Part shown: one piece after another, positions 1 to 64,000 of the stretch
How the letters are laid out: each line of letters opens with the position of its first letter
Position numbering within the stretch: position 1 is the stretch's first letter
Assembly (NCBI GenBank): GCA_964566035.1
Contig: CAZMHH010000001.1
Span: 21,130 to 85,129 of the forward strand
Length of the DNA: 64,000 nucleotides
Reading direction: 5' to 3'
DNA from: an uncultured Thermodesulfobacteriota bacterium
Lineage (GTDB): Bacteria; Desulfobacterota; WTBG01; CAIYCZ01; CAIRTM01
Translations under genes and position numbers: made by a program
Notes under the pieces: model-generated
Databases searched by the model: none
Seen by the model: the letters and a program-made list of their open reading frames with translations, nothing else
What the model was told of the DNA's origin: nothing

Positions 1-1590
1 ACATTATACAGCATCCTGTTCCATTTCCTTATGGCTGCTGAAGGCAGGGATTACTCCTGGATAACAGGGTTTTACTGGACGCTTGTCACTATGACAACAC
101 TCGGGTTTGGAGACATAACTTTTACAAAGGACATAGGACTCTTTTTTTCAATTATTGTGGTCATTTCCGGCATTATCTTTCTGCTTATTCTTCTGCCCTT
201 TGCTGTGATTAAATTCTTCTTCGCTCCCTGGTTTGAAGAACATTCCAGAAGACTATACCGCCACGAGCTTCCACCAAAAACAGAAAATCATATAATCATT
301 ACCAACTATGAACCTGTAACAATTTCATTAATAGATAAACTCAATGCTTATAATAAAGATTATGTTGTGATAGTAGATGATTACACTCAGTCAAAGGAAC
401 TTTATGACCAGAATGTAAAGATTGCTGTAGGCCATCTTGATGATCCTGAAACATACATAAAAATGCGTATCAACAATGCAGCACTTGTTGTTGCAACTAA
501 CAGGGATGAGGTAAACACAAACATCGCTTTCACTGTAAGGGAATTAAATGAAAATATCCCTGTTATTACAACAGCAGACTCTCCTCACTCTGTTGACATC
601 CTTTTGATGGCTGGAAGTTCAAAGGTTATTGAACTTCCAGATATTCTCGGCAGATCATTGGCTGGTTGGGTACTTGGGGGATATTTCCAGGCAAACACAA
701 TCGCCAGACTTGATGATCTTTTAATTGTTGAAACACCCGCCATCAGCACACCTCTTGTAGGAAAAACACTTGCAGAAAGCAGGTTGAGAGAATTGATAGG
801 GGTAACGGTAATAGGTGTCTGGGAGAGAGGAAAATTTGAGATTGCCGACAGAAACACTAAAATCAACCGATCAACTGTTCTTATAATGGCTGGGAATGAA
901 GAACAGGTTGCAAAATACAATGAGGTTTATTCTTTTTATCAGATTACAAAATATGCGGGTGACCCGGTTATTATATTTGGAGCTGGAAGAGTGGGAGAAG
1001 CTATTGCAGAAAAACTTCATGATCAGGGAATACAGTTTTTAATAATCGAGAAAAATCCAAGAAGAATTAAAGACGACCCCTGTTACATAATGGGAGATGC
1101 TGCTGACATTCAAACACTTCAAAAAGCCGGACTTGAAAAAGCTCCTGCAGCAATTATAACCACCCATGATGATGCAATAAATATATATCTCGCAAAATAC
1201 CTGAGAAGTCTTCGCCCTGATCTGCAGATTATAAGCAGGGCTAACCTGGACAGAAACGTGTCAACCCTGCACCGTGCCGGGGCAGATTTTGTAATGTCCT
1301 ACTCATCACTAGGAGCAAATACAATCTTTAATTTTCTCATGAACAAGGATATGTTCATGCTGGCAGAAGGGTTGAACATCTTCCGGCTTGCTGCTCCAAC
1401 ATCTCTTATCGGGAAAAACCTTGCTGAATCTAACATAAGGCAATTAACCGGATGTACTTTAATAGGTATTAAATCAAACGGTAAAGTTATAATTAACCCT
1501 GATCCACAGCTTCCAATTAAGGAGCACACAGAACTAATAATGACCGGTAAGCATGAGTCGGAACTACTTTTTATTCAGACTTTTAAATAG
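1..1590 (+). CDS. Potassium channel, 5'-partial (pore helix and selectivity filter TTLGFGDITF present) with two C-terminal RCK/TrkA-N NAD-binding domains (GAGRVGEAIAEKL)
   Basis: The frame is open from base 1, so the gene is truncated by the window edge. It has the TxGFGD K+ selectivity filter and a GxGxxG Rossmann motif. Confidence 0.75.
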   Translation, partial: TLYSILFHFLMAAEGRDYSWITGFYWTLVTMTTLGFGDITFTKDIGLFFSIIVVISGIIFLLILLPFAVIKFFFAPWFEEHSRRLYRHELPPKTENHIIITNYEPVTISLIDKLNAYNKDYVVIVDDYTQSKELYDQNVKIAVGHLDDPETYIKMRINNAALVVATNRDEVNTNIAFTVRELNENIPVITTADSPHSVDILLMAGSSKVIELPDILGRSLAGWVLGGYFQANTIARLDDLLIVETPAISTPLVGKTLAESRLRELIGVTVIGVWERGKFEIADRNTKINRSTVLIMAGNEEQVAKYNEVYSFYQITKYAGDPVIIFGAGRVGEAIAEKLHDQGIQFLIIEKNPRRIKDDPCYIMGDAADIQTLQKAGLEKAPAAIITTHDDAINIYLAKYLRSLRPDLQIISRANLDRNVSTLHRAGADFVMSYSSLGANTIFNFLMNKDMFMLAEGLNIFRLAAPTSLIGKNLAESNIRQLTGCTLIGIKSNGKVIINPDPQLPIKEHTELIMTGKHESELLFIQTFK

Positions 1591-1685
1591 TTGATTCTGG
1601 ATTGCAATAAGTTTATTTGTTTGTGGTCGTAATCAACTATTCTTATCTATCATATATAAGCAAATAACTCCGTGCACAGGATAAA

Positions 1686-2639
1686 ATGGAGAAGATTAAA
1701 ATAGGCATAAGTGCTTGTCTTTTAGGACAAAATGTTCGATATAACGGCGTTCATAAGCTTGACAGGTTTCTGGCTGAAACACTTGGACAGTTTGTAACAT
1801 TCATTCCTGTATGCCCTGAAACAGAATGCGGCATGGGTACACCGCGTGAACCTGTTTGTCTGGCAGGAGAGGTTCACAAGCCAAGACTTGTTACCGTTAC
1901 AACAAACAGAGACTTAACAGAACAGATGCTGTCATGGGGAAGATTAAAACTGAGCAAACTCAAAACAGAAGAACTATTCGGTTTTATCTTTAAAAGCAAA
2001 TCTCCAAGCTGTGCATTGCACGGGGTTAAAGTATATGATCCCACAACCATGAAATCCTCCAATAGCGGCACCGGGTTATTTGCCCGCATTATTATGGAGC
2101 ATTTTCCAGAGCTGCCTGTTGAAGATGAGGAACACATGCACGATCCTGTTTTACGTGAAAACTATATTGAGCGTATTTTTGTATTTAAAAGATGGGTGAC
2201 GCTGTCTGCTCAGCAAAAAACCGCAGGGAAACTTGTCGATTTTCATACTAAACACAAAATGCTTTTCCTCGCACACAGCCCCAAACACTACAGACTTATG
2301 GGCAAACTTGTCTCCCAAAATAGCTGTGAGATGGATATTGCTGAAAAATACTCAAACTACAGGAAACTTATGATTGAAACACTTGCCATTAAATGTACCG
2401 TTAAAAAACATGTAAACGTTTTGCAGCATATAATGGGATATTTTAAAAAAAATATCTCAACCGACCAGAAAAAAGAACTTCTTGAAACCATCGACAGATA
2501 TCACGAAGATCATATTCCTTTAATTGTTCCTGTAACCCTCATTAACCATTATGTACGTAAATACAGCAAGGAATATTTAGCCCGTCAGTTATATCTTAAC
2601 CCCCATCCTGCAGAGCTGAAACTTAGAAATCATGTATAG
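1686..2639 (+). CDS. DUF523 (TudS-like, Cys-rich N-term GISACLLG..VRYNG) fused to DUF1722 (YbgA-like) protein
   Basis: The N-terminal motif is typical of DUF523 and the C-terminal half is YbgA-like. An RBS precedes the ATG. Confidence 0.5.
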   Translation: MEKIKIGISACLLGQNVRYNGVHKLDRFLAETLGQFVTFIPVCPETECGMGTPREPVCLAGEVHKPRLVTVTTNRDLTEQMLSWGRLKLSKLKTEELFGFIFKSKSPSCALHGVKVYDPTTMKSSNSGTGLFARIIMEHFPELPVEDEEHMHDPVLRENYIERIFVFKRWVTLSAQQKTAGKLVDFHTKHKMLFLAHSPKHYRLMGKLVSQNSCEMDIAEKYSNYRKLMIETLAIKCTVKKHVNVLQHIMGYFKKNISTDQKKELLETIDRYHEDHIPLIVPVTLINHYVRKYSKEYLARQLYLNPHPAELKLRNHV

Positions 2640-2735
2640 ATCAGTTTATATATTTATTTAACTTGATTTTATCAACCATACTGTTAAAATATTTTTGACA
2701 TTACTACTTACTACCAATCTTAAGAGGAGAAAAAG

Positions 2736-3329
2736 ATGAAAAAACTTTTAAGCGGTATGTTTATTCTTACAGCAATGTTGTTTGGCTTTACACCGGGCTG
2801 TATTCCCATTGAGCCTAACTATGAAACAGTAACAATCGGAAAACAAGTCTGGATGGCAAAAAACATTAATATTGAAACCGGAAACAGTTGGTGTTATGAC
2901 AATGACCCTCGCAACTGTGAAATATATGGAAGGTTATATGACTGGGAAACAGCAATGAATGTTTGCCCATCCGGCTGGCATCTTCCAAGTTATGAAGAGT
3001 GGACTAAGCTGGTTGACAGTCTTGGTGGTGTGAATTTTGCGGGTAGCAAAATGAAATCAACAGGCACAATCGAAACAGGCACAGGACTGTGGAGTTCTCC
3101 CAATACAGGTGCCACAAACTCAAGCGGGTGGTCAGGTTATCCAGGTGGCTGGAGGGAACAAGATGGCAGTTTCCACAACCTGGAAAAAAGCGGTTTATGG
3201 TGGAGTTCCAGTGAATATATCACATCTGATTCTCATTACCTTCTCCTGAATTATTACGAGGTCATTGTAAACAGATACACCGCCAATAAACAAACCGGTA
3301 TGTCTGTACGTTGTCTCAGGAACTGGTAA
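2736..3329 (+). CDS. Lipoprotein with Fibrobacter-succinogenes-major-paralogous (FISUMP, TIGR02145-like) domain
   Basis: Signal peptide with lipobox (FTPGC). Conserved YGRLYDWETA..CPSGWHLPS.EEW..L and WWSS motifs are shared with the ORFs at 15276 and 19023. Confidence 0.6.
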   Translation: MKKLLSGMFILTAMLFGFTPGCIPIEPNYETVTIGKQVWMAKNINIETGNSWCYDNDPRNCEIYGRLYDWETAMNVCPSGWHLPSYEEWTKLVDSLGGVNFAGSKMKSTGTIETGTGLWSSPNTGATNSSGWSGYPGGWREQDGSFHNLEKSGLWWSSSEYITSDSHYLLLNYYEVIVNRYTANKQTGMSVRCLRNW

Positions 3330-3378
3330 TTTGACCACAATTCAAGTAATAAGCACCAAGGGACAAATTTATGCAGGT

Positions 3379-4191
3379 TTATTTTGCAGTCGGTTTAAAT
3401 AGAGGTTCTCCGAATTTATCCTTTCCAAAATCCTCAATAATTTTCTGTCCTGCCGCTGAGGTAACCCAGTCAATGAGTTGATTTGCTCTGTTAATTTGTA
3501 CCGTTGGACACTTATCAGGATTAACAGCTATTATGCTGTACGGGTTTATTAGATGCTCATCTCCTTCAGAAAGAACCTTAAGGCTTAGTCTATCTTTCAT
3601 AGCAAGATATGTTCCTCTATCAGTAATGGTATAAGCATTTCTTTCATCCGCAATAACAAGCACTGCTCCCATACCCTGTCCCACCTCGCTGTACCATGTA
3701 CCTTTTGGCTCAATACCGGAGAGGTTCCAAATTATTTTTTCCTTTACATGGGTACCGGACTCATCACCTCTTGAAATAAACTGTGCCTTGGTCACGGCTA
3801 TTTTTCTCAAAGCATCGCCTGCACTTTTACAACCCTTTATTCCGGCAGGGTCACTTTCATGCCCAACGATAACAAAATCATTTACCATAACAGATTTTTT
3901 GTTTATACCCTTCCCCGAATTTATAAACTCTTTTTCAGCATCCGGGTCATGGACAAGCAGCACATCAACATCGCATTGTCTGCCGAGTGCAAAAGCATTG
4001 CCACTTCCGACAGCAATAACATCAACTTTTACATCAAATTTTTTCTCAAATGGCGGCAAAAGCACTTCCAATAATCCGGAATTATCCGCACTTGTAGTGG
4101 TGGCAAGCCGGAACCGCTCCTGGGCAAAAACTCCTGATGCAAACAGAAAAGAGAAACTAACAAAAAATAAAATGATTAAAATTCTTTTCAC
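3379..4191 (-). CDS. TupA-like periplasmic tungstate/oxyanion-binding protein (PBP-like, COG2998-type)
   Basis: Signal peptide and an ATTTSADNSGLLE motif characteristic of TupA-family binding proteins. No permease is adjacent. Confidence 0.5.
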   Translation of the reverse strand: MKRILIILFFVSFSFLFASGVFAQERFRLATTTSADNSGLLEVLLPPFEKKFDVKVDVIAVGSGNAFALGRQCDVDVLLVHDPDAEKEFINSGKGINKKSVMVNDFVIVGHESDPAGIKGCKSAGDALRKIAVTKAQFISRGDESGTHVKEKIIWNLSGIEPKGTWYSEVGQGMGAVLVIADERNAYTITDRGTYLAMKDRLSLKVLSEGDEHLINPYSIIAVNPDKCPTVQINRANQLIDWVTSAAGQKIIEDFGKDKFGEPLFKPTAK

Positions 4192-4208
4192 TGCCCTTAC
4201 TCCTTTTT

Positions 4209-5093
4209 CTATTGATTATATTCTCTAACAGCCCTTGTAAGATACGATATCGTTTTATATCCGTAATGATTCTGACCAGTAAAAATTTGGCTTTGAGCAA
4301 AGCCCAAAAAATAAATATGGCATGCGGCATAGGTAAACTGCTCATATGTTGTTGACGACCAGTAATACCATGATCTTGTATTGGAAAAAAAATCAGTATT
4401 TATTGCCGGATTAAACCGATATCTATTCTGTATTGTTTCAAGCTCATCACATGTTGGCATCCTCCAGTCTGTCCATCCGCCAAAAGCTGACTCATTCACA
4501 GCCTCGATAAATCGCTCGGTATTTTCTCCATCCCCCCATTCTCCTGGGTCTCCACCGTTTGTTTCAGGATTGGCATCATACCATGTATAAACATTATCAG
4601 CATCATGGGGGTTTGAATAATTAATAACATAATCCCTGTCCCGTTTCACTTCCCATAACAAACCTGTTGTTACATCATATACCATTGCCCATTGTGCTGC
4701 ATCCTCATTAAGTTGCTCCCCTCTGTCATCAATTTTTATAAACCGGGAACTGCTGATATTAAGCCTGACTGAATCAGAACCTACAACCTGGTTGTATGAA
4801 TCCGTAACCATAAGGGTGACAATATATTGACCCTTACGATCAAATGAATAAACCATATTATCTGAATTTCCACCAGCACCGTCTCCGAAATCCCATCTGT
4901 ATTTATACCCTGCATCAGAATCACCTTCAAGATATATTTCGCATTCAAAACTGATTAACTCTCCCCCTGAATAAAAAGCATTGTTTAAAGGTGAAATAAT
5001 CCTTACCGTTTGTGTTTCACAGCAACAGCAATACAGACAAAAAAAGGCTGACAAAACAGCAAGTAGTGTGCCTGAGTTTTTTTTAGTGTTCAT
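4209..5093 (-). CDS. Lipoprotein with C-terminal DUF1566 (Lcl C-terminal-like) domain
   Basis: Signal peptide with a Cys-rich lipobox region. C-terminal WRMPT.DEL and YWSST motifs are typical of DUF1566. Confidence 0.45.
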   Translation of the reverse strand: MNTKKNSGTLLAVLSAFFCLYCCCCETQTVRIISPLNNAFYSGGELISFECEIYLEGDSDAGYKYRWDFGDGAGGNSDNMVYSFDRKGQYIVTLMVTDSYNQVVGSDSVRLNISSSRFIKIDDRGEQLNEDAAQWAMVYDVTTGLLWEVKRDRDYVINYSNPHDADNVYTWYDANPETNGGDPGEWGDGENTERFIEAVNESAFGGWTDWRMPTCDELETIQNRYRFNPAINTDFFSNTRSWYYWSSTTYEQFTYAACHIYFLGFAQSQIFTGQNHYGYKTISYLTRAVREYNQ

Positions 5094-5102
5094 TTTAAAA
5101 CC

Positions 5103-5507
5103 TTACTTTAAATAGCCTGAAAAAAACAGAAACTCCACAAATTCAAAATCCATAAACGAAGAGCCTGTTCCAAAGATAAAATCAGCCAACCTGAAACCTG
5201 TAAACATCAGCAGAAGACTTTTCTCTGTTTTATTGTAGTTGGGAGTCGAAAAAACACCTGCGAAACCACCCCCAAAAGGAATATAAGCACCGACCCCTTC
5301 ATATTTATCAATAAGAAACGTCAGGTTTTCATTGAACGAAATTGTTATGGATGAATCAGAAATACCCCTGCCGTAAATAAAAACCTTATATTCATGGCCG
5401 CTAAACTCATTCATTGCTGTCTGAGAATATCCGCTTGGAACCCAAAGCAATAAAATAACAGCTGCTGTAAAAATCCATTTAAAAATAGACATGATTTTAC
5501 TATTCAT
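5103..5507 (-). CDS. Small secreted hypothetical protein
   Basis: Signal peptide present. Tightly spaced with the downstream gene on the same strand. Confidence 0.3.
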   Translation of the reverse strand: MNSKIMSIFKWIFTAAVILLLWVPSGYSQTAMNEFSGHEYKVFIYGRGISDSSITISFNENLTFLIDKYEGVGAYIPFGGGFAGVFSTPNYNKTEKSLLLMFTGFRLADFIFGTGSSFMDFEFVEFLFFSGYLK

Positions 5508-5536
5508 TAAACCTCCAAATATATTTAATATATCGG

Positions 5537-5569
5537 GAGCAGAAAGAGACTGCTCCCGATATTAGACAG
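5537..5569 (-). terminator. Intrinsic terminator hairpin (13-bp perfect stem ATATCGGGAGCAG/CTGCTCCCGATAT) after the cytochrome gene
   Basis: Perfect inverted repeat immediately 3' of the stop at 5573, with an A/T-rich tail. Confidence 0.5.
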
Positions 5570-5572
5570 AAA

Positions 5573-7384
5573 CTATTTTATCAAATCCAGAAAAGAGGGA
5601 CTGTTTAAATCATTTTTAAGGGACAAAAGATCTGAATTAAGAGCATTGCTGCCCAGAAAACTTATAAGAGCCATAAAATCTTCGACAATAGGAATGATTG
5701 TTTTACTTATATCCACATCCTTGCCTTCAAGCAGCATCCTGACATAGGGGGCCGCCTGATACATTGAGGAAAACAGTTTTTCTTTTACAACAGGAAATGC
5801 TACTGAAAGAAAAATAACCTCAGGCGCATGCTTGTAGTAAGCTTTGATATAGGACTTGCCTGCCTGGCTTTTTGCCATTACCTTGTCTCTGTAGGTTCTG
5901 AAAAGAGAAAGAATCTCCTGATTGTCACCTGAAACAAAAGATAATGCACATGGAGACGGTGGATCATCACCTTTTTCAGTTAGGCTGAAATCAACAGTTG
6001 AGGATACACCATCAGATACGTCAACCGTTGCAGTTGCGTTCTGATACCCGGTTTTGCTTACAGTAAGTTTATATTCCATATCTGTTTTTCCGCACACAAC
6101 ACCTGTCATTTTAAAATAACCCTGAGCATCAGTAAATACCAGATATCCGCCTTTGTCTGTTTTCACTGCGGCTCCCTGAACCGGATCGCCTGTTTCCGAA
6201 TCAGCAACATTTCCCTCTATTGAACCGTTTCTTAAATTTCCGTAAATAATTATCTGATTGTTGTCAACATACTGCCACCCACCTTCTGTCCAGTTAAAAT
6301 CTGTTGTTCCTTCAGGAAGTGGACCTACTTTTATAGCAACCGTTGTTCTGGGTGAAGCCCCGGCATTATGATCAGTGTAAATTTCATCCTGATCATATGG
6401 CCATGGTTCATCATCTTTATCCGGTGAGGTTGCCTGTCTGTCAGGATAACCAGGCTTATTCTGAGGGGGTACCACTCTGTACGGGCCACTTCCATCCAGT
6501 TTGTTTTCAGCGTTAAGAAAACCTGGCTCAAGATAAGAATCATTGATTTTATATGCCAATATCAGCCACAAACCGCCATCAACATTAATCGGATCTCCGT
6601 GATTTCGTCCTGCACACATGGGAGCACTGTAATCTACCCAGCCTCCGTTTGCGGCATCAGCTTCCTGGTCATACCAGAAGGTTGCCTCAGGATAGGTATC
6701 ATTAATCCAGTAATTTGACCCGCCCGATTCAAAATCAAAGTTCTGCAGCCAACCGTCCGGAGAATATACCACAACTGTATTGCTGTCAGCTTTTATGCCG
6801 GTCTCCTCAAGAAGGTCTTTTATGATAACACCCGTATAATTGGCATAATAATCATATCCGTCCGTCCCGCCCCTTGCTGTATTCATCAGCATAAACTGTG
6901 AATGGGCAGGCATTGCCTCTATATCCTCCAGATTATAAATAAAATAGGGGGCCGGAACAAGTGATGGATTGTCATCTGGATCACCGGGAAATGTCAAAGC
7001 ATTTATCTCTTCAATATTTGTATATCCGTCACCATCGGAATCCAAGCCTTCAATCTTTCCAAAAGTATCTACCTTAAACCTGCCTGCACTTTTATAATCC
7101 ACTCCATAGCTGTTTAATGTATCAGCTATATCTGTGTAGTCTTCTCCGTAATTTGTTACAATATGACACCACTGACAGTTTCCAACAGGACGCGGTCCCC
7201 GTTTTGTTTCCACCTCTCCGCCAATGTGACACAGGGCACAGTCATCAATCCTTGTTCCAACCTTATCAGGATATGCTTCCTGAAACACAGGACTGTCCAT
7301 CTCGCCCATGTGATGATAAGCCCCGAATGCTGTACCTGACAGCAGCATAAATATAACTGAAACACTTATAAACCATTTCTTCAT
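5573..7384 (-). CDS. Exported di-haem c-type cytochrome domain protein (CALCH, CQWCH) with dockerin/Ca-binding-like DSDGDGYTNIEE motif and carboxypeptidase-regulatory-like domain
   Basis: Signal peptide. Two CxxCH motifs near the N-terminus and a CarboxypepD_reg-like segment (GYFKMTGVV). 26 nt downstream of the porin gene, so probably co-transcribed. Confidence 0.5.
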   Translation of the reverse strand: MKKWFISVSVIFMLLSGTAFGAYHHMGEMDSPVFQEAYPDKVGTRIDDCALCHIGGEVETKRGPRPVGNCQWCHIVTNYGEDYTDIADTLNSYGVDYKSAGRFKVDTFGKIEGLDSDGDGYTNIEEINALTFPGDPDDNPSLVPAPYFIYNLEDIEAMPAHSQFMLMNTARGGTDGYDYYANYTGVIIKDLLEETGIKADSNTVVVYSPDGWLQNFDFESGGSNYWINDTYPEATFWYDQEADAANGGWVDYSAPMCAGRNHGDPINVDGGLWLILAYKINDSYLEPGFLNAENKLDGSGPYRVVPPQNKPGYPDRQATSPDKDDEPWPYDQDEIYTDHNAGASPRTTVAIKVGPLPEGTTDFNWTEGGWQYVDNNQIIIYGNLRNGSIEGNVADSETGDPVQGAAVKTDKGGYLVFTDAQGYFKMTGVVCGKTDMEYKLTVSKTGYQNATATVDVSDGVSSTVDFSLTEKGDDPPSPCALSFVSGDNQEILSLFRTYRDKVMAKSQAGKSYIKAYYKHAPEVIFLSVAFPVVKEKLFSSMYQAAPYVRMLLEGKDVDISKTIIPIVEDFMALISFLGSNALNSDLLSLKNDLNSPSFLDLIK

Positions 7385-7410
7385 TATTACCTCCTTTTTT
7401 TTAGATTACG

Positions 7411-8841
7411 TTAAAATTCAAGCTGAAAACGTGTAATAAAAGAATTTTCAACTGCACGGTAGTAGGAATAACCCTTCCAGCTTGTTCCGAGAAACAAAGG
7501 AGACGAAAATTTTGTCCGGCTGTATTCAAACGTTATTCGCATCATGCTGTTAAGATACCAGTTCAGATTTGCTGTAATTGAATATGCCTGTCTTACGCTG
7601 TAACCTTCATGCACCAGATACTCATAAACAATCCGCTCTGCCTCAAAATCAGCATATCTGAACGCAACCCCGAAGGCCCCCCAGTCTCTCTGTTTGATAT
7701 CAAAGCTTCTCCTTGGTCTTATTTTTTTTAACACACCTCCTTTCATTTCCGGTTTCTCTCCTGTTAACATCAAAAGAAAGCCTGCATACCAGCTTCTGAC
7801 ATAGAAATCAAAAGGGTCTGTATTGGCAAGCTTGACCCCGTCATAGCTGTTCTCAACAAATTCACCCATCAGCAGCAATGGCCCCAGTGTATATGCGGCC
7901 TCAAGACCGTATCTCTGCATACTGTCAACCTGCTGGGTAATATTGAATTTTGCTCTTGCCTGGACAGTAAAAAAGGCTGTTCTGGCAGGGGTTCTTACCT
8001 TGAAATTAAAATCAGAAGTATCAAGCCTTGCATAAGAATACCCGCCGCCCAGATGAAGTCCTCTAAGAAACCAGATATTTGTCTTATAGAATGGTCTTAA
8101 TACAATACGCCCTGTATATTCCTTATCCTTTTTTTGACTTCTTCTCTGAGCATCACGACCGTCTCCGTTAAACATGCCCAGACCGTAATTTACTGTTTCA
8201 CCTAAAAGTTTGCCGTGAAGCATAACCCCAACATCCCGTTCAGGCGTAAGATAGTAGATAAAAGATCTTTCATTAAACGGGAGATATTTATCCGATATGA
8301 GATGTTCCAGGCTAAAAGGTTCCTTGAACTGTCCGACCCTGAGCTGAATTTGCGGAAAATAGTCAAAATTCAAATAAGCATCAATCAGTCTGTTTGAACT
8401 GCCTCCCTCAAGTTCCGCTTCAAGTTTATAGGTAAAGTAATTATAAATCCTGCCCTTTGAAAAAAGCCTTGCCCGCCTGATATCAAAGTCATTTCTCACC
8501 GGATAGCTCTTTCCGAAAACAAGGCTGTCAGCCTGAATGACACCGCCGATAGTTGCTTCAAAGGTTTTATTATCCGTTGCAAAATGGACCCCTTCATCAT
8601 AGAAGATATCAACCTTCTTCTGCCCGTCTTTCAATTTTAAGGTTTCTCTGCTTTGGGCAATCTCCGCACTTTCAGCTCTTTCCTCGTCAAGGATATGCTG
8701 AATATCCCGAACCTGCTCCTCTGTCAAAGCGCCGTTTATCTTTAAATATTCGAGCAGTTTTTCATCAGCAAGGGGACCGGAAAAGACAGAGGAGGGTAAT
8801 AAATATATAGCCAATAATATAGTTAAATAAAGTTTTTTCAA
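7411..8841 (-). CDS. Outer-membrane porin, phosphate-selective porin O/P-like family
   Basis: Signal peptide, beta-strand amphipathic pattern and a C-terminal aromatic residue (…RFQLEF). Preceded by tandem riboswitch-like leaders. Confidence 0.55.
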   Translation of the reverse strand: MKKLYLTILLAIYLLPSSVFSGPLADEKLLEYLKINGALTEEQVRDIQHILDEERAESAEIAQSRETLKLKDGQKKVDIFYDEGVHFATDNKTFEATIGGVIQADSLVFGKSYPVRNDFDIRRARLFSKGRIYNYFTYKLEAELEGGSSNRLIDAYLNFDYFPQIQLRVGQFKEPFSLEHLISDKYLPFNERSFIYYLTPERDVGVMLHGKLLGETVNYGLGMFNGDGRDAQRRSQKKDKEYTGRIVLRPFYKTNIWFLRGLHLGGGYSYARLDTSDFNFKVRTPARTAFFTVQARAKFNITQQVDSMQRYGLEAAYTLGPLLLMGEFVENSYDGVKLANTDPFDFYVRSWYAGFLLMLTGEKPEMKGGVLKKIRPRRSFDIKQRDWGAFGVAFRYADFEAERIVYEYLVHEGYSVRQAYSITANLNWYLNSMMRITFEYSRTKFSSPLFLGTSWKGYSYYRAVENSFITRFQLEF

Positions 8842-8956
8842 TACAGCTCCTTGTTGTCAATAGACTTTGAATATTATTTCTTTGAAAAGATTATATCCAC
8901 TGATCTTATCTTACTTGGGGCAGGGGTTTTTACGATAATTCAGACTGTTTCGTGGG

Positions 8957-9120
8957 CAATAAAAAAGCCGGGCTCCTTTTTTTCGGAAAAGAAGACCGGC
9001 TTATATCCAGTCATTTAACTCCTTTCCAAATTCAGGAGGCTAAAAGGCTTTCGCCTCTGCCCTTTCGACCGCGCTCCATAGGCTTAATTTATGCCTTTAG
9101 GAGAAAACAGCTCGGAGTCA
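8957..9120 (-). promoter_or_regulatory. Candidate riboswitch, copy A (aptamer about 9019-9120 plus intrinsic terminator 8957-9002) in the leader of porin gene 7411..8841
   Basis: On the minus strand it reads 5' CUCCGAGCUG…GCGCGGUCGAAAGGGCAGAGGCGAAAGCC…CCUCCUGAAUUUGGAAAGG. The terminator is AAGCCGG…CCGGCUU followed by U6. It is homologous to copies B to E. Confidence 0.5.
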
Positions 9121-9218
9121 GTCATTATTCATTGATGAGACTGCTGTTCATCTCTTGATATTAATGCATCATGTTAATTCCTGTTGCTTTAATGGATTAT
9201 ATACCTGCCCTTATACAA

Positions 9219-9381
9219 ACAAAAAAAGCTACTGCCCTGTCTGGAAAGGCAATAGCTTTTTAAATATGTATATTAAAAGCAGTTTTCCCTTTCCAAACAC
9301 GGGAGGTAAAGCCCTTTCGGATTTTACCCTTTCGGCTGCATTCTCATGGCATAAATTGCTTTAGAGATACCAGCTTGGGAA
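9219..9381 (-). promoter_or_regulatory. Candidate riboswitch, copy B (aptamer about 9285-9381 plus 12-bp terminator 9226-9259 and U7), tandem with and upstream of copy A
   Basis: The minus strand reads UCCCAAGCUGG…GCAGCCGAAAGGGUAAAAUCCGAAAGGGCUUUACCUCCCGUGUUUGGAAAGGG. Then comes the stem AAAGCUAUUGCC/GGCAGUAGCUUU followed by U7. Confidence 0.5.
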
Positions 9382-9452
9382 TTATTTATAATAATGTATA
9401 GCACGTTGAGTTTAAATAGTCAAGTTTTTTTAACTTTTTTTCTGTATTGGCA

Positions 9453-10283
9453 TCATCCTTTATAAATAATAGTGCCAACATGTTCTCCCTCAAGGGCTTT
9501 TGTTAAATTACCCTCTTCAAGCCCGTTGATGATCTGAATACTGTCCATGACCTCGCTGTTCATCAGAATATCCAGACAGGGTCTTTCAATAATCAGGTCG
9601 TCGAAATCTCTCTCAATAAGTTCATTGACGCTAATTGTAGGAATAAATTCAGCACTATCATTTTTTTTTGGATCATCAGAATAAAGCCCATTCTCATCTT
9701 TAACCATTATACACTGTTTTGCTCCGATTAAATTGGCAAGCAGAACAGTACCGGCATCGGTGCGGTGTTGAGGAACTCGTCCGTCTTTTGATGGGATTGA
9801 AAAGAAATCATACGGTGGCATGCCCTGCATCACCGGAATGCAGCCCTCTGCAAAATAAGTATAGAGCCTGATAATCTCATGCTCATCTATGCAGATTCCG
9901 CCATGTGTAGAAAGAAGCATCGACAGCAAAAGCGCATTCTGCTCCGACACAGAGCTTCCAAATTTGGCAATCACGCCTGTAGGCATGCCCATTTCAATTC
10001 CGATGGCATAAATATGCCTGCTGCGGGTCCCTCCCCCTGTTGTAATAAGCATCTTGTGCTTCTTTTTGCACTCGGCAATCTCTTTTATAATCTTAGGCAG
10101 TGCCTTAACCCCCCTGTCACAGATGGACTGCCCGCCTATCTTAAGCACTGTCACATCCGGAAACAGTCTCTGCTGTGGCGAATATTCCAAACCCTTGAGG
10201 AAAGTTTTACTGATAAGGCTTTCTCCCATAAGACGGCTCTTAACATGAAGTCGCCGCCCGTCTTTATCTCGAACAAGTGACAT
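9453..10283 (-). CDS. Amino-acid-kinase-fold protein (UMP kinase / molybdenum-storage-protein MosA/MosB-like)
   Basis: VLKIGGQS motif of the amino acid kinase family. Last gene of the Mo/W transporter operon. Confidence 0.55.
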   Translation of the reverse strand: MSLVRDKDGRRLHVKSRLMGESLISKTFLKGLEYSPQQRLFPDVTVLKIGGQSICDRGVKALPKIIKEIAECKKKHKMLITTGGGTRSRHIYAIGIEMGMPTGVIAKFGSSVSEQNALLLSMLLSTHGGICIDEHEIIRLYTYFAEGCIPVMQGMPPYDFFSIPSKDGRVPQHRTDAGTVLLANLIGAKQCIMVKDENGLYSDDPKKNDSAEFIPTISVNELIERDFDDLIIERPCLDILMNSEVMDSIQIINGLEEGNLTKALEGEHVGTIIYKG

Positions 10284-10314
10284 AGTATATTATCCCTATT
10301 GTTAAATAAACGGC

Positions 10315-10527
10315 TTACTTTTCACTGCAGCCGTCCTTAAGCGGCTCTGCTTTCAAAAACACAAGTTCAGCGCCTACTTCCTGTGCAATGGTCTCAATCT
10401 CTTTTTTTCGGAAATGATCCGCATATACCGAAAGATCCACATCGCTTACGGCAACAATCCGGAAACGGGGCTTTTTCTCCCCCTTGTCAACCTTAAGCCT
10501 CTCTCTGTAAAATATTTTTCCTGCCAT
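10315..10527 (-). CDS. Small hypothetical protein (70 aa)
   Basis: Sits in the operon between the kinase-fold gene and the ABC ATPase. No motif recognised. Confidence 0.3.
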   Translation of the reverse strand: MAGKIFYRERLKVDKGEKKPRFRIVAVSDVDLSVYADHFRKKEIETIAQEVGAELVFLKAEPLKDGCSEK

Positions 10528-10683
10528 AACTGTTCACCTTTCCTTTAATAAGGTTTATATAACTGCTTACATATATAGGCTTAAAGTTATATAATGTCAA
10601 CAGAAAATTTAAATAATGATGGGGCATAAGAAATAAAAATTACCCAAAATACGTACTTTGCCTGTTTACATGGACATATTTAT

Positions 10684-11724
10684 CTACATAGCCCAAAGGG
10701 AGCGAAGTTTAAGAATGCCGTGCACCGTCTGCCCCTGCCGGACATTCAGGGCATCAAAGTGCTGCAGTGCCATCTCAACACGCAGGGATTCGGAATCGAC
10801 CTTCAACAACACATGGACAGACTCGCCTGCTATGCTGATATCCGTGATAACCCCTTCAAACCTGTTGATTGGTGGACCAGGGGCTCTACATCCGGAAATA
10901 TATACATCATAGGGAAGAATCGCCACCCGGTTTACGGGTCTGCCTTCATCAGGTATCAGCAGTTTGATTCCTGCCCATTGAACCTCAACCAGTCCGTTAT
11001 CCAGTGATACACAGCTTTTGCATGTCAGCACATTGGGTTTTTCAAGAAACCCCTGCCCATGAGTCATAGGCGCATGCATGACATCCTCTGTTTTCCCGAC
11101 ACTCTCTATCTTCCCCTCATTAATCACTGCGATGCGATCAGCCAGTTCCCGTGCCTCGGCAAGGTCATGGGTGACAAAAAGCGTGGTCACCCCGAGCTTC
11201 TTCTGCTGTTTCTTAAACTCCTGCCGAAGATACCGGGATGTTCTGAAATCCAGCCCTGAAAACGGTTCATCCAGCAGCAAAATTTCAGGCTTGCACGCAA
11301 CCGCCCTGGCAAGCGCAACCCGCTGTTTCTCTCCGCCACTCAGTTTGTCAGGGTAGCGGTTCCGCAGGGATTCTATCCTGAAAAGCGACAAAAGCTCTTC
11401 TGTCCGGGAAAGATTTTCCTTAAGGTTTTTTTTTGTCGGTTTGAGAGCAAGCATCAGATTCTGTTTGACCGTTAAATGGGGAAAAATCAGTTTATCCTGA
11501 AACACATAGCCCACCCTGCGGCGCTGTGCCGGCAGCCGGTCAACCGGTGTGCCGTAAAACAAAACACTGCCGATGTAAGGGGCAAGCCCTGCCACAACAT
11601 TGAGAAGGGTTGTTTTGCCCGCACCCGATGGACCAACCATTACAAGAAGCTCTCTGTCGGCAATCTCGAGACTTACCCTGTTCAGGACATAGTTGCTGAT
11701 CTCTTTAAACATAATTCCGGACAT
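10684..11724 (-). CDS. modC: ABC transporter ATP-binding protein, molybdate/tungstate type (ModC/WtpC-like) with C-terminal MOP/TOBE domain
   Basis: Walker A GPSGAGKTT, ABC signature LSGGEKQRVALAR, Walker B LLLDEP, and a C-terminal about 130 aa TOBE-like domain. Confidence 0.75.
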   Translation of the reverse strand: MSGIMFKEISNYVLNRVSLEIADRELLVMVGPSGAGKTTLLNVVAGLAPYIGSVLFYGTPVDRLPAQRRRVGYVFQDKLIFPHLTVKQNLMLALKPTKKNLKENLSRTEELLSLFRIESLRNRYPDKLSGGEKQRVALARAVACKPEILLLDEPFSGLDFRTSRYLRQEFKKQQKKLGVTTLFVTHDLAEARELADRIAVINEGKIESVGKTEDVMHAPMTHGQGFLEKPNVLTCKSCVSLDNGLVEVQWAGIKLLIPDEGRPVNRVAILPYDVYISGCRAPGPPINRFEGVITDISIAGESVHVLLKVDSESLRVEMALQHFDALNVRQGQTVHGILKLRSLWAM

Positions 11725-12521
11725 TATACCCCTCCAGCAACAGTCAAAGCATTTTTCCTTGATCTGCCCAGCATTTTAATGATTAGCAGGAGAGCAAACC
11801 CGCTCATCAGAAGCAGCCAGGCACATGCCAGCGCCAGTCCCAATTCACCGCTGCTGATATTGAGATATACTGAAACCGGCAGCGTTGCGGTCTTGAAACG
11901 AGTTGCGCCCGCAACCATCAGCGTAGCGCCAAACTCACCCAGCGCCCTTGCCCAGGCAAGCACAGCGCCGGTTAAAATCCCCTGCCATGCCAGAGGCAGG
12001 GTAATATACATGAAAATCTGCCATCTTTCAAGCCCGAGCGTAAGCCCTGCCATTTCATACCGATCGTTCACCCCCTCAAAAGCAACTTTTGAACTTCTGA
12101 TAACAATCGGAAGACAGATAAATGTCTGCGCAACAATTGCCCCGAGCGGTGTAAACACTACATGAATGCCCAGACGAAAAAGACTTCCCCCCAGCCAGTC
12201 CTGTCCGAATAGAAACAGAAGCCCGATACCCGCAACAAGAGGTGTCATAACCAGCGGCAGATCAAGCAGGGTATCAATAACCGGTTTAAACGGAATTTTA
12301 CGCCGAGCCAGTATGTATGCAGACGGAACACCAAGCAGAAGCGATGCAACCACCGCAGCAAGTGATGTCAGCAGGCTGAGTCTTAAAGCAAAAAGGGTCT
12401 CCTTTGAGCTCAATGCCCTAACGATTTCCACAGGAGAAACATGAAACAGGATTGCCGCAAGCACGCCGCAAACAAACAGTGTAGAAACTATTAAAGGAAT
12501 CACTATTAAAAATCGTTTCAT
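11724..12521 (-). CDS. modB: ABC transporter permease, molybdate/tungstate type (ModB-like)
   Basis: Six-TM profile and EAA-like loop (GATRFKTATLPVSV). The stop overlaps the start of the ATPase gene. Confidence 0.7.
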   Translation of the reverse strand: MKRFLIVIPLIVSTLFVCGVLAAILFHVSPVEIVRALSSKETLFALRLSLLTSLAAVVASLLLGVPSAYILARRKIPFKPVIDTLLDLPLVMTPLVAGIGLLFLFGQDWLGGSLFRLGIHVVFTPLGAIVAQTFICLPIVIRSSKVAFEGVNDRYEMAGLTLGLERWQIFMYITLPLAWQGILTGAVLAWARALGEFGATLMVAGATRFKTATLPVSVYLNISSGELGLALACAWLLLMSGFALLLIIKMLGRSRKNALTVAGGV

Positions 12522-12603
12522 AGATCAAAAGTTAGAAGATGTAAGAAACTATATACGGGTTGTAATGTAAAATAAAATACTGCTTGATAATTAAAATACC
12601 CTG

Positions 12604-13326
12604 TTATGCAGACCTGCTGCAAAACCGCTCCCATCCCATGAGATGCGCCGCTCCGGCTATAGTTGTGCCATAAAAAATAGTCGGTTTTGCTGATAAAAAG
12701 CTGGTGATAGTATCATTGACCAGCACGGTTCCGGTAACAAGCAGAATATCCGCCCATTCAACAGCCTCATCTGTTTTTTCAGGTCCCTCGATAGATATTC
12801 CGAATTTTTCTGTCCCGATATTTTGTTTATCCATATCCAGCACCCGGATGTTGAAGATAGATGAGAGAGATTCAATCATTCGGGGCTGAAATCCAATCTG
12901 TGTTATTTTTACAATTCCATAATGCTCGCTGATATATTTGGTCAGAACATTTGCACACTCCTTCGGAGATTCATCCTTACAATGAACCGTGCCTTCTATC
13001 AAGCCCAGACTTCGCAGCACCGCATTCAGCGTTGCCACAAACAGAGCCCTTCTGAAATTGTTTCGAAGCTCCATTTTTAAGACATCATTGATACTCCCGC
13101 TGAAATCTCCATAATGATCGGTAAATGCCTGCCCGAAAGCCCCTTTGAAATCCGCCTGCATCAGGAATTCTTTGCCCTGCTGCAGTGGAAAATCCTTATC
13201 TTCCGGATCACCTATGGCTTCCTTTATTGTCAATGCCCGCGCGGTAACTGTAATATGTTCATCTGAAAGATTATTCCTTAAACACACTTCCCTCAGTTTT
13301 TGTCTCAGTATTTCATAAATATCCAT
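12604..13326 (-). CDS. DUF364/DUF4213-like Rossmann-like domain protein (putative metal-chelation fold)
   Basis: Paralog of 13604..14380 (…ILLVTGTVLVN…). The likely start is the internal MDIYEIL codon, which has a good RBS. The ORF track extends it to 13356. Confidence 0.45.
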   Translation of the reverse strand: MDIYEILRQKLREVCLRNNLSDEHITVTARALTIKEAIGDPEDKDFPLQQGKEFLMQADFKGAFGQAFTDHYGDFSGSINDVLKMELRNNFRRALFVATLNAVLRSLGLIEGTVHCKDESPKECANVLTKYISEHYGIVKITQIGFQPRMIESLSSIFNIRVLDMDKQNIGTEKFGISIEGPEKTDEAVEWADILLVTGTVLVNDTITSFLSAKPTIFYGTTIAGAAHLMGWERFCSRSA

Positions 13327-13339
13327 AAAATTATTTCCC

Positions 13340-13563
13340 TTCAAGTTAGCTCGCAACTGGTAGCTGGTAATGTAATATAACCTTCGGTTTGCTTCGCATG
13401 TAACCCTGGTGAAACAAAATCATAAAAGGTTTCACAGGACAAGCATGATACATAGCTCATAGTTAAATCAAAACCCTATCGTGGTCGTAATCGTAATCGC
13501 TATCGAAATCGGTATCGGTATCGTTTTATAATGTGTTTCGGTGCGCGCGGCGCAACCTACAAC
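13340..13563. repeat. Composite intergenic repeat block (agctcgcaactggtagctggt; atcgtggtcgtaatcgtaatcg… hexamer-periodic run; GC palindrome ggtgcgcgcggcgcaacc)
   Basis: Sub-motifs recur at 18765-18861 (in reverse orientation), at 24463-24495, and at 30686-30703 (ggtgcgcacggcgcac). Confidence 0.5.
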
Positions 13564-13603
13564 TGCATGTTCCATAAAACAGTGCTGAATGGTGCATCAT
13601 TTT

Positions 13604-14380
13604 TTAGTTGCCCTCCAAAACAAGGTTGACCTTTTTAGAATATTTCATAAAAAACCGTGTGCCGCCCGCCTCACTGACCACACGCAGAATCGCAGGAACA
13701 TCATTAGCCACAACACCTGAAAGATGGGTTATCCCCCGTTTTCTGAAAATACCCGGCACCATCGGTGTAGAAGGACCCAAAACCGCCTTGACCCGGCAGC
13801 CGGATGCATAGTCTGCAAGATGATCAAAGCTTTGGTTGACCAGAGAGGTTGCCGTAATAATTACCACAGAACAGGAAGGCAGGAGTTCACCTGCTTTTTC
13901 TTCAGGATAAAGCCCTTCGGCTCTGGAGATGTTCTTTTCAAAAATAATCAACTCGCCTGCCTGCTGCCGGATGACCGGAACAAGTGGTCCGAAGAAACCG
14001 ACCATGCCGACCCGGTCTTGCTTTGTCAGCGAAACTGCATCCAGAAAATCCCCTTGCAGGCTCTTAAAATCCTGCTGCAGTTTCCTTATTTCATCCGGGG
14101 TATTTAACAGCGCATTTGCAGCCGCCAGTCCGACCCCCCTCTCAAGCATCGACGCCGAAGACATATATGGCAACACATCCCGAACCGGGCTTCCGGCAAC
14201 AGGTCTTTTCCCCTGAAATACTGTACACCCTGTTTCCAGCACATCTCGAACCGTGCCGGCAAGCCCGACACTGCCGGTATCAAGCTGCACAGCCGTATAG
14301 CCCAAGCCGATCCGGACATCTGCAACCTTTATATCACTCGCTTTTTCAAGGGCAGCGGCGGTTACGTCTTCAAGGATCAT
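13604..14380 (-). CDS. DUF364/DUF4213-like Rossmann-like domain protein, first gene after riboswitch copy C
   Basis: Likely start MILEDVT at 14380, with RBS AAAGGGGA. Contains a VIITATSLVN Rossmann-like motif. The ORF track extends it to 14476, into the terminator hairpin. Confidence 0.45.
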   Translation of the reverse strand: MILEDVTAAALEKASDIKVADVRIGLGYTAVQLDTGSVGLAGTVRDVLETGCTVFQGKRPVAGSPVRDVLPYMSSASMLERGVGLAAANALLNTPDEIRKLQQDFKSLQGDFLDAVSLTKQDRVGMVGFFGPLVPVIRQQAGELIIFEKNISRAEGLYPEEKAGELLPSCSVVIITATSLVNQSFDHLADYASGCRVKAVLGPSTPMVPGIFRKRGITHLSGVVANDVPAILRVVSEAGGTRFFMKYSKKVNLVLEGN

Positions 14381-14412
14381 ATCTGTTTCCCCTTTTCTAT
14401 TGCTGTAATAAT

Positions 14413-14592
14413 AAACAAAAAAAGCCCCTGCCTTATAAATCTGTGGATGAAAAAGGCAGGGGCTTGGCTTAGGCAAAAACCACTGTTGTTTGAGTCCCTA
14501 TCCAACCACGGGAGGCAAAGCCCTTTCGGGTATTGCCCTGTCGGCTGCATTTCATAGACTATTATAGCCGTTAGAACTGACAGCTTTGGGAG
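14413..14592 (-). promoter_or_regulatory. Candidate riboswitch, copy C (aptamer about 14493-14592, 12-bp terminator 14424-14465 plus U-run) in the leader of the DUF364/ModBC operon
   Basis: The minus strand reads CUCCCAAAGCUG…GCAGCCGACAGGGCAAUACCCGAAAGGGCUUUGCCUCCCGUGGUUGGAUAGGGA. Then comes AGCCCCUGCCUU…AAGGCAGGGGCU followed by U7, 30 nt before the RBS. Confidence 0.55.
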
Positions 14593-14675
14593 TTTTTAAT
14601 CATTTTAATACGCTATTTGATTATAATATGATTATCAACATATATTTAACGCTTGACAGATTCATATTTTTAGCA

Positions 14676-14704
14676 TATTATAATCTAATAATAATTACTT
14701 GTCA
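14676..14704 (-). promoter_or_regulatory. Sigma70 consensus promoter (TTGACA-N17-TATAAT) driving the copy-C leader
   Basis: The reverse complement of 14676-14704 is TTGACAagtaattattattagatTATAAT. Confidence 0.5.
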
Positions 14705-14742
14705 ACTCTATTTGTAGTTTTTTTAAAATTAAAAATAATGCA

Positions 14743-15195
14743 GTGATGAAAACAATCAGAGAAGCGTTACATACTATTAAAAAAATCAGGGGATTTAAAA
14801 CTGACGCTGATCTTGCAGAGGATATGGACATATCACTGAACACCATGAGAAGCTGGATTAGAAACGAATCTATTACAAAACAGATCATTGCCTACTGCGC
14901 AAAACATAACATAAGCATTGATGAAACCCTGCTTGATATCCGCATTTTTAACAAAGACCGCTGCGAGCTTTGCGCTGCAAGACTGCAATGCGATGAATAC
15001 CGCAGAGCCACCAGCAATTCGCTGGTCGTTAACGAGGATATGTTCAGCCCCAAAACAATCCTGATCAACACGCATCTGACGGAAAGTATCTCATGGAAAA
15101 TGTTTCAACAGAATATCCTCAAATCAGAATGTGCCTTTGACCTTGAATTGATAGACAGAATACTGATTGAACTGCATCAGACGACTTTGGATTAG
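14743..15195 (+). CDS. Putative HTH protein (phage CI-repressor-like N-terminal HTH)
   Basis: The N-terminal 60 aa resemble the CI-repressor HTH (…DADLAEDMDISLNTMRSWIRN). Divergent from the riboswitch-C promoter. Confidence 0.35.
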   Translation: MMKTIREALHTIKKIRGFKTDADLAEDMDISLNTMRSWIRNESITKQIIAYCAKHNISIDETLLDIRIFNKDRCELCAARLQCDEYRRATSNSLVVNEDMFSPKTILINTHLTESISWKMFQQNILKSECAFDLELIDRILIELHQTTLD

Positions 15196-15275
15196 TGCGC
15201 TATGAATGGTTTTTTTTTTTTAAATGTATTTTTTTTATATAAACAAAAGTTGATTACATTTATTTCGGAGGCATT

Positions 15276-15878
15276 ATGAAAAAAGAGTTGTTTATTTTAG
15301 CGATAATATGGTCCTTGTTATTTGCAATGGGCTGCGATCCCACCTATACTGACACCAGGGACGGACAGGTCTATAAAACTGTAAAAATAGGAAGTCAATG
15401 GTGGATGGCTGAAAACATGAATTACGAAATGGATAACAGTTGGTGCTTTGAAGACGAACAGGGTAACTGCGACACCTATGGCAGGTTATATGCGTTTGAA
15501 ACAGCGCTCACTGCATGCCCTTCAGGATGGCGTCTGCCAGACAATAAAGACTGGAACATCCTAATCGACTATCTGGGAGCCATAGAAACTGCGGGCGGCA
15601 GGATGAAGGCTACAGGAACCCTTCAGGATAGCTCCGGTTACTGGCTAAAACCGAATACAGGAGCCACAAATGAAAGCGGATTTTCAGGTTTGCCGGGTGG
15701 CTCACGCAGCGGCTTTGGACATTTCAACCGGTTGGGAAGCGACGGCTACTGGTGGAGCGCTACAGACAACCAGGGGGGTAGCGCCATACTGTGGCGGCTG
15801 AGTAACAGAAGCAGCAGCATATCCGAGGACAGCTACCTGAAACAATACGGACTTTCTGTGCGCTGCATCAGGAATTAA
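15276..15878 (+). CDS. Lipoprotein with FISUMP domain (paralog of 2736 and 19023)
   Basis: Lipobox LLFAMGC and YGRLYAFETA..CPSGWRLP motifs. Confidence 0.6.
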   Translation: MKKELFILAIIWSLLFAMGCDPTYTDTRDGQVYKTVKIGSQWWMAENMNYEMDNSWCFEDEQGNCDTYGRLYAFETALTACPSGWRLPDNKDWNILIDYLGAIETAGGRMKATGTLQDSSGYWLKPNTGATNESGFSGLPGGSRSGFGHFNRLGSDGYWWSATDNQGGSAILWRLSNRSSSISEDSYLKQYGLSVRCIRN

Positions 15879-15928
15879 GAACAATTATTGTTAGTGGTTT
15901 ATGTTCAATGAGTTATGATTGAAACCGG

Positions 15929-16744
15929 TTAATGCTTATTTTGTCCAAGCCTCAAAAAACCGAAACTTTCAAACACTGCAACCGCTTCTTCTGATGCAAG
16001 ATACTCCTGCAATGCAGTGGCGGCGTCAATATTTTTTGTAGCTGAAAGCACGGCAGCCGGCACAATCTCTTCATCATAATATTTATCAGCAATCACAATC
16101 ATTGCTACACTCTCACTGAACTGAAAAGCGTCTGCTCGTCCAACAATGGAAGCATCCACAACGCCTTGAGAAACGTACATTGCAAGCTGTTTTACCGTCG
16201 CGCCGTAAACGACAACATTAGCCTCAACCCCCTCCATAATCCCAGCCCGCTGAAGAATGGTCTGAGCAGTTTTCCCAAACGCCATCGCTTGAGAATCACC
16301 CAGCGCCAGTCTAAGTCCGGGCTTTGCCAGATCATGTAGAGATTTAATCTCCCCCTCTTTTGATCTGTTTACAGCAATGACCGGCGTATGCGAAACAACA
16401 GGTTTCCAGCTCACAATTTTGCCCTGCTCATCTAACTGCTGTATATAGATAAATGAACCCGGCAGAAAAACATCACCTGTGCCGGAAACGGTTATTTTTG
16501 TCATCAGTTTCCCGCTCCCGGCATAATCCACTATAACAACGTGCCCTGTTTTTTTCTGAAAAATCTCCATAAGCCGGTCAACCGGATGTCTCAGCCCAGC
16601 CCCGGCATACAGGCGCAACTCCGCGGCAACAGAAGCTGTCGCATTAACCGACAGGTAAAGCATCAAAAGGGCGCAAACACCGGTTAAAATGAATCTTGTC
16701 ATAGGGGCAGCGCCCGACTGTTTTTTTCTAATTTTATTTCTCAT
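15929..16744 (-). CDS. modA: Molybdate/tungstate ABC transporter periplasmic binding protein (ModA/WtpA-like)
   Basis: Signal peptide and PBP type-2 fold motifs (YAGSGKL, GDVFLPG). The likely start is MRNKIRKK with RBS GGAGGA. The ORF track extends it to 16822, overlapping the porin gene. Confidence 0.6.
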   Translation of the reverse strand: MRNKIRKKQSGAAPMTRFILTGVCALLMLYLSVNATASVAAELRLYAGAGLRHPVDRLMEIFQKKTGHVVIVDYAGSGKLMTKITVSGTGDVFLPGSFIYIQQLDEQGKIVSWKPVVSHTPVIAVNRSKEGEIKSLHDLAKPGLRLALGDSQAMAFGKTAQTILQRAGIMEGVEANVVVYGATVKQLAMYVSQGVVDASIVGRADAFQFSESVAMIVIADKYYDEEIVPAAVLSATKNIDAATALQEYLASEEAVAVFESFGFLRLGQNKH

Positions 16745-16776
16745 AGAATACTGTCCTCCATCGTTTACTTGTTCTA

Positions 16777-18216
16777 TCACAGGAGCCCTTTGCTGAACCG
16801 GTATTCCCACTGAACAAAGCACCAGTTTGCCGGTCGATTGGACGCCATTGTTTTGGCAAACGTATCAGGCCAAAACCGCCCGAATCCTGCCATGACCCTG
16901 TTGCCGTACGGCAGTCTGAGCGTTGCGACAACATCAAACTCTTTGCCCACGCTTTTTCCGCTGCTGCCCGTCCTGTCCCGGTATATCTGCTGGTTCAGGT
17001 ACCAGGCATCCTTCCGTTCAGCAAGCATAAACTTATGAAATTCAAATTTTATATCAAGCCACGATGCCGGACTGAGCTCAATATTTGCCTGCAAATCCTG
17101 AAGGTTCATCCAGTGAAACAGATTCATCCTGCCATACATCTGATCCCTTGCGCCAAAGGCGCCATGAAAGGTTCGGCACACCCCGTCATCGGGATTGTCA
17201 TCTCCTGAAGCGTAACTGTATTCTATGCTCAACCGGGGGTTAAACCTCATCGGAAGATTGTATGCCAACATCAGGTGATAACCGTATGCCCTCAGGTTGT
17301 CTTTTGCGAAATCGCCCCGTTCCTGAAGCAGTGTCGCGTCAAAATCAAAACGCTTGATATTTTTGCCGGAAATTCTCACCCCCGCATACCATGAATCAAG
17401 TGCGCCCTGCTTTCGATAAGTAACACGGCTGCCGTCGGGCTGAAGATAGTAACCCTGCTTTTCCCCCCTGTAACGTCGATGATGGTCTCTTTTGGTAAAC
17501 ACCATCGGTTCGACCGATATCTCAAAGGTTTTCTGTAGAACATCATACCTGGCATAAAGACCGATGCTCTCAAATTCATGTCGATGCCTCAGACTGAACC
17601 TTTGGACATCATGGAGCATATTGCGGCCGTAATAGATATCAACAAACCCCCGCTGATGCTTCCATGATATCTTGGCGGCATCCCAAATATAACGCCCTGA
17701 ATTGCCCCACTGACCGGGCCCAAACACCCGGTTGTTGCCGTAGGCGATTAACTGTCTGCCTATTTTAAAACCAAGCCCTGCATCAAATAGATTTTTAACC
17801 TCGATAAATGTCGTATAGAGTTCCCAGTAATCCTTGTTCGGGTTGTTCTCAAATTGATGGGTATTGTTGTAAAACGCTGAATCCGGCAGTGCGCTGCCCC
17901 AGCAGGTGGAATGCTGTCCCCACAGGGCAATATGTATTTTATCGGTCGGATACCAGTCCACCCCCGCCCTGAAGCGTCCCAGCAGAAAACCGTCATCAGT
18001 TTTTCCCCTTGCAGGTCTTTCCCCGTAGTATTTCTGATTGAAATTATCATAAAATTCATACCTCAGCCGGAGATTTGAACTAAATGTGAGTCTCTTTTTT
18101 TCTGTTTCGCATGCGGACTGCTGTTTTGCCTGAAGCAAAGATGAACAGAGCAGCAACATGGCCATTAAAAAAATTACTGAACAGATTTTTTTTACTATAT
18201 TACATTGTGCCTTCAT
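16777..18216 (-). CDS. Outer-membrane beta-barrel porin (alginate-export/putative porin-like), first gene after riboswitch copy D
   Basis: Signal peptide, alternating amphipathic strands, and a C-terminal …RFSKGLL. Immediately upstream of modA-like. Confidence 0.5.
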   Translation of the reverse strand: MKAQCNIVKKICSVIFLMAMLLLCSSLLQAKQQSACETEKKRLTFSSNLRLRYEFYDNFNQKYYGERPARGKTDDGFLLGRFRAGVDWYPTDKIHIALWGQHSTCWGSALPDSAFYNNTHQFENNPNKDYWELYTTFIEVKNLFDAGLGFKIGRQLIAYGNNRVFGPGQWGNSGRYIWDAAKISWKHQRGFVDIYYGRNMLHDVQRFSLRHRHEFESIGLYARYDVLQKTFEISVEPMVFTKRDHHRRYRGEKQGYYLQPDGSRVTYRKQGALDSWYAGVRISGKNIKRFDFDATLLQERGDFAKDNLRAYGYHLMLAYNLPMRFNPRLSIEYSYASGDDNPDDGVCRTFHGAFGARDQMYGRMNLFHWMNLQDLQANIELSPASWLDIKFEFHKFMLAERKDAWYLNQQIYRDRTGSSGKSVGKEFDVVATLRLPYGNRVMAGFGRFWPDTFAKTMASNRPANWCFVQWEYRFSKGLL

Positions 18217-18240
18217 ATTTTTCCTTTATCTTGCCAGATA

Positions 18241-18410
18241 TAAAAAAAAACGCTGCCTTATCTATCGGTGGAAGAACATGGCAACGGCTTTAATAAAAAC
18301 CCCTGTTGCGTGAATCCCTATCCAACCACGGGAGGCAAAGCCCTTTCGGACAAAGCCCTGTCGGCTGCTCCTCATGGGCTGTTATGACCGTTAGAAGAAA
18401 ACAGCTTCAG
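18241..18410 (-). promoter_or_regulatory. Candidate riboswitch, copy D (aptamer about 18313-18410, terminator 18251-18287 plus U9) in the leader of the porin/modA unit
   Basis: Nearly identical to copy C through the CCGACAGGGCUUUGUCCGAAAGGGCUUUGCCUCCCGUGGUUGGAUAGGGA core. A 7-bp stem and U9 lie just before RBS AAAGGAAAAAU-ATG. Confidence 0.55.
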
Positions 18411-18505
18411 AACCTACAATCAGTTTATGCTACTAAAGTATTATATTTTGACTATTAATATCCATATAAAATTCCATTCAGTCACATTATGCTAAATTGT
18501 AATCT

Positions 18506-18534
18506 AATATTAATCACCTGTCAACTCTTTTTTT
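18506..18534 (-). promoter_or_regulatory. Sigma70-like promoter (TTGACA-N17-TACAAT) driving the copy-D leader
   Basis: The reverse complement is TTGACAggtgattaatattagatTACAAT. It lies in the same position as the copy-C promoter within the 250-bp duplicated block. Confidence 0.45.
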
Positions 18535-18834
18535 GAAAATAATTGAAATTGATTTATTTAATTGATCTTCCTGCTGGATACAGGTAACATTGCGCCGATT
18601 GAATTGATTTAAAACGAGGGCAATTTTAGTGACTTAAAAGTTATTTTTTTGCATTATCTGGCAAAAAATATTTCAGTGGAGGGAAATAGCCTTGAAAACA
18701 GGAGACAGAAGTCAGAGGTCAGCTTTCAGGTATCAGCAAAAAACAGGAGTCAGAGCAATAGCAAAAACCGACTACGATCACGACCACGAAAGGGTTTTGC
18801 TGACAACTGATACCTGACAGCTGCTTATTGCTAC

Positions 18835-18885
18835 CAGCTAACCCGGGCATTGTATTGGTTCCGGCTTGTCCGGTTTGGGTTTTAA
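18835..18885. repeat. Short structured intergenic repeat ('R element': cccgg.ca…ttggttccggNttgtccggtt), copy 1 of 3
   Basis: Shares about 45 nt with 24518-24562 and 30915-30958. Contains the internal palindrome CCGGAC…GTCCGG. Confidence 0.5.
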
Positions 18886-19022
18886 GTTTTAGGTTAAATT
18901 TTAAGATTGATAACAGAAAAGAATGGGTTAGAAGATTCTTTTGCTTTGAGTTTTTTTGGTTTTTTTCATCTTTTATGCTTGTATGCTTTTGTGCTTTCAA
19001 ATTAGAGGGTGTCCAGGATTAA

Positions 19023-19877
19023 TCAATTTTTGATACACCGCACAGATCCGGCATAAATTTTGTGGGCAATACCCCTGTGAATCTCAGCGTTAAAATAACG
19101 CAGCACCCTGAAATAGGAAAAATCCACACCATTATCGTTCGAACACCACCAGTAACCGTCAATACCAATCCCGTAAAACTCCCCGCCGGGGTAACGTCTG
19201 CCGCCGGGCAGTCCTGAAAACCCGCTTGAGTTGACCCCCGATGTATTGGGGGATTCCCATAGTCCCGTGCCGCCCTGCAGGGTTCCTGCTGCCTTCATCC
19301 TGCCGCCTGCAATACTTTCTCCCCCAAGATAATCTGCCAGCAGGTCCCACTCCACGTCAGACGGCAGGTGCCAGCCTTCAGGACAGGCATCTGTTGCGTT
19401 TTCCCAGTCATAAAGTCTGCCGTAGAGCAGACAGTTATCATCTGTTTCGTCATAGCACCAACTGTTCTGAATGCTGTAATTTAAATTTTCCGCCATCCAG
19501 AGCTGAGACCCGATTCGTATGGTTTTATATGTCCTGTCATCCCTAGGATCGGTCATTTCTCCGTAATCCGGCTCAGGATAAACTATCTGCTCAAAGTTTG
19601 CAATCAGCACCCGGCTGTGGAACACTGTGAAGGTGTAATTCGCATTTGTTGTCAAAATCTGATCATCTTCTGTCCAGGAAACAAACCGATATCCTTCAGA
19701 AGGTATGGCAGACACGCTAATCTCACTTATTCTTTCAAACAGACCGCCGCCCTCTACCCTCCCCCCTTCCTCAGGACGGGCAATAAGGGTAATCTCCAAA
19801 GGCTCATCCGGTTCACAGCCTGATGCAAACAGGAAGAGTGTCAGCAGAATTAAGAATATACAAGACTTGGTTTTCAT
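19023..19877 (-). CDS. Lipoprotein with FISUMP domain (paralog), longer N-terminal region
   Basis: Lipobox LFASGC and YGRLYDWENA..CPEGWHLPS motifs. Confidence 0.6.
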   Translation of the reverse strand: MKTKSCIFLILLTLFLFASGCEPDEPLEITLIARPEEGGRVEGGGLFERISEISVSAIPSEGYRFVSWTEDDQILTTNANYTFTVFHSRVLIANFEQIVYPEPDYGEMTDPRDDRTYKTIRIGSQLWMAENLNYSIQNSWCYDETDDNCLLYGRLYDWENATDACPEGWHLPSDVEWDLLADYLGGESIAGGRMKAAGTLQGGTGLWESPNTSGVNSSGFSGLPGGRRYPGGEFYGIGIDGYWWCSNDNGVDFSYFRVLRYFNAEIHRGIAHKIYAGSVRCIKN

Positions 19878-19892
19878 GTTTGAATCCTCTTC

Positions 19893-20492
19893 TTAAAAAT
19901 TAACTTTATTGTCATACCGCGGATTTGTTAAATGTTGATACATCTCCGGCGTATCAACATCAATTCCTGCAAGGGCATCAGAAATATTAACCGTGCGCAG
20001 ACTGTCAGGGTGATGCTGAATAACCTGCCTTCCGCCAACATCCCCTGTAAGCGCCATAAGGCTGTTTTTAAAGCGTGAAGGAAAAATAACAGGATTTCCA
20101 CGCTCCCCATTGTATAACGGCACAACAATTCTGTCTTTATCCTTCCACCAGAGGGTAATCAACCCATCGATTGTTTCGGAGTTCAAATACGGCTGATCCC
20201 CAACCAGAAACATATAGGCTTCTGTTTTATCCGCTACGGAACAAACCCCCAGTATTACCGAAGCGCTCTGTCCTTCCGAAGCATTCGGGTTGAAGATTCT
20301 TCTGACATTGTATGACCTGACAGCATTGCCGACTTTTTCGTTCTGATAGATAACAATCAGCTCATCAAGAAGCGAGTTACTTGCAGCCCTGACCACCCGC
20401 TCAATAACCGGTACCCCTTCAATCAGAAGAAGGAGTTTTTCCTGCTTCATCCTTTCAGAAAACCCCGATGCCAGTATTATCCCGCTAACCAT
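19893..20492 (-). CDS. MobA-like NTP-transferase, probable molybdenum cofactor cytidylyltransferase (MocA-like)
   Basis: N-terminal ILASGFSERM nucleotidyltransferase motif. Lies in the xdh-family accessory cluster. Confidence 0.6.
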   Translation of the reverse strand: MVSGIILASGFSERMKQEKLLLLIEGVPVIERVVRAASNSLLDELIVIYQNEKVGNAVRSYNVRRIFNPNASEGQSASVILGVCSVADKTEAYMFLVGDQPYLNSETIDGLITLWWKDKDRIVVPLYNGERGNPVIFPSRFKNSLMALTGDVGGRQVIQHHPDSLRTVNISDALAGIDVDTPEMYQHLTNPRYDNKVNF

Positions 20493-20507
20493 TTACCGAG
20501 ACACCTT

Positions 20508-21359
20508 TCATGATGAATATATACGCCCACTGGAAAGACAGGATATGATAACCCCTGAAATATCTGATACGCTCCCTTTTTTCATAACCGTCTCAGCAAT
20601 GCGTTTTGCCGCGATTCTTCTCAGCGCATTCTCTGCCTTGTTCAGCAGAACATATCTGAAACTGGAACGGCAGACCCCCTTGAACAGTCCCCGTTCAGAA
20701 AGAATCAGACTGACGAGCAAATTCCTGCCGATCTTTTTTCCGATATAACCGCCAGTTACTGAACAGAAGAGATGGGGTCTGTGCACATATTTGTCAATCA
20801 GCGGTTTTCCAAGCGCATCGAGTCCAATCACCCCGACCGTTTTTGTGGTCTTCCGGGGGACTACCGGCTCATAATCAGCAGGGGCTTTTACAGGTTTCCG
20901 CTTAGCCCCGTCTGCCTCAACCAGTATAAACTCAAATTTTTTTTCACTAAATATTGTATCAACTGCCTCAGGAGACACGCCAAAGAGTTTTCCTTTCTGA
21001 TCATCAATCCGGTCCCCGAAACAGACCGCAGTACCGGCACAGGATTCAGGAAAACAGTCCTTCACATCACCTGACAACATCAGCCTGTCAAACAGAAAGG
21101 CTTCCCGTCTTGCCATCTGTGTCGTGGTGGTTACCAGCACTTTTTTACCTTCGGCTTTAAGTTCCTGAGAGAGTGTATGGATGGCAGAAGATTTCCCGCC
21201 CCCCCCTACAAAACAGATAAGTTCCTGAGATTGCAAATTAAGAGCTTCTGACAATTTCATGACCTTCTTATGCCCTGGGATTGCAGCAGGGCGACTGTTT
21301 AGCCCCGGTGTAACCGGCGCTTCTGACCTGTATGATTTCAGCAAGAATGGAGACAGCAA
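20508..21359 (-). CDS. YqeC-like selenium-dependent molybdenum hydroxylase accessory protein (P-loop GGGGKSS)
   Basis: P-loop motif and size resemble the YqeC family. Positioned between mocA-like and xdhC. The 5' end overlaps xdhC in the track, so the true start may be internal. Confidence 0.45.
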   Translation of the reverse strand: MLSPFLLKSYRSEAPVTPGLNSRPAAIPGHKKVMKLSEALNLQSQELICFVGGGGKSSAIHTLSQELKAEGKKVLVTTTTQMARREAFLFDRLMLSGDVKDCFPESCAGTAVCFGDRIDDQKGKLFGVSPEAVDTIFSEKKFEFILVEADGAKRKPVKAPADYEPVVPRKTTKTVGVIGLDALGKPLIDKYVHRPHLFCSVTGGYIGKKIGRNLLVSLILSERGLFKGVCRSSFRYVLLNKAENALRRIAAKRIAETVMKKGSVSDISGVIISCLSSGRIYSS

Positions 21360-22065
21360 TCTCAGCCGGGGTATTTGCCCCGATATTTAATCCTACCGGT
21401 GAATGAACAAAGTCGATAGCCTCCTGACTCACCCCGTTTTCTTTCAGCCTCTCAAAGCATTTTGCAACCTTTGCCCTGCTTCCGATCATGCCAAGGTAGC
21501 GGCAGGGTTTATCAATACATTTTTCAAGCACCTCAAAATCAAAGGCATGTTTATGGGTAAGAATTACAATATAGGTAATTGGGCTGAATGATACTTTATC
21601 CATAGCAGATAAATAATCCTCAGCAATAACATTGTCTGCCCACGGCAGACGACTGCTGTTGGCAAACTCCTGCCGGTTATCCACAACCGTTACATGGAAA
21701 TCAAGCATTTTGCCAATTTGAGCAATACAGGTTCCGATATGTCCAGCCCCAAAAACAACCAGTTTCGGCGCAGGCACCAGAGGTTCAAGAAATACCGCCA
21801 TCCCTCCCCCGCAGGCCATGCCGATATCCTTCAGTTCATGTCGGACTATTTTTGCCTTCCCGCCGCTCATCATTTCAAGCGCCTCATCAATAATCATCTT
21901 TTCGATAGCCCCCCCGCCGATGGTTCCTGAAATGCTTCCGTCAGACCGGACAAGCATTCTGGCTCCCTCTTCTCTTGGGGCTGAGCCGATGGATTCGATA
22001 ACAGTGGCAATCACCAACGGCTGATTTGTTTTTTTTGCCTCAATAATCTCTTGAAAAATGTCCAC
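21268..22065 (-). CDS. xdhC: XdhC/CoxI-family molybdenum hydroxylase maturation protein
   Basis: XdhC N-terminal and Rossmann-like domains (VVFGAGHIG). Confidence 0.7.
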   Translation of the reverse strand: MDIFQEIIEAKKTNQPLVIATVIESIGSAPREEGARMLVRSDGSISGTIGGGAIEKMIIDEALEMMSGGKAKIVRHELKDIGMACGGGMAVFLEPLVPAPKLVVFGAGHIGTCIAQIGKMLDFHVTVVDNRQEFANSSRLPWADNVIAEDYLSAMDKVSFSPITYIVILTHKHAFDFEVLEKCIDKPCRYLGMIGSRAKVAKCFERLKENGVSQEAIDFVHSPVGLNIGANTPAEIAVSILAEIIQVRSAGYTGAKQSPCCNPRA

Positions 22066-24451
22066 TTTCTCTCCTTTTCACATACTGTTTAACTATCTTT
22101 TCAGGGGTAATCGGGGCTTCTGTAAATTGCATCCCGACAGCATTATAAATTGCATTTGCACACGAACATATTGCACCGATAAGAGCCGATTCTCCGCAGT
22201 TTTTAGCACCAAGCGGTCCTGAAGGATTCGGGGCTGTTTCAACCAGAATAATCTTTACCTCAGGCATATCCGAGGGTCCAAACATCTTGTAATCATTAAA
22301 ATTGTTGTTGAGTACCCTGCCTCTATCATCATAGAAATAGTCTTCGCTCAGTAAAAAACCCAACCCCTGCTGCAATCCGCCTTCAAGCTGTCCTTCAACA
22401 GAAGGGGGATGTATGGCTCTTCCAATATCATGGGCGTGTACAATTTTTAACACCACCACCTCTCCGGTTTCAATATCAACCTCTACCTCCGTCATCGTTG
22501 CTCCGAAAGGAGCCATAGAATACTGTGAGTAATAATTTGATGTAGTTTGAATTTGTTCCGGAAACTGATTGTTTTTGGCTCTGAAATTATAAGAGCTATT
22601 GCCCGCACAATCTGCAGCCACACGGCTTAAATGTATTTTTTTATGTCCGGGAATATCCTTTACAACTATTGTTTTTGTATCATCTATTTCAAGCAGATCC
22701 GTTTCTACACCAAGCAGTTGACCTGCCCGTTCAAGCAGTCGTTTCCTTAAACTCCTGCAGGCTTCCATCACAGCAGGTGCAACACAGTATAGAGTACTGC
22801 TCACATAAGCCCCAATGTCAAAACCCAGTTTATCTATATCTTCGGGCTTAAGACGTATATCCTCTACCGGAAAGCCAAGCGTTTCAGCAGCAAGCTGAGT
22901 TATAACCGTGTACCCCCCAGTGCCAAGATCAGATATCGATGCAGTAAGTTCTACAGTACAGTCCTCATTCAACTTCGCAGTACAGGTTGTATGCTCAAGC
23001 ATTAATGGCCATGCACCATTTGTCTGACTCGTAATGCCAAGTCCTATCCCCCTTCGCTTTGAACCGGTCTGCTTTTTATATCTTTTCTGTTTTTCATACC
23101 ATCCCATCTCTTTTGCCGCGGACTCAAGGCAATCGTTGAGACCATCTGAAGAGCTCGCACATCCCTGAAGCCATGTTTCATCACCTGTGGATTTGTGCCA
23201 CCTTTTTCGCCATTCAATCGGATCAAATCCAAGTATTGTGCACATTCTCTCAATAAGCTGCTCCTGGGCAAATGCTATCTGCGGGTTGCCATAGCCTCTG
23301 AATGCTCCGGCAGGGGCTTCATTGGTATAATAAGCATCTGCCTTCATCTTCATTGCGCTCCACTTATACAAGCCATGTAGAAAAGCTGCTGCACAATACA
23401 GTGGACCCAATCCATGAGTATAATAGCCCCCTTTTCTCGCAGTAAAGTGAGCAGCAACACAAACGGGTACGCCATTCTTTTTAAATCCCATTTTCATCCG
23501 GATTATTCCGGGATAGCGTGTCTCTGAAGCCACAAAGTCTTCCTCACGCAAAAATTCCATTCTTACAGGATGACCCGGCACTGCCATTGCAAGTGCGCAT
23601 ACATGAGGCTCTCCAATCATACCAAGCCTCGCACCAAAGCCTCCCCCAACAGTGGGCTGGACTAGCCTGACCCTTGAAAGGGGGAGCTCAAAAAGCTCGG
23701 CTAACAGCACCTGCACCGGCTTTGGCATCCGGGTGGAGGTCCAGATGTTCAGACATCCCCCCTCATCATAGAAAGCCACATAAGCATGGTTCTCCATTTG
23801 ACACTGCTTCTGCTTTGGCACAGTAAATGTATCTTCTACAATCAGATCACATTCATCCCAAAGCTGATCAGGGGTTCTGCCTTTCTTGTCATTCCAGCCA
23901 TAAGACTTTCCCGGAAAAAATGCTTCCGGCAGTTCGCAGGCAAGGTTTCCTGGCTTTAAATCTGTAAACAGATAACCATTCTTCTTCTTTCCCTCTTCTA
24001 TAGAAGCTTCAGCCGTCAAATAAACAGGGAGAGGCTCATAGGTTATTTTAATCTTCTCTGCCGCCCTTTCGGCAGCCTCTTCGGTTGCGGCTATAATGCC
24101 ACAAATTGCATCACCCTGATGTTTTACAGTTTTGTTAAAAATGTTGATGTCTGCGATTTCACCGAAAACATCATTAACAGCCTCCGGTACCAAAAGTTTC
24201 ACAACCGTTGTATTGTAACACTTTTTTGCGACATCATCAGGTCCTAATATCTTTATGACTTCCGGAACTTTCAATGCATCTGAAAAATCGAGTGTTTTAA
24301 TCCGGGCATGCGCATATTCCCAGCAGCGCACTATTTTGCCATAGTACATTCCCGACAGAGTGATATCTCCGGCATAAACTGCGCGTCCGGTTGCTTTATC
24401 TCCGGAATCAACCTTCGGGATTCTTTTTCCAATTACTGTATCACACATCAC
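22040..24451 (-). CDS. Xanthine dehydrogenase/aldehyde oxidoreductase-family molybdopterin-binding large subunit (copy 1)
   Basis: The ald_xan_dh fold. The N-terminus is nearly identical to the paralog at 26168. RBS AGGATAG. Confidence 0.85.
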   Translation of the reverse strand: MMCDTVIGKRIPKVDSGDKATGRAVYAGDITLSGMYYGKIVRCWEYAHARIKTLDFSDALKVPEVIKILGPDDVAKKCYNTTVVKLLVPEAVNDVFGEIADINIFNKTVKHQGDAICGIIAATEEAAERAAEKIKITYEPLPVYLTAEASIEEGKKKNGYLFTDLKPGNLACELPEAFFPGKSYGWNDKKGRTPDQLWDECDLIVEDTFTVPKQKQCQMENHAYVAFYDEGGCLNIWTSTRMPKPVQVLLAELFELPLSRVRLVQPTVGGGFGARLGMIGEPHVCALAMAVPGHPVRMEFLREEDFVASETRYPGIIRMKMGFKKNGVPVCVAAHFTARKGGYYTHGLGPLYCAAAFLHGLYKWSAMKMKADAYYTNEAPAGAFRGYGNPQIAFAQEQLIERMCTILGFDPIEWRKRWHKSTGDETWLQGCASSSDGLNDCLESAAKEMGWYEKQKRYKKQTGSKRRGIGLGITSQTNGAWPLMLEHTTCTAKLNEDCTVELTASISDLGTGGYTVITQLAAETLGFPVEDIRLKPEDIDKLGFDIGAYVSSTLYCVAPAVMEACRSLRKRLLERAGQLLGVETDLLEIDDTKTIVVKDIPGHKKIHLSRVAADCAGNSSYNFRAKNNQFPEQIQTTSNYYSQYSMAPFGATMTEVEVDIETGEVVVLKIVHAHDIGRAIHPPSVEGQLEGGLQQGLGFLLSEDYFYDDRGRVLNNNFNDYKMFGPSDMPEVKIILVETAPNPSGPLGAKNCGESALIGAICSCANAIYNAVGMQFTEAPITPEKIVKQYVKRRESGHFSRDY

Positions 24452-24459
24452 AAACTATC

Positions 24460-24562
24460 CTGATGGTAGCTCGTAGCTCATAGCTCGTAGCTGGTGGCAA
24501 AAGCAAAAAAAAACAACTGCCCCGGACAGCCATTTTATTGGTTCCGGATTGTCCTGGTTAGG
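24460..24562. repeat. Composite intergenic repeat block (gtagctcgtagctcatagctcgtagctggtgg plus R element copy 2)
   Basis: The hexamer-periodic tagctNgtagct run is related to 13345-13372 and 18848-18861. The R element matches 18850-18885 and 30915-30958. Confidence 0.5.
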
Positions 24563-25272
24563 TGCTATAAAAACGTAAGCAGAACCGTTTCGTATCAAAC
24601 ACGCATGTTTTCATAAACCGTTGGGCTGCCGACAGAAAGCATTACCCGGGACTAAAGCATCATTTAATCATTATCTACAGTTTACAGAGGATATGAAATA
24701 GAGTCAATAGAATGCAGATTCAGGACTAAACAAAGCCATAATGTCTTTTAACTGCAAATGGATAATGTCACCTCAATGCTTGGCACATTAATTTTTGGTA
24801 TGCATTTTGGAGCGGGAATAAAGAATGACGATTCGGAAAATCTTTTTGTTTTGAACGAATGAAAGAGACTGCGAGAGTGATATCTGTAACATCCTGTAAC
24901 TGCTTTTACATTACCCCGGTTTTGGCTGATAATCTTTTGAGTCCAGCTCTTCTCGGGATTAAACAAAAAAAACGGAGCAGAAGCGGAATGTCTGACAACT
25001 GCAATCAGATTTTGTTACAAGCCATTTACCTGCATGCTAAGACAAAGTCATGCTTAAATTTGGCGTAGCTAACAGCTTTTTTGCTCATCAGCTTAATATC
25101 TCATTTGATTATCAGCTCTTTTGGGGATAGATATTTTTTTGCTTCTTACTAAGTTGTCAAGAATTAAATAATAATCCTATTTAAATCGCATAGTGCGACG
25201 TAATAAGTTGATCATCCTGCAAAAGCTCGAAAAAAAGACCTGTGAACAATTCCATTCATCTGGGTCGGATAG

Positions 25273-26163
25273 CTATGTTTTGACATACAGCTCTCTTGAC
25301 AGATACAGTATTGCTTCAACCACTGCACCGCCGATTGCGCGAGCCTTATCAAAAATGGTATAACAGTAACTGTGTACCCCTCTGGGATCAACATCGCCAA
25401 TTTTGAGATTCTTTTCAACCTCAGATCCGTTCTGAATCAGTCCGTGTATTACACCTGAAATCTCTGCTTTAACAGCAAAAGTATCCACATAGGCAATGAT
25501 ATCATCCTTGATAACCGTATCACCGATTGCTTTGACATTTCGAATCCTTCCGCTGCACGGCGCCCTTAAAACCCGTTCCCGGGCATACCCAAGCAACGGC
25601 ACAGAAACCCCTGTATCTGCAGAGGCATATCCATGAAAGATAAGTCTGCCCAGATCATGCCCTTCAAGGGTTTCCACAACAACATCAACCTCAACACCGG
25701 CATTGAACCCGGGGCCAAGTCCGATGGTTATCGGAGCCATTTCCCGATACGTTCCAAGATTTTTCTTGGCAAGTGTTGCATCAACAACCACATCCGGTTT
25801 GACAATGCCAACACTGACAGCTTCCGGATCAACAAGCACAGGCACATATCCATTTTCCCAGGCTTGATAAGCATCTTCAGGCGCTTCAATTTTTACAGCG
25901 GTAAGATCTTCTACGGTTACCCTGCCATCAGTAACTGCCAGTGCATAAGCAACCGTGCGCCTGACCACAAGGGGCTTTTCCAGTTCAAGAACAAGGGTTC
26001 TGAATCCGCACCTGTGCAGTCTGTAAATAACACCGCTGGCAATATCGCCGCCTCCCCTCACAATTACGGTTGAATCAATCTGAATCATGTTTTTTTTCGG
26101 AAGCAAATAACAATATAAACCCGGCACCCCATGTAAATAAGGGATGCCAGGAATATAAGTCAA
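25273..26163 (-). CDS. YqeB-like selenium-dependent molybdenum hydroxylase system protein
   Basis: Size and position immediately downstream of a Mo-hydroxylase large subunit. Family recognition is from memory only. Confidence 0.45.
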   Translation of the reverse strand: MTYIPGIPYLHGVPGLYCYLLPKKNMIQIDSTVIVRGGGDIASGVIYRLHRCGFRTLVLELEKPLVVRRTVAYALAVTDGRVTVEDLTAVKIEAPEDAYQAWENGYVPVLVDPEAVSVGIVKPDVVVDATLAKKNLGTYREMAPITIGLGPGFNAGVEVDVVVETLEGHDLGRLIFHGYASADTGVSVPLLGYARERVLRAPCSGRIRNVKAIGDTVIKDDIIAYVDTFAVKAEISGVIHGLIQNGSEVEKNLKIGDVDPRGVHSYCYTIFDKARAIGGAVVEAILYLSRELYVKT

Positions 26164-26167
26164 TATT

Positions 26168-28552
26168 TTATTTTTTTACGCCGCCGTTTTTCTTTATGGC
26201 AGCCAGCACCCGCTCAGGTGTAATAGGTGCTTCTGTTATCTGTATGCCAATAGCATCATTAATGGCATTTGCCACTGATCCGATTGGTCCCATTAATGCA
26301 GATTCACCGCAGCTTTTTGCTCCAAAAGGTGCTACGGGATCAGGCGCTGTTTCAACAAGCGTAATATGGCTTTCTGCCGGCATATCCGATGCCCCAAACA
26401 TCTTATAGTCTGTAAAATCGTTATTCAGACAGAGCCCGTTTTTGTCATAATAAATATCCTCGCTCAGGATATATCCCAGACCCTGGTGGGCGCCGCCTTC
26501 AAGCTGTCCTTCAACAGACGGCGGATGAATGGCTTTACCAATATCATGGGCATTGGACAGGGCAAGCACTTTGACCTCTCCGGTTTCAATATCAACCTCT
26601 ACCTCGGCACAGCAGGCTGCAAAAGGCGGCGAACAGTGCTTTACAAAATCACTGTAGTGCGCAACTATCTGACCCGGAATACCAATGGTTTTTCCTGTAG
26701 CCGGATCATCAAAACTGTAAATGCTTTGATGCGCTATGGTACGGGCATTTATTTTCTTTTCAGGATCCCACGGACAGATTATCTCCTTATCCTCTCCAAA
26801 CTGAACATCCTCATCCTTCAACTGAAGATTCAGTGCCGCCCTATGGAGAATCTCTTTTTTCAGCAGTTCGGCAGTCTGCATCACAGCTCTTCCTACACAG
26901 TAAATGGTACGGCTGGCATGAGCACCGATATCAAAACCATTGACATCAGAATCACAGCATTTCAGATGAACATCTTCCATAGGCCAGTTAAGGGCTTCTG
27001 CTGCAATCTGGGTAATAGCAGTATGACCGCCTGTTCCAAGATCAGACACCGATGCCATGATCTCAACTGTGCAGTCCTCATTGAGCCTCATGATTACATT
27101 TGAATGTTCAAGCAGCATGGGCCAGGCACCGCTGGTATGCTGCATAATACCTATACCCAAGCCCCGTCTTTTGGTTCCGGTCTGCTTTGCATACTCTTTT
27201 TTCTTCCTGTCCCATCCAATTTTCTTCTTCGCATCTTTTATACAGTCATCCAGTCCGGTTGAAGCAAATTTGACTCCTTTTAACCATGTTTCATCGCCTA
27301 TTCCCTTTGCCCATTTTTTCCGCCACTCTATCGAATCAATACCGAGCTGGTTACAGGCGCGATCTATCAACTGCTCAACACCGAATGTGTTTTCAGGGTT
27401 TCCGTATCCGCGGTATGCACCGAAGGGCACCATGTTGTTGAACCATATTTCAGCTTTACACCCCATCGCCTGCCATTTGTACATACCGTGCATAAATGCA
27501 GCCGTACAGAAGGGAGGACCTGAACCATGTGTATAGTATCCGCCTTTGAGCACCTGGTAATCTCCGTAACAGGCAACCGGTGTCCCGTCTTTTTTAAAAC
27601 CGGCTTTTACATAAAAATGACCCGAAGCCCTGCTCTCAGATGCCACCCAGTCTTCTTCACGCAGGTACTCTATTTTCACCGGCACGCCCGGCATTGCCAT
27701 CGCCATTGCACAGACATGCGGCTCTCCGATCATTCCCAGCCGGCACCCGAAGCCGCCGCCAATAGGGGTCTGAATTACCCTGACACGGGTCAACGGCAGT
27801 TCAAAAAGTTCTGCCAGCAGGTTCTGGACAAGCTTGGGCATCTGAGTGGATGTCCAGCAGGTCAGCCTGCCTCTGTCATCATACTGGGCAATATAGGAAT
27901 GATTTTCCATCTGCACCTGCTTCTGACGGGGCACATAAAAGGTGTCTTCGACGATAATATCGGCATCCTTGAATTTTTCATGGACATTTTTTCCATCCGC
28001 TGCATTCCACCCGTACTCACCGTTGGGGAAAAAGGAATCGGGGAAGTTTGCCGCCAGATTACCAGGTTTTAAAGGGGTAAACTGAATAGCATCCTTTTTC
28101 TTTGACTCCGCCGCGGTCATAATGACAGGCAGTGGTTTATACTCAATCTTTACAAGTTCAGCGGCGCGTTCAGCCGCCTTTTCATTTTTGGCTATAATAC
28201 CGCATACAGCATCGCCCTGATGTTTAACGCGTCCGTTGAAAATATTCAAATCTGCGATTTCTCCAAAAACATCCGAAAACACAGCAGGAACAAGCAGTTT
28301 CATAATCGTAGTATTATAATTTCTTTTGGTAACCTCTTTGGGTCCGAGACATTTTACCACACCCGGAACTTTTTTTGCATCAGAAAAGTCGATCTTGACG
28401 ACCTCTGCATGGGCATATTCCCAACAGCGGACGATTTTTCCATACAGCATTCCCTCCATCTGTATATCGGCCGCATACTTGCAACGCCCCGTTGCTTTTT
28501 CGCGGGCATCAAGCTTCGGAATACGCTGCCCGATTACTGAATATTGACTCAT
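26168..28552 (-). CDS. Xanthine dehydrogenase-family molybdopterin-binding large subunit (copy 2). The true start is MSQYSVIGQRIPKLD.
   Basis: The internal ATG at 28552 has RBS GAAAAGGAGA, aligns with the N-terminus of the paralog at 22040, and sits 26 nt after the 2Fe-2S gene stop. The ORF track's upstream extension to 28723 overlaps that gene. Confidence 0.85.
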   Translation of the reverse strand: MSQYSVIGQRIPKLDAREKATGRCKYAADIQMEGMLYGKIVRCWEYAHAEVVKIDFSDAKKVPGVVKCLGPKEVTKRNYNTTIMKLLVPAVFSDVFGEIADLNIFNGRVKHQGDAVCGIIAKNEKAAERAAELVKIEYKPLPVIMTAAESKKKDAIQFTPLKPGNLAANFPDSFFPNGEYGWNAADGKNVHEKFKDADIIVEDTFYVPRQKQVQMENHSYIAQYDDRGRLTCWTSTQMPKLVQNLLAELFELPLTRVRVIQTPIGGGFGCRLGMIGEPHVCAMAMAMPGVPVKIEYLREEDWVASESRASGHFYVKAGFKKDGTPVACYGDYQVLKGGYYTHGSGPPFCTAAFMHGMYKWQAMGCKAEIWFNNMVPFGAYRGYGNPENTFGVEQLIDRACNQLGIDSIEWRKKWAKGIGDETWLKGVKFASTGLDDCIKDAKKKIGWDRKKKEYAKQTGTKRRGLGIGIMQHTSGAWPMLLEHSNVIMRLNEDCTVEIMASVSDLGTGGHTAITQIAAEALNWPMEDVHLKCCDSDVNGFDIGAHASRTIYCVGRAVMQTAELLKKEILHRAALNLQLKDEDVQFGEDKEIICPWDPEKKINARTIAHQSIYSFDDPATGKTIGIPGQIVAHYSDFVKHCSPPFAACCAEVEVDIETGEVKVLALSNAHDIGKAIHPPSVEGQLEGGAHQGLGYILSEDIYYDKNGLCLNNDFTDYKMFGASDMPAESHITLVETAPDPVAPFGAKSCGESALMGPIGSVANAINDAIGIQITEAPITPERVLAAIKKNGGVKK

Positions 28553-28577
28553 CTTTATTCTCCTTTTCAAAAATTTA

Positions 28578-29078
28578 TCACTTTTTAGCAGCCATAACTT
28601 CACCAGCCGATGATACTGCCTCGACAATTTTGGTATATCCTGTACACCGGCATATATTGCCCTCGAGCCCCAGACGAATCTCTGCTTCTTTTGCCTTCGG
28701 GTTATTCTCAAGAATATCCACACTCTTCATAATCATACCGGATGAGCAGAACCCGCACTGTATGGCTCCCTTTTCAACAAATGCCTGCTGAACCGGATGA
28801 AGTTTACCGTTTTTCTCAAGGCCGCCGACAGTATAAATCTTCTTGCCATCCATCATGGCAGCAAGTACCAAACATGAATCAATTGCTTTTCTGCCGGTGG
28901 GATATTTTTTATCTTCTACAAGCACCGTGCAGGCGCCGCATTCACCTCTGCCGCAGCAGTGTTTAACATCCGTTAATTTCAACTGATCTCTAATTACATG
29001 CACCAGAGTATCGCTGTCATCAACGGCAATATTGTATTCCTCCCCATTAATAAACAGGGTTATGGGACGTTTCTTCAT
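28578..29078 (-). CDS. [2Fe-2S] iron-sulfur small subunit of molybdenum hydroxylase (CoxS/XdhC-type)
   Basis: Plant-type CGRGECGAC motif and a second 2Fe-2S motif CGFCSSG…CRCTGY. Confidence 0.85.
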   Translation of the reverse strand: MKKRPITLFINGEEYNIAVDDSDTLVHVIRDQLKLTDVKHCCGRGECGACTVLVEDKKYPTGRKAIDSCLVLAAMMDGKKIYTVGGLEKNGKLHPVQQAFVEKGAIQCGFCSSGMIMKSVDILENNPKAKEAEIRLGLEGNICRCTGYTKIVEAVSSAGEVMAAKK

Positions 29079-29112
29079 AATGACTTCTCCTGTAACTGTT
29101 ATTATTTAAAGA

Positions 29113-29982
29113 TTATGTGTTACATGCAGCCTGCAAAACCCGTTTTACAACAACACCGGATACGTGTTTGCGATATTCTGCTGTTGAACGGACATCATCT
29201 ATCGGTTTGACATTTTGGGGAATTATGTCCGCAATCTCAGTTAGAAGTTTATCGGTAATTGCTGTATTTGTCATCATATCTTCTGCTTTTTTGATACGAA
29301 TGGTGGTCGGCGCTACAGCACCCACGGCGATTCGGGCAGCGCTGCATTTTTTCCCGTTCATTTCAAGACAGACTGCAGCGTTGACTTTCGAAAGGTCAAA
29401 GGTCATCCGGGTAATCCGGCTGAATGCGGAGCACTGGTTTTTATCTGCTGGAGGCAGTTTCAATTCAACTGCAATCTCGTCCACGCTTCTATTAATTTTT
29501 CCATAGTCAATAAAAAAATCATCAATGGGAACCTCTCTTTTTCCTGATGTACTCTGCAACACAACGGTCGCGCCCAGCGCCAGCGCAGCGCAGCAACAAT
29601 CGCCTGAGGGAGAAGCCCTTAAAATATTGCCAAGAACAGTTGCCGAGTTTCTGATTTGAGGCGAACCGAGTGCTGATGCCGCCTGCCACAGGGCATTGTA
29701 GTGCTTCTTCACTTTGGCATCCTGCACCAACTGATACACAGAGGTCATCGCCCCGATGTTCAACCCTTCAGTATTTGAATAGTTTATGTAATCAAGACCC
29801 GGTATTTCACCCAGTGCAAGAACATATTTTGCCTTCAATCCCTTTTGAAACATGATCATAAGGTCTGTGCCACCGGCGAGAACTGCAGCCTTCTCACCAT
29901 ACTGCGAAGCCAAACCAACTGCTTCTTCAATGCTTTTCGGCTTAAGCAGCTCAAATTCCGGCAGAATTCGGCTATTACTCAT
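29113..29982 (-). CDS. FAD-binding medium subunit of molybdenum hydroxylase (CoxM/XdhB-type)
   Basis: FAD_binding_5 motifs (AGGTDL) and a CO-dehydrogenase flavoprotein C-terminal domain. Confidence 0.8.
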   Translation of the reverse strand: MSNSRILPEFELLKPKSIEEAVGLASQYGEKAAVLAGGTDLMIMFQKGLKAKYVLALGEIPGLDYINYSNTEGLNIGAMTSVYQLVQDAKVKKHYNALWQAASALGSPQIRNSATVLGNILRASPSGDCCCAALALGATVVLQSTSGKREVPIDDFFIDYGKINRSVDEIAVELKLPPADKNQCSAFSRITRMTFDLSKVNAAVCLEMNGKKCSAARIAVGAVAPTTIRIKKAEDMMTNTAITDKLLTEIADIIPQNVKPIDDVRSTAEYRKHVSGVVVKRVLQAACNT

Positions 29983-30899
29983 TTTGTTTCCTCCTTAATC
30001 GTTTTTGATTTGGGTATTTACATAGATTCCATTAGCGGCTTACCTGTTTTATTGCCCTACACTTTATGCAACAGTCATCACCCCCTTTCGAGCGTAAACA
30101 CAACCATCATTATCTCATTATCTTTATTCAAGCCGCATTTATAGTAGTGAATAAAAAATACCTATGTCAGTCTTATTTATTTTAAATAGGATTTCGGGTG
30201 ACGACAATAATGGTTCAGGACAGTTATCAACAAGGTGATTATGTCCCCTGACTTTGGCGTTCAATAGATACTCCTTGACTTATGCACATTCCATACGGAC
30301 ACACTGACACCAGTCAATTAAAGGGGGTTCAGATATGATGGACCTGTAAAAAGTCTAAAAAGCTCCCCCTCTCCCTGAAATGAACTGATAATTTCCGCTC
30401 CTGGCTGGATCAAGCTGTTAAGGAAATGCACAAAAACAGGCTAAAGCTGAAGATATGACGTAACTACTCAGCCCATAGACGATCAGTTTGCCCTGTCAAA
30501 GGTTTCTTCAAAGCAAAAGAGCATAATTTTTATCACCTCACCAAGCCCCGGGAAGAGCTATTAAGCAAAGGCAATAAAAACAGCTGTCGACTTCCAGCAA
30601 AGGGGTTTTTTATGTTTAAGGCGTAAGCCTTTTATCGGTTTTGCTGACATCTGGCTGCTGATAGCTGACAGCTCCTTTTTATTCGGTGCGCACGGCGCAC
30701 TATCCCTTACCGCTTCCCTCTTACTTAAATCTTAAAACCTAAAACTTTATTATTACCCTTACCCCTCCTGTTTTTATTAATCCTTCATCCTTTGTTTCCC
30801 CCGCCTGCCCCATGAAACCTTCATTGATTCTGTTTCATTGGGGTTACCCTCTTTTGCTTTTGTTTAACAGGGGCCTGCCCTGTTAAATCTGTTTTGATT

Positions 30900-32165
30900 T
30901 TATTTAAACAGGCGAACTGACCCGGACATACGTCTTTTGGGTTCCGGCTCGTCCGGTTCAGCTCTATTGTAATATTGCCCAATATCATAGTTCATCTGGG
31001 CAAAGGGAGTGGGATAGTGTTCAGCAATTTTTCTTTTTTTGTAATAGACACACCACGTACCATTAAGCAGCCTGCGCACTTCCACGCGCGCCATCGCATA
31101 TGAAATGCGGTCAACTCCCGGTGAAATTTTAATTCCCACACCGTTTATAGTAACGGTATTATTGCAATCAACCGTTCTCTCATAATAACGGCTGCAAATT
31201 CGACATAGATCAACATGTTCAGGAACTTCCCGCCATGCCTGTCTCCTGCTCTGCGGTGCAAAGGAACATCTGTAATTGTAGTCATAGAGAAACTGTCTAT
31301 CAAGAAACAGATTGCCCTCCCTTATGTTTTGAATTGCATGTTTTGCTATCTCATCTGCAAGCAGGCTTTCAAGTCTAAAAAGAAGATTTACAGCATTTCT
31401 TCTTGGAATATGCTCATGTTTGATGCCAAGTTCTTCAAGCGCCCGTTCAACAGGGTTTGTTTCAGGGAACCCCTGGAGTTCTTCCTTTATGGTCATGTTT
31501 TTTTTTCTTACTTTTACTGCATTTCGGCTATGCTGACAAAGAGATTGCGGAATTCCGCATCTAATAAGCATTTTTTTTAAAAGCCATAAATAACCGTCTG
31601 TAGTTTCTGTTGCAAAGAAATTAGCACACAAACATCTTAATGTGGTCATATCCACAGCAGCCATAAAACAACACTCAGGATGTGGATCAGGAAACCATTT
31701 TTGGGTCAGCCCTCCCCAGAGTACCATACCCCCTTCCTTTCCGGACAGGCTGTAAGATTTGGTGCGTCTAACTCTTTTCTGCACATGCTTGGGGCCGGGA
31801 TTTTCAGAAGCTAATATTTTTCTGACCGTTTCCCGACTGACTTCAATTTGATGATTTTGAAGAAGTTTTTCAGAAATCTGTGTATAGTTCAGTCCACGAT
31901 AAAGGGATTGAGAAAGAGATATGATGAATTTTCTCATATCATCATCAATCGCAAGAGCAGGTTTTTTGCCTTTATTGCCATGTTGCAGCCCTGACAGCCC
32001 TTTTTCCTTAACTGTTTTTTTAAGTCGTTTTGCCTGCCTGTAACTGATGCCTATACATTCGGCTGCCTCGCGCAATGTAATGCAACCATTAAGCACTTTT
32101 TCGATATAGTAAAATCTATTCTGCTGTTTTTTATCCGGTTTTATTTTTTCCATGATAATATTCAA
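30900..32165 (-). CDS. IS-like HTH plus integrase-core (DDE-type, ISNCY/IS481-like) transposase homolog. The second catalytic Asp is apparently replaced.
   Basis: N-terminal HTH (ITLREAAECIGISYRQAKRL), and central D…E residues aligned with the paralog at 33617. Terminal inverted repeats were not found. Confidence 0.4.
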   Translation of the reverse strand: MNIIMEKIKPDKKQQNRFYYIEKVLNGCITLREAAECIGISYRQAKRLKKTVKEKGLSGLQHGNKGKKPALAIDDDMRKFIISLSQSLYRGLNYTQISEKLLQNHQIEVSRETVRKILASENPGPKHVQKRVRRTKSYSLSGKEGGMVLWGGLTQKWFPDPHPECCFMAAVDMTTLRCLCANFFATETTDGYLWLLKKMLIRCGIPQSLCQHSRNAVKVRKKNMTIKEELQGFPETNPVERALEELGIKHEHIPRRNAVNLLFRLESLLADEIAKHAIQNIREGNLFLDRQFLYDYNYRCSFAPQSRRQAWREVPEHVDLCRICSRYYERTVDCNNTVTINGVGIKISPGVDRISYAMARVEVRRLLNGTWCVYYKKRKIAEHYPTPFAQMNYDIGQYYNRAEPDEPEPKRRMSGSVRLFK

Positions 32166-32348
32166 AATTATAGCCGATCAAATTATATTATAATTTAGCT
32201 TGATAAAATTGATTTGTAAATACCTTTATATCTTTGATAATTGCAATCTGAATATGTCCCAAGTGAAAACAAAAAGATAAATATATGACATTTTCCTTAT
32301 GCATAAATGTGTCATTATCATTTGGTAGTAAATTTATCCATGAAGGGT

Positions 32349-32376
32349 TTGACAAATGAAAAAGGTATGGTACAAT
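32349..32376 (+). promoter_or_regulatory. Sigma70 promoter (TTGACA-N16-TACAAT) driving the copy-E leader
   Basis: The sequence is TTGACAaatgaaaaaggtatggTACAAT, about 25 nt upstream of the conserved 5' CUCCAAGCC of the element. Confidence 0.5.
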
Positions 32377-32403
32377 TTAAAATAAATATTAAATATACTT
32401 ATC

Positions 32404-32560
32404 TCCAAGCCGTTGTTTTCTAAGGTCACAGAGACTATGATGCGCGGCCGAAAGGGTTTTGTTCGAAAGGACACTGCCTCCCGTGGCTGGAAAGGAGAAT
32501 AGGCACAGGAATTATAAAAGACCTGTCCCCGGTTCTGCCGCGGACAGGTCTTTTTTTTGG
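32404..32560 (+). promoter_or_regulatory. Candidate riboswitch, copy E (aptamer 32404-32505, 10-bp terminator 32519-32551 plus U8) in the leader of the MoCF_biosynth-domain gene
   Basis: The plus strand reads CUCCAAGCCG…GCGCGGCCGAAAGGGUUUUGUUCGAAAGGACACUGCCUCCCGUGGCUGGAAAGGAG. Then comes AGACCUGUCC…GGACAGGUCU followed by U8 and RBS GAAAGGGAAAAU-ATG. Confidence 0.55.
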
Positions 32561-32573
32561 TGAAAGGGAAAAT

Positions 32574-33605
32574 ATGATAACCGTACCGGTCAGAGATGCC
32601 GTAGGTATGACGCTTGGACATGATATCACACGTATTATTCCTGGTGATTTTAAGGGAGTAGCATTTAAAAAGGGGCATATTATCTCCTCTGAAGACATTG
32701 ATGAGCTTCTAAAAATCGGCAAGGAGAATATTTTCGTGCTGGAGCTCGGCAATGGAATTATTCATGAAAATGACGCAGCGCTTAGAATTGCAAAAGCAGC
32801 CTGCGGTCAGGGAATTGTTTTTTCCCAGCCCGCCGAAGGAAAGGTGGAATTTCATGCCGACTGTTTCGGTCTGCTTAAAATCAATACACATGCCCTTCTT
32901 GAAATCAACCTGCATGAAGGCATTATATTCTCCACCATACATTCAGACCATATTTCAGAAAAATCTCAAAAGCTCGGCGGGACCCGGATTATTCCGCTGG
33001 TTATTGAAGAACAAAAAATTGTAGAGATAGAAACCATCTGTAGCAGATGTTATCCTCTTATTCAAATTAAACCCTTAAAAAAACATAAAGTAGGGATAGT
33101 AACCACAGGTAGTGAGATATACCACAAGCGGATTGAGGATAAATTCGGTGCGGTTTTAACAAGGAAGTTTGAGGCACTTGGCATGGATATTCTCAAGCAG
33201 GTTATTGTTGATGATGATACGGCAATGATTTCACATGCCATAACAGGACTCATACGGGATGGAGCCGATTTTATTGCCACCACAGGCGGAATGTCTGTTG
33301 ACCCGGATGATGTTACCCCGTCCGGAATTAAAGCAGCAGGCGGTAAAATTATATCCTACGGAGCACCCGTTCTGCCCGGGGCAATGTTTCTTCTTGCATT
33401 GATTAATAATGTTCCGGTGGTCGGATTGCCGGGCTGTGTAATGTATGTCAACACGAGCATATTCGAGCTTGTTGTGCCAAGAATTCTTGCAGGAGAGAGC
33501 GTTTCACGGAAAGAGATCGCCATGCTTGGACATGGCGGGTTCTGCTACAGTTGCCATGAGTGCCGGTACCCGCAATGCAGTTTCGGCAAAGGTGCTAATT
33601 ATTAA
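32574..33605 (+). CDS. Molybdopterin-binding (MoCF_biosynth / MogA-MoeA-like) domain protein with C-terminal Cys cluster
   Basis: A GGMSVDPDDVTP motif typical of the MoCF biosynthesis domain, and a C-terminal CYSCHECRYPQC. Confidence 0.55.
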   Translation: MITVPVRDAVGMTLGHDITRIIPGDFKGVAFKKGHIISSEDIDELLKIGKENIFVLELGNGIIHENDAALRIAKAACGQGIVFSQPAEGKVEFHADCFGLLKINTHALLEINLHEGIIFSTIHSDHISEKSQKLGGTRIIPLVIEEQKIVEIETICSRCYPLIQIKPLKKHKVGIVTTGSEIYHKRIEDKFGAVLTRKFEALGMDILKQVIVDDDTAMISHAITGLIRDGADFIATTGGMSVDPDDVTPSGIKAAGGKIISYGAPVLPGAMFLLALINNVPVVGLPGCVMYVNTSIFELVVPRILAGESVSRKEIAMLGHGGFCYSCHECRYPQCSFGKGANY

Positions 33606-33616
33606 AAGAGACTATA

Positions 33617-34831
33617 ATGATGAACTCCAGGCTATTGGAAAAATGGCAGATAATAAAGCAGGTTATTGAGGGAAGTAAAACCCTTAAACATGCTAGCCGT
33701 GAGCTTGCGGTCAGTTACCGGCAGGCAATCCGTATTAAAGATTCAGTCACTAAACACGGGATTCGCGGACTTATTCACGGCAATACCGGCAGAAAACCTG
33801 TAAACACCCTTAATCCTGAGGTTCAGGCGCTTATACTGAGGCTCTCAAAGGATAGCTATGCCGGATTATGCGACACACTTTTTTCCGAGCATCTGTTTAA
33901 ACAGCATAACATCTCCGTAAGCAGGGAAACAGTTCGTAAAATAAGAAGAGCCGCCGGTATAAAACCAGTACAGATCAAACGCTCTTCCAGAACAAAAGAA
34001 TTGATTGCCAAACCCAAAGAAGGCAGAAGAATAATGTGGTATGCATTAAATAACAGATGGTTTGGCGATCAGTTCTATCCCTGCTGCCTCCTTGCGGCAA
34101 TTGATGAAGCAACCTACCGATGCATCGCAGCCCGTTTTTTTCCATACGAAGAAATATCCTGCTATCTTCTGCTCTTAAAAGAGATTATTAGCAATTGGGG
34201 TATTCCCCACAGTATCATTCAGGAGAGCAATGATATTCTAAAACGTTCTTCAAACGACTGGAGCATTGAAGAGGAGCTACAGGGATATCAGACCCCTACA
34301 CAGGTGGAACGTGCTTTGCATGAACTGAATATTGAAATCATTTATACAACAAATAAACGACAGAAAAGCAAACTGACACAACTTTTCAGTCAGTTCCATA
34401 ATGAGATTACCTCTGAAATACTCAAAAAAAATGTTTCAGATATCAGAGAGGTAAATATTTTTTTAAATAATTTCATGTCTGAATTTAACAAAAATTATGC
34501 TGTTCAGGAAACACGGGTTATAAAGGTTTGGAAGAGCCCCCCTTCTGCAAAGGAAGTGGATAGAATATGCAGTTACTATTATGAAACTAATGTCAAACCC
34601 AACAATACGGTTGTGATCGGTCGGGTCAAAATCAAACTGCCTGCCAAGTGGGAAAGTCTTGCATATTCCGGGGTAAAGATTGAGGTACGGCAACTGCTTG
34701 ATGGGACATGGAAAGTCTATTACCAAAAACAGCCCATAGCCGAGCTTACCGAAAGCTCCAAAATTGAAATAAAAAAAACAAAAGTTAACAGCCTTCAACC
34801 TGACATCCGGATACATGAAGCAAGGGTTTAA
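33617..34831 (+). CDS. IS-like HTH plus integrase-core (DDE: AAIDEAT / ESNDIL / QVERAL) transposase homolog, paralog of 30900..32165
   Basis: About 30% identity to the other copy across the full length. It starts only 11 nt after the MoCF gene stop. Confidence 0.4.
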   Translation: MMNSRLLEKWQIIKQVIEGSKTLKHASRELAVSYRQAIRIKDSVTKHGIRGLIHGNTGRKPVNTLNPEVQALILRLSKDSYAGLCDTLFSEHLFKQHNISVSRETVRKIRRAAGIKPVQIKRSSRTKELIAKPKEGRRIMWYALNNRWFGDQFYPCCLLAAIDEATYRCIAARFFPYEEISCYLLLLKEIISNWGIPHSIIQESNDILKRSSNDWSIEEELQGYQTPTQVERALHELNIEIIYTTNKRQKSKLTQLFSQFHNEITSEILKKNVSDIREVNIFLNNFMSEFNKNYAVQETRVIKVWKSPPSAKEVDRICSYYYETNVKPNNTVVIGRVKIKLPAKWESLAYSGVKIEVRQLLDGTWKVYYQKQPIAELTESSKIEIKKTKVNSLQPDIRIHEARV

Positions 34832-35247
34832 ATGGTAATGGCATTGGGTTTAGAAAAAGAAAAGAAGCAGGACTAATAGCTGATAAGCGCTTGCGCGGAG
34901 TTTAGCAAATTATTTTTGAAATCATTTTGCTATAAATCCTCAACTCTGCGCAGCGCCAGGCTATTTATAGACAGAGACAGGTTTTAATATTAAATAAAAG
35001 GAGTGGGACATGATTAGCGATGACTACCTGCCCATCCGTTATCCCTTTTTAGGTCCCCTCCTCTCCTTTTTTATCTGCATTGTCTATAAAACAGGATTAT
35101 TCAATAAAACGAATACATATTCTTCAAAAAGGAGGTTACGGACTACATAAATTATGGAATTACTCTGAATCCAGTTTGATTATTTACAGAACAATTCCGC
35201 ATTTATCAAGATTCTTCAGACAGGGTACAAAAGTAAGCAAGTCAAAA

Positions 35248-36009
35248 CTATTTTCTGTCTTTTAAAAAAGGAAATTCCTTCCTTGTCCTGATGACCTCGT
35301 CTGGGTCTATTTCCGCTGTTAAAAGCTCTTCTCTCTTGTCCCCTGTACAGAGACATTTTCCCATTGGATCATAAACAATTGAATGTCCGTGATAGCCAAT
35401 AGCAATATCAGCACCTGCCCTGTTGACACCTGCAACATAAATCTGATTTTCAATAGCCCGTGCTCTTAGAAGGGTTTCCCAGTGATGTATCCGTTCATCA
35501 GGCCAGTTTGCAATCACAAACACAACACATGCTTTGTCTGCAACATCTCTGAAGACCTCAGGGAACCTGAGATCATAGCAGATAAAAAGACTTGAGGGAA
35601 CATCATCCAGTTCAAATGCTACTGTTTTTTTACCTGCACCATAGCACTTATCCTCTTTTGCATAGCTGAAAGAATGGATCTTTGAGTATGTTGTTAACAG
35701 ATTGCCTTCACGGTCATAAACTGCTGCTATATTTTCAGGCTTCTTTTTTCTCTGTTTCTTTACCGCATATCCTGCAATAATGTTTATTGAATAGTCAGAT
35801 GCAGCTTTGGAACAGAATCTGTGTGTTTCACCGTCTTCATCCTCAGCAACCATTGAGACATTCATTGAAAACCCAGTATTAAACATCTCAGGAAACACAA
35901 CAACATCACACCTTGCACCCGCAGCATCTTTTATAAATGCTTCAGCCTTATTAAGATTTGCCTGTTTGTTTTCCCATTGCACATCCATCTGGGCCAGAGC
36001 TATCTTCAT
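35248..36009 (-). CDS. Carbon-nitrogen hydrolase family protein (nitrilase/amidase superfamily)
   Basis: KIALAQMD…VVVFPE catalytic Glu motif and a conserved Cys region. Confidence 0.75.
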   Translation of the reverse strand: MKIALAQMDVQWENKQANLNKAEAFIKDAAGARCDVVVFPEMFNTGFSMNVSMVAEDEDGETHRFCSKAASDYSINIIAGYAVKKQRKKKPENIAAVYDREGNLLTTYSKIHSFSYAKEDKCYGAGKKTVAFELDDVPSSLFICYDLRFPEVFRDVADKACVVFVIANWPDERIHHWETLLRARAIENQIYVAGVNRAGADIAIGYHGHSIVYDPMGKCLCTGDKREELLTAEIDPDEVIRTRKEFPFLKDRK

Positions 36010-36956
36010 TTTGACTCCTTTTTAAAATTATCCTTAAAAAACCGGGCAACTTTTGCATAATATAAATCCTGTGCAAACATGAGCGTTCCTCCATGAAGAG
36101 CACCATCAACAACCCACAGATCTCTGGGTTCGCATGAAGCTTCGAAAAGAGTATAGGCATGCTTTATGCTTATCATTTCATCATTATCACCTGCAATCAA
36201 AAAAACCGCCCGTGGCGATATATCTGCAATATATCTTTCAGGGTTTACCTGATCCATAAATTTCCCGAACATCAACCGATAAACGATGTTTCCAATTTCA
36301 ATGAACGGATATGGAGGCACATAATAGGCTTTTTTCATTATTTCCGCTGAGATAGTTTTTAGATTTGAAAATGGGCTGTCTGCCACAACTGCAATAACTC
36401 TCTTATCCTTCGCCGAATGAAGAAGGGCAACTGTTCCGCCAAGAGAAAAACCATAAATGCCAATTTTTGAAGTATCCACCTCTGTTCTGTTGTCAAGCAG
36501 GTCAACAGCGGCTCTGACATCCCGCTGTTCATTCAAACCAAGAGAGCAACTTCTGCCTGAACTTTCTCCGTGTGCCCTGAAATCAAACAACAAAACATTA
36601 AAACCACTCTTTACAAGATATGAAGACAGCTCAACAAAATCAGACTTTGACGCCCCAAGACCATGACATATTATTATTGCAGGAGCCCTATTATGAGATT
36701 CTGACGGCAGAAACCAACCCTTTAATTTTACATTATCATCTGCTGTAAACTCAACTTCTTCGAAAGAGAGATTATAATCATAAGGACCGGCTGTTTTTGG
36801 ATATTTTGGCGGATGGGTATTAAGATAAAGGAGTCCGAAAGTGAAAAGCACTACAAAAACCCCTGCAAGTATAATTATTTTTCCCATTATCCAGAACATA
36901 AAAAACCTCAAAACAGCTGTTAAGCTGATGGCTATTGAGCTGTTATGAAAAAACAA
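36006..36956 (-). CDS. Alpha/beta hydrolase (membrane-anchored; GFSLGG nucleophile elbow)
   Basis: HGLGASKS…GFSLGG…Asp/His. N-terminal TM segment. Confidence 0.7.
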   Translation of the reverse strand: MFFHNSSIAISLTAVLRFFMFWIMGKIIILAGVFVVLFTFGLLYLNTHPPKYPKTAGPYDYNLSFEEVEFTADDNVKLKGWFLPSESHNRAPAIIICHGLGASKSDFVELSSYLVKSGFNVLLFDFRAHGESSGRSCSLGLNEQRDVRAAVDLLDNRTEVDTSKIGIYGFSLGGTVALLHSAKDKRVIAVVADSPFSNLKTISAEIMKKAYYVPPYPFIEIGNIVYRLMFGKFMDQVNPERYIADISPRAVFLIAGDNDEMISIKHAYTLFEASCEPRDLWVVDGALHGGTLMFAQDLYYAKVARFFKDNFKKESK

Positions 36957-37077
36957 AAATGTTAAAATATGCTAAATACGTTTTCATAGCTTATAACCCA
37001 TATCATTTCATCTGCGAAACGCTTTTTGACGACAACCGGCTTTAAGGTTTTGTTTATCAGCCAGGTTTCTATTCAGT

Positions 37078-38076
37078 TCACACCGACCATCTCGACTTTG
37101 CATTCATTGAAAAAGGAAATTCGCAGCATTTGCTTATATGACGGCTTCCTGCAAAAGCTATCATTGCAGCATTATCTGTACATAGTGCAGGCAATGGAAT
37201 AAAAACCTCAATATTTTCCAGTTCAGCTCTTTGCCGGAGCCTTTGTCTGAGCATGGAGTTTGATGCAACCCCGCCTGCTACCGCAACAGATTTAACCTTA
37301 AAATATTTAGCAGCTCTTAAAGTCTTTTCAACAAGTATATCAATAACCGCTGTCTGAAAACTTGCAGCAAGATTGTTTTCTTCAGAATCCGTTAATTTGG
37401 TTTTATTTAACTTTTTTACATAGTATAACACAGCGGTTTTAAGTCCGCTGAAACTGAAATCAAATGAATCTGAGTTAAGCATTGGGCGCGGCAGATCTAC
37501 AGCTTTGGAATCTCCTTTTAATGCAAGTTTTTCCACAACAACACCGCCAGGATAGCCAAGCCCGAGAAGTTTTGCGACCTTATCAAAAGCCTCACCCGCT
37601 GCATCATCCCTTGTTCTGCCGACAAGCTGATATGACTTTTCATCTATAAAATATAGATTTGTATGTCCTCCCGAAACAATAAGGCTTACACATGGCAAAC
37701 CCACCCTGTTTTCAATAAACGGAGAGAGAATATGACCCTCAAGGTGATTAATTCCAGCAACCGGAAGTTTCCGGCTGTAGGCAAAAGCTTTTGCAAAATT
37801 TATCCCCACAAGCAGAGAACCCACAAGACCGGGACCCATCGTAACAGCAACTCCGCTGATGTCGTCAAAACCAATTCCTGCTCTCTCAAAAGCCTCCTTT
37901 ACAACGGGAACTATATTCTGCATATGTTTTCGGGATGCAATCTCAGGAACAACACCACCGTATTTTTTGTGATATTCAACCTGAGAAGAAATCACATTTG
38001 AAAGTATCACTTTACCGTCTTTTAAAAGTGCCGCTGATGTGTCATCGCATGATGTCTCAATTCCAAGTAATATCAT
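37078..38076 (-). CDS. tsaD: tRNA N6-adenosine threonylcarbamoyltransferase TsaD
   Basis: N-terminal ILGIETSCDDTS and the HxxGH metal-site motifs of Kae1/TsaD. Confidence 0.9.
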   Translation of the reverse strand: MILLGIETSCDDTSAALLKDGKVILSNVISSQVEYHKKYGGVVPEIASRKHMQNIVPVVKEAFERAGIGFDDISGVAVTMGPGLVGSLLVGINFAKAFAYSRKLPVAGINHLEGHILSPFIENRVGLPCVSLIVSGGHTNLYFIDEKSYQLVGRTRDDAAGEAFDKVAKLLGLGYPGGVVVEKLALKGDSKAVDLPRPMLNSDSFDFSFSGLKTAVLYYVKKLNKTKLTDSEENNLAASFQTAVIDILVEKTLRAAKYFKVKSVAVAGGVASNSMLRQRLRQRAELENIEVFIPLPALCTDNAAMIAFAGSRHISKCCEFPFSMNAKSRWSV

Positions 38077-38262
38077 GGTAGTTAAATATTTCCTGTTGTT
38101 ATTTTATCAGGTTTATAGTAAAAATAATTGTTAAGCTTTTGTCTGGCAAACAGTTACCTTAAGTAAAAAAATTGGTCTTCTGTATTAAACAGTTAAATAG
38201 TTTATAAAAAAAGTACTCCCTGTAAACCAATATTAAATCCGCATGGAAAGGTTGAAGACCCA

Positions 38263-39963
38263 ATGGAAATAAAAACTGATTTTCTTGTAATCGGATCAGG
38301 AATCGCTGGACTGTCTTTTGCTTTAAAAGTTCATAAATATGGAAGTGTTACCATTATTACTAAAAAAGATAAAAAAGAATCCAATACTAATTATGCCCAG
38401 GGTGGAATTGCCGCTGTTGTTGACTCGAACGATTCTTTTGAAAGCCATATACAAGATACTATAACAGCAGGAGTCGGTTTATGCAAGCATGATGTTGTAA
38501 AAACGGTTGTTATTGAAGGACCGGAGAGGATAAAGGATCTTATTGATTGGGGTGTGGATTTTTCAAAAAGATCTAAAGGTTTTGATCTTGGAAGAGAAGG
38601 CGGTCATTCTGCAAGAAGGGTGCTGCATTCAAGCGACCTTACTGGAAAAGAAATTGAGCAGGTACTTCTTAAAAAAGTGGAAGAAGCAGATAATATAACA
38701 ATATTAGAAAATCATATATGCATTGATCTTATCACAGCAAAAAAACTCGGATTAAACGGTCTTAAAACAAACATCTGCTATGGAGCTTATGTTCTTGAAA
38801 GCTACACAGGAACTGTGCACACCTTTATTGCAAAGGCGACACTTCTTGCAACAGGTGGAGCTGGAAAAACATATCTATACACAACAAATCCTGACATTTC
38901 AACCGGTGATGGAGTAGCAGTTGCCTTCAGGGCTGGAGCGAAGATAGCAAATATGGAATTTTATCAGTTCCATCCCACCTGTCTTTTCAATCCTGAAGCA
39001 AAGAATTTTCTTATTTCTGAAGCGGTACGGGGTGAGGGCGGAATTCTGAGACTTAAAGACGGAACACCTTTCATGGAGAAGTATCACTCTTTGAAAGACC
39101 TCGCTCCAAGAGATATAGTTGCAAGAGCAATTGATACAGAGTTAAAAAAAAGCGGTGATGACTGTGTGTTTCTTGATATAACACACAAGAAATTATCTTT
39201 TTTAAAACAACGATTCCCAAACATATATTCAAAATGTATGAGCTATAATATTGATATGGCATCGGTTCCAATTCCTGTTGTTCCGGCAGCCCATTATATG
39301 TGCGGTGGTGTTGTTACAGACCTGAATGGCGAAACAAACATCCACGGGCTTTTTGCATCCGGAGAGACAGCTTGCACAGGACTTCACGGAGCAAACAGGC
39401 TTGCAAGTAATTCTCTTCTTGAGGCAATTGTATTCTCTCACAGGGCATCCACAACTGCTAAAGTTTATATTAAAAACTCTCCGGCTCTATCTGTTTCAAT
39501 ACCTCCATGGGATTCTGGGAATGCAATGGATATTGATGAATCAGTTGTTATATCTCACAACTGGGACGAAATACGAAGGCTGATGTGGAACTATGTTGGA
39601 ATAGTCAGAACAGACAAACGTCTTGAAAGAGCCTGGAACAGGTTTAGACTTCTTCAAAGGGAGATACTCGACTATTACTGGAACTTTATAATCAACTCTG
39701 ATTTGATTGAACTCAGAAACATTGCCACATCAGCTGGTATTATAATTACAAGCGCTATGAGAAGAAAAGAGAGCAGAGGTCTTCATTATAATATTGATTT
39801 TCCTGAAAAATCAGAAAGGTTTGGCAAAAAAGATACAACCATTCAGATCAGGCCGAAGAAGAGCCCTGTGCTGAGCAGAAAAGCTCTATCCTCTGATGCC
39901 GGCAACAAGGGCAAACCTTCCCGCTTTTCCCTTTTCTCTTCTGTGAGAAAAGAAGATATCTGA
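38263..39963 (+). CDS. nadB: L-aspartate oxidase
   Basis: FAD-binding GSGIAGLS and fumarate reductase/succinate dehydrogenase flavoprotein-like motifs. The C-terminal about 35 aa overlap convergent pgeF and may be an over-extension. Confidence 0.85.
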   Translation: MEIKTDFLVIGSGIAGLSFALKVHKYGSVTIITKKDKKESNTNYAQGGIAAVVDSNDSFESHIQDTITAGVGLCKHDVVKTVVIEGPERIKDLIDWGVDFSKRSKGFDLGREGGHSARRVLHSSDLTGKEIEQVLLKKVEEADNITILENHICIDLITAKKLGLNGLKTNICYGAYVLESYTGTVHTFIAKATLLATGGAGKTYLYTTNPDISTGDGVAVAFRAGAKIANMEFYQFHPTCLFNPEAKNFLISEAVRGEGGILRLKDGTPFMEKYHSLKDLAPRDIVARAIDTELKKSGDDCVFLDITHKKLSFLKQRFPNIYSKCMSYNIDMASVPIPVVPAAHYMCGGVVTDLNGETNIHGLFASGETACTGLHGANRLASNSLLEAIVFSHRASTTAKVYIKNSPALSVSIPPWDSGNAMDIDESVVISHNWDEIRRLMWNYVGIVRTDKRLERAWNRFRLLQREILDYYWNFIINSDLIELRNIATSAGIIITSAMRRKESRGLHYNIDFPEKSERFGKKDTTIQIRPKKSPVLSRKALSSDAGNKGKPSRFSLFSSVRKEDI

Positions 39964-40695
39964 GTTGCAGCATGTGCATAGACCGCTGTTTTCTATGTTG
40001 CTGTTTTTAAGCCCTGCAGACAATAACTGATATTTGTTTGCCTCTTTTAAATCAATATAGAATCTGCTTGCCTCTTCTTTTATAATTTTTTCAGCATAAG
40101 GAAACGCTCTGATAAAACTTTCCATTAAAACCCTGCTTACTTCAAAACAACACTTCCCGACAGACGGGCCTATACCGGCAATGATATCTTCAGGAACAGT
40201 CTTAAATTTATTAGCCATGGCATAAACCGTCTTTGCTGCAATAGATCCCAGAGTCCCCTTCCATCCTGCATGAACAACTGCTAAAACCCCATTTTCATTA
40301 TCAAAAAGAATCAAAGGAACGCAGTCTGCAACACGTATCATCAGTAAAATTTCCGGCAGAGAAGTTATAAGGCTGTCATATCCATAAAGCAGAGGGTCTG
40401 CAAGTTGAGTTTCTGCCTGAGACGGTACCTTATCAATAATCGCAATCCTTTTACCATGAACCTGAACAGAGGAAACAAGTCTCCTGTTTTTAAAACCAAT
40501 TGCAGAAAGCAGCAGGCTATGGTTTTCAAGAATGCACTCCTCGGAATCATCTGTTGCTATACCGAGATTAAGACTTGAAAAATTGCCGCTGCTCACACCC
40601 CCGATTCTTGTTGACACACAATGACATAGAGTTGTATAACGGATTAGATTCTCAAAAACAAAAAGTCTCAAACCATTAACAAATATTTCTTTCAT
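39886..40695 (-). CDS. pgeF: Peptidoglycan editing factor PgeF (YfiH/DUF152 laccase-domain protein)
   Basis: DUF152 His/Cys motifs (HG…H…C). Confidence 0.8.
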   Translation of the reverse strand: MKEIFVNGLRLFVFENLIRYTTLCHCVSTRIGGVSSGNFSSLNLGIATDDSEECILENHSLLLSAIGFKNRRLVSSVQVHGKRIAIIDKVPSQAETQLADPLLYGYDSLITSLPEILLMIRVADCVPLILFDNENGVLAVVHAGWKGTLGSIAAKTVYAMANKFKTVPEDIIAGIGPSVGKCCFEVSRVLMESFIRAFPYAEKIIKEEASRFYIDLKEANKYQLLSAGLKNSNIENSGLCTCCNSDIFFSHRREKGKAGRFALVAGIRG

Positions 40696-40701
40696 TGTGC
40701 A

Positions 40702-40986
40702 ATGACTGTAAGAAAAAAAATTATTAAACTTTTAGAGTCTGGCTGTTGGACTGCAAAAGATATTTCAGGCAGTGAGCATATTTCAGAAAAGGACGTACTG
40801 CACCATCTTGAGCATATTCGGAAAACGGTTAAAAACAGTTTTGGTATTCAACCCGCAGTCTGTCTATCCTGTGGTTTTGTTTTTTCAAAGAGAACAAAGC
40901 TAAAGTGCCCAGGCAAATGCCCGATATGCAGGAACGAACATATTCAGGAACCCTGTTTTTTTTCTGTACCCCCCCCAAATTCGTAA
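40702..40986 (+). CDS. Small Zn-ribbon protein (CxxC…CxxC), possible wHTH regulator
   Basis: Two CxxC pairs (CLSCG, CPICR). Its start is only 7 nt from the divergent pgeF start, so the true start is uncertain. Confidence 0.3.
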   Translation: MTVRKKIIKLLESGCWTAKDISGSEHISEKDVLHHLEHIRKTVKNSFGIQPAVCLSCGFVFSKRTKLKCPGKCPICRNEHIQEPCFFSVPPPNS

Positions 40987-41684
40987 AAATTAAACTCTCC
41001 TTTTTCATGCAGAAGAAAATTTCCTGTTGTGACCGTCCATGCAGGAAGTGCATAAAATGTTTTTTTGCCATTTTTATATATCTGTTTTTGATGTCTGTGT
41101 CCGCATATAATAACATCTGTTCCATTTGCAAAACGTCTCTCCATTTCATGGGTTGTAAATTCAAACCTTGACGGAGGCTGGTTTTGTATAGTTTTTTTGC
41201 TTTTTTTTATCATCATGCCGGCTATTAAATTTTCGACAGGTCCAGGCAACACCTTGTCAAGCACCCGGATAACAGGCCATACCCTTTTTTTATAGTTTAT
41301 AAATTTTGTATCAGACAGACAGAGTGTATGACCATGGGCAACAAGTATATTCTTACGGCATAGTTCAATCTCGACCTCCTCTCCCATATATACTATCCCA
41401 AAACATGAGAGCAGTTTTGGGCTAATCAGATAATCCCTGTTTCCGAAAACAAACCCTGTTTGAAAACCATTTAAGGATATCTCCTGCATTTTTTTCAAAA
41501 CAGACATATTATTCTTGATAACTATGGAATTGTTTGCCCAGAAATCAAATAAATCCCCAAGAATAAAAAGATTGCCCTTCTGCTCTATGACCATATCTAT
41601 AAAAGATTTAAAAAGACCTTTTTTCAGGCAGTTATGGCTACTGAGATGAATATCTGCTGTAAAAAATGTTTTTTGATTATCCAT
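40944..41684 (-). CDS. Metallophosphoesterase, UDP-2,3-diacylglucosamine diphosphatase LpxH-like
   Basis: Calcineurin-like motifs DIHLS, GDLFD, GNRD and GH.H. Confidence 0.6.
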   Translation of the reverse strand: MDNQKTFFTADIHLSSHNCLKKGLFKSFIDMVIEQKGNLFILGDLFDFWANNSIVIKNNMSVLKKMQEISLNGFQTGFVFGNRDYLISPKLLSCFGIVYMGEEVEIELCRKNILVAHGHTLCLSDTKFINYKKRVWPVIRVLDKVLPGPVENLIAGMMIKKSKKTIQNQPPSRFEFTTHEMERRFANGTDVIICGHRHQKQIYKNGKKTFYALPAWTVTTGNFLLHEKGEFNFYEFGGGTEKKQGS

Positions 41685-41971
41685 AATTTAGCAGTTTGGC
41701 TGTGTTTGCAAAGCAATGAATTGTGATATGTTTACATTTCCAGGTTACAATAGTAATCGTTAATTCATCAATTCTAAGTTAAGCATTTAACCATTAGTCG
41801 GTTAGTTAACTTACTTCTCTCGCAGTCTATATTTTTTAGGTTTTTCTTGCACAATAGAAAAAACTGTACTAATATGTGCTATATAATAAAACAAATAAGA
41901 CATATTATTTATTATATTGTTTTTTTCTCTATTTAACAAACATTTTAAAACTTATTGATAAAGGATTAAAA

Positions 41972-42508
41972 ATGAACCCTGAAAATGAGCATAATACAGA
42001 AGAAGCTGCAGAGGATTCACTACTTGTCCTGTATCCTGAAAAGAAAGAGGAACTTGAAACCTACATGAAAACCCTTTCAATAGGAACTGATACAGAGATA
42101 AACAGAGGGTTTCTCATCCAGTCTCTCCATAAAGCACAACATATTTTTGGATATCTTCACGAAAGTGTCCAGTTTTATATAGCTTCCAGACTTGGCATAC
42201 ACCTTACAGAAATTTACGGTGTTATAAGCTTTTATTCCTTCTTTACAGACAAACCGGTGGGCAAATACAGAATTAATGTCTGCCTTGGCACCGCCTGTTT
42301 TGTAAAAGGAGCCGATAAAATTCTTGAGGAATTTAAAAGATATTTAAATATTGGTGAAGAAGAAACAACACCTGACAGCAAGTTCTCACTTGGCGGGCTT
42401 CGCTGTGTAGGTACTTGCAGCATGGCTCCTGTTGTTATGGTAAATGAAAGGATTTACGGACATGTAACAAACAGCAGGGTTCCAGATATTCTTCATGACT
42501 GTAAATAA
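41972..42508 (+). CDS. hydC: NuoE-like [2Fe-2S] thioredoxin-fold subunit of electron-bifurcating [FeFe]-hydrogenase (HydC)
   Basis: CLGTAC…CVGTCSMAP motif. The true start is MNPENEH, with an RBS. The ORF track starts at 41876. Confidence 0.75.
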   Translation: MNPENEHNTEEAAEDSLLVLYPEKKEELETYMKTLSIGTDTEINRGFLIQSLHKAQHIFGYLHESVQFYIASRLGIHLTEIYGVISFYSFFTDKPVGKYRINVCLGTACFVKGADKILEEFKRYLNIGEEETTPDSKFSLGGLRCVGTCSMAPVVMVNERIYGHVTNSRVPDILHDCK

Positions 42509-42633
42509 ATGATTTTAAGCAAGAAAGTTGAAAAAATATCAGGACTCGTTAAAACCAATCCTGCCACCGACTATGTTGTTTTAAACAATATGCATAACTA
42601 TTAATATAAAACCTTTAGGGAAGCTAAATTTCC

Positions 42634-44412
42634 ATGGATAAATTTAAAATATTTGTTTCAAAAAGCACATGCGCAATAGCTGCCGGAGCTGAAAAGGTAG
42701 GGGATTCACTGGTTGAAGAGGCAAAATCCTCCTTGCATAATTATAAAATTGAAATTGTAAACACTGGATGTATGGGGCTCTGCTACTGTGAACCTACAAT
42801 TGAAGTATATGACAGCAGCTCAGGTAAAGGTATAATATATGGCAATGTAAAACCTGAAAATGCACCTATTATAATAAACTCAGGTCTTTTCCCTTCACAG
42901 GGACTCGATGTTGTTGAAAAAACCTGGTACTACCCTGAAATTGAAGAAAATACAAATAATGTATCCCAGGCAAGAATAGTTCTTAAAAACAGCGGAAGGA
43001 TTGACCCTGAAAATATTGACCACTACATAGAAAAGGATGGCTATACTGCTCTGAAAAAAGCAGTTTTCACCACCCCCCATAATATTATCGACGAGATAAC
43101 AAGTTCTGGTTTAAGGGGAAGAGGAGGCGGAGGATTCCCTACAGGTGTAAAGTGGAAAACAGCATTTGAACAAGTATCTGATCAAAAATATATTATATGC
43201 AATGCTGACGAAGGCGATCCCGGTGCTTTTATGGACAGGGCTGTTTTAGAAGGAGACCCCCACAGTGTCCTTGAAGCAATGGCTATATGCGGTTATGCAA
43301 TTGGGTCTTGCCACGGAATAGTTTATATAAGAGCTGAATACCCTTTAGCAATAAACAGACTTGAAACCGCAATAAATCAGGCAAGGAAGAGAGGCTTTTT
43401 GGGAAAAAACATTTTGGATTCGCCTTTCTGTTTTGATATTGAGATTAAGTTCGGAGCCGGAGCTTTTGTATGCGGTGAGGAAACTGCCCTTATCAAATCA
43501 ATAGAAGGCAAGAGGGGAGAACCTGTTTTCAAACCCCCATATCCAGCAATATCAGGTTTATGGGGAAAACCTACTGTTGTGAACAATGTTGAAACATTTG
43601 CAAATATTCCGGCTATAATAAGAAAAAGTGCAGGCTGGTTCAGAAAAATAGGCACAGACAAATCTCCCGGAACAAAAGTGTTTGCTCTGGCTGGAAAAAT
43701 AAATAATGTTGGTCTAATTGAAGTTCCGATGGGAATATCTGTAAGGGATGTAATTTTTAATACAGGCGGCGGCATAGCAGACAACAAAGAGTTCAAAGCT
43801 GTCCAGACAGGCGGACCTTCTGGTGGATGCATAACAGCAAAAGACCTCGACACGCCCGTTGAATACGATACACTCAAGTCTCTGGGCTCAATAATGGGCT
43901 CTGGAGGTATGATTGTGATGGATAATGAGGACTGCATGGTCAATGTTGCAAGATACTTTCTTGAATTTACTCTGGATGAGTCCTGCGGTAAATGCACCCC
44001 CTGCCGGATAGGCAACAAAAGGCTTCATGAAATGTTGACAGATATCTGCAACGGCAGAGCAGATTCTGGGATTATAGCAAAACTCCGTACTCTTTCAGGA
44101 ATAATAAAAGATACTGCTCTTTGCGGTCTTGGTCAATCCTCACCAAACCCTGTAATTTCAACTCTTAACAGCTTTGAACATGAGTATCTGTCTCACATTA
44201 TTGAGAAAAAATGTCCTGCAGGAATATGCAAAAAACTAATTGTTTATACAATACAGGATAACTGCACCGGTTGTACAGTATGTGCCAGAAACTGTCCGGT
44301 TTCGTGTATAGAGGGGGAAAGGAAGAAAAAACATACAATAGATCAGAACAGATGCATAAGGTGCGGCGTCTGCTTTGCATCATGTAAATTTCATGCCATT
44401 AATAAAAAATAG
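42634..44412 (+). CDS. hydB: NuoF-like NADH-binding FMN flavoprotein subunit with N-terminal 2Fe-2S and C-terminal 2x[4Fe-4S] (HydB)
   Basis: GRGGGGFPTG FMN site, SLBB and 4Fe-4S CxxCxxCxxxCP motifs. Confidence 0.85.
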   Translation: MDKFKIFVSKSTCAIAAGAEKVGDSLVEEAKSSLHNYKIEIVNTGCMGLCYCEPTIEVYDSSSGKGIIYGNVKPENAPIIINSGLFPSQGLDVVEKTWYYPEIEENTNNVSQARIVLKNSGRIDPENIDHYIEKDGYTALKKAVFTTPHNIIDEITSSGLRGRGGGGFPTGVKWKTAFEQVSDQKYIICNADEGDPGAFMDRAVLEGDPHSVLEAMAICGYAIGSCHGIVYIRAEYPLAINRLETAINQARKRGFLGKNILDSPFCFDIEIKFGAGAFVCGEETALIKSIEGKRGEPVFKPPYPAISGLWGKPTVVNNVETFANIPAIIRKSAGWFRKIGTDKSPGTKVFALAGKINNVGLIEVPMGISVRDVIFNTGGGIADNKEFKAVQTGGPSGGCITAKDLDTPVEYDTLKSLGSIMGSGGMIVMDNEDCMVNVARYFLEFTLDESCGKCTPCRIGNKRLHEMLTDICNGRADSGIIAKLRTLSGIIKDTALCGLGQSSPNPVISTLNSFEHEYLSHIIEKKCPAGICKKLIVYTIQDNCTGCTVCARNCPVSCIEGERKKKHTIDQNRCIRCGVCFASCKFHAINKK

Positions 44413-44426
44413 GATTCTCTTTTATC

Positions 44427-46163
44427 ATGATAACACTGACCATAAACGACAAAATAATAGCAATTAATAAGGGGACGACAATTCTTGATGCTGCAAAAAA
44501 AGCAGGTATTAACATACCAACCCTATGCCATATGGACCTGGAGCCATTCAGCAATGACCATACAATAGGTTCATGCAGGGTATGCGTTGTCGAGGTTGAA
44601 GGACAATCCAACCTTGCCCCCGCATGCTGCACAGAAGTTAAAGAGGGGATGGTTGTCAGGACAAATACTCTGCGTTCAATAATAGCAAGAAGAGCAATGG
44701 TGTCGCTGCTTCTTTCCAACCATCCCAAAGACTGTCTTACCTGTGAAAAAAATCTCGAATGCGAACTGCAGCAACTTGCTATGAGCATGGGACTTCATCA
44801 TCTGATGTTTCCAGGAGAAATGGCTCACCACGCAGTTGATCTTGCAAACGAAGCTATAGTAAGGGACCCCAATAAATGTATAATGTGCCGCCGATGTGAA
44901 ACAGCATGCAATAAAATTCAGACTGTAGGGATTCTATCAGGTGTTAAAAGGGGATTTAATGCTTATGTTGCCCCTACCCTTGAAAAACCATTAAGCCAGA
45001 CAAAATGCACCTTTTGTGGACAGTGTGTTTCAGTATGCCCCACAGGTGCATTGACTGAGATGAACATAAAAAGCTCAATATGGATGGCTCTGGCAGACAG
45101 TTCAAAAACAGTTGTAGTACAGACAGCCCCTGCTGTCAGGGTTGCAATAGGAGAAGAGTTTGGAATGTCGCCAGGCAGTATAGTTACAGGAAAGCTTGTT
45201 TCAGCTTTAAGGATGCTGGGATTCAAGAGAGTCTTTGACACTGATTTTGCTGCCGACTTAACAATTATGGAGGAGGCAACTGAACTCGTTGACAGGCTTA
45301 AAACCGGAGAAAATCTGCCAATTCTTACATCCTGCTGTCCGGGGTGGGTTAAGTTTCTTGAACATCAGTTTCCGGATCTTCTCAATATACCATCTACTGC
45401 AAAATCCCCGCAACAGATGCTCGGCGCAATAACCAAAAGCTATTATGCTCAAAAAACAGGGATCAGACCTGAAGACATAATAATGGTTTCTGTGATGCCT
45501 TGTCTGTCAAAGAAATATGAGGCTTCAAGACCCGAATTTTCCAAAAACGGGGTAAGGGATGTTGATTACGTGCTTTCGACAAGAGAGCTTGCTTCAATGA
45601 TATCAGAAATTGGTATTGATTTTACAGGTCTTGACGATTCTGAGTTTGACAGTCCACTTGGTGAGTCAAGCGGAGCGGCAGTGATATTTGGAAGTTCCGG
45701 AGGAGTAATCGAGGCAGCTCTGCGCACATGTGCGGATTTTCTCACAGGCGAGAATATAAGAAACATTGACTTTCGTGAAGTAAGAGGACTGGAGGCGACA
45801 AAAGAAGCTGTTATAAGTATTGGGGGTAAAGAGCTAAGAGTGGCATGCACATCCGGGCTTGGAAACACAAGAAAGCTTCTTGAAAAGATAAGACACAAAG
45901 AGGAATTTTACCATGCAATAGAGGTTATGGCATGTCCCGGAGGGTGTTTAAACGGAGGGGGTCAGCCTTTCAGTCATTACAGAGAAGATATTCTTGAAAA
46001 AAGAAAAGAAGCAATATACAGGACAGACAGGGAAATGCCTGTAAGAAAATCTCATCAGAACCCATCGATCCAGAAACTTTACAGGGATTTTCTCGGTAAA
46101 CCCGGAAGCACAAAAGCCCATGAACTGCTCCACACCAGATATATTAAGAGGGAGAACAGATAA
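44427..46163 (+). CDS. hydA: [FeFe]-hydrogenase catalytic subunit HydA (N-terminal 2Fe-2S/4Fe-4S ferredoxin domains plus H-cluster)
   Basis: H-cluster motifs TSCCPGW, MPCxxK and MACPGGCxxGGGQP. Confidence 0.85.
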   Translation: MITLTINDKIIAINKGTTILDAAKKAGINIPTLCHMDLEPFSNDHTIGSCRVCVVEVEGQSNLAPACCTEVKEGMVVRTNTLRSIIARRAMVSLLLSNHPKDCLTCEKNLECELQQLAMSMGLHHLMFPGEMAHHAVDLANEAIVRDPNKCIMCRRCETACNKIQTVGILSGVKRGFNAYVAPTLEKPLSQTKCTFCGQCVSVCPTGALTEMNIKSSIWMALADSSKTVVVQTAPAVRVAIGEEFGMSPGSIVTGKLVSALRMLGFKRVFDTDFAADLTIMEEATELVDRLKTGENLPILTSCCPGWVKFLEHQFPDLLNIPSTAKSPQQMLGAITKSYYAQKTGIRPEDIIMVSVMPCLSKKYEASRPEFSKNGVRDVDYVLSTRELASMISEIGIDFTGLDDSEFDSPLGESSGAAVIFGSSGGVIEAALRTCADFLTGENIRNIDFREVRGLEATKEAVISIGGKELRVACTSGLGNTRKLLEKIRHKEEFYHAIEVMACPGGCLNGGGQPFSHYREDILEKRKEAIYRTDREMPVRKSHQNPSIQKLYRDFLGKPGSTKAHELLHTRYIKRENR

Positions 46164-46202
46164 GATAAAAATTGAATATTTCAAGAACCTGTTAGAATCT
46201 TG

Positions 46203-47114
46203 TCACTCAAAAATCACCAGAACATTATCAGCTTCCTGAGCTATAAATTCTCTCATTAAAACAGCAATTTTATGGAATGAATTTTCATCAATATCAAATC
46301 CGTTCTTATTGATAAAATCAAGAACCGGTGGTGTAAGTATCTTTGATGTTTCAACCTCCTCTTCTTCGTCAATACATGTAAAACCCTCAAGCTTTGTAAA
46401 AATATTTGCAAGAAAAGCAATTATTGATGCGGATGTGTTATTTTTGTCATGCCAGGGGGCATGATGATAGCATATTTGCATTACAACTCCCTGCGGAATT
46501 TTCCAGCGCTGAAGAAGGTTTGCGGCAATCTGATAATGGGTTGTTCCTAAAACTTCTTTCTCTGCCCTGCTGAAAGTAGAATTATTTTCAGTTATATAAT
46601 CAATTATTCTGGAGAAATCCTCTTTAAAATACTGAGCTATAATTAGCTTGCCTATATCATGCATCAATCCTGAAAGGAAAAAAGAACCATCATCCAATAT
46701 ATCAAAATATTTACCAAGATATTTTGACATCTGACTGCAGATAATTGAGTGCCGCCAGAATCTCTTAATATCAAGCCTGTCTCCTGCACTGTTAAAATGT
46801 TTCTGCATGGAAAAACCAAGGACAATATTTCTTACTTCATTAAAGCCAAGAAGTATAAGAGCCCTTTCAACAGTGTTTACATTGTTGATAAACCCGTAAA
46901 AGGATGAATTAGCAAGTTTCAGAATCTTCAAGGCCAAGGGCGGATCTTGTTCAACAAGATCCAAAATCTGTTTAAATGTTACATCATCTTTATTTTTAAA
47001 CAGCTTTTGAATATATTCACCAACTGCAGGTATGGTTGGAATTTCTTCTATCTTGTTTACTATTTTTTCAATTTTTTTATTTTTATCCATAATTCTGTTC
47101 TCTTTTCTGTTCAA
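46203..47114 (-). CDS. HDOD domain protein
   Basis: HD-related output domain motifs. Last gene of the GspE-like/MinD-like operon. Confidence 0.65.
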   Translation of the reverse strand: MNRKENRIMDKNKKIEKIVNKIEEIPTIPAVGEYIQKLFKNKDDVTFKQILDLVEQDPPLALKILKLANSSFYGFINNVNTVERALILLGFNEVRNIVLGFSMQKHFNSAGDRLDIKRFWRHSIICSQMSKYLGKYFDILDDGSFFLSGLMHDIGKLIIAQYFKEDFSRIIDYITENNSTFSRAEKEVLGTTHYQIAANLLQRWKIPQGVVMQICYHHAPWHDKNNTSASIIAFLANIFTKLEGFTCIDEEEEVETSKILTPPVLDFINKNGFDIDENSFHKIAVLMREFIAQEADNVLVIFE

Positions 47115-47143
47115 TAAGTCCTACGCCAGCACTGTAATCCGCT

Positions 47144-48511
47144 CTATTTTTTTTGTTCATTTTGTTGTAAATAACGTTTTGGGATATAGTTTTCAAAATC
47201 GAGTTTGATCGGCTTCTTAACACTGTTTTGAAGCTGTTCATCTGACTGTTTTGTTGATTTAATAATTCCGCTGCCATTAGAGGCTATTGATTCACGCATA
47301 AGTTTTATTTCTGAAGAGACAGAACTTATGCTTTCAACAAGTTTGTTAAAAAAAACCTGTCGATTCTGGTATGAAAAGGGGTTTTCATCCTTTGGCAAGG
47401 GCTGCTTTATATGCAATTCGTTATTATCTTCTGTTTCCTGGATTTCTGTTTTTTCTTTTATAGCAGAATCCGGGGTCAGCTCTTTTATAACCGCATCCTT
47501 CTTGTCTGGTTCATCTGTTGAAACTTTTTCGTCATAACCATTATCCTTTATTGAAGACGGCGTCAAGAATTGTTCTTTTGAAACTGCTAAAGATGGCTTT
47601 GGGGAAATATTTTCAGCAGGAGACTGGGGCTCATTCTCTACATGCCGATCAGTTTTTTCTTGATTCTCTTCTGTTGCCTTGAAATGGAGCCTTCCGGAAA
47701 ACAGAGATATAAAACGTTTTAAAAACTGGTCAGGAGTCTGATTTTGAAAACCCTCCTCTTTCTGTTTTACAAGATTTGCAGCTATTGCTCGTATGCATTT
47801 TGACGCTGAGGTTTCGGGATATAACAGAATAAAAGGTTTTTGTCTCTCTACAGCCTCTTTAACTTTTGCATCTTCAACTATAAATCCTAATGGCTGTATA
47901 TCAACGGAAAGATATTTTTTTACCACATCTCGAAATTTTATATAAGTATTTTTTGCTACATTTGTATTCTTACAGCCATTGACAACAACCTTTACAGGAG
48001 CAGAAAAACCGTTAAGGCACAATACCTTTAAAAGCGCATATCCATCAGTTAGGGAAGTCGGCTCTGAGGTTATTACCAGTGTTAAAACATTTGCCGAAAG
48101 ACAGAATGAAACAACGTTGCGTGCTACACCGGCAGAAGTGTCAAAGAAGAGATAATCATAGTTCTCAAGACATGAGAATGATTTAATAAGCTTATCAGTC
48201 TGCTCTGGCTCAAGATCAGCTATCTTTTCCACACCTGAACTACCAGGTATTATGTCAATACCGTGATAGTTTTTCATGATAATATCCTGCAGAGGAACAT
48301 CATGATAAATAACGTCCTCTATTGTCTTCTCTGTATAGATTCCAAAAAGTATATTGATATTTGCAAGCCCAAGATCGGCGTCAAAAACACATGGTAAAAA
48401 CCCCTGAGAAGCAAGCTGGACGGAGAGATTTGCTGTAAGACTTGTTTTACCCACCCCTCCTTTACCGCTTGTAATTACAATTATTTTTGTCATTTTATCA
48501 ATTGTCTCCAA
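47144..48511 (-). CDS. MinD/ParA/FlhG-family P-loop ATPase with about 200-aa low-complexity acidic C-terminal extension
   Basis: Deviant Walker A SGKGGVGKTS. The start overlaps the stop of the GspE-like gene. Confidence 0.7.
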   Translation of the reverse strand: METIDKMTKIIVITSGKGGVGKTSLTANLSVQLASQGFLPCVFDADLGLANINILFGIYTEKTIEDVIYHDVPLQDIIMKNYHGIDIIPGSSGVEKIADLEPEQTDKLIKSFSCLENYDYLFFDTSAGVARNVVSFCLSANVLTLVITSEPTSLTDGYALLKVLCLNGFSAPVKVVVNGCKNTNVAKNTYIKFRDVVKKYLSVDIQPLGFIVEDAKVKEAVERQKPFILLYPETSASKCIRAIAANLVKQKEEGFQNQTPDQFLKRFISLFSGRLHFKATEENQEKTDRHVENEPQSPAENISPKPSLAVSKEQFLTPSSIKDNGYDEKVSTDEPDKKDAVIKELTPDSAIKEKTEIQETEDNNELHIKQPLPKDENPFSYQNRQVFFNKLVESISSVSSEIKLMRESIASNGSGIIKSTKQSDEQLQNSVKKPIKLDFENYIPKRYLQQNEQKK

Positions 48512-51158
48512 CCGCTGTTATCTCAGCGGCTCCCTTGTTTGAAGATATATCAAAACATACTTTTGAACAATTATATTTTTCAGTAATGATTGAAAAATTT
48601 TCTTTAATAAATTCACTGAACATATTAAGTTTGGCTTCCTTGTATTTTTTGTTAACTGCTTTATTGATAAAGTTATATTTTTCAAGCATTTGTTCAATGG
48701 TGTCTAATTGTTTGTCAGGGTTTGATATTATAAAACTCTGAACAGTCATGCTCTCGGTTGCCTTCTTGCCGCTTCCGTCAAAAAGATTGTCCATAAGATC
48801 ATTGAGATCATTCTGGACCTTTTTCTGGGATTTGAATGTCTTTATTAAATCATGTGGTATTACCCTTATAAGTTCACCCAGAGTTGTATCATTTAGTTTC
48901 ATCAGTCCATCTTCAAGCATTGATTTCATGCCTGATTCAATGGCAATCTTCTTTATCTCTGACTCAGAAGACCTTTCGCTTATTGCAGCGGAAATCTCCT
49001 TGTCAATAACAAATATCTCTGAAATAAGGGTTCTTCCCTTATAACCCGTAAAATTGCATGACTCGCAACCCGCACCCTGAAAGAAATTAAGGTGTGATGG
49101 ATAAGAGTCAAAAATAACACGCCATTCGTCCTCTGAAGGAATATATTCCTTCTTGCAGAATGGGCATATTTTTCTAAGTAACCTTTGCGCAACCACTGCA
49201 AGCAGACAAGATGCAATCTGCGCATGGTCGATTTCAAGGTCAAGAAGACGGGATACAGCGCTTATTGAATCATTTGTATGAATGGTGCTGAGCAGAAGGT
49301 GCCCGGTTTGCGCTGCATCAAAACCTATCTGGGCTGTTTCAGAATCCCGCATTTCACCAACAAGAATAATGTCAGGATCACTTCGCAGGAATGACCTCAG
49401 AAGACGGGGAAAGGTTATACCAATTTTTGGCTGTATCTGAGTCTGCATAATACCCGGAAAACTGTATTCAATTGGATCTTCCGCGGTAATAATTTTAACC
49501 CCGGGACTATAAACATGAAGCAGGGCTCCGTAGAGTGTTGATGATTTTCCGCTTCCTGTAGGCCCCGACACAAGAACCATTCCTGCTGAACTCTTAAGCA
49601 GACGCTTCATGGGATCGAGAACATGAGGTGAATGCTGAAGGTTTTCAAGACCTACGTTTGCTTTTCTTGAATCAAGTATTCTTATTGTTACATTTTCTCC
49701 GACAATAGCCCTGCAGGTAGCAACACGAAAGTCAATATCAAACTTGTCTTTTTTTGCAGTATCATAAAAGTTGATCCTGAACACTCCGTCCTGAGGAAGC
49801 CTTTTTTCGGCAATATCTAAATTCGACATGACTTTGATTCGAGATATAATTGCCCCTGCCTTCTCTTTTATCCGTCTTCTAAGCCAGTCTATTTTTGTCT
49901 CCTCAAGAACACCATCTATTCTGAAACGAAGTTTGGGACCTTTTCTATCCTGCTCGATATGGATATCGCTTGCGTTGTGAACAATTCCATATTTTATGAT
50001 ATAATTGACAACCTCTTCCGCTTCCATGTCCTGATAACCCCTGGCATAGGGCTTGTCATCATCATCAGCAAGGGTCTCGTCAAATTCAAAATCCATAAAA
50101 TTTACATCCATCGTCTCTTCTGTATCATCAACTTCTGATTCATCAAGTTTAATCTTTTTGCTGTAAAGCAGCTCAAAGAGTTCATCAAATTTCTCCTCTG
50201 TTATAAAACAGCATGAGATACTGAGATTGGGATAGAGGCTGCGAAGTTCATCAATAAAATTGTGCTTTATTGGTCTGCATATTGCGACTTGAAGCTCTTT
50301 ATTCATTAAGGAAACAGGCAGAACAAGGTTTTTTTCTGCATATTTCTGTTTTATTACGTTGACAAGTTCATTTTTTTCGGAAGGGTTGTAGGAAAAATCG
50401 TTTAAAGGCATATAAGGTAAATTATACCTTTTTGAATAGGCAATCTGGAGTTGTTCTGAAGTGATAAACTTTTTACGGAGCATTATTTTTTCAAGAGACT
50501 CAGATGTCCCCGCCTGCTCACGTTTTGCCTCATTAACTATTGAATCACTTATAAATCCAAGCCTGAGCAAAATATCTGATATTTCACCCTGTTTATTATA
50601 TTTTTCAAGAACATAGTTAAGATCATAAATACTGACAACATTCATTTCACAGAGAATTTCCCCTAACGTCCTTGTAATCTTCTGCCGGCGAAGAGCGTTC
50701 TGGAGATCGTTTTCTGTTATTAGTTTAAGGTCAACAAGCACATGTCCAATCTTAGGGGACGATATCTGCTCTTTTAAAAGGTTGCCAAGATCATCATTGC
50801 TGAGCATCCCAAGCTTTACTAAAACCTCCCCTATCATCTGTCCCGGAAGTTTCTTATTCAATGCCTCTGCAAGTTCATCTTTGGTAATATAGCCCTTTTC
50901 AATGGCAAGGGATCCAATATTTTTACGTAAATTTGGATGATTTAGAGCTTCTTCAAGGTCATCTTCAGAGATATAACCTAACTTAACAAGAAGTTTACCA
51001 AGAGGCAGTTTTGCTGATTTTTTTTCTTCTTCCTGCTGTTTGAGAGCTTTTTCAATATCCTTCACCTTGGCATAACCTTCTGATACAAGAAGATCTCCTA
51101 TTTTAAGCGGAGATACTGCTGTTTTGCTAACATTTTTATTTAACACAACGCTTCCCAC
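48498..51158 (-). CDS. GspE/PilB-family secretion ATPase homolog with about eight tandem MshEN-type 24-aa motifs at the N-terminus and a about 170-aa C-terminal extension
   Basis: Walker A GPTGSGKSS, Walker B DIILVGEMRD, His box, and a tetracysteine Zn site CPFC…CESC. The N-terminus has repeated [LI]Gx[LI]LVxxGYI[ST]xx[DQ]LxxAL motifs. Confidence 0.75.
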   Translation of the reverse strand: MGSVVLNKNVSKTAVSPLKIGDLLVSEGYAKVKDIEKALKQQEEEKKSAKLPLGKLLVKLGYISEDDLEEALNHPNLRKNIGSLAIEKGYITKDELAEALNKKLPGQMIGEVLVKLGMLSNDDLGNLLKEQISSPKIGHVLVDLKLITENDLQNALRRQKITRTLGEILCEMNVVSIYDLNYVLEKYNKQGEISDILLRLGFISDSIVNEAKREQAGTSESLEKIMLRKKFITSEQLQIAYSKRYNLPYMPLNDFSYNPSEKNELVNVIKQKYAEKNLVLPVSLMNKELQVAICRPIKHNFIDELRSLYPNLSISCCFITEEKFDELFELLYSKKIKLDESEVDDTEETMDVNFMDFEFDETLADDDDKPYARGYQDMEAEEVVNYIIKYGIVHNASDIHIEQDRKGPKLRFRIDGVLEETKIDWLRRRIKEKAGAIISRIKVMSNLDIAEKRLPQDGVFRINFYDTAKKDKFDIDFRVATCRAIVGENVTIRILDSRKANVGLENLQHSPHVLDPMKRLLKSSAGMVLVSGPTGSGKSSTLYGALLHVYSPGVKIITAEDPIEYSFPGIMQTQIQPKIGITFPRLLRSFLRSDPDIILVGEMRDSETAQIGFDAAQTGHLLLSTIHTNDSISAVSRLLDLEIDHAQIASCLLAVVAQRLLRKICPFCKKEYIPSEDEWRVIFDSYPSHLNFFQGAGCESCNFTGYKGRTLISEIFVIDKEISAAISERSSESEIKKIAIESGMKSMLEDGLMKLNDTTLGELIRVIPHDLIKTFKSQKKVQNDLNDLMDNLFDGSGKKATESMTVQSFIISNPDKQLDTIEQMLEKYNFINKAVNKKYKEAKLNMFSEFIKENFSIITEKYNCSKVCFDISSNKGAAEITAVGDN

Positions 51159-51587
51159 TTCAGTTATCCTTTTATGTAGGTTGAAAAATGTTAAAACACT
51201 GAAAAAAATAAAACCCTGTTCATACAGAAAAAATCTTCTGATTATTCCTTGTTTTTTGCTGTATGTTTTTTATTTTGCTCTCTTTATTTATCTCTGTTAT
51301 CGGACTATTTTATAATTATTTTAGTTTTTTATAAAAAATAACATGTTTTAATTATGATATCAATACAAAATCATCAAGATTTAATCAATCTTGATGGACC
51401 GGTAAAAAGTCCCCCGCTGTCAACTCGAAAGCAGCAAGAGGTCTCATAAAAGATTGAAATAAAGGGATTTATCAATTCATTTGAAATGACAAAAAAGGTG
51501 GATTTCATTGCTTTTTGCGTATCAATAAACTTTATAACTAATAAAAGCAGACCGGGGTTACAACATCAAACACTTAAATGATATTTT

Positions 51588-52139
51588 TTATCCAAGTCTG
51601 TATTTTTTGCTGCCTTCCTCATAAAGATCCCCTCCATATATATCATTTACAACAAAAGCGTGGAATCCTTCAACTGTAATCCTCCTTAAAGCTTCAGCTC
51701 CAAGTTCCTGATATGCAATAACCTCTGACTCTTTTATTGTTTTTGAAATAAGCGCACCCGCACCTCCTACAGCTGCAAAATAGACTGACTTATACTCTAT
51801 CATAGCCTCTTTTACCTGTATTGAACGAGCCCCTTTTCCTATCATGCCTCTCAAACCTTCTGCAATAAGGCGTGGGGTATATACATCCATCCTTCCACTT
51901 GTAGTGGGGCCTGCAGAACCTATTACACTACCCGGGGGTGCGGGTGTCGGTCCCATATAATAAATTGTCTGATCCTTCAAATCAAAAGGAAGACTTTCTC
52001 CTCTTTCAAGGGCTTCAATAAAGCGTTTGTGAGCCGCATCTCTTGCCACATAGAGTATTCCGTTTAAAACAACCTCATCCCCAGTTCTAAGGCTTTCAAC
52101 TGTTTTAATATCAAGGGGAAGATTTATGGAAAGTTTCAT
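51588..52139 (-). CDS. Fe-S hydro-lyase beta subunit (class I fumarate hydratase / tartrate dehydratase beta)
   Basis: Fumerase_C domain. Confidence 0.8.
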   Translation of the reverse strand: MKLSINLPLDIKTVESLRTGDEVVLNGILYVARDAAHKRFIEALERGESLPFDLKDQTIYYMGPTPAPPGSVIGSAGPTTSGRMDVYTPRLIAEGLRGMIGKGARSIQVKEAMIEYKSVYFAAVGGAGALISKTIKESEVIAYQELGAEALRRITVEGFHAFVVNDIYGGDLYEEGSKKYRLG

Positions 52140-52201
52140 TTTTTTACCCTTTTGTTATACACCCGTTAAATATTTATTTTTATAACAATCTTTTTTACTT
52201 A

Positions 52202-53047
52202 TCAGATTATTGCCTCTTTATGTCTTGCACTATGGCACTGAATATTGACCGCAACAGGCAGGCTTGCAATATGGCAGGGGAAAGTCTTAACATGCACAGC
52301 AAAAGCTGTAACCCTACCTCCAAATCCTTGCGGGCCTATTCCAAGGGCATTTATTCTTTTAAGCAACTCCCTTTCAAGTTCGGCATTAGCGGGATCATCG
52401 CTTGGTTTTCCAGTCTCTCTCAAAAGAGCCTCTTTTGCTATAAGCATTGATTTCTCTGCTGTTCCGCCTATGCCAACTCCTATGATCAGCGGTGGACAGG
52501 GATTACCTCCAGCCTCACGAACTGTTTCCACAACAAAATCTATTATTCCTGATCTTCCATCAGATGGTTTTAGAACCTTAAATCTGCTCATATTCTCACT
52601 TCCCCCGCCTTTTGGAACAACAGTTATCTTAAGATTGCTGCCTGAAACTATTTTTGAGTGTATAATGGGAGGGGTGTTGTCATTTGTGTTTTTTCTTTCA
52701 GAAAAAGGCTTATCTACAATTGATTTTCTTAGGTATCCACCGGCATAGCCCTTGCTGACTCCCTGGGCAAGGGCTTCATATAGATTTCCCCCTATGATAT
52801 TAACATCCTGCCCAAACTCAATAAATATAACTGTTGCTCCGCAGTCCTGACAGAGAGGTATTTTTTCCTGCTCGGCAATTGAAGCATTTTCAAGAAGCAT
52901 CTCAAGAACCTGTCTGCCAGACTCTGATTGCTCAGTCCTGATAGCTTTTTTTATTGCGGACTTAACATCATCTCCTAAAAAAACAGCTGCTTCCATACAT
53001 AGGCGGGCAACAGTTGATATTATCTCTTCTGCCTTTATATCTTTCAT
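52202..53047 (-). CDS. Fe-S hydro-lyase alpha subunit (class I fumarate hydratase / tartrate dehydratase alpha)
   Basis: Fumerase N-terminal domain with Cys ligands (CQDCG…C). Confidence 0.8.
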   Translation of the reverse strand: MKDIKAEEIISTVARLCMEAAVFLGDDVKSAIKKAIRTEQSESGRQVLEMLLENASIAEQEKIPLCQDCGATVIFIEFGQDVNIIGGNLYEALAQGVSKGYAGGYLRKSIVDKPFSERKNTNDNTPPIIHSKIVSGSNLKITVVPKGGGSENMSRFKVLKPSDGRSGIIDFVVETVREAGGNPCPPLIIGVGIGGTAEKSMLIAKEALLRETGKPSDDPANAELERELLKRINALGIGPQGFGGRVTAFAVHVKTFPCHIASLPVAVNIQCHSARHKEAII

Positions 53048-53181
53048 AGCATAACCCCATGTTAGTTATATAACTCTATTAAATTGATTATTATCAATTT
53101 TGTCAATCATTTTAAACAAAAAAGCCCCTCAATCATTTAGACAGAGGGGCTTTTTTTACAATACGAAATACATTATAAAGT

Positions 53182-54708
53182 CTATTGAAGAGGGAAAGCA
53201 ACTCCAGGAGCCATAAACCCTTTAGGATCAACAACCTGTTTTATAACCTTTGCCATTGCAAAATGGTCGGGGCATTCAGTCCATGTCCTTCCATCTCTTC
53301 CAACACCAAGAGGGGCCATTCCGTAATCTTCATTCATCTTCTGGAATCTTGCCTTTACCTCACCAACCATGGGAAGGAACTGGCGGCTTGCAAAATCAAG
53401 CACAAATATAACCTCACCTGCCGCATTACAGTGACCGCCCATTGAAAGATAGGTCTGTCCGCAGCTTGCATAAAGTCTTACTATTGGATGCGGGTGGTTT
53501 AGAAATTCAGGATTTTTCCTGCACACATCCTGATAAGCCTCCATTCCATTTTTCATGAAAAGTTCCAGTTTTTCCATTGTGTCAAAAACACCGCCTGATA
53601 CAAATATACCGCCAGAGTCATGTTTGCCATTGAATGTGCCGCATATTTTAGGACTGTTACACTGCTGCCAGCCCGCTGCATTTGCCTCATGGCCATCGAG
53701 TATTGCAACCATCCATTCAGGCATTGGAACACCTCCATATTTTTGAAGCAGCTTTATGCAGGCTTTTCTCTCATACTCAACCTTGTTTTTTGTGCCTCTG
53801 AAAGACATACCGATAAGGTTTATATCCTGAGTAGCTTTTACAAAGTCTGCACCTTCCTGCCAGTGCTGGCTGGAATAAAGTGCATGGGTCCAGCATCCTG
53901 GCCCCATAACAGTAGCTCCGCATGCATATTCGCTTTTAATAACAGCATTCATTGCTTCACATGCTTCTCTTAAGGTTTTAAAAGTAACCCAGAGTGAACC
54001 AACCTCAGGAGGGGTGGCAAAGAACCTGAACTCCATCTCTGTTACAATTCCATAGCCGGCATTTGCAAAGAAAGGAAGATATGTCATAGAGGGACCAGGG
54101 CCATGAGACCAGCCTGGAGAGTCGGGATTCAACATAGACCCTGTTCTTACAGTTTCACCACTTGGCAGCACCATCTCCATTCCTGTAACAGAATTTATAC
54201 CCATTCCGTCAAGGTAACCAGCCATCTTGTTCTGCCCTGTAAAAACCTGATAGGGAACAAATAGAGAAGTACCGGGGCTTCCTCCAAAGTAAGGTCTGTA
54301 ACCAAAATCCATATCGCGTATCAACTGGCTTACCTGCAAACCTGTAGCTCCCGGCTGAGCCTTTACTACCATTCGCTCTTTATCAACTGTAACCTTCTGC
54401 ATTCTGTGAAAATCAAATGTTATACCCACATTTGGTTTTCCGGGAATAGATCCGATAAGAAGAACCGTTCCACCACCTATTGCATAAAGAGGTATCTTAT
54501 TGCTTTCTGCAATTTTAACTATAGCCTGAACATCTTTAGTCGATCCCGGCATTACAACGACAAGGGGGTGGTTTTCAGGATACAGCGCTCCCTGCCCAAA
54601 ATGAGTAAGAACATCTGAACCATAATAATAACCAGTCAGATCATCTGTTCTAACCCAGTCCGCACCGACAATTTTTTTTAGCCTTTTGATTAAATCATCT
54701 TTCTTCAT
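53182..54708 (-). CDS. FAD-linked oxidase (FAD_binding_4, GlcD/D-lactate dehydrogenase-like)
   Basis: FAD_binding_4 motifs (GGGT). Start and stop are coupled to the Fe-S gene. Confidence 0.7.
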   Translation of the reverse strand: MKKDDLIKRLKKIVGADWVRTDDLTGYYYGSDVLTHFGQGALYPENHPLVVVMPGSTKDVQAIVKIAESNKIPLYAIGGGTVLLIGSIPGKPNVGITFDFHRMQKVTVDKERMVVKAQPGATGLQVSQLIRDMDFGYRPYFGGSPGTSLFVPYQVFTGQNKMAGYLDGMGINSVTGMEMVLPSGETVRTGSMLNPDSPGWSHGPGPSMTYLPFFANAGYGIVTEMEFRFFATPPEVGSLWVTFKTLREACEAMNAVIKSEYACGATVMGPGCWTHALYSSQHWQEGADFVKATQDINLIGMSFRGTKNKVEYERKACIKLLQKYGGVPMPEWMVAILDGHEANAAGWQQCNSPKICGTFNGKHDSGGIFVSGGVFDTMEKLELFMKNGMEAYQDVCRKNPEFLNHPHPIVRLYASCGQTYLSMGGHCNAAGEVIFVLDFASRQFLPMVGEVKARFQKMNEDYGMAPLGVGRDGRTWTECPDHFAMAKVIKQVVDPKGFMAPGVAFPLQ

Positions 54709-55862
54709 TATCGACCCTCCTTTCCTGTATAACCAAGAGCCTGTGCTGCAAGGGTGGTTATATCCACAACCTTAAAATCTTTTGGTTTGCTTCCCTGCAT
54801 GTTGGCATAACAGAAAGGACAGGCTGTGAGCATAATTTTTGCTCCTGTGGCTTTTGCCTCGTGCCAGCGATTTGCTGCATATTTCTTCGCAAGAGATGGA
54901 TTGTTTGCAAGCACACCGCCCCCTGCTCCGCAGCAAAGAGAATTGTTGCCGGTACGCCACATTTCCTTGAACTCCAAACCAAGAAGTTTTATTACTTCTC
55001 TTGGCGCTGCATATTCCTTCGCATAACGTCCTAAATGGCAGGGATCCTGATATGTAACTGAAGGCAGTTTTAGTTTCTTGGCCTTTTTCTTCTTAAGCGT
55101 GTCTCTGTAAAGATTTGTTATTGAAACAAAATCAGCACCGCTTCTTGTAAATCTCTTTAATACCGAAAGACTTTCTGGGTTGTAAACATATACAGTTTTT
55201 ATACCGCATTCCTCAATTTTTTCATCAATGATACCCATGGCATCCTGCAGTTCTTCTTCGAATCCTGCATTGATAAGAGCAGAACTTACCGGGGGAAGAG
55301 GATTACGGCAAAAGCAGCCGACTTTTTTGCCTGACTGTTTAATGATAAAACCAATTTCTTTCAGTTTTGCTGAATTTGAAAAAACTGTATTATCTGCAAA
55401 GAACAGAATGTCTGACTTACCACCATCACTGAGATCAATAATACCATGTTCCTTTAGCAAATTCAGCTTTTGAGATTTTGGAACTTTAAGAGTATCAGCT
55501 GCAGATTTAATACCTTTAGGTTTAAATTTATCAGGAACGGAACATCTCAACTCCTCAATTATTGATATTGCAGGAGTATGACGATAGCCTCTCTGACACA
55601 GATCTTCACAGTAACCGCAGAGAGTGCAGGAGTAAAGCACTTTTGCAAGGTCTTCATTCCATTTCAGATCACCCATAGCAATACCCCTTGCAAGATACAT
55701 CAACCCTGCAGGTTCATAAGCACCGAAAAATGTCATACCGCAAGGACACTGGGTTGAAAATGATATATCTGGAACCTCGTCCTGTGAAACACCGCGGCAT
55801 GTTCCGCATCGGTTACAATGCAGCGCTTTTTCCAGAAGTATTTCTTTATTCAAAGCAGTCAC
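54708..55862 (-). CDS. (Fe-S)-binding protein with 2x[4Fe-4S] and CCG domains (GlcF/HdrD-like)
   Basis: CNRCGTCR…, CTLCGYCEDLC, and C-terminal Cys-rich CCG repeats. Confidence 0.75.
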   Translation of the reverse strand: MTALNKEILLEKALHCNRCGTCRGVSQDEVPDISFSTQCPCGMTFFGAYEPAGLMYLARGIAMGDLKWNEDLAKVLYSCTLCGYCEDLCQRGYRHTPAISIIEELRCSVPDKFKPKGIKSAADTLKVPKSQKLNLLKEHGIIDLSDGGKSDILFFADNTVFSNSAKLKEIGFIIKQSGKKVGCFCRNPLPPVSSALINAGFEEELQDAMGIIDEKIEECGIKTVYVYNPESLSVLKRFTRSGADFVSITNLYRDTLKKKKAKKLKLPSVTYQDPCHLGRYAKEYAAPREVIKLLGLEFKEMWRTGNNSLCCGAGGGVLANNPSLAKKYAANRWHEAKATGAKIMLTACPFCYANMQGSKPKDFKVVDITTLAAQALGYTGKEGR

Positions 55863-55868
55863 CTCCTT

Positions 55869-57146
55869 CTAAAGCCCCAGTTTTCCTGGGTTCATAATGT
55901 TTTTTGGATCAATTGCTTTTTTCAAAGCACGCACTAGTTTAAAATTATCAGGATATTTTTTTGCAACCATGGGCGCAATCAGCACAGATGGTCTTGGAAA
56001 AACAACCCCTGTTTTTAAGAGTTCGGAACAGATAGATACATATTTTTTCCTTGATTCTTGTATTTCCAAATCCCTGTAGCGAAGATCCGGTTGGTAGTAA
56101 AAACAGCCTCCAGCCTGAAGAGGAAGGAGTATCGAGCCCGAATTTCTGGGAAAAAGCTTTACTGTATCCTGAATCTGTTTTGCCGTTGCAACCATAACAA
56201 ACGGAGCCCAGCCTTTTGCACTGTTATGAATAGATGCTCCGGTTGGTGACTTAATTTGTGAAATAATATTAGAGGCAGCATCCTTTGCTCCCTTTATGCC
56301 GGAGAGAAATTTTCCGCCAAGCTGCTTTGCAATGGCAGCCATGTCTTTTGCTTTGTATGCTATTTCACCTGTATCAGCACCTCTGTTTACTATAACAACT
56401 GTCCATGCAGGCATATCTGCTGTAGGCTTTTCACCAATAAGCTCTGCAAAATAGGTTTTATTAACAGCAAACAACTCATGGGGCTCTTCCGTAAACATAA
56501 AAGCCTTCAATGCTTTTGTTGCAGCATTGATGTTAACACAGGGGAAGAACATTACCTCTTTCTTTGGCATGTCAGTTTTTAAACTCACAGCAGCCTTTGT
56601 TATTATTCCAAGTGAACCTTGAGCCATGCAGAAAAGCCTTGCAACCATCGCAAAGGATACTCCCCAGGAATATTTATCAGGTCTGTCCTGTGACATTGCC
56701 ATCTGTCCGGTTGCAAACCGATTGCCGTCTGCTCTGTAGCCTTCCATTGTCAGCATTTCCCATGGATGATATTTGGGCCAGACATAAAGAGGCATCATTT
56801 CAAGATAAGTTGATAAAACTGAAGCGGTCTTTGGAACATCAACAGCAGTCAGTGGTCTAAGACCGTCTTTTTGACAATATTTATCAAGCTCTTCAAAAGT
56901 AACTCCCGGCTCCACAACTGCATTCCTGTTAAGTCTGTCATAGTAAATGCCTTTTAACCCTGAAAGGTCAACTGAGAGCGCATTTTTAACTGAAGGAAGG
57001 TGCGTATCCTGAAGGTTTGTGCCCGAACTTACCGGAACAAGAGGTGTTTTATTCTTGTTTGCTTTATTGATAATTTCCTGAACATCCTCTGCACTTTCAG
57101 GTTTAACTGTTTTTTCTATTTCATAATCCGAAAAAAAAGTGCTCAT
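55869..57146 (-). CDS. FAD-linked oxidase (FAD_binding_4 plus FAD-oxidase_C, GlcE-like)
   Basis: FAD_binding_4 N-terminal domain, and C-terminal …ALKKAIDPKNIMNPGKL. Confidence 0.65.
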   Translation of the reverse strand: MSTFFSDYEIEKTVKPESAEDVQEIINKANKNKTPLVPVSSGTNLQDTHLPSVKNALSVDLSGLKGIYYDRLNRNAVVEPGVTFEELDKYCQKDGLRPLTAVDVPKTASVLSTYLEMMPLYVWPKYHPWEMLTMEGYRADGNRFATGQMAMSQDRPDKYSWGVSFAMVARLFCMAQGSLGIITKAAVSLKTDMPKKEVMFFPCVNINAATKALKAFMFTEEPHELFAVNKTYFAELIGEKPTADMPAWTVVIVNRGADTGEIAYKAKDMAAIAKQLGGKFLSGIKGAKDAASNIISQIKSPTGASIHNSAKGWAPFVMVATAKQIQDTVKLFPRNSGSILLPLQAGGCFYYQPDLRYRDLEIQESRKKYVSICSELLKTGVVFPRPSVLIAPMVAKKYPDNFKLVRALKKAIDPKNIMNPGKLGL

Positions 57147-57572
57147 CTATTTACCACCTCCTTTCATGCATTCCTGCAGCATAATCATAAAACTTACAAC
57201 AAGAGCACCATTGTGGTGATCTGCCTGAGCTTTAATATTTTTCTGGTCATTGTTCATGGCAACAAGCACAGGCGGATAATCTTTTTTCTTTGACAAAAAG
57301 ATTTCCTTAAACTTCTTTTCATCGAGATTCCAGGACAAAAAAGGCGACTTGGACTTTTTCCTTTCAACACTTATTCTATCACCATTCCAGTTGACAACTA
57401 CTGGCTGTGGTAATCCTTTAATATTGAAGGAAAGAAGATCACCTTTCTTTGTCGCAGGGTATCCCTTGGGATTCAGTCTTTGCAGCCTCGAGTTCAGGGC
57501 TTGGTCGTTCTGCATTGATGTTTCCCACTTGCTTAAAGCATCATTCATAACAAACCCCCGTAAATAAATCAA
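57147..57572 (-). CDS. Hypothetical small protein (possible SCP2-like lipid-binding fold)
   Basis: No strong motif. Sits in the operon between the amidohydrolase and the FAD oxidase. Confidence 0.3.
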   Translation of the reverse strand: MIYLRGFVMNDALSKWETSMQNDQALNSRLQRLNPKGYPATKKGDLLSFNIKGLPQPVVVNWNGDRISVERKKSKSPFLSWNLDEKKFKEIFLSKKKDYPPVLVAMNNDQKNIKAQADHHNGALVVSFMIMLQECMKGGGK

Positions 57573-57732
57573 TAAAAATTAATAAGAACCTGTATATATT
57601 GAAAAGGAGTGTTTATCAGATTAGAAGCATAGACAAACACCCCTTTTTAAAATAATCTATTTTTTTAAGTAACTATAAAGCATTGCAGATGAATTGAAGA
57701 TAAACATCATAGCTTTAACTCTACCACAATAA

Positions 57733-58764
57733 TTAAACTACAACACCCTGATTCGGGGCAGAGGAAATACTCTCCCAGTTTACAAACTTTCTGAAGTTAT
57801 CACCCATCAGCTTATGCTTAAATTCCATTGTAAGTGGCATAGTCATAATATTGTCAATCATAGACCTGTAAACAGGAAGTGTCAATGGAAAGTCTGTCCC
57901 GTAGAAAACCTTGTCAGGCATAAAAAACTCCAAGAACCTCATATGATCCAGATCCCAGTAATATTTAAAATGCATTAGCGTTGGATGAGGAATTGTTATA
58001 TCAGTATACATATTATCAAATTTCATAACATTCCACAACCCCTGCATGGGGTTGTTGAAAACACCGCAATGGAGTTGGAGAATTTTAAGATTTGGAAAAT
58101 CCATCCCCACATCATCAAGATACATTGGATCCTGGTACTTTGCTCTTGTTCCCGGAAGTTCTTCAACACCTGTGTGGACCTGAAGATGCATGCCAAGCTC
58201 AACCATCTTTTCATAGGCAGGATAAAGATCAGGATTATTGGGATAACCTGCCGTAGGAGTATGAAACTTACAGCCAGGGAACCCATTTTCATGAGCAGAT
58301 ATTACCATTTCAACTGCAGCCTGTTTTCCATATCTTGCATGAACACCGCCTACAGCGGTAAAACGCCCCGGAAAAGCATCGATAAATTCCTTCTTAACAT
58401 ATTCATTTGGAACATACCATTTCCAGCCGTCAGGGTTTCCGGGATACGGGTCTGTAATACCATGAATAGCCTGAAGACACATACCCTCAACATTACAGTC
58501 ATCCATGTATTTGATAAATACCTCCGGTGTCATGTTTGGACATTCTTCAGCTGATGTAATAATTTTTGTGGGATTTGGATCTCCGAGGAAGACCCTTGCC
58601 CCCATCATGCTTCGCGCCACAACACTGTTGCCGCACCAGAAATCAATACAACCCGGCCTATCCTTAATACCTTTCTTTTCGAGACCCGGATGACCATGAC
58701 TGTCAAAAAACTTAAAAGGCTTTTGCATAAGCATTTTTTCAATAGTTCCCTGCTCTTCACTCAT
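57733..58764 (-). CDS. Amidohydrolase-2 family TIM-barrel metal-dependent hydrolase/decarboxylase
   Basis: FFDSHGHPG N-terminal His pair, plus later His/Asp ligands. Confidence 0.6.
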   Translation of the reverse strand: MSEEQGTIEKMLMQKPFKFFDSHGHPGLEKKGIKDRPGCIDFWCGNSVVARSMMGARVFLGDPNPTKIITSAEECPNMTPEVFIKYMDDCNVEGMCLQAIHGITDPYPGNPDGWKWYVPNEYVKKEFIDAFPGRFTAVGGVHARYGKQAAVEMVISAHENGFPGCKFHTPTAGYPNNPDLYPAYEKMVELGMHLQVHTGVEELPGTRAKYQDPMYLDDVGMDFPNLKILQLHCGVFNNPMQGLWNVMKFDNMYTDITIPHPTLMHFKYYWDLDHMRFLEFFMPDKVFYGTDFPLTLPVYRSMIDNIMTMPLTMEFKHKLMGDNFRKFVNWESISSAPNQGVVV

Positions 58765-58876
58765 ATCTTTCTCCTTTCCATTATAATCAAGTTATTTAAA
58801 AATTTGATCAGGCTTCATAAAAAAGGCCTTTTTTCTTAAATGTTATCTCTATTTTTACCGCCAGTTACTTCTACAT

Positions 58877-60556
58877 CTATAACACCTTAACCATCTCTGC
58901 AAGCTGCTCCGGCGGTATAACCTCAGGAGTTGTGGCATAAGGCGGATTAGATATATTTTCAGGATCAAACTCTTTTTTCAACTCCTTGACAAGAAGATGG
59001 ACATTAAAGAACATGGGTCCCAGCAGATCATATGCAGGTCCAAGAAGACACACGGAAGCTCCTGCGCTCTTGTCTGCAAGCATTCCTTTTAGAGAACCAA
59101 GGAGAAGCTGAATAGCCTCTTTTGCTTTTTCAGGCTCCTGCTCGGGCCAAAGATCTGTTGTCATCAAAGCTCCATACCCCTTTTCAAGAGGACTTATCCA
59201 GCCGCCGTGAAAACTGATCGGCAGGAGATGTTTGCCTTTTCCTTCTTCTTTTAATTCCCTTCTCTGCTGCCGGTTTGCCCTCAGTATTTCATCTGTTACA
59301 GCATCTATTGAGTCAAGACAGGCTGTTCCCTGGTGAAAACAGTCACTTGGACGGCTGAGTCTCATAGAATGCCCTGTTCTTATCCAGTCATTTGTAATAC
59401 GCATCCATACTTTATATCTTTCCCTGTCCATTGGATCCTGTGATTCTTCGGACAGGAAAACACCTCCCATCTTCTCAACAATTGCCTTCAGCACTTTTTC
59501 CTCATATTCAAGCTGTTCAAGAGAGGTAATAGCACAAAGAGCAACAATATTATAGCCATGGGGATAGAAATCCTCTCTGGCTCCCCTATGAAACTCCTCT
59601 TTTGACCTTGCAGCCCATGTCCACATGAACTGTTTCGCGTTGTGCTGAACAACAACGGCAAGCTCTGCTCTTGCAATCTCGTAATGAAGATCGCATGACC
59701 AGCGAAGCTGCTCTTCTTCTTTTTCAGGATATGCTTTAATGTTTTCAGGGAAATCAATCATATACCATCTGACTTTATCAGAGGGGAAATACGACTCTTT
59801 TTCAACCGCATTTCCTTGAGTTGGAAATACTGCAGGACCTGGCCATGGGAAAAGCCTTGTGGAAATCTTTGTCACCATGCCCATACCGCCGGCATGTCCA
59901 AACTGAGCACCCCGGAAAAAACCTCGAAGATCAGGTCCTGGCCCGTCATTCCATATCCAGTCTTCTTCTTTTGCTGCCTGGGCAACAGAACCGCTCTTGA
60001 GTATTTCACCATTTGGCAAAACAACTTCAAAGGAAAGAAGTTGGTGAGCACCCAGACCCGATAACCATGAGTTTCCGTAAGCACCATGCCATTGAATGTT
60101 TGCCAGTGCTGAAACCTGCGCCCCGGCAGGGGGTGATGGATGGGTGCAACCTACCTTCATCGCTTCCGCCTGAAGTGCTGCAAAACTGACATATGGTTCT
60201 ATAACCGCATACATATTGTGTTTGTCAATCTTTAATATCTTATCCATTCTTTTGGGGTCAACTATAACCGTTCCGGTTCTATTAGGAAATGCACTGTTTA
60301 TCATTCCGGACCCTCGGGGAATAACCGGAAACTTATATCTTTTTGCAAGCTTGTATATTGCCTGCACTTCATCAGTTGAAGAGGGAAGGACAACACAGGA
60401 AGGTCTCATCTGAACACCGATCATTGCCCTTTGAATACAACCATCAGCAGTCCACTGAACACGGGAATAGGATTGGCAGAGAACAGGATCATCTGTGGCA
60501 AAATCCTCACCAACCACATCTTTTAATGCTTTTAATGCAATTTCTGAATAAGCCAT
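58877..60556 (-). CDS. FAD-linked oxidase (FAD_binding_4; VAO/PCMH-type)
   Basis: FAD_binding_4 N-terminal domain (PRGSGM) and a long cap/substrate domain. Confidence 0.7.
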   Translation of the reverse strand: MAYSEIALKALKDVVGEDFATDDPVLCQSYSRVQWTADGCIQRAMIGVQMRPSCVVLPSSTDEVQAIYKLAKRYKFPVIPRGSGMINSAFPNRTGTVIVDPKRMDKILKIDKHNMYAVIEPYVSFAALQAEAMKVGCTHPSPPAGAQVSALANIQWHGAYGNSWLSGLGAHQLLSFEVVLPNGEILKSGSVAQAAKEEDWIWNDGPGPDLRGFFRGAQFGHAGGMGMVTKISTRLFPWPGPAVFPTQGNAVEKESYFPSDKVRWYMIDFPENIKAYPEKEEEQLRWSCDLHYEIARAELAVVVQHNAKQFMWTWAARSKEEFHRGAREDFYPHGYNIVALCAITSLEQLEYEEKVLKAIVEKMGGVFLSEESQDPMDRERYKVWMRITNDWIRTGHSMRLSRPSDCFHQGTACLDSIDAVTDEILRANRQQRRELKEEGKGKHLLPISFHGGWISPLEKGYGALMTTDLWPEQEPEKAKEAIQLLLGSLKGMLADKSAGASVCLLGPAYDLLGPMFFNVHLLVKELKKEFDPENISNPPYATTPEVIPPEQLAEMVKVL

Positions 60557-60612
60557 TTTTCCTCCTTGCTGCTGTAATTTAACATACAGCTTTATATATT
60601 TGTATATTTATT

Positions 60613-62115
60613 TTATAAATTCATTTTTCCGGGATTTAAGGTTCCGTTTGGATCAAGAATCTTCTTTATTTTCTTAATGGTTTCAAAACTATAGCCTGAA
60701 CGGGAGAAAATAGTATCAGCCCAGTCATAATATGGTCTATAAAAGAAGGCGCCTTCGTTTATCAAGGTTTCGAAAGCCCTTCTTTGAAAACGTTTCACAA
60801 TATCAGTAGTTTTCGAATCATCAGGATTACAGGGAATACCAAACTCAACATGACATACCCGTGCTCTCTGTCTTGGCTGAATATAGAGTCCAAGGTTTCT
60901 GGTGTCAATCCCGAACTCCCCTGCCAGTTCATTAAAAATTGACCAGTATCCGGGAATCTTGTCAAGTCCTGATGAAAATACAATATCAAGACATCCGCCA
61001 AGCTGTCTGTCTTTCCAGTAGACATCACCTTCCCAGGGACTTGTAAGCATGTTCTGCAACCCTACATTGCCGTCAGGAACCGATGGCAATGTCTCAGTAA
61101 CACTGCACTGATACTGCTCTGCAATCTCATTAACAGCTTTTTCCTCATAGTCTATTCTTTCTTCAGGGAAAAACTGTCCGCCCCATAGATTCAGAACTAT
61201 ACAATAACTTGGAAGCCTTTGAGCAAGTTTTGCAATCTCACTTTCAGTTTCTGCAAGTATTGAGGCCATATCGTATGCATTCAGCAAGAAACATTCGTGT
61301 CCAATCTCTCTATGCTGAATAGCATAAAACGGAAGTACAGCATTTTCGAGTTTATCAAAAGGAATAAAAACAACCTTCTGAAGCAATGGCTTGTGGAATA
61401 TTTTTACATTCATAAGAGTGTTGACGCCGAATGTTCCCTGATTCCCGGTCATAAGCCTCCACCAGTCAATTCCAGGGCCGCCTATACTGCAAAGATCCGA
61501 CCTTGTTTTGTCAGGTATCTCCTCAGCCGGCATGCTGTCTATCGACATTGCTCCTGTTCTCATAAGTTCACCGGTCCCCCAAACAAACTCCATCGTCCTC
61601 AAAGGTTCATCACATTCGGTCTTTGCGGAAAGAACCGGCTCTCTTTCTAAAACACTTGTAATAACCGATTTGTCTTTTCTGGCAAGAAGGGGATTAAGTG
61701 GCTGCATTCCATGTTTAGCAAGCTCATCTTTCAGTTCGCCAAATGTTACTCCAGGTTCAATAAGAGCCCAGCGGTTTCTTGTATCAACCCTCGGGATTCT
61801 CTTCATTCCAGAAAGGTCTAAAATAATGCCCCCCTCCTCTGGAATACCCGTACCATAGGTTCCTGTGCCCGAACTTCTCGGGACAACAGGGATGCTGTTA
61901 TCGTCTGCAAACTTTATAACGCCCATAACTTCTTCTCTATTCATTGCTCTTACCACAACATCGGGCATCCTTGCCGGCATGAGGCTTGTGTCAGATGAAT
62001 ATTTCTTCAAAGTTTCAATTTCAGTATGGACATTTTCCTTGCCCACTACCTTTGACAGGGCATCAACAATACTGTTTAAAGTTGTTGCTGGCTCAGTATT
62101 CATATCCTTCTCCAT
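60613..62115 (-). CDS. FAD-linked oxidase (FAD_binding_4; VAO/PCMH-type), paralog
   Basis: FAD_binding_4 (PRSSGTG) and a C-terminal …ILDPNGTLNPGKM. Confidence 0.7.
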   Translation of the reverse strand: MEKDMNTEPATTLNSIVDALSKVVGKENVHTEIETLKKYSSDTSLMPARMPDVVVRAMNREEVMGVIKFADDNSIPVVPRSSGTGTYGTGIPEEGGIILDLSGMKRIPRVDTRNRWALIEPGVTFGELKDELAKHGMQPLNPLLARKDKSVITSVLEREPVLSAKTECDEPLRTMEFVWGTGELMRTGAMSIDSMPAEEIPDKTRSDLCSIGGPGIDWWRLMTGNQGTFGVNTLMNVKIFHKPLLQKVVFIPFDKLENAVLPFYAIQHREIGHECFLLNAYDMASILAETESEIAKLAQRLPSYCIVLNLWGGQFFPEERIDYEEKAVNEIAEQYQCSVTETLPSVPDGNVGLQNMLTSPWEGDVYWKDRQLGGCLDIVFSSGLDKIPGYWSIFNELAGEFGIDTRNLGLYIQPRQRARVCHVEFGIPCNPDDSKTTDIVKRFQRRAFETLINEGAFFYRPYYDWADTIFSRSGYSFETIKKIKKILDPNGTLNPGKMNL

Positions 62116-62795
62116 TTCTTTTTGTTTTATTGTTTGACACTTTAAATCTATATTTTAAGTTTTATTTTTTTATTGTAATATATCAATTAATTTATTTGAC
62201 ATACAGACAAACATGGGATAACCTGCGGTAAGTCAAACTGAATTTTGGTCATAAACCTCAATAAAAACCCTGCCTGAGCCTTTTTGCTTTCACCTGTATT
62301 TTTACTCCTTTTTTCTTGATTCGGAACGACTCAGTTTTCAATTAGTACAGGGTAATTTAACATGGAGGTAATGTCAAGAAAAAACTTTACCTAACTAATT
62401 AAAATGTCTAAATAATAAAGCAATGTAAGCCTTCATGACACAGAATTAATCTTACCATAACAATTTATTATTTCACATCAGTAACTTTAAACCCTTTGAT
62501 AATTTATATCATATTATAAACAGAATGCAACCACATTAGGCATCATTTAAACAATACCAACTTTTTTGAGCTAAAAACTCATGAATACTTCCGCTGTTTA
62601 TAACACCTGATGTTTTCCTGTTAATATTGCTTTTTCACTTGATATGCATCAATGACAGAACAGGCTAAATAGCTGTTGGGATTTCCTGAAAAACCAACGG
62701 ATGGTTCAATTTAATTAATCATTAAAAAACCACTTCTGTTTTAGTTGCACTTTTCTGGAAACCATAACCAAAGGCTATGATTTTACTGAAGCCAA

Positions 62796-63767
62796 TCAAG
62801 AGCATAACCAGCAGGCAACCCTGCGACCATCTTTTTTTTCTTCAAGAGGCGGTTGTTTTTTCATGCATATATCCTTTCTGTCAATATAGCATCTGTTATA
62901 AAAAACACACCCGTCTTGAATATCTGAAATGCCAGGGACTTCACCCTTTAGTATAATCCTTTTCTTTCTACTTGATATGTCAATCGATGGGACCGAGGAG
63001 AGAAGAGCTTTGGTATAGGGATGCATAGGTGTGCTGAAAAGACTGACTTTGGGAGCAAGTTCAACTATTTTTCCAAGATACATTACAGCAACCCTGTCAC
63101 TTACATATCTCACCACGCTCAAATCATGTGAGATAAAAAGATATGTCAGGGAAAACTGCTTCTGTAAGTCCATAAGAAGATTAATTGTCTGAGCCTGTAT
63201 GGAAACATCCAGAGCAGAAACAGGTTCATCAGCCACAATTACCTCCGGTTTCAGACTCAGGGCTCTGGCAAGGCCAATTCTCTGTCGCTGTCCGCTGCTG
63301 AACTGGTGAGGATAACGGTTGTACTGGTCTTTCTGAAGTCCTACAATCTCCATCAATTGCAGGACACCCTGCTTGATAGCTTTGGGTGGCATTATTTTAT
63401 GAATATATAATGGTTCGCCGATTATATTTCCTGCTGTCTTTCTCGGGTTTAAAGATGAAAAGGGGTCCTGAAATACAATTTGAACCCTTTTTCTGAAATC
63501 CTTGAGTCCTTTCTTATTAAGAGCGAAGATATCACTCCCCTGGAAAAGAATTGTCCCGCTGTCGGGCTGTTCAAGCCGCAGGATCATTCGCGCAACGGTG
63601 GATTTGCCACATCCGCTCTCTCCAACAAGTCCCAATGTTTCTCCTTTATGTAAAGACAGGCTCAAATCTTTTACAGCATCTACCTTGACATTCTTTCCTG
63701 AGAAAAAACCTGTGGAGGACAGAAAACTTTTTCTAAGATTTATTATATCAATCAGATTATTTTCCAT
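62796..63767 (-). CDS. Oligopeptide/dipeptide ABC transporter ATP-binding protein (OppF/DppF-like) with C-terminal oligo_HPY domain
   Basis: Walker A GESGCGKST, signature FSSGQRQRIGLARAL, Walker B, and a C-terminal Cys-containing extension. Confidence 0.8.
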   Translation of the reverse strand: MENNLIDIINLRKSFLSSTGFFSGKNVKVDAVKDLSLSLHKGETLGLVGESGCGKSTVARMILRLEQPDSGTILFQGSDIFALNKKGLKDFRKRVQIVFQDPFSSLNPRKTAGNIIGEPLYIHKIMPPKAIKQGVLQLMEIVGLQKDQYNRYPHQFSSGQRQRIGLARALSLKPEVIVADEPVSALDVSIQAQTINLLMDLQKQFSLTYLFISHDLSVVRYVSDRVAVMYLGKIVELAPKVSLFSTPMHPYTKALLSSVPSIDISSRKKRIILKGEVPGISDIQDGCVFYNRCYIDRKDICMKKQPPLEEKKDGRRVACWLCS

Positions 63768-64000
63768 AATTCAGTAAATTAACCACAAAACCTGCAGCAA
63801 AAACCCTTTAACAGTCAAAATTATTATCAAGTTGATTAGTTAAGCAGTTCAATATAAAAACTGCCGAGGAAACATGGGCAAGCCCCATTACGAAAAAATT
63901 AATTATAATGCCAGCACCTGACAAAATGTTTTTCCGATTCACCATTTTTTTTATAGGGCAGCAAGGGAGGCTCCTGTTCAAAACACCTCTCAAACACTTT

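Follow-up and report, generated by a model that had tools for sequence, protein, structure and literature searches.

Tandem Moco/Tuco riboswitches upstream of an OprO/OprP-family porin and an exported dihaem protein suggest an envelope module for tungstate/molybdate acquisition

Results

Organization of the locus

The window analysed here is a stretch of 64,000 nt from an uncultured Thermodesulfobacteriota bacterium. As listed in Table 1, two complete RF01055 aptamers lie in tandem on the minus strand 5' of a porin gene, which is followed after a gap of 26 nt by the gene for a dihaem protein of the GEGP family and then by three more genes for exported proteins. The original prediction of a porin paired with a 603-aa secreted protein is confirmed in its coordinates, with signal peptides on both products. 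It had also placed the porin under riboswitch control; an RF01055 element is indeed present 5' of the gene, but as two complete aptamers rather than one.

Table 1. Features of the locus and of a second module in the window
Feature	Positions	Strand	Basis
Promoter-like hexamers, directly 5' of aptamer 1	9388..9423	-	TTGACT-17-TATACA and TTTAAA-17-TATTAT, sequence reading
Moco/Tuco riboswitch aptamer 1	9270..9392	-	RF01055, 82.2 bits (gathering score 36), E 2.1e-18
Intrinsic terminator, riboswitch 1	9213..9261	-	16-bp stem, then UUUUUUUGUUUGU; -20.1 kcal/mol, z -4.31
Moco/Tuco riboswitch aptamer 2	9002..9129	-	RF01055, 52.9 bits, E 8e-10
Intrinsic terminator, riboswitch 2	8959..9002	-	Interrupted 15-bp stem, then UUUUUUA; centroid -19.4 kcal/mol, z -3.3
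Outer-membrane anion-type porin, OprO/OprP family, 476 aa	7411..8841	-	Pfam Porin_O_P and OprO/OprP alignment
GEGP-family exported dihaem protein, 603 aa	5573..7384	-	NCBIfam NF041762, 415 bits (cut-off 300)
Dihaem region, residues 22-110	7055..7321	-	Two CxxCH motifs
Ca-binding loop DSDGDGYTNIEE, residues 115-126	7007..7042	-	Invariant DxDxDG..N..E pattern
Cys-less sulfite-oxidase-fold (Oxidored_molyb-like) domain, residues 142-385 (~240 aa)	6230..6961	-	Foldseek, PF00174, domain profile
CarboxypepD_reg beta-sandwich, residues 388-469	5978..6223	-	Pfam 46.8 bits (cut-off 32.3); Foldseek match 5aq0, TM 0.86
Helical C-terminal domain, degenerate CFI-box (PCALSF...LFRTYRD)	5576..5950	-	NF041770 31 bits, under cut-off 40
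Perfect 13-bp hairpin, 3' of GEGP stop codon	5537..5569	-	-23.1 kcal/mol, z = -6.35, 0/200 shuffles as stable
Exported protein, 134 aa, family unassigned	5103..5507	-	No Pfam or NCBIfam match
Exported PKD + Lcl_C domain protein, 294 aa	4209..5093	-	Pfam
TupA-type periplasmic tungstate-binding protein, 270 aa, ATTTS motif	3379..4191	-	PDB and NCBIfam comparison
Parallel module: RF01055 aptamer (18424-18298), Alginate_exp-type porin (18216..16777), ModA-like binding protein (16822..15929)	15929..18424	-	

Tandem riboswitches in the leader

The fold of aptamer 1 is backed by covariation: an alignment of 30 sequences has 91.8% of its cells paired, as against 38-52% in slid controls, and compensatory changes occur in 20 of 27 pairs. 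Because aptamer 2 shares only ~55-60% identity with aptamer 1 by our reading of pairwise identities, it does not appear to be a recent duplicate. A separate hairpin and U-run stand behind each aptamer. The CCUUUCC in the 5' arm of terminator 1 is complementary to GGAAAGG in aptamer 1, which suggests that the expression platform of riboswitch 1 is an OFF switch. The hexamers directly 5' of aptamer 1 are weak evidence for a promoter, since promoter-like sites in the region number no more than expected by chance.

Both aptamers lack the P3 stem, which is deleted from aptamer 1 in the RF01055 alignment. P3-less Moco RNA variants correlate with Tuco (Regulski et al. 2008, PMC2408646), a correlation from 2008 and not a measured specificity, and tandem Moco RNAs have already been reported in S. 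wolfei and G. metallireducens (PMC2408646). The leader therefore has precedent both in its tungsten-associated variant and in its tandem copies, and it shares with known Moco/Tuco regulons (RF01055; PMC2408646; modABC, tupABC, moa) an RNA family scored above the curated threshold, terminator-type platforms and control of metal-uptake genes. It differs in the genes under control, which encode a porin of the outer membrane and a dihaem SUOX-like protein for export. The words "porin" and "cytochrome" are absent from Regulski et al. 2008 (PMC2408646), and we found no paper in the searchable literature that combines "Moco riboswitch" with "porin".

An OprO/OprP-family porin

The porin ORF (8841..7411) has a TTG start with AAGGAG 5 nt upstream and encodes a signal peptide. 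It matches Pfam Porin_O_P at 105 bits (E 5.9e-30; cut-off 20.9) and aligns over nearly its full length, at low identity, with OprO (4rjw, E 4.5e-15) and OprP (2o4v, E 1.1e-10). The mature protein carries 62 basic residues (35 Arg and 27 Lys), has a pI of 8.7, lacks Cys and ends in Phe, and is a putative anion-type channel. OprP and OprO, the phosphate- and pyrophosphate-specific porins of P. aeruginosa that work with Pst, belong to the same Pfam family and are likewise rich in Arg and Lys. OprP supplies the Pst system under phosphate starvation, and we propose the same logic here, namely an anion-specific channel, induced by starvation, that supplies a periplasmic binding protein and an ABC importer. 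The systems differ in their control, a cofactor riboswitch for the window porin versus a Pho-type regulator for OprO/OprP, and in their genomic partners, TupA and GEGP versus PstS.

The GEGP protein carries two haem sites and a Cys-less SUOX-like domain

NCBIfam titles family NF041762 "GEGP motif-containing diheme protein" and assigns no function to it, and our literature search for this protein found no paper. We retrieved 511 homologues. From the N-terminus the protein consists of a signal peptide (residues 1-21), an AYHH N-terminus, two CxxCH motifs, the Ca loop, the SUOX-like domain, CarboxypepD_reg and the helical C-terminal domain; AF2 models have a pLDDT of 83 for the whole protein and 90 for the SUOX-like domain. 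In an alignment of 25 homologues both haem motifs (C49ALCH53 and C70QWCH74) are invariant, as are D115, D117, D119, N123 and E126 of the Ca loop. The two haem sites and the carboxypeptidase-regulatory-like beta-sandwich of the original prediction thus hold. Its dockerin-like Ca motif does not: DSDGDGYTNIEE is a single bacterial TSP3/EF-hand-like loop, with sub-threshold matches to TSP3_bac in 18 of 42 members and to EF-hand in 7 of 42. SLH or CWB2 wall anchors occur in relatives, and ResB/CcsA haem-attachment genes lie inside the GEGP operons of loci L086 and L087. These features would best fit a protein that works outside the cytoplasm, is stabilised by Ca and carries two haems of c type. Other members of the GEGP clade have either a complete CFI-box or TM tails that are short.

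The original description of this protein overlooked its largest conserved part, a SUOX-like domain (~142-385) with the motifs LMNTxRxG, YxxYTGV..DLL and G(E/S)GPxRVVPPQ. When this domain was compared with the PDB by Foldseek, the top 19 matches were all SUOX-fold proteins (SorA, SoxC, PruR, YedY, SO, NR), with SorA at E 8e-3 and a probability of 0.99, at a low TM-score of 0.2 against SUOX structures. PF00174 matches 20 of 42 members below threshold (16.3 bits versus 24). A profile of the domain picks up true Oxidored_molyb repeat proteins (E 3e-28 and 1e-18), and sequence profiles do not reach the solved SUOX enzymes.

The best structural match, the SorAB sulfite dehydrogenase of Starkeya novella (2blf), likewise pairs a module of SUOX fold with periplasmic c-type haem. 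Whereas SorAB is a SUOX enzyme with a haem partner, GEGP has its haems fused in the same Sec-exported polypeptide, its signal peptide does not resemble the Tat type, and it lacks a Mo-ligating Cys, there being no invariant Cys in the GEGP alignments beyond the haem motifs. For these reasons, together with the sub-threshold PF00174 score, GEGP almost certainly carries no Moco. PruR of Agrobacterium (7kos/7kou), a periplasmic pterin-binding protein (PMC11194511), is a further structural match that is exported, Cys-less and of degenerate SUOX fold, and its case indicates that this fold can function outside the cytoplasm without Moco. PruR is small, single-domain and haem-free, with a conserved PW motif and a c-di-GMP enzyme as its partner, unlike the larger GEGP with its two haems and Ca loop, whose partners are the porin, TupA and the Moco riboswitch.

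Genes downstream of the GEGP gene

The hairpin behind the GEGP gene had been taken as the end of the unit. It is perfect and stable, but it is followed by AUAUUAAAUAUAUUU and not by a clean U-tract, and the next gene starts 30 nt beyond it. For both reasons transcription probably continues into three more genes, and the hairpin probably terminates only part of the transcripts or stabilises the mRNA; it could also be a full terminator, in which case TupA would have its own expression. Comparable GC-rich hairpins, some with U-runs, are found in L002-L005 and L018 and are absent from L007-L009. The three exported genes recur with the porin-GEGP pair in relatives: a homologue of the 134-aa protein lies behind GEGP in 12 loci, and PKD/Lcl_C homologues share the GEGP cluster in L002, L003, L004 and L014. 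The TupA protein matches the tungstate-binding proteins 3lr1 (E 2e-80) and 5my5 (E 3e-64), and scores 248 bits against NF041772, under its cut-off of 400. There is no TupBC next to it in the window, where the nearest permease/ATPase is of Mod/Wtp type.

Synteny across relatives

In a survey of 79 species-level genomes or loci with GEGP, 67 have the porin directly 5' of GEGP. A TupA-like gene points in the same direction as GEGP in 19 of the 79 and lies within 10 kb in only about a quarter of the loci, an ABC ATPase is near GEGP in 15, genes for HTH_17+PBP_like proteins (putative oxyanion-type regulators) adjoin in 12, and an AOR tungstoenzyme is found in 3. An RF01055-type aptamer precedes the porin-GEGP pair in 13 Thermodesulfobacteriota loci, in accord with the expectation that the pair would recur behind the same RNA, and in 4 of these 13 TupA belongs to the same co-oriented array. 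The gene order is riboswitch-TupA-riboswitch-porin-GEGP-p134 in L008, L014 and L016 and riboswitch-TupA-porin-GEGP-p134 in L009. About 54 of the 67 pairs have no riboswitch; the two genes nevertheless remain paired there, often beside tupABC and HTH_17+PBP_like regulators, although separation of the genes in relatives without the leader had been named as grounds for doubt.

The reverse case, a porin-less GEGP behind a riboswitch, is seen in 5 Actinomycetota/Coriobacteriia loci and in 2 ResB-CcsA-Big_5-GEGP operons (L086/L087), where GEGP has Bacillota-type cell-wall anchors. Judging by the Actinomycetota label or these anchors, an outer membrane is presumably absent. The riboswitch-GEGP linkage is thus independent of the porin and spans three phyla. 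Since synteny extends over three phyla and the riboswitch is kept where the porin is absent, the proposed tie to Mo/W and to oxyanion handling at the cell surface appears supported, and the comparative evidence strengthens the observation from which it started. Molybdate and tungstate had been proposed on equal terms; the P3-less aptamers, TupA and the AOR neighbours point to a preference for tungsten.

Discussion

Proposed function

We favour, with moderate confidence, the view that the locus is a cofactor-repressed tungstate/molybdate acquisition module of the cell envelope that responds to W/Mo starvation. Transcription would begin just 5' of 9392 and meet two cofactor-sensing riboswitches in series. 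With cofactor plentiful, each aptamer would fold and its downstream terminator would halt RNA polymerase; with cofactor scarce, the aptamer GGAAAGG would pair with the terminator 5' arm and permit read-through. Two switches in series would give tighter repression and a steeper response. The Arg/Lys-rich channel made upon read-through would let the oxyanion in, as OprP does for Pst, and would be accompanied by GEGP, whose SUOX-fold domain would have lost the Mo-binding cysteine. Partial read-through of the hairpin would add TupA, which would pass tungstate to an inner-membrane ABC permease, together with the two small exported proteins. As a committed guess, GEGP would bind the W/Mo anion in its vestigial cofactor pocket, either as such or in a thio- or mineral-bound form, and its haems would convert the bound form into an oxyanion usable by TupA or ModA. 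The link of riboswitch to GEGP in three phyla would then point to an undescribed extracellular step in tungsten/molybdenum acquisition.

Alternative readings

B12 riboswitches control the B12-independent metE, and by the same logic GEGP could be a haem-based, Moco-independent oxidoreductase that spares a Moco/Tuco enzyme at low cofactor, with the porin importing an anionic substrate such as sulfite. The OFF-type logic, a domain of sulfite-oxidase-fold descent that lost its Mo ligand and gained haems, and operons devoid of a transporter in L086/L087 and the Actinomycetota loci would all fit. We consider this unlikely, as tupA/tupABC and PBP_like regulators repeatedly line up with the pair in Thermodesulfobacteriota, which speaks for supply and not substitution. 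Moreover, the Moco/Tuco enzymes of such anaerobes (FDH, AOR, the xanthine-dehydrogenase family) are mostly cytoplasmic, so a wall-anchored GEGP could not replace them. Uptake of a finished cofactor across the outer membrane under riboswitch control also has a precedent, in B12 and BtuB. GEGP might accordingly capture a pterin-type molecule (molybdopterin, Moco/Tuco, cPMP or another pterin) for salvage or sensing, the porin admitting it, and PruR, the only characterised Cys-less SUOX-fold protein and one of the fold matches, does bind a pterin in the periplasm (PMC11194511). This is very unlikely given that channels of the OprO/OprP type act as narrow filters for anions (PMC5877670; the size argument is our own), that the neighbours of GEGP are TupA and oxyanion-type regulators with no conserved permease for a pterin-type molecule beside it, and that simple binding needs no two covalent haems with dedicated maturation genes.

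A further reading, in which porin and cytochrome act as a unit that reduces oxyanions for respiration or detoxification and is tied to Mo/W only incidentally or for protection, is highly improbable. The model for such a unit is the Geobacter extHIJKLMNOPQS cluster, implicated in selenite/tellurite reduction, in which the Porin_O_P-like ExtI is encoded with c-type cytochromes and is a proposed entry route for these non-phosphate oxyanions (PMC5877670). The window porin has a weak similarity to the NCBIfam ExtI model, but at 39 bits it falls far under the cut-off of 150. ExtI has other cytochrome partners and is tied to reduction/resistance and Fur/iron, whereas the window porin is tied to Mo/W cofactor status; expression at low cofactor would be the opposite of what detoxification needs, and neither the persistence of the riboswitch-GEGP link in porin-less loci nor the linkage to TupA and tupABC fits. 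Were GEGP a true enzyme with bound Moco or Tuco, the riboswitch would control a cofactor user, and this would accord with its SUOX-fold homology and with Moco RNAs found 5' of some cofactor-using enzymes (Regulski et al., PMC2408646). This reading is extremely unlikely in view of the missing invariant Cys for Mo/W ligation, the sub-threshold PF00174 score and the apparent OFF switch. Moco enzymes destined for export are folded in the cytoplasm and leave it through Tat, but GEGP has a Sec-type signal peptide and covalent c-haems.

A parallel module in the window

The design of the proposed acquisition module appears to be repeated in the same window. A second, unrelated porin with a modA-like gene had been placed under the same RNA element, and this arrangement is upheld: the porin belongs to Pfam Alginate_exp and an RF01055 aptamer precedes it. 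Its homologues stand directly before or beside modABC in L083-L085.

Tandem riboswitches precede a porin gene and a dihaem protein gene

An Rfam scan of the 64-kb window identified five RF01055 Moco/Tuco aptamers, two of which form a tandem immediately before the porin gene (see the table of features). Both of these are full-length, covering model positions 1–135, and both exceed the RF01055 gathering score of 36 bits. The cmscan alignment revealed that the P3 stem is deleted in all five window aptamers; related RF01055 copies are 117–127 nt long. P3-less Moco RNAs correlate with the tungsten cofactor (PMC2408646), and by this correlation the window aptamers would be assigned to the tungsten-cofactor class. 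A covariance model was built from the five window aptamers, and an alignment to it of 30 aptamers, drawn from the window and from related loci, gave pairing in 91.8% of cells and compensatory changes in 20 of 27 pairs, as compared with 38–52% pairing in slid controls. We rejected the idea that the tandem aptamers represent two ligand subtypes, since pairwise identities do not group first copies with first copies and second copies with second copies.

Each aptamer of the tandem is followed by a terminator hairpin with a U-run, and in both leaders the minimum-energy fold contains aptamer and terminator together. Because the conserved GGAAAGG of the aptamer is complementary to the 5′ arm of the terminator (CCUUUCC in leader 1 and CUUUUCC in leader 2), the leaders have the layout of a usual transcriptional OFF switch, a direction of switching that we infer.

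The original prediction of a porin gene followed 26 nt later by a gene for a 603-aa exported protein was borne out by a Porin_O_P (PF07396) match of 105.2 bits (threshold 20.9) for the first and by a score of 415 bits on NF041762 for the second (GEGP hereafter). Residues 82–445 of the porin align with OprO (E 4.5e-15) and OprP (E 1.1e-10), both solved 16-strand trimeric porins. By bulk composition the mature porin contains 35 Arg and 27 Lys (pI 8.7), lacks Cys and ends in a C-terminal Phe. Together with the tungstate-binding protein TupA it resembles in design the pairing of OprP with PstS under phosphate starvation.

The 13-bp hairpin downstream of GEGP had been read as the end of this unit. 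The hairpin is perfect and real, but beyond it lie three more genes in the same orientation, all for exported proteins, encoding a 134-aa protein (p134) for which no family was found, a PKD + Lcl_C protein and TupA (3379..4191). The first begins 30 nt past the hairpin and the gaps between the three are 9 and 17 nt. Among relatives, five loci have similar GC-rich hairpins past GEGP, in some cases with a U-run, and three others have none. Our reading of the hairpin is that it acts as a partial terminator or stabiliser, so that the transcription unit would comprise two genes firmly and five genes probably. TupA aligns over residues 23–255 with the tungstate-binding protein 3lr1 (E 2e-80) and also with 5my5 (E 3e-64); it falls below the NCBIfam equivalog NF041772 (247.9 bits, cut-off 400). 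Residues 30–34 are ATTTS, which includes the TTTS motif that we take to be important for TupA anion binding.

Features of the window discussed in the text
Feature	Position	Strand	Details
GEGP gene	7384..5573	-	603 aa; 26 nt after porin, preceded by GGAGG
Porin gene	8841..7411	-	476 aa; TTG start, AAGGAG 5 nt upstream, signal peptide
Aptamer 1	9392-9270	-	RF01055, 82.2 bits, E 2e-18; tandem, directly upstream of porin
Terminator hairpin 1	9261-9223, then UUUUUUUGUUUGU	-	-20.1 kcal/mol, z -4.3
Aptamer 2	9129-9002	-	RF01055, 52.9 bits, E 8e-10; tandem, directly upstream of porin
Terminator hairpin 2	~9002-8965, then UUUUUUA	-	centroid -19.4 kcal/mol, z -3.3
13-bp perfect hairpin after GEGP	5569-5537	-	-23.1 kcal/mol, z -6.35; tail AUAUUAAAUAUAUUU
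Third riboswitch unit	10684..14603	-	P3-less aptamer 14603-14479, then DUF4213/DUF364, DUF364-like, ModB/ModC-type permease + ATPase
Fourth riboswitch unit	15929..18424	-	aptamer, then Alginate_exp-type porin, then ModA-like gene
Enzyme cluster	19893..29982	-	MocA-/MobA-like NTP transferase, YqeC, XdhC, xanthine-dehydrogenase family
Fifth riboswitch	32391-32513	+	precedes MoCF_biosynth gene 32574..33605

The porin–GEGP pair is conserved and tied to tup genes

A scan of one genome per species yielded 80 GEGP loci, 79 of which were usable. Neighbouring genes were compared both by BLAST with the window proteins and by independent de novo clustering of all neighbouring ORFs, and the results agree. 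A porin homologue occurs on the same strand in 67 of the 79 loci, upstream of GEGP at a median of ~30 nt from its called start, and a TupA-like gene on the same strand in 19. Other recurrent neighbours are an ABC ATPase (15 loci), the 134-aa protein and an HTH_17 + PBP_like (PF12727) regulator (12 each), TupB (6), PKD/Lcl_C (4) and the tungstoenzyme aldehyde:ferredoxin oxidoreductase (AOR; 3). Some loci are fully colinear, for instance L074 with the order porin-GEGP-regulator-tupA-tupB-tupC. Cultured species with the porin–GEGP pair include Desulfatibacillum alkenivorans DSM 16219, Desulfonema magnum 4be13 and Desulfamplus magnetovallimortis; Desulfosarcina cetonica has GEGP with no adjacent porin match.

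Conservation of the pair behind the RNA motif, which had been proposed as a check, holds for 13 Thermodesulfobacteriota loci, all in the CarboxypepD_reg-bearing clade of the window protein, but not for 14 other porin–GEGP loci, in which an Rfam check found no riboswitch. Upstream of the module the riboswitch is often multiplied, with two copies in series in L003 (8132-8495) and three in L010 (8013-8532), two of the latter three being 85% identical to each other. The locus offers a natural case of two or three riboswitches of the same class in series. Three further loci (L008, L014 and L016) have one riboswitch before TupA and another before the porin, and the order in L009 is riboswitch-TupA-porin-GEGP-p134.

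The riboswitch–GEGP link also exists in loci without a porin

In five loci labelled Actinomycetota/Coriobacteriia (GC ~64%), several of them mutually close relatives, RF01055 lies immediately upstream of GEGP; one of these, L081, has two copies in series (3881-4388). No porin was detected in these five, and in the high-GC Actinomycetota loci ORF calls were too noisy for neighbours to be defined. Two additional loci, L086 and L087, encode GEGP family members with SLH or CWB2 cell-wall anchors, one of which scores 381 bits on NF041762. Such anchors are typical of Bacillota, the taxon to which we provisionally assign both loci. Their operons (L086 1327-6796, L087 1976-7276) begin with RF01055 (67 bits) and continue ResB-CcsA-Big_5/fn3-GEGP; in L086, XdhC and MoCF_biosynth genes lie on the flanks of the operon. 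In these operons cytochrome c maturation appears to be dedicated to a single riboswitch-controlled surface protein.

Two CxxCH haem sites had been predicted in the window protein. Both are present (C49xxCH53 and C70xxCH74) and invariant among homologues, and because the L086 and L087 operons bring their own ResB/CcsA haem attachment, the prediction that these motifs are real haem sites is supported. The presence of the riboswitch–GEGP link in porin-less loci makes this link independent of the porin. Furthermore, these loci show that GEGP works outside the cytoplasm, at the wall or in the periplasm, and that its expression is linked to Moco/Tuco status across three phyla.

GEGP contains a divergent domain of the sulfite oxidase fold

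The window protein has, in this order, a signal peptide, AYHH, two CxxCH motifs, a Ca loop, CarboxypepD_reg and, at the C-terminus, a helical domain whose CFI-box is degenerate. Its match to NF041762, the "GEGP motif-containing diheme protein" family (cut-off 300 bits), spans residues 22–384; a literature search on this family found no paper. The literal G-E-G-P motif is represented by GSGP at residues 298–301. Since G300, P301 and R303 are invariant in the family, while most members have E and a few have S at position 299, we regard this as a trivial variant. The signal peptide, MKKWFISVSVIFMLLSGTAFG followed by AYHH, lacks a twin-arginine motif, and export looks Sec-type from the sequence; covalent attachment of c-type haem requires Sec export. 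The Ca loop (DxDxDG..N..E) is invariant. It had been described as dockerin-like, a description that did not survive: there is a single DxDxDG loop with no duplicated 22-residue segments and no Dockerin_1 (PF00404) match, and TSP3_bac is sub-threshold. The predicted mature N-terminus AYHH (7313..7321, residues 22–25) is almost invariant across phyla, and Y23 and H25 do not vary at all. Its residues could serve as distal ligands of the haems, and it fits the X-X-His amino-terminal Cu/Ni pattern, which would make it a candidate ATCUN-like site.

The best-conserved part of GEGP, residues ~142–385, resembles sulfite oxidase (SUOX), a likeness missed by the original prediction. A fold search with the full-length model was swamped by CarboxypepD_reg, and a domain-only AlphaFold model (pLDDT 90, pTM 0.82) was used instead. 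In a Foldseek search of the PDB with this model, ranks 1–19 were all SUOX-fold proteins, with low TM-scores of ~0.2. These include SorA (E 8e-3, probability 0.99), SoxC, PruR, YedY/MsrP, chicken sulfite oxidase and nitrate reductase. At the sequence level the window protein scores 16.3 bits against PF00174 (Oxidored_molyb), as compared with a gathering score of 24, and sub-threshold matches to this family occur in 20 of 42 GEGP family members (best E 1.4e-4). A profile of the GEGP domain retrieved only 380 proteins from 1.84 billion representatives, so the domain family is small. The 380 include two genuine Oxidored_molyb proteins with multiple repeats (126 and 200 bits; profile E 3e-28 and 1.2e-18), and it was only via such repeat proteins, in the exhaustive profile search, that a sequence link to SUOX was obtained. 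Phmmer and profile searches of the PDB gave no significant sequence match between the GEGP domain and solved SUOX enzymes, and hhalign against E. coli MsrP gave a probability of <1%. We conclude that the GEGP domain is homologous to the SUOX fold and highly divergent.

The only invariant Cys residues of GEGP are the four haem Cys; several members and every Actinomycetota copy have another residue in place of C257. In our own motif-level alignment the counterpart of the Cys-x-Gly-Asn-Arg loop is LMNTxRxG. Unlike periplasmic SUOX enzymes that bind Moco, GEGP has neither a conserved Mo-ligating Cys nor, judging by its signal peptide, Tat export. Two proteins from the domain profile search, P0234 and P0267, are each built from Cys-less Oxidored_molyb domains, four in tandem. 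The signal region of one contains LAGC, so that it is apparently a lipoprotein, and the other has CARDB/Ig-like domains. The two represent another group of cofactor-less SUOX-fold surface proteins.

Possible roles of the porin and GEGP

In sulfidic environments Mo and W are thiolated or precipitated. To our knowledge, how anaerobes obtain tungstate or molybdate there is essentially uncharacterised, as is passage of these anions across the outer membrane. We think it rather probable that the porin–GEGP(–TupA) locus is a cofactor-repressed Mo/W acquisition module, in which two serial OFF riboswitches would control the anion channel and GEGP and, if transcription reads through, TupA as well. The P3-less aptamers, through the correlation with the tungsten cofactor (PMC2408646), together with TupA and the AOR neighbours point to a preference of the module for tungsten.

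For GEGP we tentatively favour, at a low level of confidence, that it binds the metal anion or acts on it by redox chemistry ahead of TupA, because GEGP is extracytoplasmic, has its own haem-maturation genes in L086 and L087 and retains a conserved cofactor-less SUOX pocket. The substrate might be thiolated or mineral-bound metal of sulfidic habitats. A doubtful but specific form of this idea is that GEGP is an "inside-out" SUOX relative, which has given up its own Mo cofactor and acts on environmental Mo/W at the cell surface. In one version the haems would act on thiotungstate, thiomolybdate or mineral-bound metal, either stripping off sulfide or shifting the redox state, to yield oxyanion for TupA or ModA. 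In a second and more radical version, GEGP would capture pterin-bound Mo/W (Moco, Tuco or a precursor) shed by other cells. If true, either version would constitute a new extracellular W/Mo acquisition step in anaerobes of sulfidic habitats, under cofactor control in three phyla.

Other roles have to be weighed against a step on the metal anion. GEGP, a haem protein whose expression is linked to Moco/Tuco status, might be a Moco-sparing substitute enzyme, which we consider improbable. PruR, one of the Foldseek matches, binds pterin (PMC11194511), and it is quite improbable that GEGP captures pterin or cofactor in a similar way. That the porin and GEGP form an ExtI-like unit for oxyanion reduction or detoxification (PMC5877670) is very unlikely; a detoxification role contradicts the OFF-switch logic and was rejected. 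An electron conduit made of porin and cytochrome was also rejected, since OprP-type pores are too narrow and GEGP exists without the porin. The SUOX fold would agree with GEGP being a true Moco enzyme, which is scarcely credible: because only the haem Cys are invariant, the loop reads LMNTxRxG and export looks Sec-type, the domain cannot be a normal Moco domain.

The RNA class, the tandem arrangement, the porin family and TupA are already known. New to the searchable literature are an outer-membrane porin under Moco/Tuco riboswitch control, the conserved porin–GEGP pair with its connection to tup genes, the riboswitch–GEGP link in three phyla, and the finding that GEGP is a surface protein with two haems and a Cys-less SUOX fold. 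Literature searches combining "Moco riboswitch" with "porin" found none, and those on tungstate with porin, TupA or cytochrome found nothing relevant. New transporters and salvage routes have repeatedly been found by starting from genes without a known function that are linked to riboswitches. Given this precedent, GEGP, a conserved exported haem protein tied to Moco/Tuco in Thermodesulfobacteriota, Actinomycetota and loci with Bacillota-type anchors, is a concrete, testable lead, and it extends the known Mo-free uses of the sulfite oxidase fold.

A second porin and further Mo/W genes in the window

The window region is a Mo/W island. The permease and ATPase of the third riboswitch unit have no binding-protein gene alongside, and the binding proteins TupA and ModA (15929..16822) are orphans, so that a single permease may serve the two. 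A second porin gene (18216..16777) and a modA-like gene had been placed under the same RNA element, correctly so, as the fourth RF01055 copy precedes both. Homologues of this Alginate_exp (AlgE)-type porin lie directly before modA-modB-modC in Desulfoglaeba alkanexedens and one other genome, and another adjoins modABC in a Nitrospirae MAG; an Rfam check of three AlgE-porin/modABC loci (L083, L084 and L085) found no riboswitch. Because two unrelated porin families are each paired with a Mo/W binding protein, they provide independent support for dedicated outer-membrane channels, and the locus offers two candidates, the OprO/P-type porin with TupA and the AlgE-type porin with ModA. We also note that in L015 an Alginate_exp-type porin directly follows GEGP.

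The enzyme cluster encodes two xanthine-dehydrogenase-family large subunits together with [2Fe-2S] and FAD subunits, and its enzymes are likely users of the cofactor secured by the riboswitch-controlled genes. A single MosB-like gene (9453..10283, - strand) is located directly upstream of the tandem riboswitches. Its product is closely homologous to the molybdenum storage protein of Azotobacter (MosB 2ogx_B, E 1e-68; MosA, E 3e-44), and BLAST detected homologues near GEGP in L010, L013 and L059 as well. In a strict anaerobe, such a MoSto-like protein with one kind of subunit may serve to store W or Mo.

The fifth riboswitch unit is flanked by two genes of the HTH_29/HTH_32 type that look like transposase genes (30900..32165, - strand; 33617..34831, + strand), and the riboswitch with its MoCF_biosynth gene (within 30900..34831) may be mobile. 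Finally, three paralogous exported proteins are encoded among the Mo/W genes (2736..3329, +; 15276..15878, +; 19023..19877, -), and they share the pattern W(M/W)A(E/K)N(L/M/I)N...YGRLY(D/A)(W/F)E...SVRC(L/I)(R/K)N.

What the first reader, a model, noticed from the sequence alone, without database searches (positions are those of the whole stretch)
8957..32560. Five-copy conserved structured leader RNA (riboswitch candidate) upstream of Mo/W uptake and cofactor genes
A core of about 100 nt recurs five times, at about 9019-9120, 9285-9381, 14493-14592 and 18313-18410 (functional on the minus strand) and at 32404-32505 (plus strand). Its consensus is 5'-CUCC(N)AAGCYG…AUGNNGCRGCCGAMAGGGC-N5-7-CCGAAAGGRCUUUGCCUCCCGUGGYUGGAWAGG-3'. 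It contains two tandem C/GAAA/G tetraloop-type hairpins and a conserved CCUCCC. Every copy is intergenic, oriented with a downstream gene, and followed by a strong intrinsic terminator (8-12-bp GC stem plus U6-U9) that ends 20-40 nt before the RBS. That is the classic aptamer-plus-expression-platform layout of a transcription-terminating riboswitch. The controlled genes are two outer-membrane porins with a ModA-like binding protein, a DUF364-ModB-ModC operon, and a MoCF_biosynth-domain protein, which matches a molybdenum/tungsten cofactor regulon. It could be a divergent member of the Moco/Wco riboswitch class or a new class with the same regulon. I cannot confirm identity with the published Moco consensus from memory.
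Basis: partly seen in the sequence, partly recalled or inferred. Interest (0 to 1): 0.88.

Follow-up and report, generated by a model that had tools for sequence, protein, structure and literature searches.

The report
Five known molybdenum/tungsten-cofactor riboswitches
The five repeated leader RNAs are real, but they are ordinary members of the published molybdenum/tungsten-cofactor (Moco/Tuco) riboswitch family, in its form that lacks one stem, and they most likely switch off metal-uptake and cofactor genes by stopping transcription early.

Summary
Five copies of a ~125-nt structured RNA lie at the stated places, each intergenic, co-oriented with the downstream gene and followed by a terminator-like hairpin. 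They are not a new class: all five match Rfam RF01055 (Molybdenum/Tungsten riboswitch aptamer) over the full model, at 40.6-82.2 bits against a gathering score of 36, and nothing else in the window matches any Rfam family. All five lack the optional P3 stem. Regulski et al. (2008) described this subgroup and proposed that it senses the tungsten cofactor. That paper also reported tandem copies and terminator expression platforms. With 14 related aptamers from nine other loci, 87% of cells pair and 23 of 33 pairs show changes on both sides. In every copy the terminator's 5' arm can pair instead with the 3' side of the aptamer, which fits an OFF switch. Two details need correction. The first 'GAAA hairpin' is the P2/P4 junction left where P3 is missing. 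The tandem pair controls a five-gene operon that ends in a TupA-like binding protein. The one mildly new point is that this porin/diheme/TupA-like operon is preceded by the riboswitch in 8 of 11 related loci, in tandem or triple in four of them. Novelty of the finding is low.

The parts
9395..9423 (-). Promoter-like site for the tandem leader (TTGACT, 17 nt, TATACA), placing the transcript start at about the first aptamer
   Evidence: Read from the sequence. This is a consensus match only.
9270..9392 (-). Aptamer A: RF01055, P3-lacking, first of a tandem pair
   Evidence: 82.2 bits, E 2.1e-18, model 1-135. Own model R1: 101.4 bits.
9221..9261 (-). Terminator A (9-16-bp stem plus U7). Its 5' arm and loop (GCCUUUCCAGAC) are complementary to the aptamer's UUUGGAAAGGG.
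   Evidence: scan; folds. The antiterminator is the minimum-energy fold before the 3' arm is made.
9002..9129 (-). Aptamer B: RF01055, P3-lacking, second of the tandem pair. Its core deviates (CCUCCUGA instead of CCUCCCGU).
   Evidence: 52.9 bits, E 8e-10. R1: 83.9 bits.
8961..9001 (-). Terminator B (AGCCGG.CUUCUUUUCC / GGAG.CCGGCU plus U6). Its 5' arm pairs alternatively with GGAAAGGAG...GACUGG of the aptamer's 3' side.
3379..8841 (-). Five-gene operon under the tandem pair. Porin_O_P-family porin 8841-7411; GEGP diheme protein with CarboxypepD_reg domain 7384-5573; 134-aa protein 5507-5103; PKD+Lcl_C protein 5093-4209; TupA-like periplasmic binding protein 4191-3379.
   Evidence: Gaps between genes are 9-65 nt and no convincing internal terminator is found. 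The gene order is conserved in related loci.
14677..14705 (-). Promoter-like site for leader C (TTGACA, 17 nt, TATAAT; 12 of 12 matches)
14479..14603 (-). Aptamer C: RF01055, P3-lacking
   Evidence: 50.3 bits, E 4.7e-9. R1: 92.7 bits.
14417..14465 (-). Terminator C (12-13-bp GC-rich stem plus U7)
   Evidence: -26.1 kcal/mol.
10684..14380 (-). Operon C. DUF4213/DUF364 protein 14380-13604 (true ATG at 14380); DUF364 protein 13356-12604; ModB-like permease 12521-11724; ModC/WtpC-like ATPase with TOBE domain 11724-10684.
18496..18524 (-). Promoter-like site for leader D (TTGACA, 17 nt, TACAAT)
   Evidence: Leader D is paralogous to leader C over promoter, leader, aptamer and terminator.
18298..18424 (-). 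Aptamer D: RF01055, P3-lacking, the weakest match
   Evidence: 40.6 bits, E 3.3e-6 (gathering score 36). R1: 78.4 bits.
18242..18286 (-). Terminator D (CGUUGCC/GGCAGCG stem with a large, partly paired loop, plus U9)
   Evidence: -17.2 kcal/mol for the region.
15929..18216 (-). Operon D. Alginate_exp-family outer-membrane porin 18216-16777; ModA-type molybdate-binding protein 16822-15929.
   Evidence: TIGR01256 modA: 101.6 bits, cut-off 62.5.
32349..32376 (+). Promoter-like site for leader E (TTGACA, 16 nt, TGgTACAAT)
   Evidence: Read from the sequence.
32391..32513 (+). Aptamer E: RF01055, P3-lacking
   Evidence: 66.1 bits, E 1.1e-13. R1: 101.9 bits.
32517..32558 (+). Terminator E (13-bp stem plus U8)
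   Evidence: -26.6 kcal/mol.
32574..33605 (+). 343-aa protein with a MoCF_biosynth (MoeA domain III / MogA-like) domain

Best explanation
The five elements are aptamers of the known Moco/Tuco riboswitch family (Rfam RF01055), all of the published P3-lacking subtype. Each is transcribed from its own sigma-70-like promoter, except the second copy of the tandem pair, which depends on read-through from the first. Each is followed by an intrinsic terminator. When the metal-pterin cofactor is plentiful it binds the aptamer and locks P1 and P5. That frees the terminator to form, and transcription stops before the genes (OFF switch). When the cofactor is scarce, the 3' side of the aptamer (P5 3' strand, J5/1, P1 3' strand) pairs with the terminator's 5' arm as an antiterminator, and the uptake and cofactor genes are transcribed. 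The two copies in series before the porin operon act as two successive checkpoints, which should give a steeper response. What is shown: family membership, the fold with covariation, the gene context, and the presence of terminators and competing pairings. What is inferred: the OFF logic, and the ligand. Following Regulski 2008, the missing P3 points to the tungsten form (Tuco), and the TupA-like gene in the tandem-controlled operon agrees with that. Whether the ligand is the W or the Mo form is not settled here. My estimates for the sub-claims: RF01055 membership about 0.97, terminator OFF mechanism about 0.85, Tuco rather than Moco as the ligand about 0.55. The overall confidence given (0.85) is for membership plus the OFF-terminator mechanism, leaving the metal form open.
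For:: five full-length RF01055 hits, 40.6-82.2 bits against a gathering score of 36, with P3 (about model positions 59-73) deleted in all; no other Rfam match at E<=0.1; on the family structure, 19 aptamers (5 from the window, 14 from related loci) pair in 87.3% of cells, against 39-50% when partners are slid. 23 of 33 pairs show changes on both sides, and the covariation score is 0.483 against 0.267 in shuffles (0 of 500 shuffles reach it); a GAAA tetraloop on P4 and a CUAA/(U/C)AUG receptor in P2 are present in all five copies; a terminator hairpin plus U-tract follows each copy; before the 3' arm is transcribed, the minimum-energy fold pairs the terminator's 5' arm with the P5/P1 3' region or the sequence just 3' of it, in all five; the same GUUUGGAAAG / CUUUCCAAAC complementarity recurs in a triple tandem in L010; the downstream genes are Mo/W transport and cofactor genes, including TupA-like, ModA, ModB, ModC and MoCF_biosynth proteins. 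(PMC2408646): the P3-lacking subgroup (58 of 176), the Tuco hypothesis, terminator platforms, and tandem and triple arrangements are already described. (PMC11725836): five P3-lacking Tuco riboswitches in Eubacterium limosum, and genes behind two terminator-type copies rise under W limitation.
Against: No ligand binding or regulation was measured for these copies. According to a 2024 review the class still had no solved structure, and cofactor binding has not been shown directly. Antiterminators are clear for copies A and B but rest on shorter, less obvious pairings for C, D and E. Terminator D is weak. The outer P1 pairs of the Rfam model are poorly kept (3-5 of 8 sequences). On the ligand: the transporter parts are ModA/ModB-type by NCBIfam, and the TupA-like protein scores below the TupA cut-off (247.9 against 400 bits). 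The only cofactor enzymes seen in the window are xanthine-dehydrogenase-family Mo hydroxylases, and no W enzyme was found among the ORFs scanned. Copy B deviates at normally conserved core bases (CCUCCU-GA).
Confidence: 0.85

Rival explanations
1. Same riboswitch family and mechanism, but the ligand is the molybdenum cofactor (Moco), both metal forms, or a shared precursor, not specifically the tungsten cofactor.
For: Operon D encodes a ModA-type binding protein above its NCBIfam cut-off, and operon C a ModB-type permease. A homolog of the Azotobacter molybdenum storage protein lies next to the operons. Two xanthine-dehydrogenase-family Mo hydroxylase gene sets with MocA-like and YqeC genes lie at 19.9-30 kb. 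No W enzyme was found among the window ORFs scanned. Regulski 2008 itself lists exceptions, such as Pelobacter carbinolicus with a P3-lacking RNA before a predicted molybdate transporter.
Against: All 19 aptamers of this gene neighbourhood lack P3. In 2008 this form tracked W-related genes in 17 of 19 organisms. The tandem-controlled operon ends in a binding protein whose only NCBIfam match is TupA. Mod-type transporters can also carry tungstate. Only 64 kb of the genome is visible.
Confidence: 0.35
2. A new riboswitch class, or a strongly divergent relative, that merely shares the Mo/W regulon.
For: None beyond the missing P3 stem and some deviations in the core (GGAUAGG in C and D, CCUCCU in B).
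Against: All five score above the curated RF01055 threshold over the full model. All helices and the tetraloop/receptor pair of the family are present and covary. The P3-less form is part of the family as first published.
Confidence: 0.01
3. The aptamers act mainly at translation or as ON switches, and the hairpins are ordinary terminators of upstream genes or incidental.
For: RF01055 members with ribosome-binding-site sequestering platforms exist, for example E. coli moaA and three of five in E. limosum. Terminator D is weak, and terminator B ends about 105 nt before the RBS.
Against: Each hairpin lies between a promoter-like site with its aptamer and the gene, not after an upstream gene on the same strand. 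The RBS is not part of P1 in any copy. The terminator 5' arms are complementary to the aptamer 3' sides. Uptake genes are expected to be repressed, not induced, by the finished cofactor.
Confidence: 0.05
4. A dispersed non-regulatory repeat (REP- or MITE-like element) with no function in gene control.
For: It is multi-copy within 24 kb. Leaders C and D are clear duplicates including their promoters. Transposase-like genes flank copy E.
Against: The copies are only 53-74% identical yet keep pairing through compensatory changes. Every copy is upstream of and co-oriented with Mo/W genes. Orthologous porin operons in other organisms carry the element at the same position.
Confidence: 0.01

Closest known systems
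Moco/Tuco riboswitch, Rfam RF01055, P3-lacking subgroup (Regulski et al. 2008, PMC2408646)
   Same: The P1-P2-P4-P5 architecture, the GAAA tetraloop with its receptor, and the conserved GCC...AGGG and CCUCCCGU..UUGGAAAGG core. P3 is absent. The location is the 5' leader of Mo/W transport and pterin-cofactor genes, with intrinsic-terminator platforms.
   Different: Nothing at the level of the RNA. The gene sets differ: outer-membrane porins, a GEGP diheme protein and DUF364 proteins do not appear in the parts of the 2008 paper I read. Its Table 1, Fig. 2B shading and supplement were not available to me.
Tandem and triple Moco RNAs of Geobacter metallireducens and Syntrophomonas wolfei (Regulski et al. 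2008)
   Same: Complete P3-lacking units in series, with a terminator after each of the leading units, ahead of a transport and cofactor operon. The proposed effect is a more switch-like response.
   Different: Here the target is a porin/diheme/TupA-like operon. Related loci show one, two or three units before the same operon.
Five Tuco riboswitches of Eubacterium limosum (PNAS 2024, PMC11725836)
   Same: Five P3-lacking RF01055 copies in one genome. Some have terminator platforms that respond to W limitation, and they control tungstate uptake (TupABC) among other genes.
   Different: E. limosum is Gram-positive and has no porins. Three of its copies act on translation. Its regulon includes a W enzyme (WOR1) and iron transporters.
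E. coli moaA Moco riboswitch
   Same: Same family and an OFF response to the finished cofactor.
   Different: It has P3, it sequesters the RBS within P1 rather than using a terminator, and it ignores the tungsten form.

Membership tests
Rfam RF01055 (Moco/Tuco riboswitch aptamer) | Covariance-model score at or above the curated gathering score (36 bits) over the full model | tested here: met
   82.2, 66.1, 52.9, 50.3 and 40.6 bits, all covering model 1-135; no competing family.
Rfam RF01055 (Moco/Tuco riboswitch aptamer) | Helices P1, P2 (with inner P2b), P4 and P5 around a multistem junction, supported by covariation | tested here: met
   19 aptamers: 87.3% of cells paired against 39-50% with slid partners, and 23 of 33 pairs changed on both sides. 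P5 (2 bp) is invariant., 8 sequences on the Rfam alignment: 85% canonical, but the three outermost P1 pairs are weak. Caveat: these alignments are fitted to the model.
Rfam RF01055 (Moco/Tuco riboswitch aptamer) | GNRA (GAAA) tetraloop on P4 and a tetraloop receptor in the P2 bulge | tested here: met
   GAAA caps P4 in all five copies, and CUAA...(U/C)AUG flanks P2b in all five. One relative (L003 736-848) lacks the receptor. Such exceptions are known.
Rfam RF01055 (Moco/Tuco riboswitch aptamer) | Conserved junction nucleotides (GCC/AGGG at P2-P4; CCUCCCgU...UUGGAAAGG at P4-P5-P1) | tested here: met
   alignments. Deviations: copy B has CCUCCUGA, and copies C and D have GGAUAGG.
Rfam RF01055 (Moco/Tuco riboswitch aptamer) | Position in the 5' leader of molybdate/tungstate transport, pterin-cofactor synthesis or cofactor-enzyme genes, in the same orientation | tested here: met
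   TupA-like, ModA, ModB, ModC and MoCF_biosynth genes lie downstream. Promoter-like sites lie upstream.
Rfam RF01055 (Moco/Tuco riboswitch aptamer) | Gene control in response to the cofactor | not testable with these tools
   This needs reporter assays or 3'-end mapping. Only predicted terminators and antiterminators are available.
P3-lacking ('Tuco') subgroup of RF01055 | Absence of the P3 stem | tested here: met
   about model positions 59-73 are deleted in all five, leaving g...A. The same holds in all 14 related aptamers.
P3-lacking ('Tuco') subgroup of RF01055 | Association with tungsten-related genes or W use by the organism | tested here: inconclusive
   The TupA-like binding protein is in the tandem-controlled operon, but at 247.9 bits against a cut-off of 400. 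The other transporter parts are Mod-type. No W enzyme was found among the window ORFs scanned. The rest of the genome was not available.
Tandem riboswitch with independent expression platforms | Two complete aptamers in series on one leader, each followed by its own terminator, with no promoter between them | tested here: met
   Aptamers lie at 9392-9270 and 9129-9002, terminators at 9261-9221 and 9001-8961. No promoter-like site is found on the minus strand at 9215-9130.

The most novel reading that the evidence does not exclude
The RNA itself is not new. The evidence does leave open that the operon it guards is a new uptake route. That operon encodes a Porin_O_P-family porin, a GEGP diheme protein with a CarboxypepD_reg domain, a ~130-aa protein and a TupA-like binding protein. 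It could be an undescribed outer-membrane and periplasmic acquisition module for tungstate (or molybdate, or their thio-forms in sulfidic habitats) in Thermodesulfobacteriota-like bacteria. It is kept under one to three P3-less riboswitches in series and works together with a second riboswitch-controlled porin/ModA pair and a binding-protein-less ModBC transporter. I found no paper on a dedicated porin or a haem protein in Mo/W uptake, or on this protein family, in the searches I ran.
Probability: 0.4. Interest if true: 0.4.

Novelty: already known. Interest (0 to 1): 0.14.

Why it matters
For the riboswitch itself it matters little. Any standard Rfam-based annotation would label these five sites, and their variant form, tandem layout and terminator platforms were published in 2008. 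The practical value is annotation. It marks four transcription units, about 13 genes in the window, as a Mo/W cofactor regulon in an uncultured anaerobe. It flags two outer-membrane porins, a diheme protein and DUF364 proteins as candidates for Mo/W acquisition. A locus with five P3-less copies next to Mo hydroxylase genes and a Mo-storage homolog would also be a useful test case for the still-unproven idea that loss of P3 means tungsten specificity.

Tried and rejected
1. A blastn search of the tandem leader against plasmids found no match.
2. Scans of genome contigs and metagenome contigs with the porin as a single query gave only one relative each. The word-indexed protein search plus exact look-ups was needed to obtain more loci.
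3. MAFFT alignments of the aptamers (A1-A3) were out of register in P2 for several rows and were not used for pair counts. I used the cmscan alignments and a re-alignment to my own covariance model instead.
4. I looked for extra or degenerate copies. A permissive Rfam scan of the window and my own model on the window plus loci at E<=1 found none in the window. They gave only two chance-level hits in L006 and L013.
5. Porin loci L006, L012 and L013 have no RF01055 upstream, so the association is frequent but not universal.
6. I considered whether GACAGGG/GGAUAGG (copies C, D) against GAAAGGG/GGAAAGG (copies A, B, E) marks two ligand specificities. I rejected this as unsupported. C and D are recent duplicates, and the positions vary freely among relatives.
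7. A literature search for the GEGP diheme family found nothing. Two searches combining riboswitch, molybdate or tungstate, and porin turned up no paper on a riboswitch-controlled Mo/W porin among those I opened.
8. I could not name the source organism. The proteins come from an NCBI contig of 163,563 nt with no names on record. The nearest relatives are Thermodesulfobacteriota MAGs.

Full report
**Observation.** A gathering-threshold Rfam scan of the whole 64-kb window returns exactly five matches. All are to RF01055 (Molybdenum/Tungsten riboswitch aptamer, the 'Moco RNA motif') and all span model positions 1-135:
- 9392-9270(-): 82.2 bits, E 2e-18
- 32391-32513(+): 66.1 bits
- 9129-9002(-): 52.9 bits
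- 14603-14479(-): 50.3 bits
- 18424-18298(-): 40.6 bits, E 3e-6

The gathering score is 36 bits. A permissive scan at E<=0.1 adds nothing from any of the 4227 families. The repeat is therefore real, far beyond chance, and already has a name.

**Anatomy of the RNA.** The cmscan alignments show the family's features:
- the inner P1 helix;
- P2 with the CUAA/(U/C)AUG tetraloop-receptor bulge and the distal P2b hairpin;
- P4 capped by GAAA;
- the 2-bp P5 inside CCUCCCGU..UUGG;
- the AAAGG return into P1.

In every copy the optional P3 stem (about model positions 59-73) is deleted, leaving only 'g...A'. It is the P2-P4 junction that remains when P3 is missing. Only the second GAAA is a tetraloop. 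Copy B deviates at two normally conserved core bases (CCUCCUGA). Copies C and D have GGAUAGG instead of GGAAAGG. In a structure-guided alignment the five copies are 53-74% identical. C and D are the closest pair, and their similarity extends over promoter, leader, aptamer and terminator, so they are a duplicated regulatory cassette.

**Structure support.** On the Rfam alignment, the five copies plus three relatives give 85% canonical pairs, with compensatory changes in inner P1, P2, P2b and P4. The three outermost P1 pairs are poorly kept. I then built a covariance model from 19 aptamers, re-aligned them to it and counted pairs:
- 87.3% of 621 cells pair, against 39-50% when the 3' partners are slid by 1-3 columns and 76% in shuffles.
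- 23 of 33 pairs show a change on both sides.
- The covariation score is 0.483 against 0.267 in shuffles (0 of 500 shuffles reach it).

The alignment is fitted to the model, which favours the structure. The slid controls share that bias, however, and they fall far short.

**Expression platforms.** Near-consensus sigma-70-like promoters precede leaders C (12 of 12 matches), D (11 of 12) and E, and a weaker one precedes A. None lies between A and B on the minus strand. Every aptamer is followed by a hairpin plus U6-U9. Folded with their upstream flank, these regions give -17.2 to -26.6 kcal/mol, and D is the weakest.

I folded each transcript up to the point just before the terminator's 3' arm is made. 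In all five, the minimum-energy structure pairs the terminator's 5' arm with the aptamer's P5-3'/J5-1/P1-3' segment or the bases just after it. For A and B this antiterminator is long and obvious (UUUGGAAAGGG with CCUUUCCAGAC; GGAAAGGAG...GACUGG with CCGGUCUUCUUUUCC). For C, D and E it is shorter. The same GUUUGGAAAG/CUUUCCAAAC design recurs in a relative with three units in series. This is the standard layout of a transcriptional OFF switch: a ligand-locked aptamer lets the terminator form. The logic is inferred, not measured.

**Controlled genes.**
- **Tandem A+B** heads a tightly packed five-gene operon: a Porin_O_P-family porin (8841-7411), a GEGP-motif diheme protein with a CarboxypepD_reg domain (7384-5573), a 134-aa protein, a PKD+Lcl_C protein, and a TupA-like periplasmic binding protein (4191-3379). 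TupA is the binding protein's only NCBIfam match, at 247.9 bits, below the 400-bit cut-off.
- **C** controls a DUF4213/DUF364 protein, a second DUF364 protein, a ModB-type permease and a ModC/WtpC-like ATPase with a TOBE domain. The first gene starts at the ATG at 14380, not at the listed TTG. DUF364 next to molybdate or tungstate transporters is a known association.
- **D** controls an Alginate_exp-family porin and a ModA-type binding protein.
- **E** controls a 343-aa protein whose C-terminal half resembles MoeA domain III / MogA.

**Comparison with what is known.** Regulski et al. 2008 (PMC2408646) described this motif and its two forms. Of their 176 representatives, 58 lack P3. They reported that the P3-less form tracks tungsten-related genes, proposed that it senses the tungsten cofactor (Tuco), and noted terminator-type platforms. 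They also recorded several copies per genome (up to 15) and tandem or triple arrangements with a terminator after each of the leading units (S. wolfei, G. metallireducens). A 2024 study of Eubacterium limosum (PMC11725836) annotates five P3-less RF01055 'Tuco riboswitches' in one genome. Genes behind its two terminator-type copies rise when W is limiting. A 2024 review still calls the RNA 'of unknown structure'. The elements are regular members of the family, not a divergent branch or a new class.

**Ligand.** Whether these copies read the W form or the Mo form cannot be settled from the sequence.
- For W: all 19 aptamers in this gene neighbourhood lack P3, and the tandem-controlled operon carries the TupA-like protein.
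- For Mo, or for no discrimination: ModA- and ModB-type parts above their NCBIfam cut-offs; a close homolog of the Azotobacter molybdenum storage protein next door; two sets of xanthine-dehydrogenase-family Mo hydroxylase genes with MocA-like and YqeC genes at 19.9-30 kb; and no W enzyme among the window ORFs scanned.

I put Tuco at about 0.55.

**Related loci.** The porin has about 65 orthologs at 50-76% identity, mostly unnamed metagenome proteins and Thermodesulfobacteriota MAGs. Of 11 porin loci examined, including the window, 8 carry P3-less RF01055 directly upstream:
- one unit in L001, L005, L007, L009 and L011;
- two in the window, L003 and L008;
- three in L010.

L007 and L009 also have a further unit in front of the TupA-like gene. 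In L003 a 491-aa gene sits between the tandem pair and the porin. Ten of the 11 loci keep a ~600-aa CarboxypepD_reg-domain protein right after the porin, and most also keep the ~130-aa and TupA-like genes nearby. The GEGP diheme model was scored only on the window protein. L006, L012 and the distant L013 have no riboswitch. This conserved link is the only part of the locus that I could not find described. It is a lead about the proteins, not about the RNA.

**Verdict.** The interpretation as a Moco/Wco-type terminating riboswitch is supported. The claim of possible novelty is not. The finding is a correct rediscovery of RF01055 in its P3-lacking form, with a known tandem layout. Interest is low (0.14). 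The side lead on the porin/diheme/TupA-like operon deserves a modest follow-up.

Noticed in passing
window 3379-8841 (-); also L001, L003, L005-L012: A conserved operon is preceded by one to three P3-less RF01055 units in 8 of 11 loci. It encodes a Porin_O_P-family porin, a GEGP-motif diheme protein (two CxxCH motifs, CarboxypepD_reg domain, CFI-box C-terminus), a ~130-aa protein and a TupA-like binding protein. It is a candidate outer-membrane and periplasmic W/Mo acquisition module. I found no paper on the GEGP family.
   Followed up: partly
window 9453-10283 (-); also L006 1504-2334, L009 6813-7374, L010 6833-7401: A 276-aa AA_kinase-family protein is a close homolog of the Azotobacter vinelandii molybdenum storage protein (MosB E 1e-68, MosA E 3e-44; UMP kinases only about 1e-10). 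Only one subunit gene is present. It is preceded by a ~70-aa ORF (about 10525-10314) with its own promoter-like site. An AA_kinase-family gene of the same size (275-276 aa) also sits beside the porin operon in three other loci, but its likeness to the storage protein was not tested there.
   Followed up: partly
window 14605-14676 (-) and 18425-18495 (-): Between the strong promoters and aptamers C and D lie about 65-70 nt of leader that are conserved between the two paralogous cassettes. They contain AT-rich imperfect inverted repeats (for example TTGATAATCATATTATAATCAA). This could be a second promoter or an operator for a ModE-like protein regulator acting together with the riboswitch.
   Followed up: no
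window 10684-18216 and 3379-4191: The ABC transporter is split over three riboswitch-controlled units. ModB and ModC, without a binding protein, are in operon C. A ModA-type binding protein follows a porin in operon D. A TupA-like binding protein ends the tandem-controlled operon. No tupB or tupC gene lies beside the TupA-like gene. One permease/ATPase pair may serve two binding proteins.
   Followed up: no
window 2736-3329 (+), 15276-15878 (+), 19023-19877 (-), 4209-5093 (-): Three Fib_succ_major (FISUMP) domain proteins and one PKD+Lcl_C-domain protein are scattered next to or inside the Mo/W operons. Their function is unknown and the repeated adjacency is unexplained.
   Followed up: no
window 30900-32165 (-) and 33617-34831 (+): Two paralogous-looking ~400-420-aa proteins with winged-helix or HTH_29/HTH_32 N-termini (transposase-like) flank riboswitch E and its MoCF_biosynth gene. 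This small unit may have been moved or may sit in a mobile context.
   Followed up: no
window 19893-29982 (-): Two sets of xanthine-dehydrogenase-family molybdenum hydroxylase genes (803-aa and 851-aa large subunits, an FAD subunit) lie here with MocA-like NTP_transf_3 and YqeC accessory genes. They sit directly upstream of riboswitch D but have no RF01055 of their own.
   Followed up: no
L006 2335-3000, L012 2134-3000: Orthologous porin operons in these two loci have long upstream intergenic regions (about 670 and 870 nt) but no RF01055 at any threshold tried. What controls them is unknown.
   Followed up: partly

Follow-up and report, generated by a model that had tools for sequence, protein, structure and literature searches.

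In the 64,000 nucleotides of DNA analysed here (the window), it is likely that two independent and complete riboswitches of the Moco family stand in series within one 5' leader and gate the operon that follows. The computational analysis found two complete aptamers of the same class on the minus strand, with no open reading frame between them and with a separate terminator and antiterminator for each; regarding a single transcript, a -35 box is located ahead of the distal copy (B) only and in 0 of 10 internal copies, and a lone TATAAT hexamer lies at 9201-9196 in the spacer. The doubled Moco/Wco layout is real, yet it has already been described for the family, and the mechanism is the published one at a new locus. 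The less expected and potentially notable part of the finding may be the cargo operon, the interest of the tandem itself being modest.

When the whole window was compared with Rfam at gathering thresholds, five full-length matches emerged, all to the same family, RF01055 (Moco/Tuco riboswitch aptamer), for which the gathering score of 36 bits was taken as the membership cutoff. Aptamer B occupies positions 9392-9270 (82.2 bits, E 2.1e-18) and the proximal aptamer, A, positions 9129-9002 (52.9 bits, E 8e-10), both on the minus strand and both covering model positions 1-135 without truncation. The remaining copies lie at 32391-32513 on the plus strand (66.1 bits) and at 14603-14479 and 18424-18298 on the minus strand (50.3 and 40.6 bits, respectively). 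These E values bear out the preliminary description, which had placed two aptamers in series on the minus strand at 9219-9381 and 8957-9120; of those limits, 9381 and 9120 fall on the 5' strand of P1, and 9219 and 8957 on the ends of the terminators. Our own covariance model, R1, scored 104.2 bits for aptamer B and 84.5 bits for aptamer A. In all five copies of the window P3 is deleted (model positions ~61-76), P2 and P4 being joined by 3-4 nt only. Judged by their sequences, copies B and A belong to the P3-less ('Tuco/Wco') variant of the Moco RNA family. The riboswitch class, initially left unnamed, can be given as the Moco RNA motif, and the variant as the P3-less 'tungsten cofactor' one, and on sequence grounds our confidence in the identity of both elements is high. 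To our knowledge, direct in vitro binding of a Moco/Wco ligand has never been demonstrated for any member of the family. That the P3-less subtype acts as a tungsten-cofactor sensor is a proposal made from gene association, as set out in the available text of PMC2408646.

The structural features of the class are found in both copies. P1 is formed by 9381-9377 paired with 9289-9285 in aptamer B, and by 7 bp, 9120-9114 with 9022-9016, in aptamer A. From the alignments, both carry a GAAA tetraloop together with a receptor, which is the canonical CCUAAG...UAUGG in A and CUCUAAAG...CAUGAG in B. The conserved core CCUCCC...UUGGAAAGG is intact in aptamer B; aptamer A shows CCUCCU where the core is a near-invariant CCUCCC, and a U-G pair is still possible at the changed position. 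Folding of a MAFFT alignment of 30 copies, from the window and related loci, with RNAalifold recovered P1, P2, P4 and P5, with compensatory changes on both sides in 19 of 29 pairs. When 33 copies were aligned by fitting to our own model, 93.7% of the cells were paired and 21 of 29 pairs covaried, values matched by 0 of 500 shuffles, and slid controls for the same alignment gave 37-52% paired. The core identity between A and B is 63%; copy A shares 62-66% with the other four copies of the window, which share 66-81% among themselves, and its identity to any other copy, in the window or in the related loci, is at most 67%. Thus the earlier statement that A has diverged further than the other four copies stands in terms of core identity but not of Rfam score, which is lowest for the copy at 18424 (40.6 bits). 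The further view that A is old and diverged, yet structurally intact, agrees with its full RF01055 match, its core identity and the covariation alignment.

Each aptamer is followed by a putative expression platform on the minus strand. In the platform of B (9221..9261) a hairpin at 9261-9223, built on the core GCUAUUGCC...GGCAGUAGC, goes with a U7 tract at 9227-9221. That of A (8961..9002) has a U6 tract at 8966-8961 and a hairpin at 9002-8965 whose GCCGG...CCGGC core spans 9000-8967. A terminator of its own had been assigned to each copy in the preliminary description, and both hairpins and U-runs were recovered, that of A with the very same hairpin limits. A generic terminator scan found 2 sites versus 1.0 +/- 1.0 in shuffles, which is not above chance; among related aptamers from 20 or more loci, 30 of 32 show a hairpin and a T-run within ~60 nt downstream.

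In the platform of B the terminator's 5' arm and loop (CCUUUCCAGAC) show complementarity to segment GUUUGGAAAGG of the aptamer, and in that of A segment GGAAAGGAG of the aptamer is a potential pairing partner of the 5' arm (CUUCUUUUCC), the outcome in both cases being an antiterminator. In full, the alternative helix pairs the conserved aptamer segment GUUUGGAAAGG with CCUUUCCAGAC in B or with CUUCUUUUCC in A. Strings similar to CUUUCCAAAC, complementary to the aptamer core, occur in many of the related terminator arms. The automated scoring of complementarity was crude, cutting the target of copy A at an internal U-run and missing the core motif in three copies, and the antiterminators of A and B were therefore taken from prefix and constrained folding. 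On prefix folding of B, the lowest energy belongs to the aptamer fold at 110-140 nt and to the antiterminator at 150-170 nt; for A, it passes from the aptamer fold (120-140 nt) to the antiterminator (150-160 nt) and then, at 170 nt, to the terminator. Constrained folding gave -50.0 kcal/mol for aptamer plus terminator versus -50.1 kcal/mol for the antiterminator in B (0.1 apart), and -56.4 versus -54.0 kcal/mol in A (2.4 apart). The antiterminator duplex of copy B has an energy of -20.0 kcal/mol (z -5.4 versus shuffles). Both platforms are predicted to be bistable, with the antiterminator superseding the aptamer fold as the nascent RNA grows. Since the conserved UUUGGAAAGG segment can pair with the 5' arm of its own terminator, a role as ligand-dependent OFF switch acting on transcription is predicted for each copy, and this layout is present twice. 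A and B are not alike in their predicted energetics, and equal set-points are thus not assured.

A sigma-70-type promoter candidate is located on the minus strand at 9395..9423, with the -35 box TTGACT at 9423-9418, a spacing of 17 nucleotides and the -10 box TATACA at 9400-9395, and its predicted start falls a few nucleotides before P1 of aptamer B. The preliminary description had put the same TTGACT-N17-TATACA element at about 9388-9416; it is present a few bases away, and there is no TTGAC[AT] box ahead of A. Such a box occurs at most 80 nt upstream of 17 of the 24 aptamers that come first in their leader versus none of the 10 internal copies, window A included, and in 3.8% of background 80-nt windows, from which B would bear the promoter and A would be internal. 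The generic promoter scan gave no signal above chance at the locus. The spacer of ~90 nt between the riboswitches (9130..9220, minus strand) contains no open reading frame and holds the perfect TATAAT at 9201-9196, whose -35 box is poor; a second lone TATAAT, also with a poor -35 box, is found at 8895-8890. The former could yield transcripts that meet copy A alone, and the latter could let transcripts bypass both switches. The minus strand between the aptamers has no credible open reading frame, just ORFs of at most 35 aa which overlap the RNA elements. Two plus-strand ORFs of 68-69 aa (8952-9158 and 9155-9364) overlap the RNA elements as well and were set aside as chance ORFs.

The operon behind the two switches is encoded on the minus strand and opens with a 476-aa anion porin of the OprO/OprP family (8841-7411; Pfam Porin_O_P 5.9e-30; OprO 4rjw 4.5e-15; OprP 2o4v 1.1e-10), which has a ribosome-binding site AAGGAG at 8852-8847 and a TTG start at 8841. 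The Pfam match and the start position agree with the porin gene previously proposed downstream of both switches. It is followed by a 603-aa dihaem c-type protein of the 'GEGP motif' type (7384-5573; NF041762, 415 bits) with two CxxCH motifs, an apparently Sec-type signal peptide, a central domain of the pterin-binding sulfite-oxidase/PruR-like fold, a transthyretin-like domain and a helical C-terminal one; a sequence comparison of this protein with the PDB gave nothing useful, and fold comparison alone was informative. The next genes code for a 134-aa small protein with no family match (5507-5103), a PKD/Lcl_C protein identified by Pfam (5093-4209) and a TupA-like tungstate-binding protein (4191-3379; PF12849). 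For the latter NF041772 is the sole NCBIfam match, with a score of 247.9 bits that lies under the equivalog cutoff of 400. The intergenic gaps of the operon are 9-65 nt, and terminator-like sites within it are not above chance.

On the other side of the leader lies the gene previously described as having a kinase fold (9453..10283, minus strand). The Pfam AA_kinase match upholds that assignment, and more exactly the product is a homologue of MosB, the beta subunit of the molybdenum storage protein (PDB 2ogx_B, E 1e-68). This gene is the last of an operon which opens with the riboswitch at 14603-14479. As no terminator is seen in the sequence between the MosB-like gene and aptamer B, read-through from that operon would meet both switches. 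Genes of the ModA, ModBC-like/MosB-like and MoeA-like types follow the sister riboswitch copies of the window. The proteins encoded in the window include both Mo-type ones (ModA, enzymes of the xanthine-dehydrogenase family and a MocA-like transferase) and a W-type one (TupA). Adjacent DUF364 genes were considered as members of the Tub tungsten-storage family, and this assignment was dropped, the Tub paper making no mention of DUF364. The location of the leader fits RF01055, in that the operon ends in a TupA-like gene and tupA directly follows the riboswitch in related loci.

Family, structure and covariation, a terminator and antiterminator for each copy, the position of the promoter and the gene content were all computed here, and from them we infer the ligand, termination itself and the form that the dose response would take. 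In the mechanism that we propose, transcription would start at the TTGACT/TATACA promoter just ahead of B, and binding of the ligand at each copy would keep P1 and the conserved UUUGGAAAGG segment within the aptamer. In this ligand-bound form the downstream hairpin and U-run would form and halt RNA polymerase; in the ligand-free form the UUUGGAAAGG segment would be captured by the terminator's 5' arm, as an antiterminator, and the polymerase would read through. The polymerase would have to clear both checkpoints in order to reach the porin/dihaem/small protein/PKD/TupA operon, and with two checkpoints in series expression would approximate the product of both read-through probabilities. This product rule would lead to a tighter OFF state and to a steeper response to the cofactor than that of a single switch, and by analogy with known tandems a steeper, 'digital' response is a reasonable inference. 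Furthermore, the absence of a terminator after the MosB-like gene means that the pair can gate read-through from that operon too. The modelled energetics of A versus B leave room for a role in leak suppression or in widening the range: B is near-isoenergetic and A favours the terminator, and unequal set-points would widen, not sharpen, the response.

The operon could be followed in other genomes through the porin, of which ~60 orthologues at 50-76% identity were found, all from uncultured Thermodesulfobacteriota/'Deltaproteobacteria'. The cassette of porin, dihaem protein and small protein is kept across loci L001-L036 and beyond. No riboswitch or other Rfam family was seen upstream of the distant cassettes (L019-L036 and L001), L047 alone having one, which limits the link between riboswitch and porin to the clade with a porin identity of at least ~50%. 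The number of copies upstream of the operon is one in most loci, none in L001 and L085 (the latter with 70% porin identity), two in the window, L009 and L087, and three in L014. Among the closest relatives, the arrangement at L087 (65% porin identity) is a tandem with a terminator after each copy; the contigs of L082-L084 (76% porin identity) end inside the riboswitch and are uninformative on the tandem. With one copy in most of the orthologous loci and none in L001 and L085, the doubling is not required for the operon. On this comparison of sequences, the association of riboswitch, porin and tupA, and not the doubling, is the conserved feature. Across the loci, the cassette occurs under Wco-type riboswitches in ~20 lineages of Thermodesulfobacteriota and is repeatedly linked to tupA, also in distant relatives that have no riboswitch.

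The variable position of tupA bears on how the tandem arose. It could be, although we judge this rather unlikely, a by-product of gene-order rearrangement, the doubling itself having no special function and each switch still working. In this case tupA, from an ancestral order riboswitch - tupA - riboswitch - porin, would have been relocated to the operon's 3' end and the two attenuators would have been left adjacent. A TupA-like gene does lie upstream of the porin in six loci (L004, L005, L007, L010, L013 and L018), in five of which it is flanked by a first riboswitch and a porin-proximal one, and the order at L007 (MosB-like - riboswitch - tupA - riboswitch - porin) is that of the window with tupA inserted. 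In other loci, including the distant relatives devoid of riboswitches, tupA is downstream of the cassette, and this is its place in the three tandem loci where it is visible (window, L009 and L087). The same origin would accommodate the distal copy of the L014 triple, which is of the tupA-leader type and 86% identical to the tupA-leader riboswitch of L007, as well as the range of 0 to 3 copies among orthologues. However, copy B of the window is closest to the 14603 copy (77%) and the 18424 copy (73%) of the window itself, and to the distal copy of L009 (73%), rather than to tupA-leader copies, and four loci with tupA downstream (L011, L015, L017 and L047) carry a single riboswitch. In addition, the middle and proximal copies of L014 are 94% identical, which suggests a recent local duplication and not a deletion. 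The identities across loci indicate more than one origin of the doubled state, reached along different routes; the neighbour-joining tree of the aptamers has a basis of ~100 nt and is indicative only. That A and B retain intact aptamers and bistable platforms in spite of 63% identity argues that selection maintains both. A rearrangement concerns, in any case, the origin of the pair, and is compatible with the serial-switch mechanism.

The other alternatives deal with what each copy does. Divergence of A and B in specificity (W versus Mo cofactor, or cofactor versus precursor) would turn the leader into a two-input NOR gate, the operon being made only when both ligands are low. The modest identity between the two cores, the change in A at the near-invariant base (CCUCCU) and in the adjacent loop, the presence of Mo-type and W-type proteins in the window and the heterologous tandem logic gates described in other riboswitch classes (PMC9481103) would all suit such a gate. 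Nevertheless it appears improbable, as P3, the sole specificity marker proposed, is absent from both copies, the differences of copy A are mostly in stems with pairing kept, and the 2022 survey, in its available text, has no mixed Moco+Wco tandem (PMC9481103). There is likewise little probability that the main porin transcript originates at the internal TATAAT (9201-9196) and sees A only, leaving B mainly to attenuate read-through from the MosB-like operon. That -10 hexamer is perfect and the interval from the MosB-like gene to B has no terminator, but an acceptable -35 box is missing, the generic scan called no promoter there, and the TTGAC[AT] box that marks first copies is found in none of the internal ones; moreover, a chance TATAAT is not unlikely in a spacer of ~65% A+T, and B has a well-placed promoter of its own. 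Finally, we regard as very improbable that copy A is a decaying, non-functional remnant and B the sole regulator. An identity to every other copy that is the lowest of all, together with one changed near-invariant core base, would be expected of a remnant. An RF01055 score 17 bits over the gathering threshold across the full model would not, nor would a P1 of 7 bp, a canonical tetraloop with its receptor, or a terminator that lies within 2.4 kcal/mol of the antiterminator; and the porin-proximal riboswitch is the position conserved among orthologues. Two serial switches for one class of ligand is the reading that we prefer.

This reading places the locus among known relatives. The Moco RNA motif was defined by Regulski et al. 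in 2008, with 58 of 176 members lacking P3 and tracking the use of the tungsten cofactor, and tandem or triple Moco RNAs were reported in the same paper from Syntrophomonas wolfei and Geobacter metallireducens, the former with a P3-less triple that has terminators after the first two copies and for which 'digital' control was proposed (PMC2408646). Sherlock et al. in 2022 listed tandem Moco RNAs (13 doublets and 2 triplets) and tandem Wco RNAs among many 'pseudo-cooperative' classes, that is, those with multiple expression platforms, and noted heterologous tandem logic gates in other riboswitch classes (PMC9481103). What the available text of these two papers reports contradicts the claim of the preliminary description that, glycine and TPP examples apart, such tandems are rare, which is out of date. 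The locus resembles the tandems of S. wolfei, G. metallireducens and the 2022 survey in having several complete P3-less copies per leader and terminators after the upstream copies. It differs in its host, here an uncultured lineage of Thermodesulfobacteriota, in the presence of a terminator after the last copy too, those of the S. wolfei triple being described after the upstream copies, and in its cargo of porin, dihaem protein and TupA, the reported cargo being molybdopterin (MPT) synthesis and transport in S. wolfei and hydrogenase and arsenic-response genes in the surveyed Wco tandems.

Compared with single representatives, A and B share with the E. coli moaA leader (RF01055, PMC2408646) P1, the P2 tetraloop receptor, the GAAA of P4, P5 and the CCUCCC...UUGGAAAGG core. 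The moaA-type Moco RNA is likewise reported as an OFF switch, and the family is tied to genes for Mo/W transport and for synthesis or use of the cofactor. The E. coli representative, as described there, has P3 and acts on translation, with the ribosome-binding site sequestered in P1, whereas A and B lack P3 and have intrinsic terminators. Outside the family, the tandem TPP riboswitch of Bacillus anthracis (Welz and Breaker 2007, as cited in PMC2408646 and PMC9481103) also consists of two units of aptamer plus terminator in series for the same ligand, and is reported as the experimental model of how a response can be steeper yet not truly cooperative; its aptamer class and ligand are different, and it was established by experiment, whereas the tandem of the window is known here from computation. 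The tandem glycine riboswitch has two similar aptamers in one leader as well, but these share one common platform, dock with each other and show true cooperativity; in the present case there are separate terminators and ~90 nt between the units. Our literature searches on tungstate with porin and riboswitch, or with outer membrane porin and tupA, gave no title or abstract describing such a system; the word 'porin' has 0 occurrences in the available text of PMC2408646 and goes unmentioned in that of PMC9481103.

With regard to the cargo, we suggest tentatively, as a possible though doubtful reading, that the porin, the dihaem protein with its SUOX/PruR fold and the small protein form an undescribed module for the acquisition of W (or Mo) at the outer membrane and in the periplasm. 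As an example, the porin might admit oxyanion or thio-anion species, which would undergo redox processing and then be bound by TupA. If this were true, the leader with its one to three riboswitches would determine the tightness of repression of the module under plentiful cofactor. The crossing of the outer membrane by tungstate and molybdate is rarely addressed, and the cargo names candidate genes for it in sulfate-reducing and syntrophic bacteria. For riboswitch biology, the tandem adds a well-formed example to the known list. Furthermore, the same operon with 0, 1, 2 or 3 switch copies constitutes a small comparative series, which shows tandems arising repeatedly, by recent local duplication in L014 and, in the window, L009 and L087, from diverged copies of greater age, and which is suited to asking if the steepness or leakiness of control depends on the number of copies.

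The arrangement of riboswitches in series ahead of the porin operon recurs in related loci, since the orthologous operons are preceded by riboswitch doublets in L087 (1964-2254) and L009 (3552-3913) and by a triple leader in L014 (3390-3909), in which the middle and proximal copies are 94% identical. In L087 the doublet is followed by a fn3-like gene and then by the porin. The TTGACA box is absent from four closely related leaders (L003, L006, L008 and L032), and a conserved hairpin, GCAGAGC...GCUCUGC, stands in its place just ahead of the aptamer, at a distance of about 10-45 nt. Analysis of the tandem leader in the window also reveals two perfect TATAAT hexamers without a good -35 box, one between the riboswitches (9201-9196, minus strand) and the other between the terminator of the porin-proximal copy A and the porin start (8895-8890, minus strand). 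These hexamers possibly occur by chance in A+T-rich leader DNA; transcripts starting from them could escape one or both switches.

Besides the tandem pair, the window contains three more RF01055 riboswitches, all of them P3-less and each followed by a terminator. The copy at 18424-18298 (minus strand) precedes an Alginate_exp-type outer-membrane channel (18216-16777) and a ModA-type binding protein (16822-15929), which places a second outer-membrane channel, unrelated to the porin, under the RF01055 class. The copy at 14603-14479 (minus strand) lies ahead of two DUF4213/DUF364 genes, genes for a ModB-like permease and a WtpC/ModC-like ATPase, an ORF of 70 aa and the MosB-like gene. Both ModA-type and TupA-type systems in the window are preceded by the same P3-less riboswitch class. 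The remaining copy (32391-32513, plus strand) is located ahead of a MoeA/MoCF_biosynth-like gene (32574-33605), directly after which an ISNCY-family transposase gene is found (33617-34831, plus strand), with a HTH/transposase-like ORF on the opposite side of the riboswitch (30900-32165, minus strand); this riboswitch and gene pair may be located in or beside mobile DNA.

Users of the Mo cofactor adjoin these "tungsten-type" riboswitches. A molybdoenzyme and Mo-cofactor gene cluster (19893-29982, minus strand) encodes two xanthine-dehydrogenase-family large subunits (24451-22040 and 28723-26168), a FAD subunit (29982-29113), YqeC (21359-20508) and a MobA/MocA-like nucleotidyltransferase (20492-19893), all on the minus strand. 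Three FISUMP (Fib_succ_major) domain proteins are dispersed among the Mo/W genes (2736-3329 and 15276-15878, plus strand; 19023-19877, minus strand). The MosB-like gene directly upstream of the tandem leader (10283-9453, minus strand) is single, matching the beta subunit of Azotobacter molybdenum storage protein with an E value of 1e-68 and the alpha subunit with 3e-44, and no gene for a second storage protein subunit is visible near it. The porin loci of L007, L014 and L032 also have homologues of this gene as neighbours.

The gene of the "GEGP motif" dihaem protein (7384-5573, minus strand) always adjoins that of the OprO/P-like porin. The dihaem protein carries two CxxCH motifs, an apparent Sec-type signal peptide lacking a twin arginine and a central domain with the sulfite-oxidase/PruR pterin-binding fold. 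In an alignment of 50 sequences, none of the columns of this domain that are invariant or 90% conserved is a Cys, and thus the protein may lack the usual mode of Moco binding. In four distant porin/dihaem cassettes without a riboswitch (L034, L038, L052 and L057, one of them from a Nitrospinota MAG) a tupA-like gene is nevertheless located downstream. This suggests that the porin/dihaem cassette is functionally tied to tungstate uptake, the riboswitch not being required.
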